Shown here piece after piece: positions 1-64,000 of a DNA stretch of 64,000 bases. The notes beneath the pieces were generated by a model. It saw only the letters and a list, made by a program, of their open reading frames with translations, had not been told where the DNA came from and searched no databases. The position numbers were made by a program, and so were the translations under genes. Each line of letters opens with the position of its first letter. Position 1 is the stretch's first letter. The stretch comes from Leucoraja ocellata (taxonomy: Eukaryota): positions 8,618,001 through 8,682,000 of the forward strand of contig JAWMAR010000061.1 in assembly GCA_036785375.1 (NCBI GenBank), in the 5' to 3' direction.

Positions 1-40
1 ATTCAACCACTCACTTACACGCCTGGATCAGTTTAGAGTG

Positions 41-185
41 GCAATAAACTATCGACTTGCACGTATTTAGGATGTGGGGTGGGAGGGGGTGGAACCTAAT
101 GAAACCAATGTGATCATTGAGAGAATGTGCAAACTCAAAGCAGACAGCAACAAAAGTCAGTATTGAACCTGGGTTGATATCTTCT
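41..185 (-). mobile_element. HE1/V-SINE-like tRNA-derived SINE fragment, degraded
   Basis: tgcacgtatttaggatgtggg...gagaatgtgcaaactc...cagacagca...attgaacctgggt, same family as 18449-18727. Confidence 0.6.
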
Positions 186-203
186 GTGAGTATTTTGCAT
201 AAA

Positions 204-676
204 CATTGACTACAGTTCGGCATTTAATACCATCATCCCCTCCAAGCTGGTTACCAAGCTCTCAGAACTGGGTCTCTGCGCATCCCTCTGTAATTGGATC
301 CTCGACTTCCTCATCCACAGACCACAGTCTGTTCGTATTGGTGGAAATGTGTCAGCCTTGATAACAATCAACACGGGAGCACCTCAAGGCTGCGTGCTCA
401 GTCCTCTGCTGTACTCACTCTATACTCATAACTGCGTAGCCGGTCATACTGCAAACTCCATCATCAAGTTCGCCGACGACACTACTGTTGTGGGACGTAT
501 CACTGATGGAGATGAGTCCGAATATAGAAGTGAGATTGACCGGCTGACCAAATGGTGCCAGCCCAATAACCTGGCTCTCAACACCAAAAAAACGAAGGAA
601 CTGATTGTGGACTTTGGAAGGGGTAGGATGGGGACCCACAGTACCGTTTATATCAACGGGTTGATGGTGGAAAGGT
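204..676 (+). mobile_element. Rex1/Babar-clade LINE reverse transcriptase fragment
   Basis: [14 protein letters not shown]...[18 protein letters not shown]...[12 protein letters not shown]...[15 protein letters not shown]; open frame, truncated at both ends. Confidence 0.9.
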
Positions 677-989
677 GAACCATATGACTTGTCCTGTGAG
701 TGTAACTAGGGCCATGAGAATTTGGAGAATTTTGTAAAGGATATAAGGACTGTATCCATCTTTTAGGGTGCCGAGACAAGATTTCAAGAGGCAATGAGAA
801 AAGTGGAATCATGACAGCCTACTAGACTTCTTGTTTTCTGCCCTATCTGTTATCTTAATCTTGGTGATTATTGATTCTCCCATCTTCATCTCCCATTCTC
901 ACAGCACCTTCCCACGTCAGTGTGGAAAATGAAACCCGTTTTACCTTTTCCATCATTCAATAAACCAGTCTTCCCAATGTATTAGGTAT

Positions 990-1510
990 TCACTTACACT
1001 TCCTACCATTCAGTGTACTGCATTCAGCGCTCTCACTGTAGTCTTCCTCTACACGTGAGACACTAAATGCAGATTGATAACCATTTTGCAGTCATCCTTC
1101 TGTTCCATTGGCAGTGAGGAGCTTGAGTTTGCATTTGCCTTTCAATTTAATTCTCCATTTCTGTCCCACTCTTTGTTTTCAGCCTCCTACGTTGCTCTAC
1201 TGTAGCGTCATACAAGAGTGAGGAACAGCACTTACTTTGCCATCCATTTGGGCATTTTGCATCTACCTGGGCTCTAATTTTTAACATTATTTTAATTTTA
1301 TATGACCAGATGTCAGCTATATCCGTTATCAGTTTTTCTTTTCTCTATAACTGCCATTTTTGATGCATTGCTATTTTAACCAATTTTGTCTGTGCCCAAT
1401 CACAGATATTCCCTCTGTTCTCTACCCCTCCCCCCCCCCCCTTGCAGCTTAAAACTGATTTGTTTTCTAATCATTCCAGTTCTGGTGAAACGTCCTTGAC
1501 TGGAAACAGC
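990..1510 (+). mobile_element. Old Penelope-like element remnant (GIY-YIG region and 3' end)
   Basis: Degenerate YCIQ.S.C.L.Y..ETK.RL..HFA and ...KSEEQHLL..L traces, colinear with the younger copy at 3736-4290. Confidence 0.55.
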
Positions 1511-3735
1511 TTTTGCTTTTTTTTGTTGCTTGTTTGGGATACTATTATTGTATTTCAGAAGTTGGATCCCAAAGTGGGTTGGTACCAAGTTAAAATATTA
1601 GTGTACAAAATGGTTTGCAAATCAAACAGAACTCTTAAAAGAGCAGGAGTGTTTGATTGGGGTTGTTTTCTATTATTGCAAATGATAAACCAATTTCCTA
1701 AGTATATTCAAAAGTTGTTATATTTGAATAGGTAACATTTTGAATTTGGTTTCTTAGGATGGGAAATAAACAATGAAATAAAAATCAGGAAAATAAAAGG
1801 TCAAGCTGCTGAAGCCGGACTGAACAATAGATTCACATATTTGCTTCCTTTGCAATTGTTTCTGTTTTAGTAATGTGTATTGTTGATAGGAAGCCAGTGT
1901 ACTAAAGGGTGAGGAGAAAGGAACAGACTGCTAAATATGGTGCATCTGGAACACAATTTGTCCAAAGGGGCTGTATCATAGTTTCCTGACTAGCGCCGTC
2001 AAAAATAAAGATCAGTTCCTTTCAGTAACTTTTTTTGTTATTCCAAAATATAAGCTTCTTTACAAATTTACTGTATAGTGCAATGAAAAGATCAGTTAGA
2101 CGTCCACCCAGTTCGCCCTTTTAGTAAGTTACTGCGTGTATGCAACTCATGCAGTGTTTTTAAGATCGATTTGTGCTGTTGAGCAGCCACAAGCTGTGGC
2201 GTGCAAAACCACAGTGTTGGAGGAACTTTTCGGGTCAAACAATGGGAATGGACAAACAATGTTTCAGGTCTGGGCGCTTCTTCAGACTGAACAGGCTGTG
2301 GTGGGGTTGAGAGAAAATTGCTCTGATCGAGGTAGGCGTGTTTGTGTGTATAAACAGGAGGCAATTGGTAAATGTGAAATATGGTTTTGTTGTACAAATG
2401 GTTCTGCTGTGAATCCTTTTTACATCAGTAATCAGCTCTAATGTATGTTGATGAATTGGGGAACGCTATTTATATATTGTGGTCCAAATAGGTTATGTAC
2501 ATATATAGTGCAGTATCGGTCAGAAGATGCAAGAGGCTGGAACTAGAGAACCGTGTAAAAGTTCCGATGGCAATTGACAAGCAGGAAAAAAAGCTGTCTT
2601 GAAAAAATATTTTTGGGATAAAAAAAACAGTCTCCACAGTATTGGATACCATTGTCACTTAAGAACACAGTCTCAGTTTCACTGGAAGTGGCCATTGAAT
2701 TTAACAAGCGATTACAATGAAACTTAAATAATGCAACCGTTAGTATTTTAACTTATTTTGATGTGGAAGCTTGTATTAAACTGGTATCAGCTGCCCCGTG
2801 TTGTGATACAGTCCCTGGTGTGAGATTTGTCCTGTTTATTTGGTGGTCTTTGGGGCAGGATTCAGGTCTCAGTTTGTCTCCTCTCTGCTATCAATATCTT
2901 CTGAAAGAATAATGAATCTTGCCAATGCATTTATTTTTAAGAGATTGATTAATACCCGATTTCCTCTTGGAGTGAAAGATGGCCAGATTGTCAGTTTAAC
3001 ACTTTTAACAAGAGGTCGGATGAATATGTTTATACATTGTATAATGTCCTGTGCATGGACAATTTAAGCTTTATTTATAATGATTCTTGATTTTTTTTGG
3101 AGCTGTGGGAATATTACAAACAAGGCATTTTTTCTCCCATTGAAATCTAGCATAGGTGAAAAAATACTGGGAGTCATTGACTACTTCAGGGACGTTAGTT
3201 TGCTGGATGATTTGGATAGAGGCTACTGTGGCTGCAACGGGCCTTTATGGGCAGCTGCTGCTTGGACTATGAAAATGGCGTCACACCCACGACTTGTCTA
3301 TATACTTTGTACTCAATCTGGGGTTGTGCTTGTGTATAGTAATACATTTAATGAATGTATGCAAAAAGATTTTCACTATACCTCGGTATATGTAATAAAA
3401 AAACCTTGGACCATTCGATTAAATAGGATAGGTTGGCAGTATCTCTCGCAGATATGTTTTCTGTCTCCTTTGTTACAATTATTTCCATGAACTGGAAACA
3501 AGTCATATTAAGATGAATAGCTTCAGTGGATGATGCAGTTTAATATACCATGATCTTAATCCATAAGGACAAAATGTTCCCTTTTCTGTCATTAGTAACT
3601 AAACATCCATACTTCATCCTTGAGTTACACTTATAAAAAAACATTGGCAGGTCTAGGGTTAAATATTGTTCTGACCAAGTCATTTAGATGGCATCTTGCA
3701 TCTGGCCTCTTCTAGCCCGTCACCTAATATTGACA

Positions 3736-4290
3736 GTAGACAAAAATGCTGGAGAAACTCAGCGGGTGAGGCAGCATCTATGGAGCGAAGGAAATAGGCA
3801 AAGTTTTGGGCTGAAACCCGTCTTCAGACTGTTGTGAGGGTGGGGGAAGCGGGAAGAAGAAAGAAGAGGTGGAGCCAGTGGGCTGAGGGAGAGCTAAGAA
3901 GGGGAGGAGAAAGTAAGGTCTACCTAAATTTAGAGGTCAATGTTTGTACCGCTGGGGTGCAAACTGCCCAAACGAAATATGAGGTGCTGCTCCTCCAATT
4001 TACAGTGGTCCTCACTTTGGATATGGAAGAGGCCCAGGACAGAAAGCTCGGATTCGGAATGGGAGGGGGGGGTTGAAGTGCTGAGCCACCGGGAGATCAG
4101 ATTGGTTATTGCGAACCGAGCGGAGGTGTTTGGCGAAGTAATCGCCAAGCCTAAGCTTGGTCTCACCGATGTAGAGCAGCTGACATCTAGAGCAGCGGAT
4201 GCAGTAGATGAGGTTGGAGGAGGTGCAGGTGAACCTCTGCTGCACCTGGAAAGACTGCTTGGGTCCTTGAATGGAGTCAAGGGGGGAGTT
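3736..4290 (-). mobile_element. Penelope-like retroelement 3' fragment: GIY-YIG endonuclease plus pseudo-LTR
   Basis: ORF 4012-4314(-): QGPKQSFQVQQRFTCTSSNLIYCIRCSRCQLLYIGETK.RLGDYFAKHL...PVAQHFN; after a frameshift CKLEEQHLIFRLGSLHPSG; followed by the terminal repeat with a mutated hammerhead-like core near 3799-3827. Confidence 0.9.
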
Positions 4291-4730
4291 GGAGGAGCAT
4301 CTATTGCAGCCCACTGGCTCCTCCTCTTCCTTTCTTTATTTGAAACGTTTATACAAAGAACAATGCAACAATATTGTTGGAGGCAGTTGCCAGATCCCAG
4401 CCCTGGATGTTGTCTGTCGATTTCCTTCCACACATGCTGCCTGACATGCTGAGTTCCTCCAACACTTTGTTCAAGATTCCAGTGTCAGCACTCTTGTCTG
4501 CAGTTGTTTAATTTTTTTAATAAATAACTAAATGGTTGGAAATAATTTCAAGTTATTACTGTACCTTGCTGGACACTCCTTGTACAGGTAGTTGTTAAAG
4601 TAAAAGTTAAATTGCTGACAGTCCACAGATTATTTGATTCATTTGTGGAAGTAATGAAGAATAGAAAATAGTTATGCTTAATCATGCAGTTCTGAATTTG
4701 CAGGAAAATTACAAAAGTCACCTTGAGGGT

Positions 4731-5538
4731 CATAGAAACATAGAAAATATGTGCAGGAGTAGGCCATTCGGCCCTTCGAGCCTGCATCGCCATTCAATAT
4801 GATCATGGCTGATCACCCAATTCAGTATCCTGTTCCTGCCTTCTCTCCATACCCCCTGATCCCTTTAGCCACAAGGGCCACATCTAACTCCCTCTTAAAT
4901 ATAGACAATGAACTGGCCTCAACTACCTTCTGAGGCAGAGAATTCCAGAGATTCACCACTCTCTGTGTGAAAAAAGTTTTCCTCATCTCGGTCCTAAAAG
5001 ATTTCCCCCTTATCCTTAAACTGTGACCCCTTGTTCTGGACTTCCCCAACATCGGGAACAATCTTCCTGCATCTAGCCTGTCCAACCCCTTAAGAATTTT
5101 GTAAGTTTCTATAAGATCCCCCCTCAATCTTCTAAATTCTAGTGAGTACAAACCGAGTCTATCCAGTCTTTCTTCATATGAAAGTCCTGACATCCCTGGA
5201 ATCAGTCTGGTGAACCTTCTCTGTATTCCCTCTATGGCAAGAATGTCTTTCCTCAGATTAGGAGACCAAAACTGTTCGCAATACTCCAGGTGTGGTCTCA
5301 CCAAGACCCTGTACAACTGCAGTAGAACCTCCCTGCTCCTATATTCAAATCCTTTTGCTATGAATGCTAACATAACATTTGCCTTCTTCACTGCCTGCTG
5401 CACCTGCATGCCTACTTTTAATGACTGATGTACCATGACACCCAGGTCTCGTTGCATCTTCCCCTTTCCTAATCGGCCACCATTTAGATAATAATCTACT
5501 TTCCTATTTTTGCCACCAAAGTGGATAACCTCACATTT
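4731..5538 (-). mobile_element. CR1 (HER1-like) LINE, young 5'-truncated copy
   Basis: ORF 4822-5457(-) RDLGV...LVRPHLEYC.QFWSP...LRGDLIETYKI...FFTQRVVNLWNSLP = CR1 ORF2 C-terminus; 3' UTR and (TTTCTATG)n tail at 4731-4748. Confidence 0.95.
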
Positions 5539-5799
5539 TGGGAATGGGATTTCCGTCTCATGTTTGTATAATTTAAGTTTCCTTTTTCACTTTTTGCATT
5601 CTCCTTACACTTCCTTGATATGCTTTCCTTTCCTTTTGCCTGGAATAGTAATCATTTAACAGTAAAAAAGAGTGGAATTCCGATGTTGGTTTTGTTGAAC
5701 CTTTCACTGCCCTGGCGGCTGGAGCCAGTTACAGTTGATGGATTTTTATCCTGTCTCCTTACCTGTACATCTAAAAACTAAGGTGTGTAATACAGAACA

Positions 5800-6330
5800 C
5801 AAGATAACAGAAACAGAGGGAAGCCTCTTGGCTCCTCAAGCCTGCTCCACTGTTCAAAATCATCATGGCTGATCTACGCTTGTCTAAGTTCCATGATCCA
5901 GTTTTCAAGGTCCACAATTTTTTAGACTTTTCACATTTATTTATCCCTGCTATGAATATATCTATGATCTACCCTCCACCACCCTTTGGGGCAGAGAATT
6001 GCAGATATTCACTACTCTCGGAATAAATTTCTGTCCACGTTGATTTTTAAATGTTTCCTTGGTGTGCAGCATGTCCCTTAGTAACTTTCCAACTCAAAAA
6101 GAGCTCAACTTTTAACCCCCTTATGATCTAATAAATTGGAATTGGGTCACTCATTTTTCCAAACTGCAGACACAAACTTAAGTATCTCTCTCTCATCCAA
6201 GAATTAGCCTGGTGAATCTCCTTTGGGCTAACTCCAATACCACTATATCCTTTCATGGGTAAGGGATATATTGTGCACAGTATTCCGGGTGTGGCCACAC
6301 CAACATCTTGTAAAAGTGTAACAAAACACC
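5800..6330 (-). mobile_element. Older CR1 3' fragment
   Basis: Degenerate match to 4731-5538 (atcatggctgatc; LVWPHPEYCAQY). Confidence 0.7.
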
Positions 6331-7052
6331 TCGGAGAGAAAGGAAAAGACTACAGATGCTGGAATCTTGAGGGGAAAAAAACAGACTGTTGGAGTAACTA
6401 TGTGGGTCAGGCAGCATTTGCGAAGGGAAATGGATGGACCACCTCCCGAACCGAAATGTCGATTGTCCGCTTCCCTCTACAGATGCTGCGTAACCTGTTG
6501 TGTTCCTCGAGAAGCCTGTTTTTTGCACTTTATTCTTGAATTCCAAAACCTTTTGCAATAGTCTCAACATGCCAGCTGCTTCCTTAACTACTTGTTGGAC
6601 CTGCCTGCTTACTTTTTGTGATTCATGCCTCAGATGTTTTACTTTAATTTATTAAAACTAATTCAAATTTTGAACATATCAGTTGAACAAATTCCACAGT
6701 ATCTCTCACATTTCGTTTTGAAAATTACAGATCCCTTGTTTTAGTTTAAAAACAAATGACAGGAAGTAAGTAGTTGTCCAACACCAATGACATTTTCTTT
6801 CATTATGACTCGGTGAATGGAAATGACGCAATGAACAATGACCGATTTATTTTTGTTTACTCCCTTGGCCAGATTTATTGAGGAGACTAATTGTGTTTAG
6901 ATTGGGTAACTTCGTACATATAATTGTGAATTATGTGACGTGCGCATAGCTCGACTGATAATATTGTAGCAGCAGAAGTCGTGCACTGTTTCAAAAACAA
7001 CTCTAAAATAGAATGGTTATACGGTATTGGCGTTTGTGTGACTCTTGTTACA

Positions 7053-7370
7053 GGGCGGTGCAATGGTGCAGCCAGTAAAGTTACTGCCTTGAAGTGCCGG
7101 CGACTTGGCTACAATCTTGATCTGCGTATATTTTGTACGTTCCTGTGAATGCATGGCTTCCTCCATTTGTTCTGGTTTCCTCCCAATTCTCAAAGACATG
7201 AAGGTTGGTAGGTTAATTGGCCCCTGAATACTGCCACTATTTTGTAGTAAGTGTTGGAGATCATGGGGAATTGAGATTTAAAAAAAAAAGGATTAATTCA
7301 GGATTAGTATAAATGGGTAGAAATTGCTCAGTACAAAGTCAGTGGGCTGAAGGGTCAGTTTCCGTGATGT
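7053..7370 (+). mobile_element. HE1/V-SINE-like SINE
   Basis: gggcggtgcaatggtgcagc (A-box-like) ... ggtttcctccca...caaagacatgaaggttggtaggttaattggcc...gggctgaagggtcagtttcc. Confidence 0.7.
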
Positions 7371-8489
7371 ATTGCAATTACTGCACTAAGGTTGCATGTT
7401 TTAAGGAATCGGGGTTAGTTTTGTTTTCTAATTAATCCATTTTGTTGCATGGTGAAAAGTTTCCTTCAATCCAGTTTAGAGAAAAAGATTGTATGATTCT
7501 TGTGGTTAAATCTCTTTCTCATTCACTGACCTCGCTCCTATAGAGGAACAGTCGGCTTTGTAATTCTCTGAAGGGTTTGAAATGATTTCTGGTGACATCT
7601 GGCATTCAAAAGGATTCGCAGGTTTTGGTGCAGGGTTTACAGAAAGGATAAAGTGTTTTTAAGCTGCAAGAATGTTTTAGTTTAATGAGTTAAAGTCTTT
7701 GGTGAAGCTGAGCGAAATGCAATGTCTGGGCTTGCTGCTTCGGCTGCAATGGGAGTGGAGTTTCTGTGTGATGTCATTCCACTTTGCAGATTCTGACTCC
7801 TTGCTCACTGCAGTTTGTGTGATTGGTTTAATAATAAAACAATATGCTGTAACTAGGCGGTTGCTTAAAACAGTTTGTGTAATTGGGTTTCAGGCCATTG
7901 ATTTCTGATAAAGGCTGACGATCTAATCGTTGCTAAATGAGAGGTGATACAGGAGAAGAAAAGGTGCACACGCGTGTGTGCGTGCACGCGTGTGTGTCTG
8001 CATGAAATACTCTACCTTCAGTGAAATATGCATGATGATGCGCATTTGCTTTGTTTTAAATGCTTTATTTTCTTGAACTATTGCTTCTGAATGTGGAGAT
8101 GGAACATTCTCAAAGAAAATGAGCTATTTAACATTGATGTGGAAATGCTGATATTGGCCATTGTGATCTATATCATTTTTAAATTAATTTCTAAACTTTG
8201 TTCTCATGTTTATTGCTTTTCGCTGCCACTCGCTGGGACTGGATCTAGAATAATATGTTCAGTTTTGCTTTGCTTACTTAAAAGCATAGAGGGAATGTCG
8301 CAAGCATTCACCAATCTGGTTCTGGTGATACCGTTCATGAAGGCCATGATCGTGATAAATGATAGAGCAAGCTTGAAGGGCCAAATGGCCTCCACCTACT
8401 TCTAATTCTTACATTCTTATTATGCATTTCATCTTTCAGTCAAATTATAATTAATCTCTTTAGTTAGATGTAAATAATCATTTCCCATC

Positions 8490-8627
8490 AGTATGAAGAA
8501 CGGTCTTGACCTGAAACGCCACCCATTCCTTCTCTCCAGAGATGATTGATGCCTGTCCCGCCGCGTTACTCAAGCATTTTGTGTCTACCTTCGATTTAAA
8601 GCAGCATCTGCAGTTCTTCCCTACACA
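8490..8627 (+). mobile_element. Penelope-derived short element (pseudo-LTR, mutated hammerhead core)
   Basis: agtatgaagaacggtcttgacctgaaacgccacccattccttctctccagagatg...gcatctgcagttcttccctacaca. Confidence 0.85.
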
Positions 8628-8991
8628 TTTCGAATAAAGTATGTATCTCAAAAATTATGTATTAATTGTTAGGAATTTTGCTAATCTACATAGAACAGTG
8701 CAGTACAGCACAGGAACAAGACCTTCAGCCCACAATGTCTGTGTCTGACAATACCATATTCCTCCATTCCTGCATATCTATATGCCTATACAAAAATCCA
8801 TTATCGCATCTGCCTCAACCCTGCCCCTGGTTGTGCATCCCATGCACTCGCCACCCGCTCAGCAAAAAAAATGACCCGCGCATCTCTCACACTCCTCTCA
8901 CCTTAAAGCCATGTCTCTAGTATTTGATTCTTCCATCCTGGGAAATAAGTTCTGACTGTTTATACTCTTAAGCCGCTCATAATTTTATATA

Positions 8992-9057
8992 GTGTGATGC
9001 CCTCCCCCGCAACCACGCGTTGAGGGAACGGGATCCAACAGGTCCCATTTGGTCTAG
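8992..9057 (+). mobile_element. Possible Helitron-type 3' terminus
   Basis: GGGATC-caaca-GGTCCC hairpin (9030-9046), 7-nt spacer, CTAG (9054-9057) followed by T. Confidence 0.45.
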
Positions 9058-10640
9058 TACCCCCTGAAGATTATGTCCTGAAAAAACTTGGGCAAACTTT
9101 TCCATCTTTAGTTTCTATTCCCCTCCTCTATATATTTCTGGATAAAGTGCTGACTGCAAGGAGTCAGTCAGGGGAACTAACCAAAGAAAATTACTTGTCT
9201 GATCTGTTGAGGCTTACTTATCTGACCTTGCTGTATTTTTAATTTGTATTTTTTACCACTTGTCCTCATGCAGCTACCAAACAACATTAAACAGTCATAT
9301 TTGCAGTTAAATCAAGATTTATGGGGCAGACAATACCTCTTTAAGTAAAATTATCCTAAATTCATATTCTGATTCTCACCAGATTGCAGTGGTTCTCAGC
9401 AATTGAGTTTAGTTGAACTCAATTACTGAGAACCATTGCAATCTGGCGAGAGCTAGAAAATTTATAATAGAAAACACTTGTTTCAAGCATCAGCCAATCT
9501 ACGTATTTTCCACTTTTATCCAAGTATGCCATTTTAGTGGCTTGAATTATTCTATTACTGGTAGGCCACTTTTCATAAATTGGTCATTAAATTTAGTCCC
9601 ATCTCACTAAACCTCCACGACAGAAAGATACACTAAACTCAAACTTCCAAAAATGTTGAGTGAAGTGGCGAAGACATGGCAGAGGAACATGTGGAAACAT
9701 GGGAGTTCGTCCACCTGGATAGAAAAACTGGCATTGCAGATGAACAGGGTGTGAGGGGCACTGGATGCAAAGAGGAGTAATTAGCCTATTTGTCAGTGGT
9801 TCTTAACCTGGGGGTCGTTTTGGGCTTTACTGGGGGACACAAAGGGATCATAATTAACATCCATTTGTTGAGCCCTTTTTTAGGAACATACCACATACAG
9901 TATTTTGTTTGCGTATGTGCCTACGCATGCCAAAAAGATTAAGAAGCAATGATCTATATTCTGTTGGCAACAGAAATAGTGTAGGTAGAAATTTATAAGT
10001 AACTTGATTGCTGAAAACAAGCAACAATTTTACGTAACAATTTGTAATAGTGTCCCAAACACTATGGAGGGAACTGTATACATAAATATTTGCACTCATC
10101 TTTCTTGCATGATTTATGAAATATTGGAAGCAAAATTACAACTGCTTGTGGAAGGGATTTGGGGAGAGTTCTATCCTTGTTTCAACGTCTTTTGCCTCCT
10201 AGTTATTGAAACACATTTCTGCAGATTAACAGCATTCCCGTTTATTATATATTCAAATGCATCATAAAGTTTAGCCTACTACAAACTTCCAAACTTTGGT
10301 CAAATTGTGGACAGAAGATGATATAGAGGCTTCAAAGGGATAGAGACATGCTAAGCATATGGTCGTTAGGGTTAAGCTGCGAAGCAAAATTAGGAAATAT
10401 AATTGTGCTGCTAGTTGAGTTGCTCATTCTTTTAAAGGGGAGTCTAAAGGACATGGAAGACTCCTGCAAAGTTGCATGATTCTTTAGAGTTGCAATTTTA
10501 TTTGGTAATGTAGATAATTGAATCTGCCAAGGTATTTATTAATTGAGCCTTTTTTAAAGCTTTTGGATTGTTGTGATAACATTTTGCGTTCTTAAGTGCA
10601 GCCGGAAATGTGATTTCTACTTCTTTTTGTTGTATTTTAG

Positions 10641-10713
10641 GTCTGATATCATGAAGAAGGACTGGTCCTCTGTATGGATGTGTTATTAGTGCTGATGGCA
10701 CAACTGATCCAAT
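10641..10713 (+). other. MYO9A: MYO9A exon 2, 5' UTR portion
   Basis: Strong acceptor ttctttttgttgtattttag|g ending at 10640, 73 nt upstream of the ATG at 10714. Confidence 0.85.
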
Positions 10714-11556
10714 ATGAATGTGCATGATGTTGGTGGAAGACGACGATTTGAAGACAATGAATTTACGTTACGGGTATACCCAGGGAATATAGCAGAAGGC
10801 ACCATTTATTGCCCTGTCGCTGCAAGGAAAAGCACCAGTGCAGCAGAAGTTATTGAAATTCTTATTTACAAATTACAACTAGAGAAGACAAAATGTTATG
10901 TCTTGGCAGAAGTGAAGGAATTTGGTGGGGAAGAATGGATACTCAATCCAACCGACTGTCCAGTACAACGCATGATGCTTTGGCCACGCACTGCCCTGGA
11001 AAATAGTTTCAGCAGTGAGGACTATCGCTTCCTGCTTCGAGAGAAAAACCTTGATGGTTCTATTCATTACAACAATCTGCAGTCATGGCTGAGAGTGACG
11101 GAGGAGCGGCGGAGTATGATGGAACGGGGTTTTTTACCTCAACCACAGCAAAAAGACTATAATGATCTGTGCAATCTACCAGACTTGAATGAAAACACAC
11201 TTCTGGACAACCTGCGTAATAGGTATAAACAAGAGAAAATCTACACTTATGTTGGAACAATTTTAATTGCCATAAATCCTTTTAAATTTCTTCCTATTTA
11301 CAACCCCAAGTATGTAAAAATGTATGATAATCACCAACTGGGTAAACTGGAGCCCCATGTATATGCTATTGCTGATGTGGCATACCATGCCATGTTACAA
11401 CGCAGGAAGAACCAATGTATAGTTATTTCGGGCGAGAGTGGCTCAGGAAAGACACAAAGTACGAACTTCCTGATCCATCATCTAACTGCTTTGAGCCAGA
11501 AAGGATTTGCCAGTGGAGTGGAGCAGATTATTCTTGGAGCTGGACCTGTGCTAGAG
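10714..11556 (+). CDS. MYO9A: Myosin IXA, first coding exon (exon 2): Ras-association domain plus start of motor domain with P-loop
   Basis: MNVHDVGGRRRFEDNEFTLRVYPG...GEEWILNPTDCPVQRMMLWPR...ISGESGSGKTQSTNFLIHHLTALSQKGFASGVEQIILGAGPVLE, recognisably MYO9A; donor GAG|gtaaga; 843 nt, phase 0. Confidence 0.98.
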
Positions 11557-12136
11557 GTAAGATTCATCACGTGATTTCTTCTTGAGGGAATTGAAAGAAA
11601 ACTTTCCTTGAAAGTGAACAGATGTATTGCTTTATTTTTGTTTAACGGCAAATTCTCCATGAAGCAAGTACTGTAATGCTGTTTGTGAGACATAGTGTAC
11701 CAGTGCATCTGGTGTTAAAAATCTGAAACTCAAGCTGACTAATCAATGTAAATGTGTATCCCAGGTGCCTATAGGTTCCTCAAATCTTATTTTACCATGC
11801 CCCATGTCAGAAAATGTAATTTATGGTCCAACTCTCTCACTTGTCATTATATTAGTGATCAAATGTAAGTTTGATCGATTTCTTGTTTAAAGTGCTGCTG
11901 GCTAAATATTGAAGGTCATTCATTTTCAACATGGTAGTTAATTTCAAACTAGTTGGGTTTATAATAACAGCTGAAGTGTTGTGCATTGCATATGGTTATT
12001 TGAGTAACCTGATTTGCTATCAGCCTGTTACTGATTAATGTTGATTATTGGAGAATTCAAGTGCAAACCTGATGGATGTTTGGTTAGCCGTCCGGTGCTG
12101 AAGGTCATTGTATTGCTGGCTGGGTTCATATTTGTT

Positions 12137-12229
12137 ATGGTATTTTTTAGACAGGATATTAAGGCACTTAAACCTCGCAAATATGCATAAACCTCCAAGT
12201 GCCTTAATATCCTGTCTAAAAAATACCAT
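12137..12229. repeat. Perfect 33-bp inverted repeat with 27-nt spacer
   Basis: atggtattttttagacaggatattaaggcactt (12137-12169) is the exact reverse complement of 12197-12229. Confidence 0.95.
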
Positions 12230-12465
12230 CATTGGCATTCCAGAAGTGGTATTGTCAGGTAGTGTTCTGCATTAAGTAATTGGAAATGAGCAATTGATTT
12301 TTCATTTTCTTCCTGAGTGGCTTATTTTCACATTTCGGATGCATCCCATTTGACACATACTCAAATTTTACAGTGGGTATCAGTTACCAGATAGTTACCA
12401 GTTGCAGAAATCTTGTTAATTCTATCCTGTTAACACAATTCTCACTCCAACAAAAATTGCACAAA

Positions 12466-12640
12466 AGATAGACAGAGTGCTGGAGTAACTCAGCAGGTCA
12501 GGCAGCATCATTGGAGAACAAGGATGGGTGACATTACAAGTCGGGACCCTTCTGCAGACTGAATTACTCTGACCTGCTGAGTTAGTCCAGCACTGTGCGT
12601 CATTCTTTGGTATAAATAAGCATCTGCAGTTGATTGTTTC
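12466..12640. mobile_element. Penelope-derived fold-back element, diverged
   Basis: Minus-oriented arm (gtgctggagtaactcagcaggtcag...) followed by plus-oriented arm (ctgacctgctgagttagtccagcac...gcatctgcagtt). Confidence 0.75.
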
Positions 12641-12949
12641 TGCTTTTCCATTAATACCAATAATTTTGAATCATTGCACTTAACATATGAACAGGAACAT
12701 GGATATCATTTTTCAGATGTTTTTGATGACTGTTCAAAATATTTCTGATCATATGCAACTATTAACAACACAGGTTTGTGTGTGCTACATTATCATAATT
12801 GTGGTGAAATGTCCCTAGGAAGCCTTTTCACTACAACTGAAGCAATTCAATACAGATGGGTTAATTTTCCAAATGAACTGTGAATGTAATAAATGAAATC
12901 ATGAACTGAAAAACTGCCAGAGTAGCTGTTTGATTTCTTCAAATGGGCA

Positions 12950-14280
12950 AAACATTTTTAGTGAAGAAGCAATTTACTTTTGTTACTTTCAACTTAAAAT
13001 ACTTGATTTGGTTCACATGTGGTTGTCTTTACATTGTGGAAACAAAGCCAACTAGATTACTGTTTTCTATCTGCAGTGGTGACCTTGAATATTCAACTTG
13101 CTTGTCACTTGAACTTTCCATCCCACTCCCACCTCTGTTTTTAATCTCGAAATACTGTTCCAACAAATATCGATGCAAGCTTGAGGATAGAAATCTCCTC
13201 TTCCAACTTGGCATGTTACGGGCTTCAGGGCATGTTACGTGCTTCAGGGCTCGGCATTGAATTTTTAAAAATCACGAAAGTCAGCCATTCTATTGTTGCA
13301 TCTCATGCTATCAACATTTAACGTTTATTTATTTTTCCTCTGGTATTATAGATATAATTTATCTTCAGTTTAAGCCTCCTCAGTTGTACCCTTTGTTATT
13401 CCCTAGCCTTTATAATAGTCTTTTTCTGCAACTGAAAACTTGATTTTTGACTGTTTCCATTTGTGATAGTTGGTTCTGATTCTCTTTCCATAGAGTATTT
13501 GTTCTGTTTAGAGAACATTTTCACAGCATGCACATATTCACAGGAGCCTGCATGGTTACAAGCTATGCCTTGCTCTTTGTGGGTTATGTGGACAGACCTT
13601 TCTTTGGTTTACTCGGACCCCTCCTTCATATCTGTAGCATGAATGACTATATTGTCCCTGCCCTTGTATAGAACTTCAAGATTTATCTGCGTAGGAAGGA
13701 ACTGCAGATGCTGGTTCAAACTGAAGATAGACACAAACCTGGAGTAACTCAGTGGGACAGGTAGCGGCTCTGGATCTCAAACGTTACCCATTCCTTCTCT
13801 CCAGAGATGAGGGGGTGGGGTGGGGGGGGGGATATGGACTGGATGCAGATCAGTGAGATCAACTCAGCTTAGCAACTTGTATGCATGGATAAGTTGGGCC
13901 AACAGTGCTGTTTCCATGCTATATAGCTTAATGTCTGACTCCAGTTTGGTTAATTATTCCAATTTCGCCAGCTCTGCATGTTTTGAAAAAAGAATACTGC
14001 TTCTGAGATGGCTTCCTCTATGTCTGACTATATTTCCCTCCCACTTGGGTTGCGCTCTCATAGTTCTTAACCATGCCTGGTCTATTTCCCGCACTTATAC
14101 TCTAAGCCCTGCCAGCATCAACATACCAGCATCATCCTCCATAGTTTTCATCACCTTCAATGAGATGCCAACTCTAGACGCATCTTCCACTCTGAGCATT
14201 CCAGTGGGTTACTTATGGAACACTTTGATTTGCTTTTTTTCTTCTATTTCCATCAACTGCACGGTTTCTGAGAACAATTA
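12950..14280 (+). mobile_element. Degenerate Penelope-like remnants (endonuclease and RT parts) interrupted by younger repeats
   Basis: FTF..FNLKYLI...CGCLYIVETK and RCKLEDRNLLFQLG in ORF 12943-13260; SYALLFVGYV-like trace near 13560; short fold-back element at ~13688-13809. Confidence 0.55.
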
Positions 14281-14454
14281 TGCAAACGTTAGAAGGGATC
14301 ATGGGATATGGGGGGAAAAGCAGGAATAGGGTACTGATTTTAGATAATCAGCCGTGATCATATTGAATGGCAGTGCTGGCTCGAATGGCCTACTCCTGCA
14401 TCTATTTTTCTATGTTTCTATGTTTTTTCTAATTCAACACGGAAATTGTTGCTA

Positions 14455-14551
14455 AGGTAGAAACAAAATGCTGGAGTAACTCAGTGGGACAAGCAACATC
14501 TCTGGAGAGAAGGAATGGGTGACGTTTCGGGTCGAGACCATGCTTCAGACT
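14455..14551 (-). mobile_element. Penelope-derived short element
   Basis: Reverse complement agtctgaagcatggtctcgacccgaaacgtcacccattcc...; core mutated in the CUGANGA box. Confidence 0.85.
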
Positions 14552-16846
14552 GTGGCTTTGGCATTGTTTAGTTTACATTTCTAAGCTAGATGGACCATGA
14601 GTATTCAAGGCTACTATTCTCAGTCTGTATTATATTATTAGTGCTACATTTAGTTTGAGTACTCTGAGGCCACTGAAATTACTGTCACAGAGTTCTGATT
14701 CCTATTCACTCTCCACTGTAATACTGGAAAATAAGTAATAGTAGATACTGAATGAATGGAATGCCAACAATTTAGCAGGTGAGGGAATTGAATATATTAG
14801 TTAATAATGCAACTTTCCACCATTCACTATGGGCTTATTTGTTTTCCCCAGATGTCTTCATTAAGATTTGATGTTATTTTTCATTTTTATTCTAATCTTT
14901 AAAAGCAAAATATCTTCAATGAAGGAAAATGTACTTTTTTATTGCTAATTATAATGCTCCTACCTATGAGCTAGAATAATACAATTATTTATAAATCTTT
15001 TGCAAAGTATTTTAATGAGTTTGAACATCTGAGTTAATATGATTAGAGGTGGATAAAGGCAGGAAAGACTAGGAGAGTATGCAGGTCAGGAATAGAAATC
15101 CAAAGGTTTCTGATTGGCGACTTTCGGAACTGGTTCTAATGAAGTGCCTTGGAGCTGAAACACCAATTGCTTCTCTCTCCACATGTTGTTTGCCCTGATG
15201 AATACTGCCAGCATTTTTTGTTAATTTCAGAAATGATTTCTTGCCAGCATACGAATGTCTTTTTTGACAGCTAAATTGTGACACATTAATTATACAATCC
15301 AAGCGAGGAAGCCTGTTCCAATTGAAGTATTGGTTGATTGCTCAGAGCAGCAGGAAATTTGCATTGAAATGATCTTGTAAATGAAAACAAAGGAAAACAA
15401 CAATCATCAAACATAATGATAAACTGACCTGTAGACTGTTCATGATAAACATTGTCATGCTTGCAAAATGTGGGCTAGGAATCATTTTAAAATCACACGG
15501 TCTAAATTGTCTTAATTTTATTTTGGAATTCCTTAGATTCTGGTATGGCCACATCCCATAACAGTGTTTCATGTTTGTTTTTCTCTGCACAATGATAGGA
15601 TAGGGAATGGAATTGTATGTGCCAAGTTCTGTCAGCCAGGATAGGTCTCTGTATACTGGGACTCGTGCTTCTGATGTATGAATTATTGCTGCTGCAATTT
15701 TCTTGGCAGCATGTTTATACATGCAACAGAATTGTTTAAATCTGTTTCGCAGGGTTGAGCGTTAGTGCTGTAAACAATTGGCAATATGAGAGTAGTGCAA
15801 ATTAACCCACTTAGAATACTGAAAATATTGAAACAAAAAATCACCCCTCCATGTTCTCCAGAGGTATTGAATGATCTGCTGAGGTACTCCAGCACTGCTG
15901 TTCTTTGTGTCTTCATCCTAACCCTAATGGGAATCCCTGAACCATAATCCAGGGAAGTGCTGGAACATACCTGCCTGCACCTAGCTATAAACTTAATGCC
16001 AAAAAACTAACCCGGTGAAGCATGAAAGATGCCCACCTGAACCTTAGTGGCTAAATGCATTGCAAGCACACTTTAGACGGTGCCTGGAGACCTGTAGGAG
16101 CTAGCAAATCCTGCCTACAGCACGATCCTGTGCCACAATTGCACCGGAAAATCGCACATATGCACTCAGTAGAAGATGCCTCCAGTAAATCCAACCCTTT
16201 GCACTTTTCCAGTCACCCGTTAGCCAGGGTAACTCACCTATACTCACCCGGTAGAAGGCGTGTCCAGTCCTGCAGAAGACAGCAAATACAATCCCATGCA
16301 CTCCTCCGGTCTCCTGTAGCCAGGAAAAATCGCTCTTCACTTGTATGCAACCGGCAGAAGGACCCTGCAACACCACATGTTCAGCCACAGCAGCCCTTTC
16401 AACACCTCAGCACTCCTGACACTCCGGGTTCAAAAGATAATTACACCTTCATTGTACCAGTACTTTCAAAAGCTACATGATGCTATTATTAAGCCCCCAG
16501 TATTCATCAAAGCCAAGGTGCAGACTGGAAAAATAATACTCCAAAATTAAAGCGTGCTAGTGCAATGCAGGGTGGCGTTAAGTTAGGTATGCCTGTATTT
16601 GATCAAACATTATGTAGTCTCTCAGCAGATAAGAAATATCTTTGACATAGTATTGGGGTACATTTACACATGCTGTAGTTAGCTGGGGGCAGCAACCACC
16701 ATTACATTAGCTAGCCCCCATGGTGTGTTTCTACGGCTGGAAATTATATTTCCATCTAACCAAAACCTTTTAATAAAATTCTATTGTTTTTAAAGTTGCT
16801 GCTTAATAGCTTACATTAGTTTGTGTTTGGCACCAGGGAACTAAAA

Positions 16847-16909
16847 GGGAGGGGGGGGGGGGGGGGGGGGTAGAGGGAGGGGGGGGGGGGGGTAGAGGGA
16901 GGGGGGGGG
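16847..16909 (+). repeat. G-rich tandem repeat (gtagagggaGn)
   Basis: Three long G runs separated by tagaggga. Confidence 0.85.
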
Positions 16910-18448
16910 CGAGCGAGAGAGGCAGTAGAATATATAAACCACACAAATTACCGAAGAAGAATACAGTTGGAGCATTCCATCACCTTCAGGCAGCTTTTAT
17001 TCAAGAGCAGGGTAAATGTGAAGATGTTAATAAAAGCCCATTGCAATAAGTTGAGAGCCAGAGGATTCAAGACTTTAAATGGATGCTTTGGCCTTGGCAT
17101 ATTCCTCAGCACACTCCACCTGATGCACAGCAGGTAGGAAGAAATGCCAAGATCCTGCCTAAAATAAAGGGAGATGTGAGCTTATCTTCAATGGCCTGCC
17201 ACTTATCTTATCTTCTGCCTGTTCCTTACAGGATCCCTCTCCCACCCCTAGTGCTCTCCCCCCCCACCAGACGCACTTTGATGAAACTCTCCTCTCTATC
17301 GGATTTCTTTTAAGTTCTCTCATTGTTCTCGTTCCGCTGTTCATTCTGATCTTCAACAATGTCCGTACCAAAATGCATGACCATAGTTATGTGCCACCTA
17401 CGACCTTCTGGCGACCCCTCCCTCTCACTTCTATATTCTATCTTCCCTCTATGTTCAGTCGTGATGCAGGGCCTCAACCTGAAACATCAACCACACCATA
17501 GCCACCTCAGATGCTACTTGAACTGCTGCATTCTTCCAGTAGTTTTTTTTTGAGTTCCTTCGCTGAGTGAATCTAAGACAGAAATCAGGAATCAAAGACT
17601 ATAGGGTTAGTGTTGGATAGTACTCAACGTAAAAGATCAGCCACAATCTTATTGAATGTCATGGGAAAGTGAAGGTCTGAAGGACCTAAAGTTCTTGTGT
17701 AGTACACTTTGTTTACCACTGAGGATCACTGGAGCATTCTCCCAAAGAAATACATCATCATGAAACCCTCCACGAGAATTCCCAAAATTCCAGATCTGTT
17801 TCTTTGCTGATTCCTCAACATACTGATTGTGAAAACATCCTCAACACTTTAATGCTAATTTTAGTCTTCCGTAGTTTTTTGGAACTAAAACAGTACGTGT
17901 CAAACAATCCACTACAAATACAGAGAGACATAAAACTGATACCAAATCAGAACAGAAATATGAGACCATCCTTTACATCAAAGGAAACTCAGAGAACATC
18001 TTAGTTAAGAACAGTAAAGTGTGCTCTGATCTATTACCAGTCTCATGACTGACATGAAAGTGGTTACAATGACAGCATTATCCAAGACCTAATGCTAGAG
18101 GGAGGGTTGGGGTTTCACTGTTATAAATTGAACTGCGTGCATTAAATGGAAGAAGATGCTAATATCAAAGGGGTGAACATTTACAAGAAAATTATACTGA
18201 AGAAAAATAAAGTTGGTATAATTGTTCAATGTTATGAGTCTATTTTTAACAGCTCTAAACTTGAAAGGTACAAGCAGACGGCAGAAATGTGGTGTCTCTT
18301 GTATGCTACCTCAGCGTAATCTACAATTTTAAACTTTTGCACTTACATATGATTGTGCCTAATGTAAAGATAGATTGTTGCTGAACTGTATGTAAAAAAG
18401 AATTTTCATTATGAGTGACAATGTACCATTGTATCTAAAAATAGAGCT

Positions 18449-18727
18449 ACAGTGTAGATACAGGTCCCTCGGCCCACTCAGCCTGCCCCAACCAATGATC
18501 ACCATTACACTAGACCTATCCTCCACATTGAACGCAATTTACAGAAGCCAATTGACCTACTAACCTGCACATCTTTGAAATGTGGGAAGAAACCGGAACA
18601 CATTGAGAAAATTCATGTGGCCACATGGGAACTTACAAACTCCATATAGACAGCACCCTTAGTGAAGATCGAACCTGAGTTTCTGGTGCTGTGAAGCAGC
18701 AGCTCTATGGTTGCACTACTGGGCCGC
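18449..18727 (-). mobile_element. HE1/V-SINE-like SINE, near full length
   Basis: B-box-like gatcgaacctgag on - strand, central ccaattgacctactaacctgcacatctttgaaatgtgggaagaaaccgga domain, CR1-type tail. Confidence 0.8.
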
Positions 18728-19383
18728 TCAATTTGAGTATATTTGAGATTGGTTGCAAAGCGCAGTTCCAAAAAAAAATCTGTTAATCACTATTGCATAA
18801 TGCTGATCATGCTTTTACTTACCGCCGGTTGATTCTCCCACCAGTGAGAACTTAGTATAATTACATTAACACTGATTAATGTAAATCTGGAAATTTGAAT
18901 GGACTCAGAAGTGGACAGCTCTCATTTTAGTGACAACCATTCAGTCTCTACTTGATTGCAATCATGCAAACCTTTCTTAAGGTCAGAGGATGAAATGCAA
19001 CATGGACTTTGATTAAGAGTAACTTTAAATGAAAATCTTAATGTCATCAACTCCATGGATCATCTCCAGAAGCTACCATCTCCTTCCCTCTGTTATTTTT
19101 GTACCTGGTGGCATAATCTTCCATCCTGGTTTCTACATTCACACAATCTGCCTTGCATCTCTTTAATCCTGATGACACCTTCATAGTAAGATGTTGCATA
19201 CAATACTCAATGCTGGGCATGCCACAGCATCTTACCACATTGGAAATTTCAAAGTTCATTCTTTCAGGATTTTCTAAACTGCTATGTTCCCCCTTCAGAC
19301 TAACAAACTTTGGCATTCTATTTCATTCTAGAGTGCCATTTTAAACTACTCATACAAGACTGCCATGGTCAGCTACACAATAT

Positions 19384-19977
19384 TGTTCTTGGGAGCAAAG
19401 AGGTCCTTCTGCAGTTGCACAGGGTCCTGGCGAGACCACACCTGGAGTATTGTGTGCAGTTTTGATCTCCAAATTTGAGGAAGGACATTCTTGCTATTGA
19501 GGGAGTGTAGCGTACGTTCACAAGGTTAATTCCCGGGATGGCTGGACTGTCATATGTTGAAAGAAAGGAGCGACTGGGCTTGTATACATTGGAATTTAGA
19601 AGGTTGAGGGGATCTTATTGAATCATATAAGATTATTAAGGGATTGGACAAGCTAGAGGCAGGAAACATGTTCCCAATGTTGAGGGAGTGCAGAACCAGG
19701 GGCCACAGTTTAAGAATAAGGGGCAGGCCATTTAGAACAGACGAGGAAAACCTTTTTCACCCAGAGAGTTGTGAATCTGTGGAATTCTCTGCCTCAGAAG
19801 GCAGTGGAGGCGGATTCTCTGAATGCTTTCAAGAGAGAGTTAGATAGAGCTCTTAAAGATATGGGGAGAAGTCAGGAACGAGGTACTGATTGTGGATGAT
19901 CAGCCATGATCACAGTAAATGGCGGTGCTGGCTTGAAGGGCCGAATGCCCTACTCCTGCACCTATTGTCTATTGCCT
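19384..19977 (+). mobile_element. CR1 LINE 3' fragment
   Basis: Reverse complement of ~4750-5340; RPHLEYCVQF.SP..., (ctattgt) tail. Confidence 0.93.
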
Positions 19978-20399
19978 ATAACCCACAGAGCAGTGTAATC
20001 AGTTGTTGGAGATATTGTAGCCATTTTTATTCTCGTTCACTGTCCACATTTGAGAATTTGCAGTATTTAACAGTAAAGAAAATCAAACAAACCAAATAGG
20101 CCACCAAGTCCTTTACCATAGTCCCAATCCTAACTTCACATAAAGAAATTGAACCCGGTGCGTTCCTTATCTTAAAGTTTTGAGAACCTCTGAGCGAAAG
20201 AAGAAGAATTACATGATCCAACATGCAATATTCACACATTTTAAATAATTGTATGTTAAGTGCAAGTTGCCGTGTAATAGATCAAATGATGTAAGATCAT
20301 GTTTGAGAAGATCTGAACTTGAAGATGCAATATATTGAAGTACCTGCAGCATGTCAATCTTTGGCCAAAATCCTTCTACAGATTTACCATAAAAAAAAA

Positions 20400-20920
20400 C
20401 AGTTTATGGGGATGCATTACACCTTGGTTTGGCACAGCTCTTCACAAGATTGCAAGAAGTTGCAGTCGTGGATGTATCCCATTCTATCACCCAAACTTCT
20501 TTCCACTGTTGACTCCATCTACGTTTTGCGCTACCTCGAAAAAGCAGCCAACATAATCAAAGACCATTTTCACCCGTCATGCTCTCATCTTCCCTCTCCT
20601 GTAAAGCAGAAGTTACAAAAGCTTGAAAGCATGTACCACCTAGATTCAGAAATAGCTTCTTCCCAGCTTGTATCAGACTACTGAACAACTCTTCCATAAA
20701 TTAGATTGCAGTCCAGTTCTCCTCATTGTGGACTTTGCTCTTTTTAATATCTGTACCGCTATTATGCAATAACACTATATTCTGTACTCTAGTATTTTTC
20801 TCTTTGCATAGCTTTTTGTGCATGTGTATGGCTTGAATGTGCTATTGTATAGTATGATTTGACTGGGTAGCATGCAAACAGATCTTATAATTGCATCTTG
20901 CTGTTTGTGACGATAATAAA
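20400..20920 (+). mobile_element. Rex1/Babar LINE 3' fragment
   Basis: GCITPWFG...KKLQ...SIY..R.LEKAANIIKDHFHP; 3' UTR ending tgtgacgataataaacc. Confidence 0.75.
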
Positions 20921-22059
20921 CCAATATCAATATTTTCCTTGTGATTTCAATAAATTGCTCATATTTGCACCTATGGGTCGACAGTTAAATTATTTCACAG
21001 TTGCACAGTTTGAAAGTATTCTACCTAAATGTTGAAGTACTGATAAAGCAAGTGTTAGCTATTCTTATGAAATATAATTGATGCAGGACTTTTAAAAGAT
21101 TCTGCAGAAAACAATTTCAATAGATCAATGTAGTTTATAGAAGTAGCCTTAACCTGTTGCTTTTTACACCTGAGGTGGAGAGGGTGCATGTCAGATAACC
21201 ATTTTAGCTCCATATATTTTGAAGGGAAATCATGAACATTAATTAGTAAGCAGTGTCAGCATTCCTAACATGCTTTGGTATGCATCATTCACGTGAAGAA
21301 CAGAATAGAATGTGCACAATCCAGTTTAGACTGACCAAAGATAATGCGCTGGTGTGGGCTACCTCATTGCAATATATCAAATTCACAACCAGGCAGGGAA
21401 AAGCTGTTCTGATCTTAGCCTCAGTGGATTTTCTAGTGTGTTGTATATTTTTCAGAAATAGATGAAGATTTTGGTCAGAATGTAAGAACATCATAATCAG
21501 GACGAAGAGCAGCCTACGATGCTATTCAGTCAGCTCATGCCTACCTAGGCTTGGCATCAATTCCAGTCTGCTGCCCTCTCATCATATCTTTTACTTGCTT
21601 GTCTTTTACATGTCCGTCAATATATTCAATGACTTCACCTCCACGACTGTCAAAGAGAATTCCAAAGGTTTGCAACTTGAGAGAAAGAAGTCCCTCTCAT
21701 CATCTCCATCTTAAATGGCTGGCCTCTTTTTCTGAACCTGTGCCCCAGGTTCTTGATAACTCAACTGGGGGAAATGTTATCACATAGTCCTGAGTATCAT
21801 GTGATTCAGTAAAATCACCTCACCCTCTTAACCCAACAGAGCATACGTTCATGTGTCAATTTTATTTCAGCCCAAGACTCATGACTGTGAACCTTCCCTT
21901 CATTGCCTTCAATGCAGGTATATAACACCTTAAATGTGGAGACCATACTACTTACGGTATTCTGGGTGAGGTTTTGCCAGTTTGGCAACATTTTGCAGCA
22001 AAGTTCACTTCTTAAATGCTCCGTACATTCTAAAGTAATGTATGTCATCCATCAGAATT

Positions 22060-22935
22060 CAGAATTATCTCCTTTGCCTTCTGAGGAAATGAAGGCATTG
22101 GGGGTGCTTTTTGGCTGTGGCATCAGTTGATCCAGGACAAATTGTTGGTAATATTTTTGCCCCAGAAATTGAAGCTCTCAACCATTTCCACTTCAACACC
22201 ATTGCATGTTGTGTGTATACTACTCTGCTTCCTGAAGTCATTGATTAGCTCGTTGTTTTATCTGACTTTGAGGGAGAGGTTCTTGTTGTGACACCATCTT
22301 ACTAAGCTTTCAATCTTTCTGTACTTGTAATTGTTTGAGATCTGCCCCAAGAAAGTGATGCCATCTGCAAACTTTTGTAAAGGGAGTTAGGCCAGAGTTT
22401 GGCTGCGCAGTCATGAGTGTTTATATCCTTATGGGGCACACGTGTTGAGAATTATTGTGGAGGATGCTTGGTCGCCCTTCCTTACTGACTGCAATCTATG
22501 GGTCAGGAAGTGAACCATCCATTTACAGAGGGGAATGCTGAGTTCTAGGTCCAGGAGGTTGGATTTGGTTTTGTATGGAACTATGGTGTTGAAGACAGGA
22601 TGATAGTCAAGAAACAGGACATAGGTGTCCTTGTTATCTAGGTGTTCCACGGATGAGTGTAGGGCAAGGGAAATGGTGTCTAGTTTGGACCAGTTGTGGC
22701 AGTTGGCAAATTACAGTGGATGAGGGCTGTTGGAGTTGATGTGCGCCATGACCAATCTCTCGAAGCACTTCATGATGGCGTATGTCAGAACCGTCTGCCT
22801 GAAGTTAAAGCATGCTACTTTGTTTTTTGTTGGCATTAGAATGACAATGGTCTTCTTAAAGCATTTGGGAACCAGATTGGAGGAGGGGGGGAGTTAAAGA
22901 TGTTCAAAAACACTCCCACTAGCTGGTCCGGTCAG
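22060..22935 (-). mobile_element. Rex1/Babar LINE RT fragment, degraded
   Basis: EHLDNKDTYVLFLDY..FNTIVP...LC.W..HFLTHRLQSVR...STIILNTCAP (ORF 22429-22650). Confidence 0.8.
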
Positions 22936-23931
22936 TTTCCAAGAACATTACACACACAACTTCCATCTTCTTATCAAGGTTCTAAAGTGCACTGACATCT
23001 TTACCTTTGTGCTCAAATCTTTTGGGAATAAGGTCATGTTAGTCTTCATTGTCATGGACCCAACAGCAGTGGTTCAGGAAGGTGCTCACCACCACCTTTG
23101 CAGCGATTTAGTAATGGGTGATAAATGCTCACCTTTGCATGCAAGTCAGATCTTGAAGAATTGAAGAGAAAAAATATGTAGACTATCACCATCACTTCAT
23201 CTGTTCCTCAGCAAATGTACCCTGGTTGGCTCTCAACAACAAATAAGGCAATTGACATAGCGTTGGCTTAGTGTTCTGTAACTGGAGAGACACTCTTTTT
23301 GGCCATAGGTTTATCACTCACTGCTTCCATATGGGAAATGCTGAATCGTCTCCAGCACTTGCAGCAAAGGAACGTGGCATGTGATGAGTGGGTATATCAG
23401 ATTGATGAATACTGCTTTCTTCAGTACTTGATTTCTGTGGCAACGAGCTGAACTACTTTGAGCAGGATGGGCGTGGGACTAACATCAGAAATTCAAATAT
23501 TTGTTTAAACAAGTCGAGGCATTGTACTTGAGTTAAACAATGGAAAACAAGTTAAAGCCAGATTAAATATCACTTGGTGACTGGATTTTGACATAATTAA
23601 TTCCATTGGTATGCATAGTTAGTGTACACAAATCAGAAATCATTGCTGGAGAAACAGTACAACTTAGAACATTCTGAAGTTTTGATCACAGGTTAGGTTT
23701 GAGAAACTGTCACGGTATTGATTCTGATGCTTTCAATAATTGACAATTACAAAACCATCCCTGTGATGTTTTCATCAACTTCTGCCCCCTCAGTTGTTGC
23801 CATACAGAATGCTCTGTGGAATGCAGCGTAATGTTTAGAGCACTGTACTTTTATTACAGCAGATACATGAACCATCAAAGATAATTGTATGAGATTCTAA
23901 TTGTTTACTCAGGCATAATTACTGCTAGAAA

Positions 23932-24216
23932 AGTTAGATACAAAATGCTGGGGTAACTCAGCAGGACTGACAGCATTTCTGGGGAGAAGGAATCGGTGAC
24001 GTTTCGGGTCGAGACCCTTCTTCAGACTGACAGGGGAGTGGGCTGAACAGAGATAGAAAGTAGTTGAAGACAGTAAGACTGGTGGGAGAACTGGGTAGGG
24101 GGAGGGGTGGAGAGAGAGGGAAATCAAGGGCTATTTCAAGTTAGAGAAGTCAATGTTCATACCGCTGGGGTGTAAACTACCCAAGCAAAATATGAGGTGC
24201 TGTTCCTCCAATTTCC
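23932..24216 (-). mobile_element. Penelope-like element 3' end with intact hammerhead-like core
   Basis: KLEEQHLIFCLGSLHPSGMNIDFSNLK endonuclease tail; core CTGAAGAAGGGTCTCGACCCGAAACGTC at 24025-23998. Confidence 0.9.
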
Positions 24217-24564
24217 AAATGCTGCTGGACAACTTGCCTTGTCTGGTTATTTTGTTGGTATTCCAGATACTAGCCCATTGTAATATCATTTCAGTTATAA
24301 CCCTTTTGAGACATTATCTTCCACCATAACATAGTGAATGCTTCAATCCCTACTTTTCTCTGTAAAATGATGAAGTTAAGAGTTCCTGGTCAGTGAGAAT
24401 TCCTCATTGTGATTGACTAGCTTGTCTACCTGATGGTGTTACTGTTGTTAAATGAAGACCAGTCATCCATGGCCTGTCACCTGTCACCCGATAACCAATG
24501 TAAGGAATTCATGCCAGAGATAATGACAGATCTTTACAATCCAAGTCGGCAATAAATACCATCG

Positions 24565-24711
24565 AAGGTAGACACAAAATGCTGGAGTTACTCAGCGGGA
24601 TAGGCAGCATCTCTGGAGAGAAGGAGATGCTGTCTGTACCGATGAGTTACTCCAGCATTTTGTATCTACCTTCGATTTAAACCAGCATCTGCAGTTCTTT
24701 CCTACACATAG
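24565..24711. mobile_element. Penelope-derived fold-back element without core, 12-bp TSD
   Basis: Inverted arms; taaataccatcg at 24553-24564 and 24712-24723. Confidence 0.85.
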
Positions 24712-24818
24712 TAAATACCATCGCTTCATTACTGACAACAAGAGTTATTTGAGCCTTACATTTTGCAATCATTCCTCCCCCTTGAACTCCCATCCCTCCT
24801 TTCTCTCCACAACCGACA

Positions 24819-25285
24819 AGAATGATCCCAGGAATAACTGGGTTAACTTATGATGAGCGTTGGACGGCACAGGCCCTGTACTCGCTGGGGTTTAGAAAAA
24901 TGAGGGGGGACCTCATTGATATATACCGATTAGTGAAAGGCTCAGATAAAGTGGATGTGGAGAGGATGTTTCCATTAGTGGGAGAGTCTAGGACGAGGGT
25001 ATTGTCTCAGAATTAAAGGACGTTCCTTGAGGAAGGAGATGAGAAGGAATTTCTTTAGTCAGAGGGTGGTGAATCTGTGGAATTCTTTGCCACAGAAGGC
25101 TGTGGAGGCCAATGGATATTTTTTTTAAACAGAGATAGCTAGATACCCTACGGATATCAGTGGTTATGGGGAGAAGGCAGGAGAATGGGGTTAGGAAGGA
25201 GAGATAGATCAGCCGTGATTGAATGGCAGAGTAGACTTGATGGGCCGTATGGCCTAATTCTGCTCCTATCATTTATGACCTATGA
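24819..25285 (+). mobile_element. CR1 LINE 3' fragment
   Basis: MIPGITGLTYDER...LYSL.FRKMRGDLI..Y; 3' UTR gccgtatggcctaattctgctcct. Confidence 0.9.
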
Positions 25286-26039
25286 CAAAAGGTTGATCTT
25301 GGGTTCAGAATTATAAATAGCAGAACTTATGGTCTTGGCATTAAAACTTGTGCATATGTGTGTATGTGATACACTTTAATAACAAAGTAATCTCCTGTTT
25401 TGAGATTATTAATTTGGAGTTTAAGGTTTATGATGCTTTCTTGCCTTGTGTTTCAGTCATTTACATTTCACATCTGTATGTTCTTCTGTGAATAATGAAA
25501 ATGTGAAGCAAATATAATGTTGTGTAATCTTTCAGGCAAATAATTAAAGCAGGAAATTGCTTGTGCTGCAAATAAAAGCAGGAAAGCTTTGAAGTTGTCC
25601 CAGTGCAGCTGAAATGTGGTGTTAGAGTATAAATGAAGGACTGGCGAATATAATGCAAGCAAGGAGCCACAATAACAATAAATCAAACCAATGTCCATTG
25701 TGAGTGCGCTCTCTGACGCAAGCTGTTAGTTTTTTCTCAGAATGGATTAGTTCCAAGAAACTATGGTCTTACATTTAGAGTTTTGTGTTAGCACAATCTT
25801 TAATTCTGTTTGGTGATGATTGGGTGGAAGCAATTCGACTGCAGTCTTTTTCCATTTTCGCATAATGAATAATGATATTAAAATTATTATAATAATTATA
25901 TTAAAGCCCCCAGCTCCTTTTTGTACGTTTTAGTATTATTACTGAAAAAACCCCACAGGAAAAGTCATACATCCTGTTGAAGTGGTAGCAAAATATATGA
26001 ATGAGTGGAGTGTGACTGATGTAGCTTACAGACTTAAGT

Positions 26040-27360
26040 GTGGCCTTTGACAAGGTCCAACATGGGGAGCTGGTCTGAATGGTTTGAACCCATGGGATCC
26101 AAGGCTCCAAATTTGGGTTGTTAATAAGAGACAGAAATGGAGCTGTGTTTTTGTGATTAGATGCCTTGTGACCAGTGGTATACCACAGGGGTCACTGCGG
26201 GGACCTTTACAATTTGTTATAAACATTACCAGGATGTAGATGTGTGAGCAATGAGTAGTATGTTTGCAGATTATGCTAACTTGGTGTTTTTTTGATAGTG
26301 AGGAAAATGGCTGACTACAGGATGATGTAGATTAGCTGGTATGATGCAAAGTGGAATTTAAACCTATACATGTGAGGAGAAGCACTTTGGGAAGAGTAAA
26401 CTGGGAACATACACAATAATTGGACGCTTACCTAAATCACAGTTATGTCTCTCACAGTTAAGTGGAGTTAAGCATGAGATAAAGAAGATCTGGTAGGAGT
26501 AGTATTTATGGTAATCTACCTGTGGTGAGATGACATACTATAGAGAAATGTAGATCGTTTAAATGACTAGTCAAAGATCTAACACATGGACTGTAGGTCT
26601 TGTGCTTGGATTCACAAAACGCTAGTTGCAGGTTCAACATGTAATATGGAAAACTAACAATGTTACTTATTGATTTGAAAATGGAATAGAAAGGTTGGGA
26701 GGTTACGTTTCAGATATGTAAAGCATTGATGAGACGACATCTGGAGTACTTGATACGGTATTGATCTCCTTGTTTAAGGGAAGATGTAAATGTATTTAAA
26801 GCAATTTAATTTTCCTCAACTAATACCTCTGATGAGTATGTATTATAAGGAAAAGTTGGGTAATTGAAATCTATATCCACTTGAACTTTGAAGAGTTAGA
26901 GGTAACTTGATGGATATATGCACTATGCTGAGAAGACTTAACAGTGTGGGTGCAGAGAGGTTGTGGGAAATCTTAAACTAGAGGTCCCTATTTACAACTA
27001 AGTGCTAATCAATTAAAGGCAGATGAGACAGAATTTCTTATCCTCAGAGAACCTTGAATCTTTGGAACTCTTCCCCAAAGGTAGCAGAGTTGGATAGTTT
27101 ATGATCAAGTAGGAGAAAGGTTATCAAGTTTAGATGGAAAAGCACAGTTGAGGTTATAATCAGAACAACCATGAAGGTATTAAATGTTTAAGAAAGAACT
27201 GCAGATGCTGGGAAAATCGAAGGTAGACAAAAATGCTGGAGAAACTCAGTGGGTGAGGCAGCATCTATGGAGAGAATAAATAGGCGATGTTTTGGGTCGA
27301 GACCCTTCTTCAGATTAAATGGTGAGCAGGCTCAAGGGGCTGCGTGGTCCACAGTTCCTA
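26040..27360 (+). mobile_element. Old CR1 ORF2/3' UTR remnant with nested Penelope-derived element (27187-27313)
   Basis: AFDKV.H, VTSGIPQGS.RGP, MFADY traces; nested insert flanked by attaaatg at 27179-27186 and 27314-27321. Confidence 0.8.
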
Positions 27361-27594
27361 CACTTCATTACTACGTTAATTTGCCCTGATTTGAATATAA
27401 AATAGATGGATAATTGGAAACCATACATGCTTTGTAGTATTTTTTATTATTGTGCATTCTTTAAAAATGTTCTATATTTTAAAACAAATTCTTGGTTTAA
27501 ATTCTCTGTGTTAACAGAAATGCAGGGATGAAATTGATTATGAGTAGAGTCATTGTTCCAATTTTTAGACACTTGATTTTTGTTTTATAAACAG

Positions 27595-27689
27595 GCTTTT
27601 GGGAATGCAAAGACTGCTCACAATAACAATTCCAGCCGATTTGGTAAATTCATTCAAGTCAACTACCAAGAAACAGGCACGGTGCGAGG
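27595..27689 (+). CDS. MYO9A: MYO9A exon 3 (switch I)
   Basis: acag|GCT...; [32 protein letters not shown]; donor GG|gtgagt; 95 nt. Confidence 0.97.
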
Positions 27690-28735
27690 GTGAGTAATGT
27701 GTGAATCTGACGATAAGTAATTCCCCCACTCTCATTCTCCACTTCTCACTCTCCCCATCCTCTGTTTTCTCCCCGCCCCCCCAACTACTTTTCAGTTCCT
27801 CCTTCCCCAATTCACTTTCTCTCTGACCATTTGGCACAATTGAATGTAGTATATATGTCATGATTTAGCCATCCTTTTGTTGAATAACAGAATCAGTTGT
27901 GGGGCTTAATGGTCTATTTCTGTATTCATGTTTCAGATTATCCTGAAGTTCAATTATTAAATATGTAGCCAAACAAATGAAGAGATCAGAGATTTCATCC
28001 CGGCTGTGTTGATTTTAGCTTTGATAGCAGTTGAGGGTTGCAGGTATGTCCTGGATTGGAAGGGCAATAAAATCTGGCATAGTTGCTCCTTTTAATGATC
28101 TTAGTGTCTGATTATGAGCACACATGGATATGTGGAAAGACTGATCATGAAGATTGTAGGTGATTGTGAACAATGTCGATATATGGCCATGCTTTCTCTG
28201 TATTACTGAATTAGAGGAGATTGTGAATCTTCTAGAGTACAGTGTAAGTGCAGAATTAAACAATGTGCAAAACAGTAGCCAAAATGGGAATTTGCTCCAG
28301 CATAGAAGGAGATGATGCCCTCGAATAAAAACATTTTACACAGACTTGTGGGGGGTTATAGATTCCATAAAACGGAAGAGGAACGGGATAAAAAGTTAAT
28401 AACATTATAAAAACAACCACGTTTTTTTGGATCCTGGGTGGATTTCTGAGACCTGTTGCTTGTAATAACACTGTCATATGTGAGATTTAGGGCACTTCAT
28501 GGGTCTTTGAGGACCATGTGCAGAAGGTACCTCCTCCAGCTGTTTGAACTTAAACGCTGATGTTTCCAGCATTTGATTTTTCTTTAACGTATTTACCTCA
28601 TCCACTTCTTCAGTTATAAAGTTCCATACTCCAACTTGATTGTGTAGTATATGGGATGTTTTTATTTTTCCTGAATGTTGTGTTACTTTACATTAAGTGA
28701 TGTTACAGTTAATTTATGCCCAACCACACAATATT

Positions 28736-28866
28736 CTGAAGAAGGGTCCCGACCTGAAATGTCAATAGTCTGAAGAAGAGGCCTGACCCAAAACGTCACC
28801 TACCCATATTTTCAGAGATGCCACTTAACCCGCTGAGTTACTCCAGTACTTTGTGTCTTTTTTACA
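28736..28866 (+). mobile_element. Penelope-derived element with two tandem hammerhead-like cores
   Basis: ctgaagaagggtcccgacctgaaatgtc (28736-28763) and ctgaagaagaggcctgacccaaaacgtc (28770-28797), then the usual pseudo-LTR body. Confidence 0.8.
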
Positions 28867-29750
28867 CAGTAATAACGCTTTCTAGTTGTATTGCACTTCA
28901 TTAATCATCTTTTCCCCTCTCCTACCACTTCGACTACAGATAGATAAATGTGTGTGTGTGTATATATTTATATATGACAGAAGTATACACTCAGGATGTT
29001 GTTCAAGGGCCAATGATGACAGACAATTTTCATGGTTAACAATTCATAGAATTTGTTACCCACTCAGCCTTTTTTTTATAAAACATCAGCTTCCAAATTA
29101 AGCATCAATCTGCGGTTATGGGTGCTTCCCCACTTTCATTTCTTTGAACTGTGACTTTGGTTGTTCATGCAAATATAAGAAAATAGGTGTAAATCTTTTG
29201 ACTCCAAAACCTGCTCTGCCTTTTTATTAAGATCACGGCTGATCTTTTGCTTCAACACCATATCTATCACCAATTTTAGTGTTTCTGTTTCAAATGAATT
29301 TGATGACTGAGATTCCACAGCCTCCTAGGATAGAGAATTCCAACAAGTCACTACCCTCTGAATAAATTTCTCTTCATGTTTGCCCTAAATGGTCAGCCTT
29401 TTGATTTGAAAATGAAACGTTCATTGATATACTCTGCAGTCAGGACAACCATCTGGGTTATATCTATATTGTTGAGTCCTCTAATAATTTTCTATGTTTC
29501 AACGAGGTAACCTTTCATTTTTAAACTCTGAACAATTGAAGCCTTGGCTAATCGATCACTCCTTGTACGATAGGTCAGCCATCCCAGGAACCAGTCTGAT
29601 GATACTTTATTGCACTCTCTTTATACCAAATCTATGGTAGAAATGTTGATGTTATATTTTCAATTAATGTATGTCATTTATTTAAACAATGACTGTTGTA
29701 TTTCTGTGGATTTTTCTGATTAAGCCAGGAGCACCAATTTGTTTTTTCAG

Positions 29751-29813
29751 AGCTTATGTTGAAAAGTATCTGTTGGAAAAGTCAAGGCTGGTCTACCAGG
29801 AACATAATGAACG
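29751..29813 (+). CDS. MYO9A: MYO9A exon 4
   Basis: gttttttcag|A; AYVEKYLLEKSRLVYQEHNER; donor CG|gtaaga; 63 nt. Confidence 0.97.
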
Positions 29814-31310
29814 GTAAGAGGCATGCAGAACTTTTTAAGAGACAATGTAACACTAAGACCTTTATAAATAGCACCGAACAGTGGGTATTAATGTTTCTGA
29901 CACACGTATATGACCCTACACGTGACTAGAAATATATCTGTGTTAAGATTGCACGATGACCTACGTTCGAGTATTAATCTGAAATCAAATATTTAAAACA
30001 AAAGCTTTATGTGGCTGTCCTCATGTTAAACATGTTCCTTCAATATGGTGCTAAAGAAGAATTCTTGAGGCAAGTGTGTCTGGTGAAATTGATGTTTTAG
30101 TTGCATTTGTAAAGTCGTATGCCGTTATCCTTTTTTGTAAGGCTCAGTTTCCACGATTCTCTTTTCATTCATATTGATGGAACAGCTGGTTGACATTAAC
30201 TTCTGTTTGGGTAGACTTGTTATATTTCAATGGTAATGTTAGTACTGTTTGGACACCGAGTACTGAGTCTCAATCCACTTGTTATTGATCAAAATTGGCC
30301 TCTAATTACAATATCTACACATTTCATAATTTTTTGCTTAATGATACAACCATGATGCCGTGGACGGAGTTGCAACATCGTTTCACCATTTATTACTGCA
30401 GCTGAAGCAGCTACAGAAATAAATGTTTGTACATGTGCCAAAATGCCATTGCCTATTTGTATATTAATTAAGATTTGAATTGCTTGAGTGCTTTTTGAAT
30501 AATAGAATCATATATCCCTCAGATGACTGAGAGCTCTGCTTATTTGAAGGATTTTAAGTGGTAACCAATCGAAATTTTCTCATCCCCAACCACCCATAAC
30601 ATATTAATTGATGATAATGCCTGGAATTGAAGATCTGTGCCAATCCTACAGCAAAATGACTTTGATTCGATTCAGATACTGCCCCATGAATTTGATGTGG
30701 AAGGGTCAATATCGAGACAAAAATAATCAATATCGAAAATAAAATATCATGGCTATCATAATATCATAAAATGTTTATTCTACTAGAATAATGCACGATA
30801 ATCTGGCTTTGTATTGTTGATTTTAGTTGTCACAACATTAACCCTTGTGTTCTATAGTCTATTAAACATAACCCATGATATCTATGCCGAACATGATGCC
30901 AAATTAAATCCCGTATGCCTGTACATGATCCTTATCATTCCATGCATATTCTTTTGCCTATCTAAAGTCCTCTTAAATGCCCCTATATCTGCTTCCACCA
31001 CCAGCCCTGGCAAACACCAACCACTTTCTGTCTGGGTGGAAAAAGTTGCCCCACGTTTAAACCATTGCTCTCTTACCTTAAAGCTTTCCCCTCCTGTACT
31101 TGAGATTTCCATCCTGGGAGAAAAATGTTCTAACTGTCTACCCTATCTATGGGTCTTGTAATTTTATAAAATTGACGAAATTGTATTTGTTATGAACACT
31201 GTTGGACGTGAAATATCTGCACGTGATCTTTTACACTGCTGTTGTTCCTCCCCTCTGCTGTTGACTATAATATTTACGCAAATATAATATTTTACGTAAT
31301 GCCATTTCAG

Positions 31311-31410
31311 GAACTATCACGTATTCTACTACCTGCTGGCAGGTGCCAGTGAAGAAGAGAAAAAGAGTTTCCATCTGCTAAAGCCTGAGGAATACCACTA
31401 TTTGAACCAG
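31311..31410 (+). CDS. MYO9A: MYO9A exon 5
   Basis: catttcag|G; [33 protein letters not shown]; donor CAG|gtcagc; 100 nt. Confidence 0.97.
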
Positions 31411-31580
31411 GTCAGCTCCAAAAGCAGATTGTTTGCATTCCGCACTTTTGGCAGGTGTTCCACTGAAGACAAAATATATTATATTCAGGGCAAAGATCTT
31501 GATGTTCTATCAATTATTACTGAACTAACTTGGCTTTGTAAGTACCGAGAGCAGTAACATAATGTTCCTTGTTTTTTTAG

Positions 31581-31637
31581 ATGACAAAGAAACCGGTCAG
31601 ACAGACTTGGGATGATTATTACTGTGATTCAGAGCCG
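31581..31637 (+). CDS. MYO9A: MYO9A exon 6 (57-nt symmetric exon)
   Basis: gtttttttag|ATG; MTKKPVRQTWDDYYCDSEP, matching the MYO9A motor insert as I recall it (human ITKKPLRQSWDDYCYDSEP); donor CCG|gttagt; phase 0-0. Confidence 0.93.
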
Positions 31638-32053
31638 GTTAGTATTCAAGTTTTGCCGTGCCAGTGGTGAGATACCAGTTCACCACTATTCATCCTCAAG
31701 CTATGCATTCAGATAATTGTCAAAATATGCCAGTTGTTACATTGAATATTTCAATAAAATGGTTATTGCAATAGACTATCTGTGGTGGCTGAAGCAGTCA
31801 GTGTTTCAGGTAACTAATCTTTGATCAGAATTCCATCATAACACCAAATCATTTGTACAGTTAAAATAATGAGTATCTAAGAATCACTTAAAATTGAGAT
31901 GACTCATCTGGAGTAAAAATTAATAACTTTAACATTGTTCTTCAGAAAAGAATATTCTGCTTTCTTTCCACAATAAACATGCTATAATTTGAGTTTGTCA
32001 ACTATGAGAACGTATAAGCATTGGAATGATTAAGGTGGTACATTGGATATTGG

Positions 32054-32135
32054 TGGTAGACATAAAATGCTGGAGTAACTCAATGGGACAGGCAGCATCT
32101 CTGGAGCGAAGGAATGGGTGACGTTTCTACAGAAT
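32054..32135 (-). mobile_element. Penelope-derived short element, 12-bp TSD
   Basis: attggatattgg at 32042-32053 and 32136-32147. Confidence 0.8.
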
Positions 32136-32494
32136 ATTGGATATTGGCGATTCCATTCATGTTTTTGCGTGGGGAAGGTAGATTGCTGTTTGTTTATTCT
32201 TTGTGCTTGAATCAGAAGATTGTTTAAGCCTCAAGCTTAGGTGTGTCATCTTGGCAGTTTTTAACAATTGCATACCAAATGGGGTGTGTTATTTATGAAG
32301 TGTTAAATTCAGGTCGTCTCTATGAATACTGATAGATACAAGGCACTATTTGTAGAAATATTATCTCAAAATCTTTTAACTGTTTGTGTGTTTTTAATGT
32401 ATGAAGACTGTTTTATGTAATTAGCAACATTGTAAAAGCAACGAGTTTGCATTAAGTCTTTTGAGGCATGAAGTCATTTGAAACAAAGTATTTC

Positions 32495-33125
32495 AGTTTA
32501 GTTTATTGTCACATGTACGGATGTACAGTGAAAAGCTTTTGTTGCGTTCAAACCAGTCAGCAGAAAGACAATACATGATTACAGTCAAGCCATTCAGAGT
32601 GTACAGATACATGATAAGGGAATATAGTGCAAAGTAAAGCCAGTAAAGTCCAATCTAAGATATTTCGAGAGTCCCTGATGAGGTAGATCATAGTTCGGGA
32701 CTATTCTCTGGTTGCGGTAGGTTAGTTCAGTTGCCTGATAACAGCTGGGAAGAAACTGTCCCTGAATCTGGAGGTGTGCATTTTCACACTTCTATATCTT
32801 TTGCCCGTTGGGAGAGGAGAGAAGAGGAAGTGGCCAGGGTACAATTTGCTCTTGATTATGCTGCTGGCCTTGCCGAGGCAGCATGAGGTATAAATGGAGT
32901 CAATGGAAGGGAGATTGGTTTGTGTGACGGTCTGGGCTGCTTCCACAATTCACTGCAATTTCTTGCAGTCCTGGATGGACCACTATCTCCTTTGCCTTGC
33001 TGACATTGAGAGAAAGGTTGTTGTCTCGACACTAGGACACGAGGTTCTCAATCTCCTTCCTGTACTCCCACTCAGGATTATTTGATGTCCGGCCCACAAT
33101 GATGGCGTCGCCTGTGAATTTGTAA
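32495..33125 (-). mobile_element. Rex1/Babar LINE 3' fragment with internal deletion
   Basis: AQTVTQTNLPSIDSIYTSCCLGKASSIIK...RFRDSFFPAVIRQLN; (aaact)n tail at ~32495. Confidence 0.85.
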
Positions 33126-33759
33126 AGTGTGTGTAAATTCTGACATTTTTGTGGCGATCCATTTTGTCCAGTGACTGATCTCAGGAAGCGTTTATCTCGT
33201 TTTAACAAGCCTAGCAAGTCAGATGTCTGACCGATGTAATCTATGTGCTGTCATCTTTTCAAAGCTGTGGTTATCTTTATGAATTTAATCATTACAAATC
33301 TAGTATTATAGAAAGCCCCCTTCCTCTCCCCTCCACAGCCAACATGCACAACCATGCAAGTTAGTTTATAATTTCAACACATTTCTTCATCCCATCTTTT
33401 GCAAAAAGCAAAATCATCATGAATAAATGATAACATGAGGAAAATCACTGACAGTGGTGCAGTGAATCTATTTGAAGATCTTTCTGTCAAGCCTTTTATG
33501 AGCTTTGATCATTGATGTTAAATCTCCAGTTGTATCATTTAATGAGATACCACATGATCACTTGTAATTAAGAAGGCTTGTTTGGTCTCATCCCTCCACA
33601 ATACTAATCCTGTCATCTTATTTTATCTTTAATTAAACCCCTCTGAAGCACAGTACCTCTAACTTTGTAGAATGAGCTTAACACTGCAATTAAATGAAAC
33701 GCTATACAATGTATTCAAATTGCAGCATTAACTGCTTGCTTGACTGTACCCACATCCAA

Positions 33760-34002
33760 CCTGAAGATAGACACAAAATGATTTGAGTAACTCAGCAGGA
33801 CAGGCAGCATCTCTAGAGAGATGGAATGGGTGAAGTTTCGGGTACAACCTGAAGATCCAATCCACATTCAGTCTGAAGAAGGGTCTCGACCCGAAACGTC
33901 ACCCATTCCTTCTCTCCAGACATGCTGCCTGTCCCGCTGAGTCACTCCAGCTTTTTGTGTCTATCTTCGGTTTAAACCAGCATCCGCATTTCCTTCTTAC
34001 AC
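33760..34002. mobile_element. Penelope-derived fold-back element with intact hammerhead-like core (+), 12-bp TSD
   Basis: acccacatccaa at 33748-33759 and 34003-34014; core at 33873-33900. Confidence 0.9.
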
Positions 34003-34298
34003 ACCCACATCCAAACTGCCTTCTTGCTAATCTCATTGCCCCTCACTCTCGTTTGCCTCGGTTCCTTATGGTGATCTTTGTCTGCCAACCTGAGAAAACT
34101 CTTTGTCTGACTCTCTCTCTGTCTGCATACAGGGGCTCATTCTATCTGTTTGTCTGTTCGTGCTCCCACCACGAACTACCCCCTCATGCAAAGGAAGTAC
34201 TCGTAGTTGATGACATCAGGCGAACTGTTTCATCATTCTGCTGAGAGCTCAGTATTTGTGCTGCCCCTCAAATACTGGACTAACATCTGGAACATAAT

Positions 34299-34537
34299 TG
34301 TGTAGGAAGGAACTGCAGATGCTGGATTAAACCCAAGATAGATTAAAAAAACTCAGTGGGTCAGAGAGCATCACAAGAGAAAATGAAAAAGTGATGTTTT
34401 GGGTCGAGACCCTTCTTCAGACTGCCTCACCCGCTGAGTTTCTCCAGCATTTTTGTCTACCTTAGTACCGTGGATGATCACAGGCTTTTTTTTCACTGTA
34501 GCTGGATTTTCCAGCATCTGCAGTTCCTTTTTAAACA
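34299..34537. mobile_element. Penelope-derived fold-back element(s), diverged
   Basis: Minus arm with mutated core (~34393-34420) then plus arm gcctcacccgctgagtttctccagcatttttgtctacctt. Confidence 0.8.
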
Positions 34538-35101
34538 TCCACTGTATCTATGCCACTCATGATTTCATGAACCTCAGCCGCCTATACTCCACAGAAAATA
34601 GTCCCAACCTATCCATTCTCTTGTCATAACTCCAATCCCAGAAACATCCTTCTGAATCTTTTCTGCCCTCTCAACAGCTTAATCACTTTGGTTTTGAGCA
34701 GACAGATGTATGTTTAGAGCATGCTGTTTCAGCTCCTTTATATTGGGCATTGATTAGATAGGAATAATTATGGTGCATGAATTAACTTCCAAAAGTCCTC
34801 CCTCGGTTGCATAGAACATAAAGCAGTCCAGCACAGTTTCGGCTCACGATGTTTGTGCCGATCATGATACCAAGTTAATCTCTTCTGCCTACATGTAATC
34901 CATATCCCTCCATTTTGTGCCTACTCATGTGCTTATCTAAGTGCCTCTTAAATGCTCCTTTCATATTTGCCTCCACCATCATTCCTGGCAGCATGTTCTA
35001 GCATGTTATAGCTGATGCTCTCTAATCCAAAATTTTACCTCACTGCTCTAATTTGCTCTCAGTGAATCAAACATTTGTTGATGGACCTGGACGAATCTTA
35101 A

Positions 35102-35405
35102 TGGCCCTGTCCCACTGTACGAGTTCATTCAAGTGCTCTCCCGAGTTAAAAAAAATAATCAAACTCGTGGTAAGCATGTAGAATGAACGTAGCGGGTACG
35201 TTGGAGCTCGGGGACGTCTCTTAGCGGCTCGTAACGCTAACGGCAGGTAAACGCGCTAAGCTCGGGAAGACTTTTCAACATGTTGAAAAATGTCCACAAG
35301 AGCCCCGACGTACTGACGAGCGGCCATTACAGTAAATCTCCGAGTTTGAATCAGGGCAAACTCGGGAGAACTATTTGAATGATCTCATACAGTGGGACAG
35401 GGCTT
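35102..35405. mobile_element. PIF/Harbinger-type MITE
   Basis: ~45-bp imperfect TIRs gccctgtcccactgta...tacagtgggacagggc, TAA on both sides (35099-35101, 35406-35408). Confidence 0.85.
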
Positions 35406-35928
35406 TAAGATGGTCGTTTGTGAAATTCAATCTCTTTGTATGAGTAGCTAAGTAAACTTCAGATACTGGCTCCTGTTGCATTTGGGGGCTTTTGTTGATA
35501 GGCAGATATCCTATTGATTTCTGAAAGTATTTGGGCAAATAACAATCAAAAGTGTTGTGGGTTTTTTAGACAAGTACTGTTCTTGATCTATCCACTGAGA
35601 GAGCTGTGAATTCATGGCATAAAGTTTGAAGACTGGTGTGTTGGGGCAATTGGAGGGGGTCAACAATCAATGTTGCTTCTATTTCTGATTTTTTGCAAAT
35701 ATCTATATTGGATGATAATACTATTGCTCTGTGCCGTCAGACAATGTATCAGGCTCAATGTCAAGGCTCTTACCTAAGTAATAGCCAATTTCAAGTGATG
35801 GTAACTAATATATGTGAAAAGATACTCCAGGAAGGAGCCAGTGACTTCTAGGAGGAGGGGTGACAATTGATTGTAGCACTTGTATATAATATTGTCTAAC
35901 TGGAAATTGTTTGATCTAAATTCAGCAG

Positions 35929-36026
35929 GACAGTTTTATAGTTGAGGGGGAGGATCTGAAGCACGACTTTGAGCGCTTACAGCTGGCAATGGAGATGGTT
36001 GGATTTCTGCCTAAAACACGGAATCG
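35929..36026 (+). CDS. MYO9A: MYO9A exon 7
   Basis: ttcagcag|GAC (tandem acceptor, alternative start 35926); [33 protein letters not shown]; donor CG|gtgagt; 98 nt. Confidence 0.96.
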
Positions 36027-36470
36027 GTGAGTTGATTGGTTGGAAATACACAACTTGATTATGTATTGTCGAGGCAGGTATTAAATATTAAAAAATAACT
36101 TGAGATTGTGGTTTTAACTGGAGCATTTATACGCTGGAGACCATGTCTATTTTTCATGATTTCTCAAAGCCTCAGTCCTGTACCATGTTGTATTAGGTGA
36201 TCTCCACTGAGTTGCATACCGTTTACATCAATGACGATGTTACCCCGGGTTGGGGAAAGTCAAGTGACTTCGGCAGAGAGAAGTGTGTGTGTGTGAGCTC
36301 AAATGTTCCAGTAACCCACTGTCATCTCTCTTGAAAAGAATGCAGAGCAACATTGGTGAAATCCAGGGGGTGATTTATGTGCTTTGAGTCCAGGATCTAC
36401 TAATCTTCTGAATTCTAAGACAGAAAAGTATCCTGAATATGATTTTATTTTAATTATGTTTTATTTACAG

Positions 36471-36597
36471 AATTTTTTCTCTTCTATCTGCAATATTGCA
36501 CCTTGGGAATATAAAATACAAAAAGAAGTCATATCGTGACGATTCCATTGACATCTGTAATCCAGAGGTGTTACCCATCGTCTCAGAGCTTCTGGAG
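36471..36597 (+). CDS. MYO9A: MYO9A exon 8
   Basis: ttatttacag|A; IFSLLSAILHLGNIKYKKKSYRDDSIDICNPEVLPIVSELLE; donor GAG|gtagtg; 127 nt. Confidence 0.97.
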
Positions 36598-36934
36598 GTA
36601 GTGAATCCAGTCAACAATTCTACTAATTTTCTGTGTTCTTTGTTCTTTTGATGAATTAATTCCTATTGTAAAGTTCATTTGAAGTTTTTTGAAACTTTTG
36701 TAGAATTGCTCTCTGATTTGCCCCTTGTTTGGCTTCTGAGCAGATTTTCTTGCCCAATAAAATTTGTAAGTCCTCATTACATGCAATGGGTGAAAATAAT
36801 GGAATTTAATCATCAAATACAAGAAGAGCAATTTGTGTTTAGTGCTTCCAATGTAACGAAATATTCCAAAGTATTTCACAGAAGGGAAAGTAAACACTAT
36901 TTAACACCAAGCTGCACGTGGTGATGTTAGATAC

Positions 36935-37835
36935 GGAATATAGAACAGTACAGCAGAAGAACTTTCAGCTCACAATGTCCATGATGAACATGATGCCAAG
37001 ACTAACTCTTATCTACCTGCATTAATCCATGTCTCATTCCCTACACATCCATGTTAATATACAAAAATCTCCTAAATGTCTCTATCATATCTTCCTGAAC
37101 CACCACCCCTGGCAGCATGTTCCAAGCACTCGCTATCTTCCGTGTAAACACAATTTGCCTGGCACATCTCCTTTAAACTTTGCCATCCTCCCCGCAAAAC
37201 TATGCCGTCTGGTATTTGATTTCCCCATCTTGGGGTAAAAGGTTAGGACTCTCTAACCCAGTGGTTCCCAACTTTTTTTTGGCCATGCCCCACCTAATCA
37301 CCTCTAAAATCCTGATGCCCCCCCCCCATGTGGTGATATATAATTCTTAGCATTTAAAAAGTGAACTCCGTTTCAGCTGAAGAAGCTTAAAACGCCAATA
37401 CCTTGGTTGTAATAACTACACAATAAAGACCTTTTTTACCCAAAAAAAATTATTTACTCAAAATAACATCTGAAACATAAACTACATATGTTTACCTGAT
37501 GGAAAATCCTAAAAAATAAAAATCGAAAATTTGGACCCAGACCTCCTCAGTCGCGCTCAATTGCCCCCCTTAAAAATCAAATTGCCCCCCTGTGGGGCAT
37601 ACGCCCCACGTTGGGAACCACTGCTATAACCTATCTATGCCTCTCATGATTGTAAGTACTGCTGTCAGGTCTCCCTGCAACCTCCAATGTTCTTGGAAAA
37701 AGAACAATCCAAGTCTCTCCCTCTAGCCAAGACATAATTCTGGCTTCTGCAACCTTTCCAAATCCTCCACATCCTTCCAGTAATGGGGTGACCAAAACTG
37801 CATGCAATAATCCAAATAGCCCAACCTAAGTCCTA
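36935..37835 (-). mobile_element. CR1 3' fragment interrupted by a hAT MITE
   Basis: tagaacagtacagca tail, gaccaaaactgcatgcaataatccaa (EYC.QFWSP reverse); split at 37259-37623. Confidence 0.75.
37259..37623. mobile_element. hAT (Charlie-like) MITE
   Basis: 14-bp TIRs CAGTGGTTCCCAAC/GTTGGGAACCACTG; 8-bp TSD ctctaacc (37251-37258)/ctataacc (37624-37631). Confidence 0.92.
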
Positions 37836-38367
37836 GAAACCTTCAAAACTCTACATGGAATGATTTGGAAGATGGTGAATAGGTAAGAGAAAGGAATTCC
37901 AGATGTTTGAGTCTTTGCTACTGACGACATGACATTCATTGGTGAATTGGTTTCAATTGGAAATTACAAAAAGCCAATTCTAGACAATCGCATCTAGGAT
38001 ATTTTGCATCTGAGTTTCTGCTTATTTGTAACCCTGCAGAAGAAAATAAAAACCTCCGAACAGGGATTACAAATAGAGAGACGAGGTTAACCTCTGAAGC
38101 CGGAAGAAAGATTAACACTGTAAAATTTGCTAATCCCTGCTATAGGAAAGACAACATTAAGTTTAATTAGAGACGAGGTTTAACTCTGAAGTTGGGAGAA
38201 AGATTACCATATCAAATACATCTTGATCAAGGAACATCATAAATATAAAGTAAAGACATTACAGAAGAGGACTCAAATGTGTAATAATACGCCGAGTACC
38301 ATGATTGCTGCCAATAGTGAAGTCTACATTATGCTACTCACTTTGATAAACACTGTTCTTAAACTAG

Positions 38368-38457
38368 GTTAAAGAGGAGACACTTTTTGAAGCACTCACC
38401 ACCCGGAAGACTGTGACAGTTGGAGAAAGACTTATCCTACCCTATAAATTATCTGAG
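38368..38457 (+). CDS. MYO9A: MYO9A exon 9
   Basis: aaactag|GTT; [30 protein letters not shown]; donor GAG|gtaacg; 90 nt. Confidence 0.97.
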
Positions 38458-38511
38458 GTAACGTAAAATACAGTAGAATGACTGTACAATTTGTATTCTG
38501 TGAATGAGAAA

Positions 38512-38705
38512 TGTGTAGGAAGGAACTGCAGATGCTGGTTTAAACCGAAGATAGACACAAAATGCTGGAGGAACTCATTTGGAACAGGCAGCATCTCTGG
38601 AGAGATGAAGTCTGAAGAAGGGTCTCGACCCGAAACGTCACCCATTTCTTCTCTCCAGAAATGCTGCTTGTCCCGCTGAGTTGCTCCAGCATTCTGTGTC
38701 TTATC
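38512..38705. mobile_element. Penelope-derived fold-back element with intact hammerhead-like core (+), 16-bp TSD
   Basis: ttctgtgaatgagaaa (38496-38511)/ttctgtgaatgggaaa (38706-38721); core at 38612-38639. Confidence 0.92.
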
Positions 38706-39114
38706 TTCTGTGAATGGGAAACATGACTTCATAATCAACTTTTTCTGTGGTGGCAATATTAAATGTTGAATTTCAGGCAATGTTTAAAAGAAATATAACT
38801 GATTAAAAGAAATATAATATCTACATTTGTTTCATTATAACAACAATTATGACTTAAATTTCATTTTCAACAGGAAGCTAAATTTTCATTGACCTGAATG
38901 AAATTGGTCCTTGGTCTGTCTGTCTTTGAAAGGAAAGAGAAAATTAGATTGCTCAAATTGCTGTCTGCTCATGTTCTTTATTCCACATGTAGTATTTATA
39001 TAAAACTCCAAGCATTCTTTTGTGTTATTGCAGCTGGCTTCAATGGTGTTCAACAGGGTTCCACAGTTAGTTTGTGCCCTCTGCTAGGACAAACTGATCA
39101 ATTGCATTTACTAC

Positions 39115-39322
39115 TTAGAGTGATACAGTGTGGAAACATCGGCCCAACTGTCATCGGCCCAACCGGCCACACCGACCAACGTGTCCCAGCTACACTAGTT
39201 CCACCTGCCTGCATTTGGCCCATATCTCTCAAACCTGTCCTATCCATGTGCCTGTCCATAACTGTTTCTTAAACATTGGGATAGTCCCTGCCTCAACGAC
39301 TTCCTCTGGTAGCTTGTTCCAC
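39115..39322 (-). mobile_element. CR1 3' tail fragment
   Basis: Reverse complement of 47508-47724. Confidence 0.85.
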
Positions 39323-39589
39323 AATCATTGTTTGATTGATGTTTGGCTAGCTTTGCTGCAAATGGTATCCAAGGTCAAAATCCAACTTGCCAGTCATGTA
39401 GATGTCATATTCTTGCTTTTTCATTTTTTAGACTAAACATGGGGCATAAAGGGATAGTTAAGTGACTGATGCCTTTTGTAGATGTCACTAAAATAGGTGG
39501 TTGTAAGATATTACGGCAGATAGAAAACAAAGCACAGGTTTTCAGTCCACGCTGTTGCCAGTGTGGGTCTTCTTTATTTTATAAAAGTA

Positions 39590-40065
39590 CACTGCGCAAG
39601 AAGTTGCCTGGATTAAAGAGTATTAATTATCAGGAAAGGTTGGACAGGTTTGAATTGCTTTCTCTGGAACGTCAGAGGATGGGAAGAGACCTGATGGAGA
39701 TGTTGGTAAGACCGTGTGAGGGATAGGAGGAGTAGACAGTCAGAACATTTTTCCCAATGTAAAATTGTAAAATATTGGAGGGCATAGCTTTAGGATGAGG
39801 GGGAGAGGGAGTTTAAAGGAGATGTGTGAGGCAAGTGTTCGAGTGGAAGGTGTCTTGGCTGTGGTGCCAGGGTAGGTGGTGGAAGGGAAGCAATAAGATG
39901 GCGCTGTTTAAGATACATTTACAAAGACAAATTAATATGCAGGGAATGAGTGATATAGACCATTTGGAAGCAAATAGATTTTATTTACCGTAATTCGCTA
40001 CCATGGTTGGCACACACATCATGGGCCTTGGGGCCTGTTCCTGTACTCCACTGTTCAACATTCTA
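39590..40065 (+). mobile_element. CR1 3' fragment
   Basis: LPGLKSINYQERLDRFELLSLERQRMGRDLME. Confidence 0.8.
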
Positions 40066-41879
40066 AATGTAAGCGGGACTCGAGGGAAATCAAAGCATTT
40101 TTAATTCAAAAGCTTGATTTTTGGGAAACGTTTCTTGGTAACACTAAATTAATAATTAATGCAAATATGAAAGATTTCTGCTGGAGGCATCATTTTGTAT
40201 TTGATACTGCTCTGTTCTTGATAGCACAGACAAAGTGACTCTCCCCTTCCCAGAACTTATGCATATTATCAAAACTATGATTGCTTTCACACACGCACGC
40301 CCACCCACCCCCCCCCCCCCCCCCCCCCGGAGAAAGGGGGAGAAGGAGTGGGAAACCAAGCCAAACAAAGCCAAGAAACCTTTATCTGGAAATTTGTGAG
40401 TTTCTTAGATGAGCAACAGCTGAAGAAAAATGGCAGCATTCTTGGCTGTCGTTGCTGCAGCATGGCTGGCCTGTATTAGTTTGGACTCTTATCAGATATT
40501 TATGGCTTGCATAAGAGGTGTTAGAGAATCAGTGCTGTGCATTTATTTGGACTTCAGAAAGAGAGCTAGGTTTCAATATTTTTTTCTTTCAGCAGATAAA
40601 AATATGTGAACAAATCTGCTGGAAAATTGTGGAAACAATCCCTAAAATAACCAGAGTTAGGAAGCAGATAAAGTGAGAAATGCATGCCAGTAATGAAAGA
40701 GAAATATGTTATTATTTTGGCTGCAGACTTCTGTAAAACAGAAAGATCTTTCTTTCCATGTGCTGAGACACCAAGTGTACATTTCCAACACTTGCACCTT
40801 CAGATTTCTGGCATTCCCAATTTTATTTCTCTTATTGGAAGTAAATTTGCTATTATTGGTTTATTGCTTTTTAATGGTAAGTAAATCTGCAGCATGGTTA
40901 TAAAGCAAGGGGACGAAGGGTATCTTTGTATTTACTGGGCATTTAATTACATTTGTGAACAAACCTTTATAGAATACCTGGATGTTTTTACTATTTTGAA
41001 ATGATTCTCTACACTAATACTTCTATAATACTCTGGAGTCATAGAGCTGTACAGCACAGAATCAGGCCCTTTGACCCACCTATACATGCCAATGTGATTG
41101 GCTTACTGAACTATTCCAATTTGCCTACATTTGACCCATGGACCTATAAACACTTCCTATCCATATATCTGTCCAAAGCCTATAAAAAATTGTAATTGCA
41201 TCCACTTCTATAGCTTTCTCTGACAGCTCATTCCAGATATGGACTTCCCTCTGGGAGAAAATGTTGCCGCTAGTTTCACAGCTAATCTGTAAGTGCTGAT
41301 TCTGGGCAGAAGTGGCAGCCTGTGGCACAGTAAATAAAGTGAGAACGAGAAATAGGACATCTGTGATTAGTGCCATAAGTCTTTTATCACCTGTAAATGC
41401 AGTCAACCTGGTCATGATTCACTGTCTTTTCTCAAAGGTGAGGTTTCTGTCAACGTGGCAAATGCACCTGACTGCATTGAGTCATTAGCCTCGATTAAGG
41501 GCTTGTCCTGGAATGTAACTGAATACATAGTATTTTGCCTCTGGTTTGATCCCTTCGAATGTGTCAGTAGTGATGTTTGAATAAATAGATCAGTCAATAT
41601 GCTTGCTTAGTCATACGGGAGTATTTTCTAAAGAAAACTAATTACTTCAAAGCCCTTAAAGAGCCTGATTAATTGTCAGTTTAACAGCTGATGTTTATAA
41701 GCTGTTGAACAATCTAGCTGCAGAAGCAATTTTCTGTTTTAATTTCAGCTCTCCTAGCCCGAATATAAAGATTTTAAAACAAGCTAGTAAATGAACATTT
41801 CTTGGGACCTGAAGTGCTCTCGTATTTTAAACTTGTGCTCTAAAAATGGCCGATTACTAATAGTTTATTTGTATTGCAG

Positions 41880-41993
41880 GCAATAACTGTACGAGACTCA
41901 ATGGCAAAGTCTTTGTACGATGCCCTTTTTGACTGGATTGTATTCCGAATTAACCATGCTCTTCTTAACAATCGAGATCTGGAAGAGCATAAG
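41880..41993 (+). CDS. MYO9A: MYO9A exon 10
   Basis: gtattgcag|GCA; [38 protein letters not shown]; donor AAG|gtgagt; 114 nt. Confidence 0.97.
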
Positions 41994-42856
41994 GTGAGTC
42001 ACAGCGGCTTTTTGATAGATTAGTTTTCAAGAGGCGGTTTGACATTTAGATGCCTCCGCATAATTTCTTCAATAAATGTAAGTGTTTGTATTCTCAATGA
42101 TGAGATGGCCGTGGAGTTTCGGGCATCATGAATGCTATCCAGCAATTGCATTTGTCCATTGCATAGTGCAATGGTATTGTCTCGGACCACCTGCAGTTTT
42201 TCCTGTCTCTTCCACCACTTTGCTGCCCCATTGAAGTATGGTTGCAAGCTGTTGAACAAGATCCAGCTGCAGAAACACTTTTCTATTTTAATTTCAGCTC
42301 TCCTAACCCAAATGTAAAAAAATTAAGATAAGCCAGTAAAGGAACAGATCCTCGGTCTGAAGTGCTATCATATATTTTAACATTTATATTCTTAAAAAAA
42401 TGGCCTGTTACTAATGGTTTATTTGTGTTACTGCCACATTGTTAGTCCTATTGAAATATGATGCAAATGCTGGCACAAAGACTATCCGTTTGCCAGATGC
42501 TATCAATTGTGTTCATCAACATAGGTCTTCAGTTAATTGGCTTGGTAAAAGTAAAAAATGTCAGTGTGAGTTAATGTGCTAATATGCAGGGATCGCTGGT
42601 CGGCGTGAACCCGGTGTGTCGAAAGGGCTTGTATCTCTAAACTAAATTGGATAATTTCATTCTTAGTTTCAATGAAAATCAAAAGTCTGCACAATCTGGA
42701 ATCTAAATATAAACAGAAAATGGAGGAAGCACTCAGCTGTGCAGCAGCATCTGTGGAAAGAAAAACAGGGTTAATCTTTCAGATCTGAGATTCTTCATCT
42801 GAATTGCAATTAGAAGTAAGTTGTCAGTAAAGTAAATCCAACTTTTGTTTTTGTAG

Positions 42857-42991
42857 ATTCTCTCCATTGGTGTATTGGATATCTTTGGCTTTGAGGACTA
42901 TGAGAATAACAGCTTTGAACAGTTCTGTATTAACTTTGCAAATGAGCGACTTCAGCACTACTTCAATCAACATATCTTCAAAATAGAGCAG
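42857..42991 (+). CDS. MYO9A: MYO9A exon 11 (switch II / relay)
   Basis: tttttgtag|ATT; [45 protein letters not shown]; donor CAG|gtaaaa; 135 nt. Confidence 0.98.
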
Positions 42992-43091
42992 GTAAAATTG
43001 ATTTCATGATTCTTATCCCCTGAATGAGAAGCTCAACATTGCATCGTCCTAGGCGAGGTTGCCAGTTAGATTTGTTGGTATTTTAGTCTTA

Positions 43092-43279
43092 TGGGCCTGT
43101 CCCACTTAGGCTATTTTTTGGGCAACTTAAGGAGACTGCCGCAAAATTCTCAATATGTTGAAAAATTGTGGACGTCAGTGGCGACAATTTTTGCTGGCCT
43201 AGTTATTGTCGTAGATGCTGTCGTAGGTTATCGCCAGGTGGTTTCCATTAAAACTAGTCGCCTAAGTCGGACAGGCCCA
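43092..43279. mobile_element. PIF/Harbinger-type MITE
   Basis: TIRs tgggcctgtcccacttaggc/gcctaagtcggacaggccca; TTA TSD at 43089-43091 and 43280-43282; 100 nt downstream of exon 11. Confidence 0.85.
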
Positions 43280-43849
43280 TTATTTTCTGCATAATTCTGT
43301 GAGGCTATCAACATTGATGATGTGGGTAGGATTGCCACAGTATGGTTTTACTCATTGTGAAATCTGTAGTACTAATCCCAACCCTCCACCCCACTCCATC
43401 CTCCTTTACACCTAATTGTTCCCCCCCCCCCCACTTCACATATCTAATAATTTCACAATTTTACAGCTAAATTTACTTCTCAATGCTATTTAATGTCCCC
43501 TATATTTGTGTCCTCTTCAAAGTTTGGTCTCACTTCTCTTAGACCCAGAATGAATTATTTGAATGTAATAATTTATAAAATTCACAAAATGTCACCATGA
43601 TGTTTCCCATGGATGTGGTGTCCAGAACCTATGGTGTCAGTCTCAAACAAAACATGGGCTCTACCTTTAGGGTCTGAGATGAGAAGAGGTGGCTTTGTCC
43701 AGAATGTTGTAAATGTTTGGAATTCTCCACCCAAGAGGTATGTGAATACTCAATTGCAACCTATAGTTAAGGCAGAGATGGATTCTATGACCTTTAAGGA
43801 ATCAAAGAATGATTTATTGCATAGCAGAATGTGCATATGGTATTGGTAT

Positions 43850-44385
43850 TTGTTTATTAATGTCATGTGTACCGAGATATGGTGAAAGCTTTAGGCTGCA
43901 TGCTATCCAATTAAATCACATCATACTATACATGAATACAATAAAGCCATGCACAGAACAAAGAGAAAAATACCAGAGTGTAGAATTTTATTTACAGCAA
44001 TGTAGCATTACAGTTCCAGAGAAAAGACCCAATGTCTGCAAAGAGGTAGGTTGGAAGATTAGCACTACATCCTAACTTGTGGGAGAACATTCAGGTCCGA
44101 TAACTGAGTGGGAGAAGCCGTTCCTGAGTCGGCTTTTGTATCTTCTGCCCGGCAGCAATGGGGATTAGAGCGAAAAGATAGTTGATTATGTTGGCTGCTT
44201 GCTCGAGACAACGTGAAGTGTAGATGGAGTCGATGGTGGGAAGTCTGGTCTATATGATGCACTGGGCTACATCCACAACTCTGCAATTTCTCTTGAGCTG
44301 TTTCCAAACCAAGCTGTGGTGTATCCTGATAGCATGCTTTCTATGGTGCATCTGCAGAAGATTGTGAGAGATGTTAGAGACATAT
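43850..44385 (-). mobile_element. Rex1/Babar LINE 3' fragment, degraded
   Basis: Colinear with 32495-32980 (atggagtcgatggtgggaag...ccaagctgtggtgtatcctgatagcatgctttctatggtgcatctgcagaag). Confidence 0.75.
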
Positions 44386-44692
44386 GAAAATGGCCTCTTC
44401 TTGGGTTCATTCACGTGAATCGAGACCCACGACAATATGGTTTACTCTTAACCGTTAGTTTATTTCAGAGGGCAGATTGAAGTGGGCAATATTTGCCCAC
44501 AGGCATCCACATCCCACAAATGACTAATAGGAATACTGTGTGGGTGGTCAGCCTTCGGCAAGTTGTGTCATCATCATCACCATCTTTTAAAGTAGTGTTG
44601 TGCAGATGCATGAATTAATCTAGTTCTCAGTCTGCACATAACAGAATTATAACTTTCACCACCTTTTCTTGATTGGTACTTGGATCGGTCTT

Positions 44693-44790
44693 ATTTCTCA
44701 CAATATAGAATGTGGGACAGTAAAGCACAGGAACAGGCCAAAGATTTCTCACAATATAGAATGTGGGACAGTAAAGCACAGGAACAGGCC
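44693..44790 (+). repeat. Exact 47-bp tandem duplication (period 51)
   Basis: atttctcacaatatagaatgtgggacagtaaagcacaggaacaggcc at 44693-44739 and 44744-44790. Confidence 0.95.
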
Positions 44791-44919
44791 TCTCAGAAGG
44801 GTCTCGACCTGAAACATCTCCCATTCCTTCTATCCAGAGATGCTGCCTGTTCCGCTGAGTTATTCTAGCATTTTGTGTGTCTATCTTCGGTGTAAACTAG
44901 CATCTGCAGTTCCTTCCTA
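44791..44919 (+). mobile_element. Penelope-derived short element inserted in a CR1 tail
   Basis: cacaggaacag at 44777-44787 and 44920-44930; CR1 continues 44920-45250 on - strand. Confidence 0.8.
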
Positions 44920-46597
44920 CACAGGAACAGACCCATCAGTTCACAATGTGCAGAGAGTGTTACCAGATTAAACAAATTCCTTCTTTCTGCCTGTACGTAA
45001 TCTGTGCCCTCCATGCTCTGCATATCATGTGCTGATCTAAAAGCCTCTTAAATGCCACTGTCGTATCTGCTTCCATCGCTACCCCTGGCAATACATTCCA
45101 GGCACCTACCACTCTCTGTGTAAAAGGAAACTTGCTCCGCACATCCCCTTTAAAGTTTCCCCCTCTGACCTTAAAGCTATGCCCTCTGGTATTTGACATT
45201 TCCATGCTTAGAAAAAGATTCTGAGTCTCCTGTTTATGCCTCTCATAATTAATTATACTATATGTGATTGAATATATTTTTTTAATACTATCCTTGTTCC
45301 TTCTTTGGTAAGAGACAATATCTTATTTAAATTTTGTCCACCCTTGCTTCTTTGCAACTGTTTCATATTGAAGCTGTTCTACCAAGTGCCACTTTAAGGA
45401 AAAATGTGACAACTGGATATTGGTACACGATTATTTTCGAAGTTATTTAATACTAGTGTTCACAATCCTCGTGGCTCTGTGCCAACAATTCAAACAATAT
45501 TGTTTTTCTTCAATGTTCTGTTCCTTCTACGGTCACACACAAAGTGAGATTTTTTGTTTCTTGTTGCATACCCGAAGATAGTGTCACATGAAGTGTTCCA
45601 TGAAGCAGCAGCTGACATTTCAGGTTCTTTGTTTTGCTGTTCAATAAGCTGCATTTTTTGCATTCAAATATTACAGAAAGTCTTCTGTCTATTCTTGGTC
45701 AGCTGCTCCTGCATTGTAGGCATGCCCTGCGAGTCAATCTGAATGAATTCATTCATCAGGCAGCATTGCATGAGGTACTGTCATACTCTCCTTCAATTAG
45801 ATTATAAAGCAGACATGGCTACAGCTCTCCAATTTAAACTGCAGCTAATTATTAACCACTCTTTCGCGCGTTCTTTCATTTTCCTTGTTCATAATTGAAA
45901 CCGTCTCAGAGGAACTTTTGACTTCTATTTCCTGGCAAAGTTTTGCGCAATGTATTCAGAAAACAAAAAGCGAATATTTCTCCAGGGATATTACAATTTT
46001 ACCCTGTCAGGAGAAACGTGGAGAGGGAAAAAAGATTCATTTCACTGAGACAAAAACTGGAACAAATAAAAGATATTTGCATCTCCCAGCAATTAATTCT
46101 TGAATAAAAGCTTTGAAAATGCTTGAGACAATTAGCAGGTTGGGCAGCATCTATGGGGAGAGGAGTAGTTAATGTTTCAAGACGATGATATAGAACCTAG
46201 AACAGTACAGCACAGGAACGAGCCCTTCTTGCCTACAGTGTTAGTGTCAAACATGCCAAGATAAGCTAATCTTAAAAGTAAAAAACAAGATTTTTGAATT
46301 TGTTTGCATTTTTTATATCCCAAAATAATTTTTAAAGTATTATTTCACTGTACCTCGGTACACATGACAAACTAAACCGAACTGTTAATAAACTAACACG
46401 AGACAATAAACTAAACTGGTCAGGCCCTTCAATAGGTAAGCAGCTTATAGGACAACACTTCGCCATGGACACCAACAGCAAGGAATGATATGCGTGCCTG
46501 CGTCTTTTGGTCCATAAAAAATAGCACTGTGGACAATAAATGTAGACATTTCCAGCAACATCCATCTCGTGTATTAACAATAAAGATACTTGTACAT

Positions 46598-46683
46598 AGG
46601 GTCTCAACCCGAAACGTCACCCATTCCTTCTCTCCGGAGATGCTGCCTGTCTTGCTGCGTTACTCCGGCATTTTGTGTCTATC
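46598..46683 (+). mobile_element. Penelope-derived short element, 5' truncated within the core
   Basis: agggtctcaacccgaaacgtcacccattcc...; tacttgtacat/tacttctacat flanks. Confidence 0.8.
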
Positions 46684-47507
46684 TACTTCTACATCGAAGG
46701 GAGTGAAGACGTACAGACAAGATATTTAAACCACATGTCCACCCTTATTAACAGTGCTGTTTTGATCTTGAAGCATAGAATGTGGAAGCGTGTATTAATA
46801 TCACAGTGTAGGATAAGCCATTTTCTTTGCATGATGGCCTGGACATATTGATTTCCCTCATTACACATCTACCATGATGTCAGTTGACAATTGATTTATC
46901 AGTACAGTACTGAGCCAGAAGCCAAGAAAGTGCCAGACTGAATTCCCGACATATATCAGCCCACCTACGCTCGACAGCATCTGCAGTTAAAATCCCAAAT
47001 AGTTTATTGTTTTACTCAGTATGGATTTGCACATGGGCAGCAGTAGCATACATACATTTCAGTTACTGTATCAGAATAATGTACTTTAAAGAATGCAAGA
47101 TGCTTGTTTCCACTATTACTAGCTTTCTCATTTCTCTTCCAAAAAAACCCCAAAACCAATGAAGTGATCCATCATTGCACTCAAGGGAAGTTCTCTTTGT
47201 ATGTTGTAATTTAAAAAATTCAAGATCAACATTCATGAGGAAGTGAGAAGTGATATATTTAGTGCATAACTAATAAGATGACCCAGTTTATAATCCTCCA
47301 AATGGATTCATCTCAAAGCTGCAAGGACACAGTTGTGAATATTTCTTTTCTGTAATTTCTAACCTACATGCACAACCGACCCATCATCAATGTGAATATC
47401 AAACTCCTTGGCTTCTGTTTAAGTCACAGTGTTGCTTTCCTCCTCTGTTCGCTGTTTCCGCCAGGCTTTTCTGTTCCTCATTATATGGGCGTATATTCCT
47501 CCGTATT

Positions 47508-47724
47508 TTCACACAAAGGGTGGTGGGTGTATGGAACAAGCTGTCAAAGGAGGTAGTTGAGGCTGGGACTATCCCAACGTTTAAGAGACAGTTGGACAGA
47601 TACATGGATAGGACAGGTTTGGAGGGATATGGACCAAACGCCGGCAGATGGGACTAGTGTAGCTGGGACATGTTGGCTGGTGTGGGCAAGTTAGGCCGAA
47701 GGGTCTGTTTCCACACTGTATCAC
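47508..47724 (+). mobile_element. CR1 3' tail fragment
   Basis: ttcacacaaagggtggtgggtgtatggaac...ggccgaagggtctgtttccacactgtatca. Confidence 0.88.
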
Positions 47725-50689
47725 CATGGCCTGTTGTACATCCTCAATTTCCATATTATTGGTCAGGCCATTGCAGTACACTTTAGAATTTATATTCCCT
47801 GACCCCTTTGTCTCATCCATTTTAATATAGTCCCTGGTTTGTCGCCTTGACTGTGTTATTGGATCTTTCACCCGATTCTGCTTTTTGTAACTCTTATAAA
47901 GTTTTGTCTGGCAGTCCTCCTGTGGAAAATTTGTTGTCTTATGACACAAGATAAATGTAAGAGGCTCTTGTTATTTATTACCAGTTGCTGAACCACAAGT
48001 GCATTTCAATTTCAGTGCAATCTGTTCAAAAATATTCTAGGTGATATGAACATTTTTCGCTTTGCTTTTTCCTTGCGTTTTTTCCTACCCACTCGACTTA
48101 ATCGCGCTTATGCTCTTGTCCACTTCTCTATTCACCCTCTTGGCAAGTTGATAAAGGCAAGGATGACAAGCAATGCAACCTTGTGGCAGTATGAATGGGA
48201 GAGGGACGGGAAAGGCTAAGATGGGGAGGGGAATGGAGATGCAAGTATTAGATTCAAATTCAGAGCAGCACACAAAGATGTATGTGCAGATGGCCTTGAA
48301 GGGAATTATTCCACACATACAAGAATGACGCTATGAAAGAGATTGGTTTAATCCAAGGACATCAGATTTATGGAATCATTTACTAGAAATGGATTTTGAG
48401 GCAGCCATGATAAATAGGTTTGAAAGTTTGGTGGGATTAATTTTTAAAAAGGCAGACATCTGATGTGTGTGAAGGTGAGCACTTGTTCATTTTCTCGTGG
48501 AATAATAATTTTGCAGTTGTTACTTAGTTTAAGAAACACTTGACAGCAGTGAACAAAGGATGTTGAATACTGATGAATTTTTAATTTAGTGCCACTTGAC
48601 TTTAGGTTAATGGAGTGGCATAGAAAAGATAAAATGAAGCATATTTCCAGATTTTGTGTGTGGTGTGCGGAGGTCAAGTAGGATTGTGCTTTATCTTTAA
48701 GCTTTGAAAAATGTTGAAGCTAAGTAGCAGTAGATGTAAACTTGGCTGTGCGAATGTTCTCAAGGGAGGGAACATAAAAGATGTTGGTTGCCCAGAACTG
48801 CCTTGCTGTACTGTCTGCGCACTTGCCTGGGTTGTTTGTTTTGAACCAATTTTAAATAGTTTAAAAGCTTTTATGCCATCTGTGTCCCAAACACTATTGG
48901 TGCTTAGCCACTTAACAGCCTTGCCCGATCCTTCACCACATGTCTCAAGGGAATAATGCAATATTAATACATGGCAGTCTCCTTAAATGGTCAAGATTTA
49001 TCACTGAATACTATATTTCCTTATAAATTCAGTCTTTCCAGCTGTTCAATATTTTGGTTTAAATACATTTCAACAACTTGCTAAATGATGGTATTATTGG
49101 AAAGAGCTTTTGAATATTGACACATTTATGTTTTCAGACAGATGAATAAACAGCTTTTGTCTGCAACTTATACTTTGCATTTCTAAATTTTTTGTCTTCA
49201 TAAATTCCAGGAAATGCTAAATTCCAGAGCGTGGAAATATTACAAATGCCTTTCATATTAATAACCCTATGAGACTTTCTTTTTAAAGAGCTTGCTGAAA
49301 CATAAAAACACATTACATTGCTGTTGTTTTGTTGGCTGGAGTCGGGCCATGTCACTTTGGCAAGCATTTTGGAACCTAAAGGGATGAAACAGAATTTGAG
49401 ATGAGGTCATATATGGTAGCAGTGATTCCATGTGATGCCCTCCCTCTGCAGACTGGCTCATTATATACACACTGCATAGTTACGCAGTAAAGGAGGAATA
49501 TTCACAGCTGCCTCTCCCTTGTGTTTAAATTTGCTGAGTGATGGGGGTGGGGCGTGTTGGGTTAATAACAATGCAAGCCCTGTTTTAGTTGTGCAACTTT
49601 ATAGAAGGGCAAACAAAAAAATCATGTGCATTTATATGTTATGGACTTAAGAAATAGGTCTCTTCTTTATATGCTGCAAGTTAAAGGGGATGGCAAGGCT
49701 TTCATATTGGTATCACATGCATCCAGATACAGTGAAATGCTTTGCAAGCTATCCAGTCAAATCATATTATACATGAATACAATCCAGCCGTACACAAGTA
49801 AACATGAAGACAAAGAGAGGAATACCAGACTACAGAAGAGAGTGTTACTGCATTATATAGTTACAGAGAAAATGTGCAAGGTATGCCATGAGTTAGGTTG
49901 GACGATCAGGTCTCCACTAGATTATGGGAGAACCATTGAGTGACAATAATGGGGGAGAAGCTGTTCCTGAATCTGGTGGGACATGCTTTCTTGAAACTTC
50001 CATCTCCACAGCACAGTGGGTGCATCTTTAGAGCTTTAACAAGATCAAATAAAGAACAGTCTGATGACTGCTGCTTTTAAAAGCAGTTGGTTGAGGAATG
50101 ACTATTGGGAGAGTTCCTTGCACCCGTTTGAATAATGTAAAGTCAGTGATGATCGCCAAACAAGTGGAGCTTGCAGTTGTGCTGGGTTTGGTTCAATTAC
50201 TCATACGTTATTTTGCCAGAATACAAGGATTCCCACACTTCACACCACATAAAGAGGAGGCAGTTTGGGCCATTGAGTCTGTTGCAGTTCTCAATGAAAT
50301 TCCATCAATTCCTTGATCCCGCTTATTTCCCTCCACACCACTCTTCCTCACATGCCCACCAAATCCACCTTGATACTGCTGCTGCCCACCACATAAGTGG
50401 TGATTTACTGTAGTCAATCAACCTGCCAACAAGCATGACCTTGGAGACATGAGACTGCAGAAGCTGGAATCTAGAGCAAAAAAAGGAGCATGTTCATGGG
50501 ATGTGGTAGGAAATCATAACATTTGAGGGAAACCCATGTGGTCACAAGGAAAATGTGCAAACTCTATGTAACCATACTGAAGAGTGGGACCAAACTCAGA
50601 TTGCTGGAGCTGCCAAGCAGCAATGTAACTGATATATTTATTAATTTTTAATTTATTTTTTGGGGTCTTGCCAATGGTAGCAAGCTCAT

Positions 50690-50960
50690 TTGGCCTTGAA
50701 AAGGTAATGGCAAGCTGCCATGTATCAGTGTGACAAAGGAACACCCATTGTACCATAGGGGTGGACTTTCAAGGTGCAGATCCAGTGACAATGAAATATA
50801 TATTTCTAAGCCAGCGAGATGTGAAATTTGGAGGGGAATATGCAGGCTGCGTTCTAATTCCTTATGTAGCTATGTATGTGGTTTGGGAGGTACATTTGGA
50901 CATATGGTAGATGTACTGCAGCCACTGTGAGTGATGGGGTGTAATCATGTGTTCCCAATA
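50690..50960 (-). mobile_element. L2/SacSINE1-related 3' remnant
   Basis: ccttgaaaaggtaatggcaagctgcc is the reverse of the ggcagctcaccaccacctt tail also seen on + at ~23065-23130; degraded. Confidence 0.5.
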
Positions 50961-51480
50961 GGGGAAATGCATGCTCGCAGTATGCACCTTGGATGACCCT
51001 CCCCACTTCAGAATCATGTCTATTAAGCTTAACTCTCATTCTATTGTACTGTTGGGTTTATACTGCTCTACCTTCCTTCAAGTGCCACCCACTTCATCAC
51101 AGGAATTGTGTCGGGTAGCAGCCTCCTGTGCATTTAGGAGGACTACATGCACATGAAGTAGATGCCAATATGGAGACCAAAACTGTGTGCAGAATTCCAA
51201 GTATAGACACCCCGGCCCTCTTTAAGGTGGTAGAAAAGTTGTTGTGCTTTGACATGCACACCTTTTGCCAAAAAGGCCAGCATTTCATTAGCCTTTCTAG
51301 CTACGTGGAATAATTGCATCTCACTTTTCTCGACTCACGTACTTGGACCTTCAGATCGCTTTGTACTGCGACATTTTGTGGTCTCGCTCTATTTAAATAA
51401 TTATATGGTTCTTTCCAGAGACTCATGTTTGCCCACATTATACTCCATCTGTGAATCTTGCCCACTTACTTAATCTATCA

Positions 51481-51658
51481 AAGGTAGACAAAAATGCTGG
51501 AGAAACTCAGCAGGTGAGGCAGCATTTATGGAGAGAAGGAATAGGCGACATTTCGGGTCGAGACCTTCAGAAGGGTCTCAACCCGAAACGTCGCCTATTC
51601 CTTCTCTCCATAGATGCTGCCTCACCCGCTGAGTTTCTCCAGCATTTTTGTCTAACTT
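51481..51658. mobile_element. Near-perfect palindromic Penelope-derived element
   Basis: ~88-bp arms around centre ccttc-a-gaagg (51569). Confidence 0.92.
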
Positions 51659-53189
51659 GTTACTGATAGTTAATTTAAAAATTACCTATTTATCCTGACA
51701 CCGTTTCCTGTCATTAGCCACTACGCTGTCCATGCCAGTTTATTATTCCAACTGGTGGATTTTTCTTATGCAACAGCCTTTTCTGTGGGACATCATTGAA
51801 TGCCCTTTGGAATGCCAAAAATACTACTTTTATTAACTCCCCCTTTCCACCCTGTACTGGTATATGAACTATTTATAAAGGATACTCAAAGCTACTTGCA
51901 GTTTAGGACAACACACAATTTATGGTCCAAGCTGCATGTTTTCCCTGAATGTTAATTTTGTGATTTGTGTACCAGCACTTTTCAGTCGCATTCCATTTAA
52001 ATATCAATTATTGAATTATTTTTTCCCAACCAAAGCGAATTCTCATGTTTCTACGTTTGTTTCTATTTGTGCGTCTGCACCCATTCGCTTTGCCTGTTCT
52101 CAACTTACACTATCGCCTTGCTCCGTATCATCCACAGACATTGTAAATATTCCACATGATCGCATCATCCGTATCATTGATATAGACGATGAACAGCTGA
52201 GTCTCAGCACAAATGTCTGCAGCCTTCAAACTGAAAATTACCCTTTGCCCCATGTCTATGAACCGATCTCCAATCCACACCAGTATATCATCCCTATCAG
52301 TGCACAGAAATTCTGCTTGATAATTTTTTTAATATAGTCCCTTACTGAAGGCCATCAAGCATATCTCAACTAGTTTGCCCTTATCCATTCTGTTAGTTAC
52401 AAACTAATAAAACATCTTTACCAATTTGTCAAATGTGATTTCTTTTCTGTTAATCCATGTTGGCTTAAAGCAAATCTGTCACTATTTTGTAATTTACATA
52501 TTACTGCTTCATAATGAGCTCCACTATTTTTCTTGCTACTGCTGCCAGCTAACTGGTGTATAGATTTTTTCAGCTTCTCTCTCGTAGATAGTGTGGGTTA
52601 CATTTGTTACCTTTCAACCTGTGGATATCATCCTCCGTCCTGTGAATGAGCCTGTCAGTCTTGTGAAGAGTTTCAAAGGGAGAACGTTTGTAATGATGGT
52701 CTGTAGAGCAAACCTATAATTTCCGTGGTTCTAAACTTAATATTCCTTGACTGGTTGGTGGTGTTGGGGCTGGTGTGAATCTAGGACCCAGGCATCAAAA
52801 GCAGGTGCAAAATTAAGCTTGGTTGTAAAGGTCAAAAAAATGAATCTCAGAGTCAGGAGACTGTGTAGCACATTATTTCAGAATTAGACGTACAGAAGGT
52901 GAGGCAAGACCATGAGGCATTCGAGACACAAACCATTCAAATGTGTATTTGTAATTAAGATAGGAAATTAGGGCACAGTTATTACTTACAAGTATTGGGA
53001 GGCACGTTTAATGACAGCTGGCAGATAACCAAAAACTGCCTCCAGAACAAAATGTTGCTGAATGTTAATATAGTCAATAGAATAAAATAAAGTCCATACG
53101 GCCAATATTTTGGAATTGTAAAGTGACGTCTTCAGATACCTGAGACCTTCTACAATTAAGTTGTGCAAGTTGGTGTTTCATCAAGTCGT

Positions 53190-53535
53190 AGATAGAGTCA
53201 TACAGCACGGAAACAGGCCCATTTGGCCCAACCTGCCAATAACAACCAAGATGCCCAACTACTCCAAACCCACCTGCCCACGTTTGGCCAATATCCCTCT
53301 AAACCTTTACTATCCATGCACCTGTTCAAGTGTTTTTAAATGCTGTAATGGTACCTGCCTCAACTGCCTTGTCCGTCAGCTTGTTCCATATACCCACAAC
53401 CCTCTTTGTGGAAAAGATTGCCTCTTCAGGATTCCCCTCTCACCTTAAACATATGTCCTCTGGATCTTGATTTCCCTACTATGCATACAAGACTCTGTGC
53501 ATTCACCCTATCTATTCCCCTCATGATTTTATACG
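53190..53535 (-). mobile_element. CR1 3' fragment
   Basis: tagagtcatacagcacggaaacaggccc tail, related to 39115-39322. Confidence 0.8.
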
Positions 53536-53794
53536 CAAGTTAATATGAACATAAATTATGTTCTGATTAATATTCATGAATATTCCCAATTGTGCAAATT
53601 ACCTCATTTATTTGGAGGCATTAATACCTGTTCTCCCAGCATTGAAGGTGTACGATGGAAAGGCTGTGGAAGAAAAAGTGAAATAGAATGCCATTACATG
53701 TCCTGCATGTTCCTGGATGAATAATTTCCCAGTATTTTGGATTCTGTGGTTGTTTTGTCATTCTCTAATCTCAATTGAATCATTTGTACTACAG

Positions 53795-53916
53795 GAGGAG
53801 TACAGAGCAGAAGGCATCAGTTGGCACAATATTGATTATATTGACAACAGTGGTTGCATTAATCTCATCATCAAGAAACCCACAGCTTTGCTCCACCTAC
53901 TGGATGAGGAGTGCAA
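53795..53916 (+). CDS. MYO9A: MYO9A exon 12
   Basis: actacag|GAG; [40 protein letters not shown](N); donor AA|gtaagt; 122 nt. Confidence 0.97.
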
Positions 53917-54149
53917 GTAAGTACCGAGCATTGGATAGCTCAAAACCCAACGATATGAACATTAGATTCTCCAATTTTAAGTATGCACTCCACTCCTCTT
54001 TTCTTTTCTGTGCCACCCTAACCTAGTCCTCAGACATTTCTTCCACTCTAGACATTGTGCCCCATTACTCTTCTTCATACACTCTCATCCCACCCTCTTT
54101 CCCTTCCCTTCCCATTTTACCCACAACTGGAACAAAGCTTCCCCAATCA

Positions 54150-57100
54150 TGTATCCAACCATTTAGCAATAAAGGCTAACATGCTGTTTGCTGCCATAAC
54201 TACTTGTTGGAGCTGCCTGCTAACTTTGTAATCCATGTGCTTGAACAGCGAGATCCCTCTGAACCATTCATTTGCAGTCAGTCTTCATATAGATGATAAA
54301 CATCCTTTAGATTCCTCCTACCAAAGTGGTAGGAGCCACTATCGGACCTTGCATTCTCCCACATTCATTTCAATTTGCCAGGTTTTCTCCCAATCGCTTA
54401 ATCAAACTGCAAAATCACGACGTCTCATTACAACCGTGACCTGTACCTGCTTTCTTATCATTGGTAAATCTGGAAACATTACACTGTGTTCCCTCCTCCA
54501 GGGCATTAATGTAAATAATTAACAAGTGAGGGCCAAGAACCAGTCCCTCGAGTACTCCAGCCTTAAAAGGACCCATTTATTTCAGTTTTTTGTTTTTATC
54601 GTGTTAGCCAATCGACGTTTACACACTTACTCCAACACACTCGATTCTTAATTTATCCACAAACGCTTTTATGAAAAGACTTCCAATAAAAACATTTGTA
54701 TAAACGTCAAATACTTTTGGAAATCTAAATATATTACATTAATATGATCTCCTTACCATCTCTCCCTGTCACATCCGCAAAGATTTCAAGCATATTTGAT
54801 TTACCTTTTATAAAACAATGTTGACCCGGTTTGATTATGTTTAACTTTCCTAAATGATTAGTTATTTCCTCTTTGATTATTAACGATAACATCCTGCCAA
54901 CAATAGATGTGAAGCTAACTGGCGTATCGTTACCTGATATAGTTATCTCATTCTCCCGGTTTGAACAAAGGAGTTACATTGACAGCTTTCCAGTATTCTG
55001 GTATCCTTCCAGAAATGAGCAATTTTTGAATAATTTTAATCAATGGAACCACTATCTAGGCAGGCACTTCATTTAAAACCCATGGGTGTTGGCCATGGGC
55101 TCTGGCTGATTTGTTTGCAACCAGCCCTGAAATTTCCCTATTATGACTGAGAGTTTTTTGAGTCCCTTCCTGTTATTTAAAATTAGTCTGTCTGTTGGGG
55201 ATATTTGCAATGTCCTCTGTGGTTAAAATTGATGAAAAATGCTGATTTAACATACCTGCCATATCTTTGTTTGTTGTTTTTAGTTCACCAGCCTCCTTCT
55301 CTGGAGGTTTCACACCTACTTAAGCAGCCTTCATCCGATTTATATATTCAGAGAAACTCTTCCAGTTTATTTTGGTATTGCACACAACGTTTCTCTCAAA
55401 ATCAATTTTCTCCATTATGAGCCTTTCACCCGTTTGTTGCTGGATCCTTAAAACCTCACTGGCCTATCATCACCCACTTTGTATGGCCTCCTGAACAACC
55501 TAATATTGTAGTCAACCTTTTTTTGTTAACCAAGGATTGTGCCTATTTCTCATGGAATCCCTCTTCAAGCTGCCTCGACAGCGTAATCAAGGGCCAATCT
55601 CATCCCAGTCGGTCGCTCCCTCTTCTCCCCTCTCCCATCAGGAAAGAGGTTCAGAAGTTTGAAAATGTATACTTCAGATTCAGGAACAGTTTCTTTCCAA
55701 CTGTTATCAGTCAACTGAATGGTCCTCTCATCAGCTAGAGTGCGGCCTGTCCTTTCTTCTATCTCACTGGAGACCTCTGAATAATCTTTAATTGGACTTT
55801 AAAATACTTCAATGTTAGATCTTGGACTAAAGGTTATATGTACCCTTTATCCTTGGTGAATCTGTGGAATTCTCTGCTACAGAAGGTAGTTGAGGCCAGT
55901 TCATTGGCTGGATTTAAGAGGGAGTTAGATGTGGCCCTTGTGGCTAAAGGGATCAGGTGGTATGGAGAGAAGGCAGGTATGGGATACTGAGTTGGATGAT
56001 CAGCCATGATCATATTGATTGGCGAATGGTGCAGGCTCGAAGGGCCGAATGGCCTACTCCTGCTCTATGTTACTATGTTTGCACTGTGGACAGATTGAAT
56101 GTATACATGTATAGTCTTCTTTAACTGGATAGTAAGGAAACAAAGGCTTTTCACTGTACCTTGGTACAGGTGACACTAATAAACTAAACTAAACTTTCTA
56201 CTGAGTGGTTTGGACCAGCTGATTTAATATCTGCCACTCTTCATAGACTGATTGTCTCTTAGCTTATTTTCTCAATCGTTATTTAACAACTCCACCTTCA
56301 AACCATTATAATTGCCCTTATTGAAGTTGTAGACACTGTTTGTGGTTCTGTGGTGTTCCCCCTAAACCGTCACACGTAATTTTCTCATATTATGATGACT
56401 TCCTCCTCGAGGATCCTTAGCCACAAAATCTTTTTTAATCCTCCTTCATTACCCATGGCTAAATCAAAAATAACCCGCTCCTGGATAGGTTTTATAACGT
56501 GTTGGTTTAAGAAGCAATTCCTTGATGTTACTCCGCAGGTTCTTGCCAGTTCGGTTCATTCAATCAATATGCAGATTAAAATGTCCCTGGCAATTGTGGT
56601 TCCCTTCTGACATGCTCCAGATGCTTCCTCATTTATGGCCTGTGCTATCAAGAGGCCACATTATGGGGGGCAGTGGATTATTCCCACCCGCATCTTCTAC
56701 CCCCCTGATTATCATAACATCAATCCAAACTGATTCTACATCGCTATCCACTGCTTCCATATTGCATTTCAACACCTCTCTGATACCTTTCTTGATTAAT
56801 CATGCTACCCCATCTCCTTTCCCTTTTGGCCTGGTCCTTTGGAACATCATATAATTTGGAATATTAAGCAGCCGGTTCTGGAAACCCTGCAGCCACGTCT
56901 CTAATTCCTATTAGATCATTAAATTGCTATCTGTGCTGCCAACTGGTGTAACTCATTGCAAATGCTGAGTACATTTAAATAAACACTGTTAAACTTAGAT
57001 TTTTGAACAGCTTTTTACTAACTATGGATTGGCTCTGTAGCACATACTTTTATTTGTGTTTTTTGCCCCAGTCTAAGTCACACTTACCTTGTTAATCTCT

Positions 57101-57600
57101 CCCCTCACTATGCTGTGCTAGCAATCTCCGATTTTCTCTTGATTTATAAAATATCCCTTTCTTGGAGCTCTCTCCTGTCCTTTTTATTTAAAGTTCTGTC
57201 TACAACCATTTTCATGCGATTCACCGGAAGCTCTTGCCAGCATGATTCGACTGTAGATCACCCCAACGAGCAGCTCTTTCCTCACTCAGTATTAGTGCCA
57301 GTGACCCTTCAACCACTGTACACTGTTTCCTTTCTTCTCTTTTCTCTTTGCTAATTTGCACGTGGCTCAAATAATAATACAGAGATTATCACCTTTATGG
57401 TTGTGCATTTCAATTTTTCCCTGAGCTCCTCATAATCCCAAGGGAGAACGTCCTTCGTACCCCTGCCTATGTTTATCACAACAATGGATAAACATAGAAA
57501 CAGTCCCCACCCACACCCACCCATTCTCATATCCAAATTCTTCTCCAGTCGGGAGATATATTCTTAACACTACAACACGGCTTTCAGGGCTATGTCTTTG
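54150..57600 (-). mobile_element. Long, old CR1-like LINE remnant with nested Rex1 tail (~55555-56195, +) and young CR1 tail (55855-56080, +)
   Basis: Scattered degenerate CR1 RT/EN/ORF1 traces (atctaaatatattacat, aagctaactggc, cagccacgtctc); nested young CR1 is the reverse complement of ~4745-4960. Confidence 0.6.
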
Positions 57601-58044
57601 CGTAGGAAACAGTGGCTGTTCTAACTATGCCAACCTATGATGACTACTTTGGTTTGATAATGTTAAACAAATTTGGAATTGGAGTGCAGTCAGTCCTGTT
57701 GTGCAATCTCTGAAAGCTGACTTGTCCTCTGATTAGTTATAATTAAACGTACAAGTGTACACATTGCAATCGGCAGCATTGTTTGCTTGCTCTGTCGCCC
57801 ACAAGATCACACAGCTGTTAAAAGTGAAGTTGCAACGTACACTTGTGCAATTTATGTTTGAAGTTAGCTACATTTCTGACAGGAACTGGTCAAGTGCTTG
57901 GCTGAGATGGCCACAAGGTCCATGGAGCTGAGATCAGGTCTATCTGATCGACCAAGTTTGTTTTTCACCAAGAGAGGTGATGGTGCATATAGGCTCTATG
58001 GTATGTCTTGACTTCTAAGTATAATTGTTTATTTCTTAATTCAG

Positions 58045-58186
58045 TTTTCCACAGGCAACAAATCAGACGCTGCTTGACAAATTCAAGCGACAGCATGAGG
58101 GGAACAACTATATTGAGTTTCCTGCAGTGATGGAGCAGGCCTTTATCATAAAGCATTATGCAGGCAAGGTCAAGTACCAAGTGAAG
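58045..58186 (+). CDS. MYO9A: MYO9A exon 13
   Basis: ttaattcag|T; [47 protein letters not shown]; donor AAG|gtgggt; 142 nt. Confidence 0.97.
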
Positions 58187-58693
58187 GTGGGTACTGGTTT
58201 AAAAGTTGCTATTGATTGTCCATGTGGTTTATGGAATAGTTAAAGGTGGGATGTGCACACTACATTGAAACCAATTGTTGAAAGCAAAAATGTACTTTTT
58301 TTTTGCAACTATGTTACATGATCCTTTATCAATGCTGCAACAGGCGCTAAAATGCTCCATGTTTAAAAGGATAGCAGCAAAAGCAGCATGGCATCATCTA
58401 ATTCTGGTCATAATCTACTATCCTTTGTTGAAATGTGTGTGTTTGGCAGGTCACTCAGTCTAACAATGAGTGTTAGACTATCTGGCAGGTAGTCTGTTAA
58501 CAAAAAAACTCTCCATCTAGAAAAAGAGCCTTCACCAAGCCTTGAGTAAGATATATTGAACATTGATTCTATAATTATGTGGAGATTAAAAGGATTCTTT
58601 ACTGAGTGGGGTGCATCCAGTTGATGCCTTCCCTTGAGAGAGGAGTGACCAAGTACGATTCACCGAGAATAGAAAAAACTGTGGATTCTTGTA

Positions 58694-60015
58694 CAGGTGC
58701 ACAACCTTTTATCCGAAGATCCAAATAACGAAAACCTCCGAATAGCGACATTTTTTCAGTCCTTGAAGAAAGGTCCTTGAAAATGTTCACCGAGGGCGGC
58801 CCGCAGAGGTGACAGCGGAACCTCCGGTCGGTCCTCGAAGAAAGGGGAACTAAAGCCCCATTCATAAAAGAGAAGGTGAGGGCATATTGCGCGGGAGGGT
58901 TAATAATTGACAATCTGCTGCTGCCTGCCCGCTGAGGTTAAAAAGTTCCCACGGTAGACTCACGATACACAGTGTATCGTGAGTCTTGCGTGGGAACTTT
59001 TTTAACTCAGCGGGCAGCAGCAAATTGTCGCTCCCTTCAGTTTCACCCCACCTACACCCCTCTGCTTCCCGGCCATGTGTGTGACCTCTTCCCTCCCCTC
59101 TCCAGCTCCCCGTGCATTGCACCGGCGCTGGGGCTTTGCACTGTCTTCACGTCGGAGCTAGTGCCAGTCACCGGAGACCAACGGGACACCGACCCCCAGG
59201 CCCACTGCAAGCACGGAGATCCCAGAGACCCACAGCCAGCAGCAGCCCAGCCCCGTTCCAATTCCAGAGGAACACGCTCTCCGCTGTCCCCGTAGGGACA
59301 GAAGCTGATGGCTCGGGCTGTGACGTCTCCGGCCACCCCCCTGTACAGGAGCTGAGACTGGGAACTGTGGGGTTGTTTGCAGTTGCAGAGGGAGGGGGCA
59401 AGGGCGGTACAGTTCCCAGTCTCAGCTCCATTCTAGGGGGTGACCGGAGACTTCAGGACCAACGGGACACCGACTGCAAGCACGGAGATCCCATAGACTC
59501 ACAGCCAGCAGCAACTCTAGCCCAGCCCCGCTCCAACTCCAGAGGAACCCGGGTTGCGGATGAGGGGCCGCAGCTCGGGCTGTGGGCGAACTGCCACTTG
59601 TCGCCGTAGCGGCCCATCGGGGAGCGGATTCCTCTGGAGTTGGAGGGACAGGAAGACACAGCGGCTTTTGAGAATGGTGGGCAATCACTTCCAAAGTTCT
59701 GCCCACACACTCAGTACACCTCTCCTACACTTGTCTCCCGCACTAAGATCATCTCGCAGAGAAGGATCCCAGCCTAACCCTCCCTATTCTCTCCTATTCT
59801 GCAAGAAAAACCTACATTGAAGACTCAAACTCGCGATCGAGTAACTGCCGGGATCGAGGCGCAAACTCGCGACCTTACGGATACGAGCCGAGCACTCTAC
59901 CACTGAGCCAGCCGTTAAAATCTACGCTAAAAATCTTCCATTCCGAAAACCGAAAAATTCTGAATTACGAAAAGTGTCTGGTCCCAAGGCTTTCGGATAA
60001 AAGGTTGTGCACCTG
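58694..60015. mobile_element. Non-autonomous Tc1/mariner (pogo/Tigger-like) DNA transposon, 1322 bp
   Basis: Perfect 24-bp TIRs CAGGTGCACAACCTTTTATCCGAA (58694-58717) / reverse complement (59992-60015), TA on both sides; GC/CpG-rich interior; no transposase ORF. Confidence 0.93.
59845..59914 (-). pseudogene. tRNA-like segment (Thr-CGT-like anticodon loop) inside the transposon
   Basis: cggcTGGCTCAGTGGtagagtgctcgg-ctCGTat-ccgtaAGGTCgcgagtttgcgcctcg; A box good, T loop and acceptor stem degenerate. Confidence 0.55.
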
Positions 60016-61007
60016 TACTATGAAATAGAAACATGAAGATTGAGGAAACACTCAGCAGCTCAGGCAGCATCAATGGAAAGAAGAATGGATAGTATTTCAG
60101 GTCCAAAGATTGAAGTCTTTAGATTTCAAGGTCCAAGGTTAAAGGATTTGATTAATTTGGAAGAAAGATACTAATTATTTTTGTGGAATAAATGCGCATG
60201 AACATTAGAGCTGAGGTTTTGAATGATGTAAGAGCATTGTCCAAATTTGGTTCTCTGCAAAGCAGATGAAGTTTGTTGGAGTATGAGGTCAATTAAATCT
60301 AAAGGTATTAAGGAATGGGAACCAAGGCAGATAAGTGAAATTGAGAAAGCTCAAGCGTGTAGCCATGCCCAAACTGAGTGACAGAAAGATTCAGTATTTG
60401 AATGGTCACCTGGATGTTGAATCAAGAGGAATGTAGAACTCACAGCAGGACAGCACAGGACCAATCCGTCCTTATAGCCCACAATGTCTGTGACGATCGT
60501 GATGCCAGTTTAAATTATATGTATCCCTTCCTTTTTATATGCCTCTTAAATGTTGCTAATACTGTCTGCTTCTACCACCTCCCTTGGCAGTACATTCCAG
60601 GCACCTTCCAATCAGTCCAAAACAAAGCTTGTCTCGCAGCTCTCCTTTAACCTTCGTCATCTCGCCTTAAATCTATGGCCTTTAGTGTTTTCCACCCTGG
60701 GAATTTGGTTGACTATAGGTCGCAGTGCACTGAATGAAATAAACAAAGTACTGGAGGAAATTAGCAGGTCAGACAGCATCTGAGGGAATGGACAGACGAC
60801 ATTTCATGTCGGGACCTTTCCTCAGTGTCCCAATCCCAAATATCCTCTGCAGTTTCATGTGACAACATTGTAACTGAATGCCTGTGTAAAAACAAAATTT
60901 GTTGGAGAGAGGATTGTGGGTCGCTAATTTTCTTTAGCATTAAAAAAAAATTAAATATGATATATTGTTCAATGACCAAGCTTCTTCATAAATCTATGTT
61001 GGTGCAG

Positions 61008-61203
61008 GACTTCCGTGAAAAGAACACAGACCACATGCGCCCTGACATTGTTGCACTTCTGAAAGGCAGTAAGAATGCCTTTATCTGCAGTCTGATTGGT
61101 ATTGACCCAGTGGCTGTGTTCCGCTGGTCAATGCTGCGATCCTACTTCCGAGCAGCTGTGGCCTTCCGCGAGGCTGGAAAACGCTTTGTTGAGAAGAAAC
61201 CTG
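61008..61203 (+). CDS. MYO9A: MYO9A exon 14 (entry into the class-IX loop-2 insertion)
   Basis: ggtgcag|GAC; DFREKNTDHMRPDIVALLKGSKNAFICSLIGIDPVAVFRWSMLRSYFRAAVAFREAGKRFVEKKP; donor G|gtaagg; 196 nt, ends phase 1. Confidence 0.97.
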
Positions 61204-63609
61204 GTAAGGGATATGGTAGGTGTTCGGGTGCGTTTGACTGTCATTGCATTTAATGCTGCATCATTGACATTCTGTGGTCAACTGTTAAGTTAATATCGAA
61301 TGACGTGTCAAAAGTTCCTGGAAAAGGTGCTGCACATTCAATATTTAATATATTAATACACTGTCCCAACAAATTTGTATGTTGAGCAGTTTTAGTATAT
61401 GGAAGATACTTGTTCTTCTGATGACTTGAAAGTTGCACTCTCATTATTCAACTCAAAGGCTGCAAAGAAGTTTCACTACTTTGTCTTTACATTAAATTTG
61501 GGGTTAAAGCAGCGAAATACCAAAACAAAACTAAAAATCCAAAGTGTAGGTTTGAAATGCACAGTATATGACAGAAGTACAGCTTGGATTATTGTCCTGG
61601 GTCTGGATGGAGTAAATCTGTTTGTCAGCACAGTTTATTAGAATGATCCGAAATCCGATATTAATCTGAATAGAAGTTTCTTTAAATCTGAAATAAAACC
61701 AGAAAATGATGGGAATACGTGTTGGGACAGTGGGGACGAGGAAAAACTACAACATTTCGGGTTGAAGACATTTCAATAGGACAATTGCGATGAAAGGCCA
61801 TCAGCTTGAAACATTATTTCTCCTTCCACAGATTTCATTTGACTTGCTGAATATTTTCAGTATGTTCACCTTTTACGTTGGTGGAAAATTGAAAGGTTTT
61901 CAAAACATATTTACAGATATTATTTCTGTTTTCTAAAATTCTGCTCCTGTCAAGCCTGGTGTAAAGAGAAATCTATTGAATGTGTCAAGGAGCCAGTGTT
62001 TGCCCGTGGCAATAGTTAATCCATTGTTTATATTATGTTGGATTTCTGCAAACGGTGTAAAGACAAGCTTTTTTTTGTTTTAGCACCGTATCTACATCGC
62101 TGAATACATTTTGGCATAAAACTAAAAAATGCTGTAAACATTCAGCAGGTCAGGCAGCATCTCTGAAATGAGAATTAGAGTTAATGTTTCAGGTGGGAAA
62201 AAAAATCCTCTCAGATCTCTTTGACATCGCTTCCCCTTAAACCTACGCCCTCAAATTTTAGACTCCCCTACCCTGGAAAAAAGACTCAGACTATTTATGC
62301 TTCTCATGATTTTATAAACCTCTAAATTCATTCCCCAGCCTCCTTTGTTTCAGGGAAAGCAATTCCAATCTATCAATTGTCTCCTCATCCTTAAGCCCTA
62401 CAGTCCATGTGGCATTTATGTGAATCTTTCCACCCCCTCTCTAGCTTAATCACATCCTTCCTATAGCCTGACTACCAAAATTGCACACATTAGTGAACTC
62501 AGCCCAACCAACGATTGGCACAACCGTAAGATGATGTCCCTGCTCCTGTACTCACTACTAATCAAGGTAAGCTTCCCGGCCTCCTCACCTTTCTACACGT
62601 GTAGACCAGCTCCTATACACAGCTGGGCACACGCTTTGTGCAAATGCAGTCACATATAAAGTGGATCTTAAACGCTTGCCCTGGGGATTTAAATTGAGCA
62701 ACTCACCTGTTATGAGCAACTAAACACTCAATTTGGTTATTTATATTGTTCATGTCTTCTGAATAATTGGGTACAGATAAAGAAATAATGAAGGGAAGGG
62801 TTTTTTGAAAATGGCTATCCTTCCATTATACTGGCAAAGCCTTTAACTTTGGTACCTTACTTACAAATGGAAGTACTTTTGAATTGACTAATAATAGGTT
62901 ATTCATCTTAATGCCAAGAAAAACATCACAGATATTTATGTAGCTGATTTGAATTCTTAACCAAATATAGCGTGTCGTTCTAGTGACTTTTGAAACCTGC
63001 AGCTTGCCATTATTCAATGGTTAGTCTGTTGATTCAATCCTCTAATTTACTGTTAAAATTCATTACTCTTGGAACTAATCATGGACTTGTTATATGATGC
63101 TATGGATGGCAATTTGAGAAATTAATAGATGTTGTGTAACACAACCATTTGACCCAATGATACATCATAGATACTACCAACGAGATGATCTGGATTATTA
63201 TTTCAAGAATAAGCTATCATATCATGTTCCAGAGGTAGCTGCCAAGATAAATAACCGCTTTTGAGTAAAAATGTCTGACTTACAGAAAGTAGACGATGCA
63301 TATTCCTTGCAACATAAACCATAATCTAAGGCTTTATCTAATTGAAAAAAAAAAAAATGAAGTCCCACATCATTAAGTATCATATAGTGATTGAAATTTT
63401 CATCTTGCAATGTTTGGAGGGTATTTTTGGCCAAATCCTCTATTGAATCTGTACGTTCTGTAATCTGAGATTGACCTGTTTCTGTAAATCAGGCAAATTG
63501 TGTGCAATTAGATGTGTGTTAGATGATGGTTTATGTCAGTGAGCTACTTCTCTCTTTAATCAGTGCACATCTTCCTCTCTAAAGCCTGGGAGATGCATTC
63601 ATTTTACAG

Positions 63610-63684
63610 AAAGACGCATCATCATGCTGTGGCAGCTGCTCTACACACGGATTGCTCTGCCTAGTACAGCCCTGCTCTGCATAG
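63610..63684 (+). CDS. MYO9A: Candidate 75-nt cassette exon of MYO9A (loop-2 insertion)
   Basis: cattcattttacag|AA...ATAG|gtctgt; phase 1-1, open in the frame left by exon 14: ERRIIMLWQLLYTRIALPSTALLCI. Not confirmed by recognised homology. Confidence 0.55.
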   Translation, partial: KDASSCCGSCSTHGLLCLVQPCSA

Positions 63685-64000
63685 GTCTGTCTATTCCTGC
63701 TGCAGAAGTAGAACACTGCTCTGTATATCTTCAGCTCTTTGTAGAATACCATCTGTTTCTCCCACCTTATAATTAGAAAACAGAAGTGCATTTGTGAAAA
63801 CTGACCGAATCAGCAGATCTATGAATAACCAGTCAGTTCCAGTAACTTAAAACTAGTGCCTCGGTTCAAAAAGTATGTATTTAATGGTGTATTTGGCAGT
63901 GTGTTGAGTATCAGAATAAGCCACTCATTGATATTTATTGTACATTGATGATTTTTTTCCTTCCCATGGTGTCCTGAGTTGCCTTACTTAGACTTGGGAA

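Follow-up and report, generated by a model that had tools for sequence, protein, structure and literature searches.

The repeat that recurs along the 64-kb window, the whole stretch of DNA analysed here, is the 3' pseudo-LTR end (95 nt, with an optional tail of about 35 nt) of Penelope-like elements that encode a reverse transcriptase (RT) and a GIY-YIG endonuclease with a Neptune-type linker. The 5' ends of its copies pile up at one edge of a minimal hammerhead motif, and it seems on balance probable that the short, dead copies are pseudo-LTR ends left by target-primed reverse transcription that ran off the 5' end of an uncleaved RNA, located before the hammerhead. As a repeat family it adds nothing unusual to a class already known, since Penelope-like elements with minimal hammerheads, inverted 5' arms and tails have been published. 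The added value lies in the counted stop site and in the one-tail rule of inverted pairs, neither of which was found in the literature searched. That search, with Repbase and Dfam outside it, found no report of a 5'-end pile-up at a Penelope hammerhead and none of this family in cartilaginous fish; five repeat terms had no match in a preprint on shark and ray genome sizes (bioRxiv 2025.06.08.657570).

Parent element and copies in the window

The parent is represented by three long loci (L081-L083) with RT motifs, matches to RVT_1 (E 1e-4) and GIY-YIG (E 1e-3 to 3e-3) that all lie under the curated cut-offs, and broken ORFs whose atlas matches at 0.96 are RT clusters. A CX4CxxC motif is found between RT and endonuclease in all three, two of which are near-duplicates. 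These features are linked to the repeat and bear out the first-pass annotation, which had identified it as a Penelope pseudo-LTR. A CX2-5CxxC linker is described as a feature of the Neptune and Nematis clade (PMC8557442), and on the basis of its CX4CxxC linker the parent may be assigned to the Neptune/Nematis type.

Counting from the C of CUGA as +1, the element reads ORF end, subfamily-specific pyrimidine tract, CAGT, head, tail and an ATG at about +164, and at least four different upstream regions are common to one head. The pseudo-LTR stands upstream of the ORF start by way of a partial tandem in L194, L199, L200, L214, L221, L223 and L234, the first three of which run from ORF end through head and tail to ORF start; a strict pattern covering one subfamily group finds a head followed by the ORF start at 99 places genome-wide. 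Loci found with the two ORF-linked copies of the window form a smooth ladder of 5' truncations. The 3' ends fall into two classes, about +92..102 and about +128..133, as expected of an optional tail of 30-40 bp, and the two classes correspond to the pair of RT start sites between which the tail lies in the anole element (PMC11167929).

The window contains 28 profile matches at a score of at least 30 (15 on the minus and 13 on the plus strand), in agreement with the more than a dozen copies in both orientations noticed earlier; 27 of them lie inside 3736..51658, and an older head at 60735..60825(-) lies beyond this interval. The segment 10708-11571(+) matches RA and Myosin_head domains, which places the window within a myosin IX-type gene, and therefore its repeat copies are likely to be intronic, on both strands. 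The gene also marks the host as a vertebrate, and repeats of this kind suggest a cartilaginous fish. The exact core CTGAAGAAGGGTCTCGACCCGAAACGTC is present at all three sites where an unmutated core had been claimed, 23998-24025(-), 33873-33900(+) and 38612-38639(+). The five target site duplications (TSDs) ascribed to short copies are likewise exact, with 12 bp at 24553/24712, 8 bp at 27179/27314, 12 bp at both 32042/32136 and 33748/34003, and 11 bp at 38496/38706. Two copies are 5'-truncated elements on the minus strand that have no tail. The first, of subfamily B at 3727..4290, retains the GIY-YIG half of the ORF, a pyrimidine tract and a head with a mutated core; the second, of subfamily A at 23930..24216, retains a pyrimidine tract and the intact-core head at 23998-24025. 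The GIY-YIG tail that the first-pass annotation saw on both is present at 3736-4290 (Pfam E 0.001, under the curated cut-off) and is not found at 23932-24216, where only the last ~25 ORF codons remain.

Among the solo heads, those at 8494..8628(+), with a tail (model 2-132), and at 14452..14548(-), without one (model 1-97), both begin at the 5' edge of the core. The solo with tail at 27179..27321(-) has its 8-bp TSD directly adjoining the first core base, and the one at 44795..44924(+) begins at model +5 within an 11-bp TSD. Tailless solos begin at model +21 (32042..32147(-), 12-bp TSD) and model +8 (46598..46685(+)). At 28736..28864(+) a fragment of the core precedes another head, which is older, and a rearranged copy at 13687..13810 has its tail-bearing arm on the minus strand and a short core-side piece on the plus strand. 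The fold-backs reported earlier correspond to six head-to-head pairs: an older pair with one tail at 12458-12639; a pair lacking the core, with one tail, at 24558-24709 (24553..24723 with its 12-bp TSD, 24553-24564 / 24712-24723); a one-tailed pair at 33758-34003 (33748..34014 with its 12-bp TSD) that includes the intact core at 33873-33900(+); a pair at 34298-34538, annotated over 34298..34465, whose arms, by eye, resemble different subfamilies; a one-tailed pair at 38511-38711 (38496..38716 with its 11-bp TSD) that includes the intact core at 38612-38639(+); and a near-perfect pair at 51475-51659 with both arms tailless.

Genome-wide, the 28-nt core has 21,383 exact occurrences in 3.44 Gb and its reversed control has none. 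A profile built from 49 natural copies was applied with score cut-offs of >=20 and >=30 to 1,234,000 bases, comprising the window, 20 neighbouring stretches, 6 core-dense picks and 91 arbitrary 10-kb stretches, and yielded 708 and 639 matches, respectively. Extrapolation from the 421 matches in the 910 kb of arbitrary stretches gives about 1.6 million copies, or about 4.5% of the DNA, absolute counts that are possibly inflated because the assembly holds near-duplicate loci (e.g. L001/L010, L081/L082).

The 5' edge of the short copies

The 5' ends were counted in the 567 copies that could be classified and whose 3' end lies no earlier than +84. Among the copies still extending, 232 of 290 stop within -5..+4, a rate of 0.149 per nt that is about 30 times the background (0.004-0.005 per nt upstream and 0.003-0.007 at +25..+60), and 148 of 206 do so when solos alone are considered. 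The edge is smeared, with a shoulder of 119/409 ends at +5..+14 that is perhaps partly due to alignment trimming. Such a pile-up at one site agrees with the second alternative of the first-pass annotation, a highly stereotyped truncation-inversion product. The start of the core is reached by 345 copies, of which 339 come with 250 nt of upstream sequence; the flank is unique in 165 of these, an inverted arm adjoins the core in 98, and 61 continue into shared upstream sequence, with eight in tandem and seven having one partner. Of all exact cores in the genome, 9,433 follow CAGT, 2,965 follow A/G/T-AGT and 8,985 are without AGT. The cleavage site has no excess of ends, with 15 at +27..31 vs 24 and 17 in the adjacent bins. 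This rules out copies that start at the cleavage site and is counted in favour of an uncleaved template; unprocessed RNA is reported to be the substrate in vitro (PMC11167929).

It is very improbable that the pile-up merely reflects divergent upstream sequences that fail to align in front of randomly truncated copies. With at least four upstream regions sharing the head, rare ones could be missed; however, TSDs abut the edge, the unique flanks are not pyrimidine-rich (14/165, vs 43/61 for long copies and 10/165 for control flanks) and high-scoring copies show the same split, 121/164 stopping there. Together these three observations largely refute the artefact. Exact TSDs of at least 8 bp surround 42/315 solos (8 with shuffled flanks), and 30 of the 42 solos so bounded begin at model +1..+4. 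When the unique flanks were compared with the upstream regions of 155 long copies, only 8/165 gave a match, with a control of 0.

In the favoured scheme, reverse transcription would be primed at the target, begin either 95 or 132 nt into the head, and run off the 5' end of the uncleaved element RNA just before the hammerhead core. The pile-up would then mark the RNA 5' end and probably the transcription start, and copies extending further would require either that the enzyme jumped between templates or that a partial tandem gave rise to a read-through RNA. A transcription start at the edge would explain solos, inverted arms, ORF-start copies and jump-like mini-tandems together, and TSDs are seen around solos, pairs and mini-tandems. 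Thirty loci bearing the ORF start were fetched with a pattern that required a head, and five were duplicates. By eye, 18 of the 25 independent loci begin at the same hammerhead edge, and 16 have the order head, ORF start, head, with the second head 190-1,340 nt downstream and in 14 of the 16 starting from +1. Five such units are enclosed as a whole by a TSD of 10-16 bp (a count that has no control, and in which one TSD is weak), an arrangement that run-off followed by a jump would produce. In the unselected sample, few copies jump into the ORF (4/165 in sense, some resembling plain deletions). The edge reads TCAGTC, which we take to be an initiator-like motif. A cap-derived G, as expected of a capped 5' end, did not stand out: a G precedes AGT in 35/100 non-C cases among the matches listed, and TSD-defined junctions have no consistent single extra G. 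Of four sets of assembled RNA contigs aligned to L223, three runs have heterogeneous loose ends at 1496-1499, where the core starts at 1501; contigs cannot show starts, and these ends carry little weight because other upstream subfamilies would also give them. The transcript of D. virilis Penelope counts against run-off, since it starts 46 nt plus a 75-nt intron upstream of the hammerhead (PMC2377424).

The pile-up site also resembles a 3' splice site. It can be entertained, as a tentative possibility, that the short copies have the same origin and that the pile-up is a processing or blocking site, namely a 3' splice site, a barrier due to a hairpin with its 5' arm beginning at the core, or a cut made by the element endonuclease at resolution of the intermediate. 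In several subfamilies the ORF of long copies ends with GTAG, followed by a pyrimidine tract and CAG/T at the edge, and the intron of D. virilis Penelope ends at helix I (PMC4209133); a predicted competing hairpin begins at about -3..+1, and the tail has been ascribed to endonuclease resolution (PMC8557442). Against splicing, the spliced junction was found 0 times genome-wide at <=1 mismatch vs 16,309 unspliced ORF ends (one donor family), and there is no GT..AG joint among 15 of 91 joints, within the matches listed. The base at -4 before AGT is C in 46 cases, G in 16, T in 10 and A in 9 (n=81), which, when set beside the base profile of exon ends, is one of nested retention of upstream sequence. 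A structural block, for its part, would be expected to halt the enzyme on the 3' side of the hairpin.

The first-pass annotation had as its other alternative an independent SINE- or retrozyme-like family, and this is not supported. In such a case the short form would be a non-autonomous element with sources of its own, whose transcription begins at the hammerhead edge and which relies on trans mobilisation. Stereotyped lengths (~95 and ~132 nt), TSDs of its own and a very large number of copies would suit that, and two-core mini-tandems (e.g. L260) fit in arrangement the two-hammerhead criterion given in the covered parts of a recent preprint (bioRxiv 2026.07.22.740005). The reading is nevertheless improbable, as short and ORF-linked copies are intermingled and no subfamily or diagnostic mutation is private to the short ones. 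Long copies have long-copy neighbours at a frequency of 0.207 vs 0.196 permuted (five nearest neighbours, p 0.41; 219 short, 55 long), and all three subfamily types occur in both classes (table p = 0.11), in tests whose power is limited by the 55 long copies and by divergence noise; one haplotype with 6 short : 0 long is within chance at such numbers. The 639 matches are not arranged as head-to-tail hammerhead arrays, with 352 solos and only 25 direct neighbours among them, and the mini-tandems are rare, every one with its own junction. Unit ends are not set by the ribozyme, given the lack of an end excess at the cleavage site, and the short copies are without the ORF start that is needed for template use (PMC11167929).

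Inverted pairs and the hammerhead

Inverted neighbours are oriented head-to-head in 118 cases vs 11 tail-to-tail, and head-to-head pairs occur at roughly 96 per Mb. TSDs enclose 31/88 pairs (control 0), so that many pairs represent single events. Exactly one tail is present in 75/90 classifiable pairs (p 9e-11 vs even chance; 28 unclassifiable pairs left out), and both arms belong to one subfamily in 60/66 typed pairs (0.35 expected by chance), with 6 discordant. The one-tail pairs fit priming of a separate cDNA on each target strand, with the two start sites used once each. In the run-off scheme, fold-backs would be two such cDNAs from the two nicked strands, joined at their run-off ends, and would not come from one strand folding back; with such twin priming the 6 discordant pairs would need two RNAs. 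Head-to-head junctions have elsewhere been ascribed to self-priming (PMC3846280), which may be the origin of pairs other than the 6 discordant ones. Cleavage and extension of both target strands have been described in vitro, and as the two strands show no difference there in start-site use, the one-tail rule is unexplained by the parts of that work covered (PMC11167929).

A more far-reaching version of the run-off scheme, which is rather unlikely, takes the short copies as a genome-wide fossil record of a strong-stop Penelope intermediate with a hammerhead-generated, R-like acceptor. The RNA would start inside helix I, leaving the 5' ribozyme disabled, while a protein dimer would prime on both strands of the target, at either boundary of the tail, and run off the RNA 5' end. 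The complete 3' hammerhead would cleave to give an RNA end that repeats the first ~30 nt and could serve as the R-like strand-transfer acceptor. If true, this would assign a function to the hammerhead of Penelope and bring pseudo-LTRs, tandems, inversions and the one-sided tail into one scheme. The completion of Penelope-like integration and the role of the hammerhead are stated as open in the parts of the literature covered (PMC11167929, PMC8557442). Independently of this, the extrapolated ~1.6 million short products constrain the mechanism through their one 5' stop, the lack of a stop at the cleavage site and the one tail per inverted pair.

The minimal hammerhead recognised in the first pass is present with its CUGANGA, GAAA and NUH boxes, stem II and palindromic helix III. 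Stem II, which had been drawn as 5 bp with 2 nt, is better read as 4 bp with a CUCG/UUCG tetraloop, and helix I, absent from the earlier description, is only ~2 bp. Among 250 copies reaching +1, 96 have all catalytic bases and 51 also have stem II and the ACGU palindrome. The core, on whose conservation the ribozyme reading had been staked, is better conserved than the remainder (box columns 0.967 vs 0.853 uniform), a difference partly ascertained by the search. Across subfamilies no columns are more uniform than those of the boxes, which fits selection in the parent elements; stem II shows one-sided changes only. An upstream extension of helix I scores better than swapped partners (p 0.007) and not better than shuffled ones (p 0.64), and covariation support for it is inseparable from base composition. 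Rescue of the ribozyme by fold-backs supplying helix I was also rejected: the arm at 38511-38711 is shifted by ~4 nt from the register needed to close the core, and pairs with a core in both arms are predicted to bury it in duplex. The Rfam models, suggested earlier as a check, gave no hammerhead in the window at E <= 1; they gave 5 weak matches to microRNA-precursor models, at least 2 of them on fold-backs.

The proposal that the family seeds self-cleaving sites through introns is doubtful, with the full core in 51/639 copies and a hammerhead-compatible (constrained) fold that lies 3.6-7.9 kcal/mol above the competing best fold (14 rows). Pairing of the core with the pyrimidines that follow it is predicted. 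In published relatives cleavage is weak, or occurs in multimers or in the presence of protein (PMC4209133, PMC11167929). Core decay, the ~2-bp helix I, predicted misfolding and weakly cleaving relatives together make widespread intronic self-cleavage unlikely. The hammerhead would be a passenger in the short copies, any function residing in the parent RNA. The companion proposal of dsRNA-forming sites is plausible as a prediction: the fold-backs are predicted to form long hairpins (-50 to -154 kcal/mol), and at their density the head-to-head pairs would be a large source of intronic double-stranded RNA.

Comparison with known systems

The closest match is with Neptune/Nematis Penelope-like elements (PMC8557442, PMC3846280), which share the ORF with RT and C-terminal GIY-YIG, the Cys-rich linker and partial tandems, as well as heavy 5' truncation, an inverted 5' copy, solo pseudo-LTRs, an optional 30-40 bp tail on one end and TSDs of 8-10 bp. 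In the passages covered, however, truncation is called variable and no single-site pile-up is mentioned, and the one-tail rule is described there but uncounted. The ATG of the present family, by comparison, lies ~135 nt downstream of the cleavage site.

Poseidon of the green anole, studied in vitro (PMC11167929), likewise has a tail delimited by two internal RT start sites; there, too, extension takes place on both strands of the target, uncleaved RNA is used and the ribozyme is inactive without protein. Its ORF, in contrast, starts inside the hammerhead, and a 5' run-off site or one-tail pairing is undescribed in the parts covered.

Non-LTR retrozymes (PMC7229834, bioRxiv 10.64898/2026.07.22.740005) are likewise non-coding, hammerhead-bearing and of pseudo-LTR origin, and have been reported in one cartilaginous fish (bioRxiv 10.64898/2026.07.22.740005). 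They are described as head-to-tail arrays processed at the ribozyme, whereas the copies here have a minimal motif and are scattered as solos or as head-to-head pairs; the well-studied retrozymes have canonical hammerheads and circular RNAs (PMC7229834, bioRxiv 10.64898/2026.07.22.740005).

The minimal hammerheads of Penelope pseudo-LTRs (PMC4209133, PMC6765202) agree with the present motif in their boxes, the extra base that follows CUGANGA, the G-C closing pair and the palindromic helix III. They too are mostly single motifs, ascribed to truncated elements, and occur as opposite-strand pairs 100-700 bp apart. The present family differs from them in its shorter stem II, of 4 bp with a tetraloop, in its helix I of ~2 bp (a length also stated for D. 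virilis), and in a copy number that greatly exceeds the 4,000-9,000 reported from coelacanth and frog (PMC4209133, PMC6765202).

Pyrimidine tract of the long copies

The long copies, in which the head of the Penelope-like element is still joined to upstream element sequence, carry a pyrimidine tract between the end of the ORF and the head, as exemplified on the minus strand at 3828-3925 and 24026-24140. The tract has intron-like borders, comprising a GTAG-like motif and a CAG/T motif, and its sequence is wholly different among subfamilies that have the head in common. A search of the genome for a spliced copy from which the tract had been removed, conducted for one donor family, found none.

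Other features of the window

On its plus strand the window carries protein-coding exon sequence from a gene of the myosin IX type, both at 10708-11574, where Pfam identifies RA and motor domains, and at about 60765-61253, which was assigned to the gene by eye. Fragments of other LINE-type retrotransposons were recognised by eye from translations and repeats at 190-678 (plus strand), 4822-5586 (minus strand), 19392-19867 and 55824-56025. Two hairpins outside the Penelope-head family (9367-9458 and 59348-59429) match microRNA models weakly. A 51-bp direct duplication at 44703-44796 lies immediately 5' of the copy at 44795 and overlaps its target-site duplication.

Tandem arrangements and ORF repeats at sampled loci

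Among the loci examined outside the window, the nearest approach to a retrozyme-like array is a head-to-tail run of three core-bearing units of ~75 nt in L260 (around 1400-1650). L167 contains a tandem repeat unit of ~1.66 kb that includes a head, and its three plus-strand heads (742, 2405 and 4062) are spaced accordingly and share one upstream sequence. In L200-L207, one partial-tandem element is contained in a larger unit that is near-identical on at least eight contigs. The ORFs of L081, L082 and L199 carry low-complexity tandem peptide repeats in their N-terminal part, between the ORF start and the reverse transcriptase, and the repeat units differ; these repeats recall inserts that PMC3846280 describes in rotifer elements.
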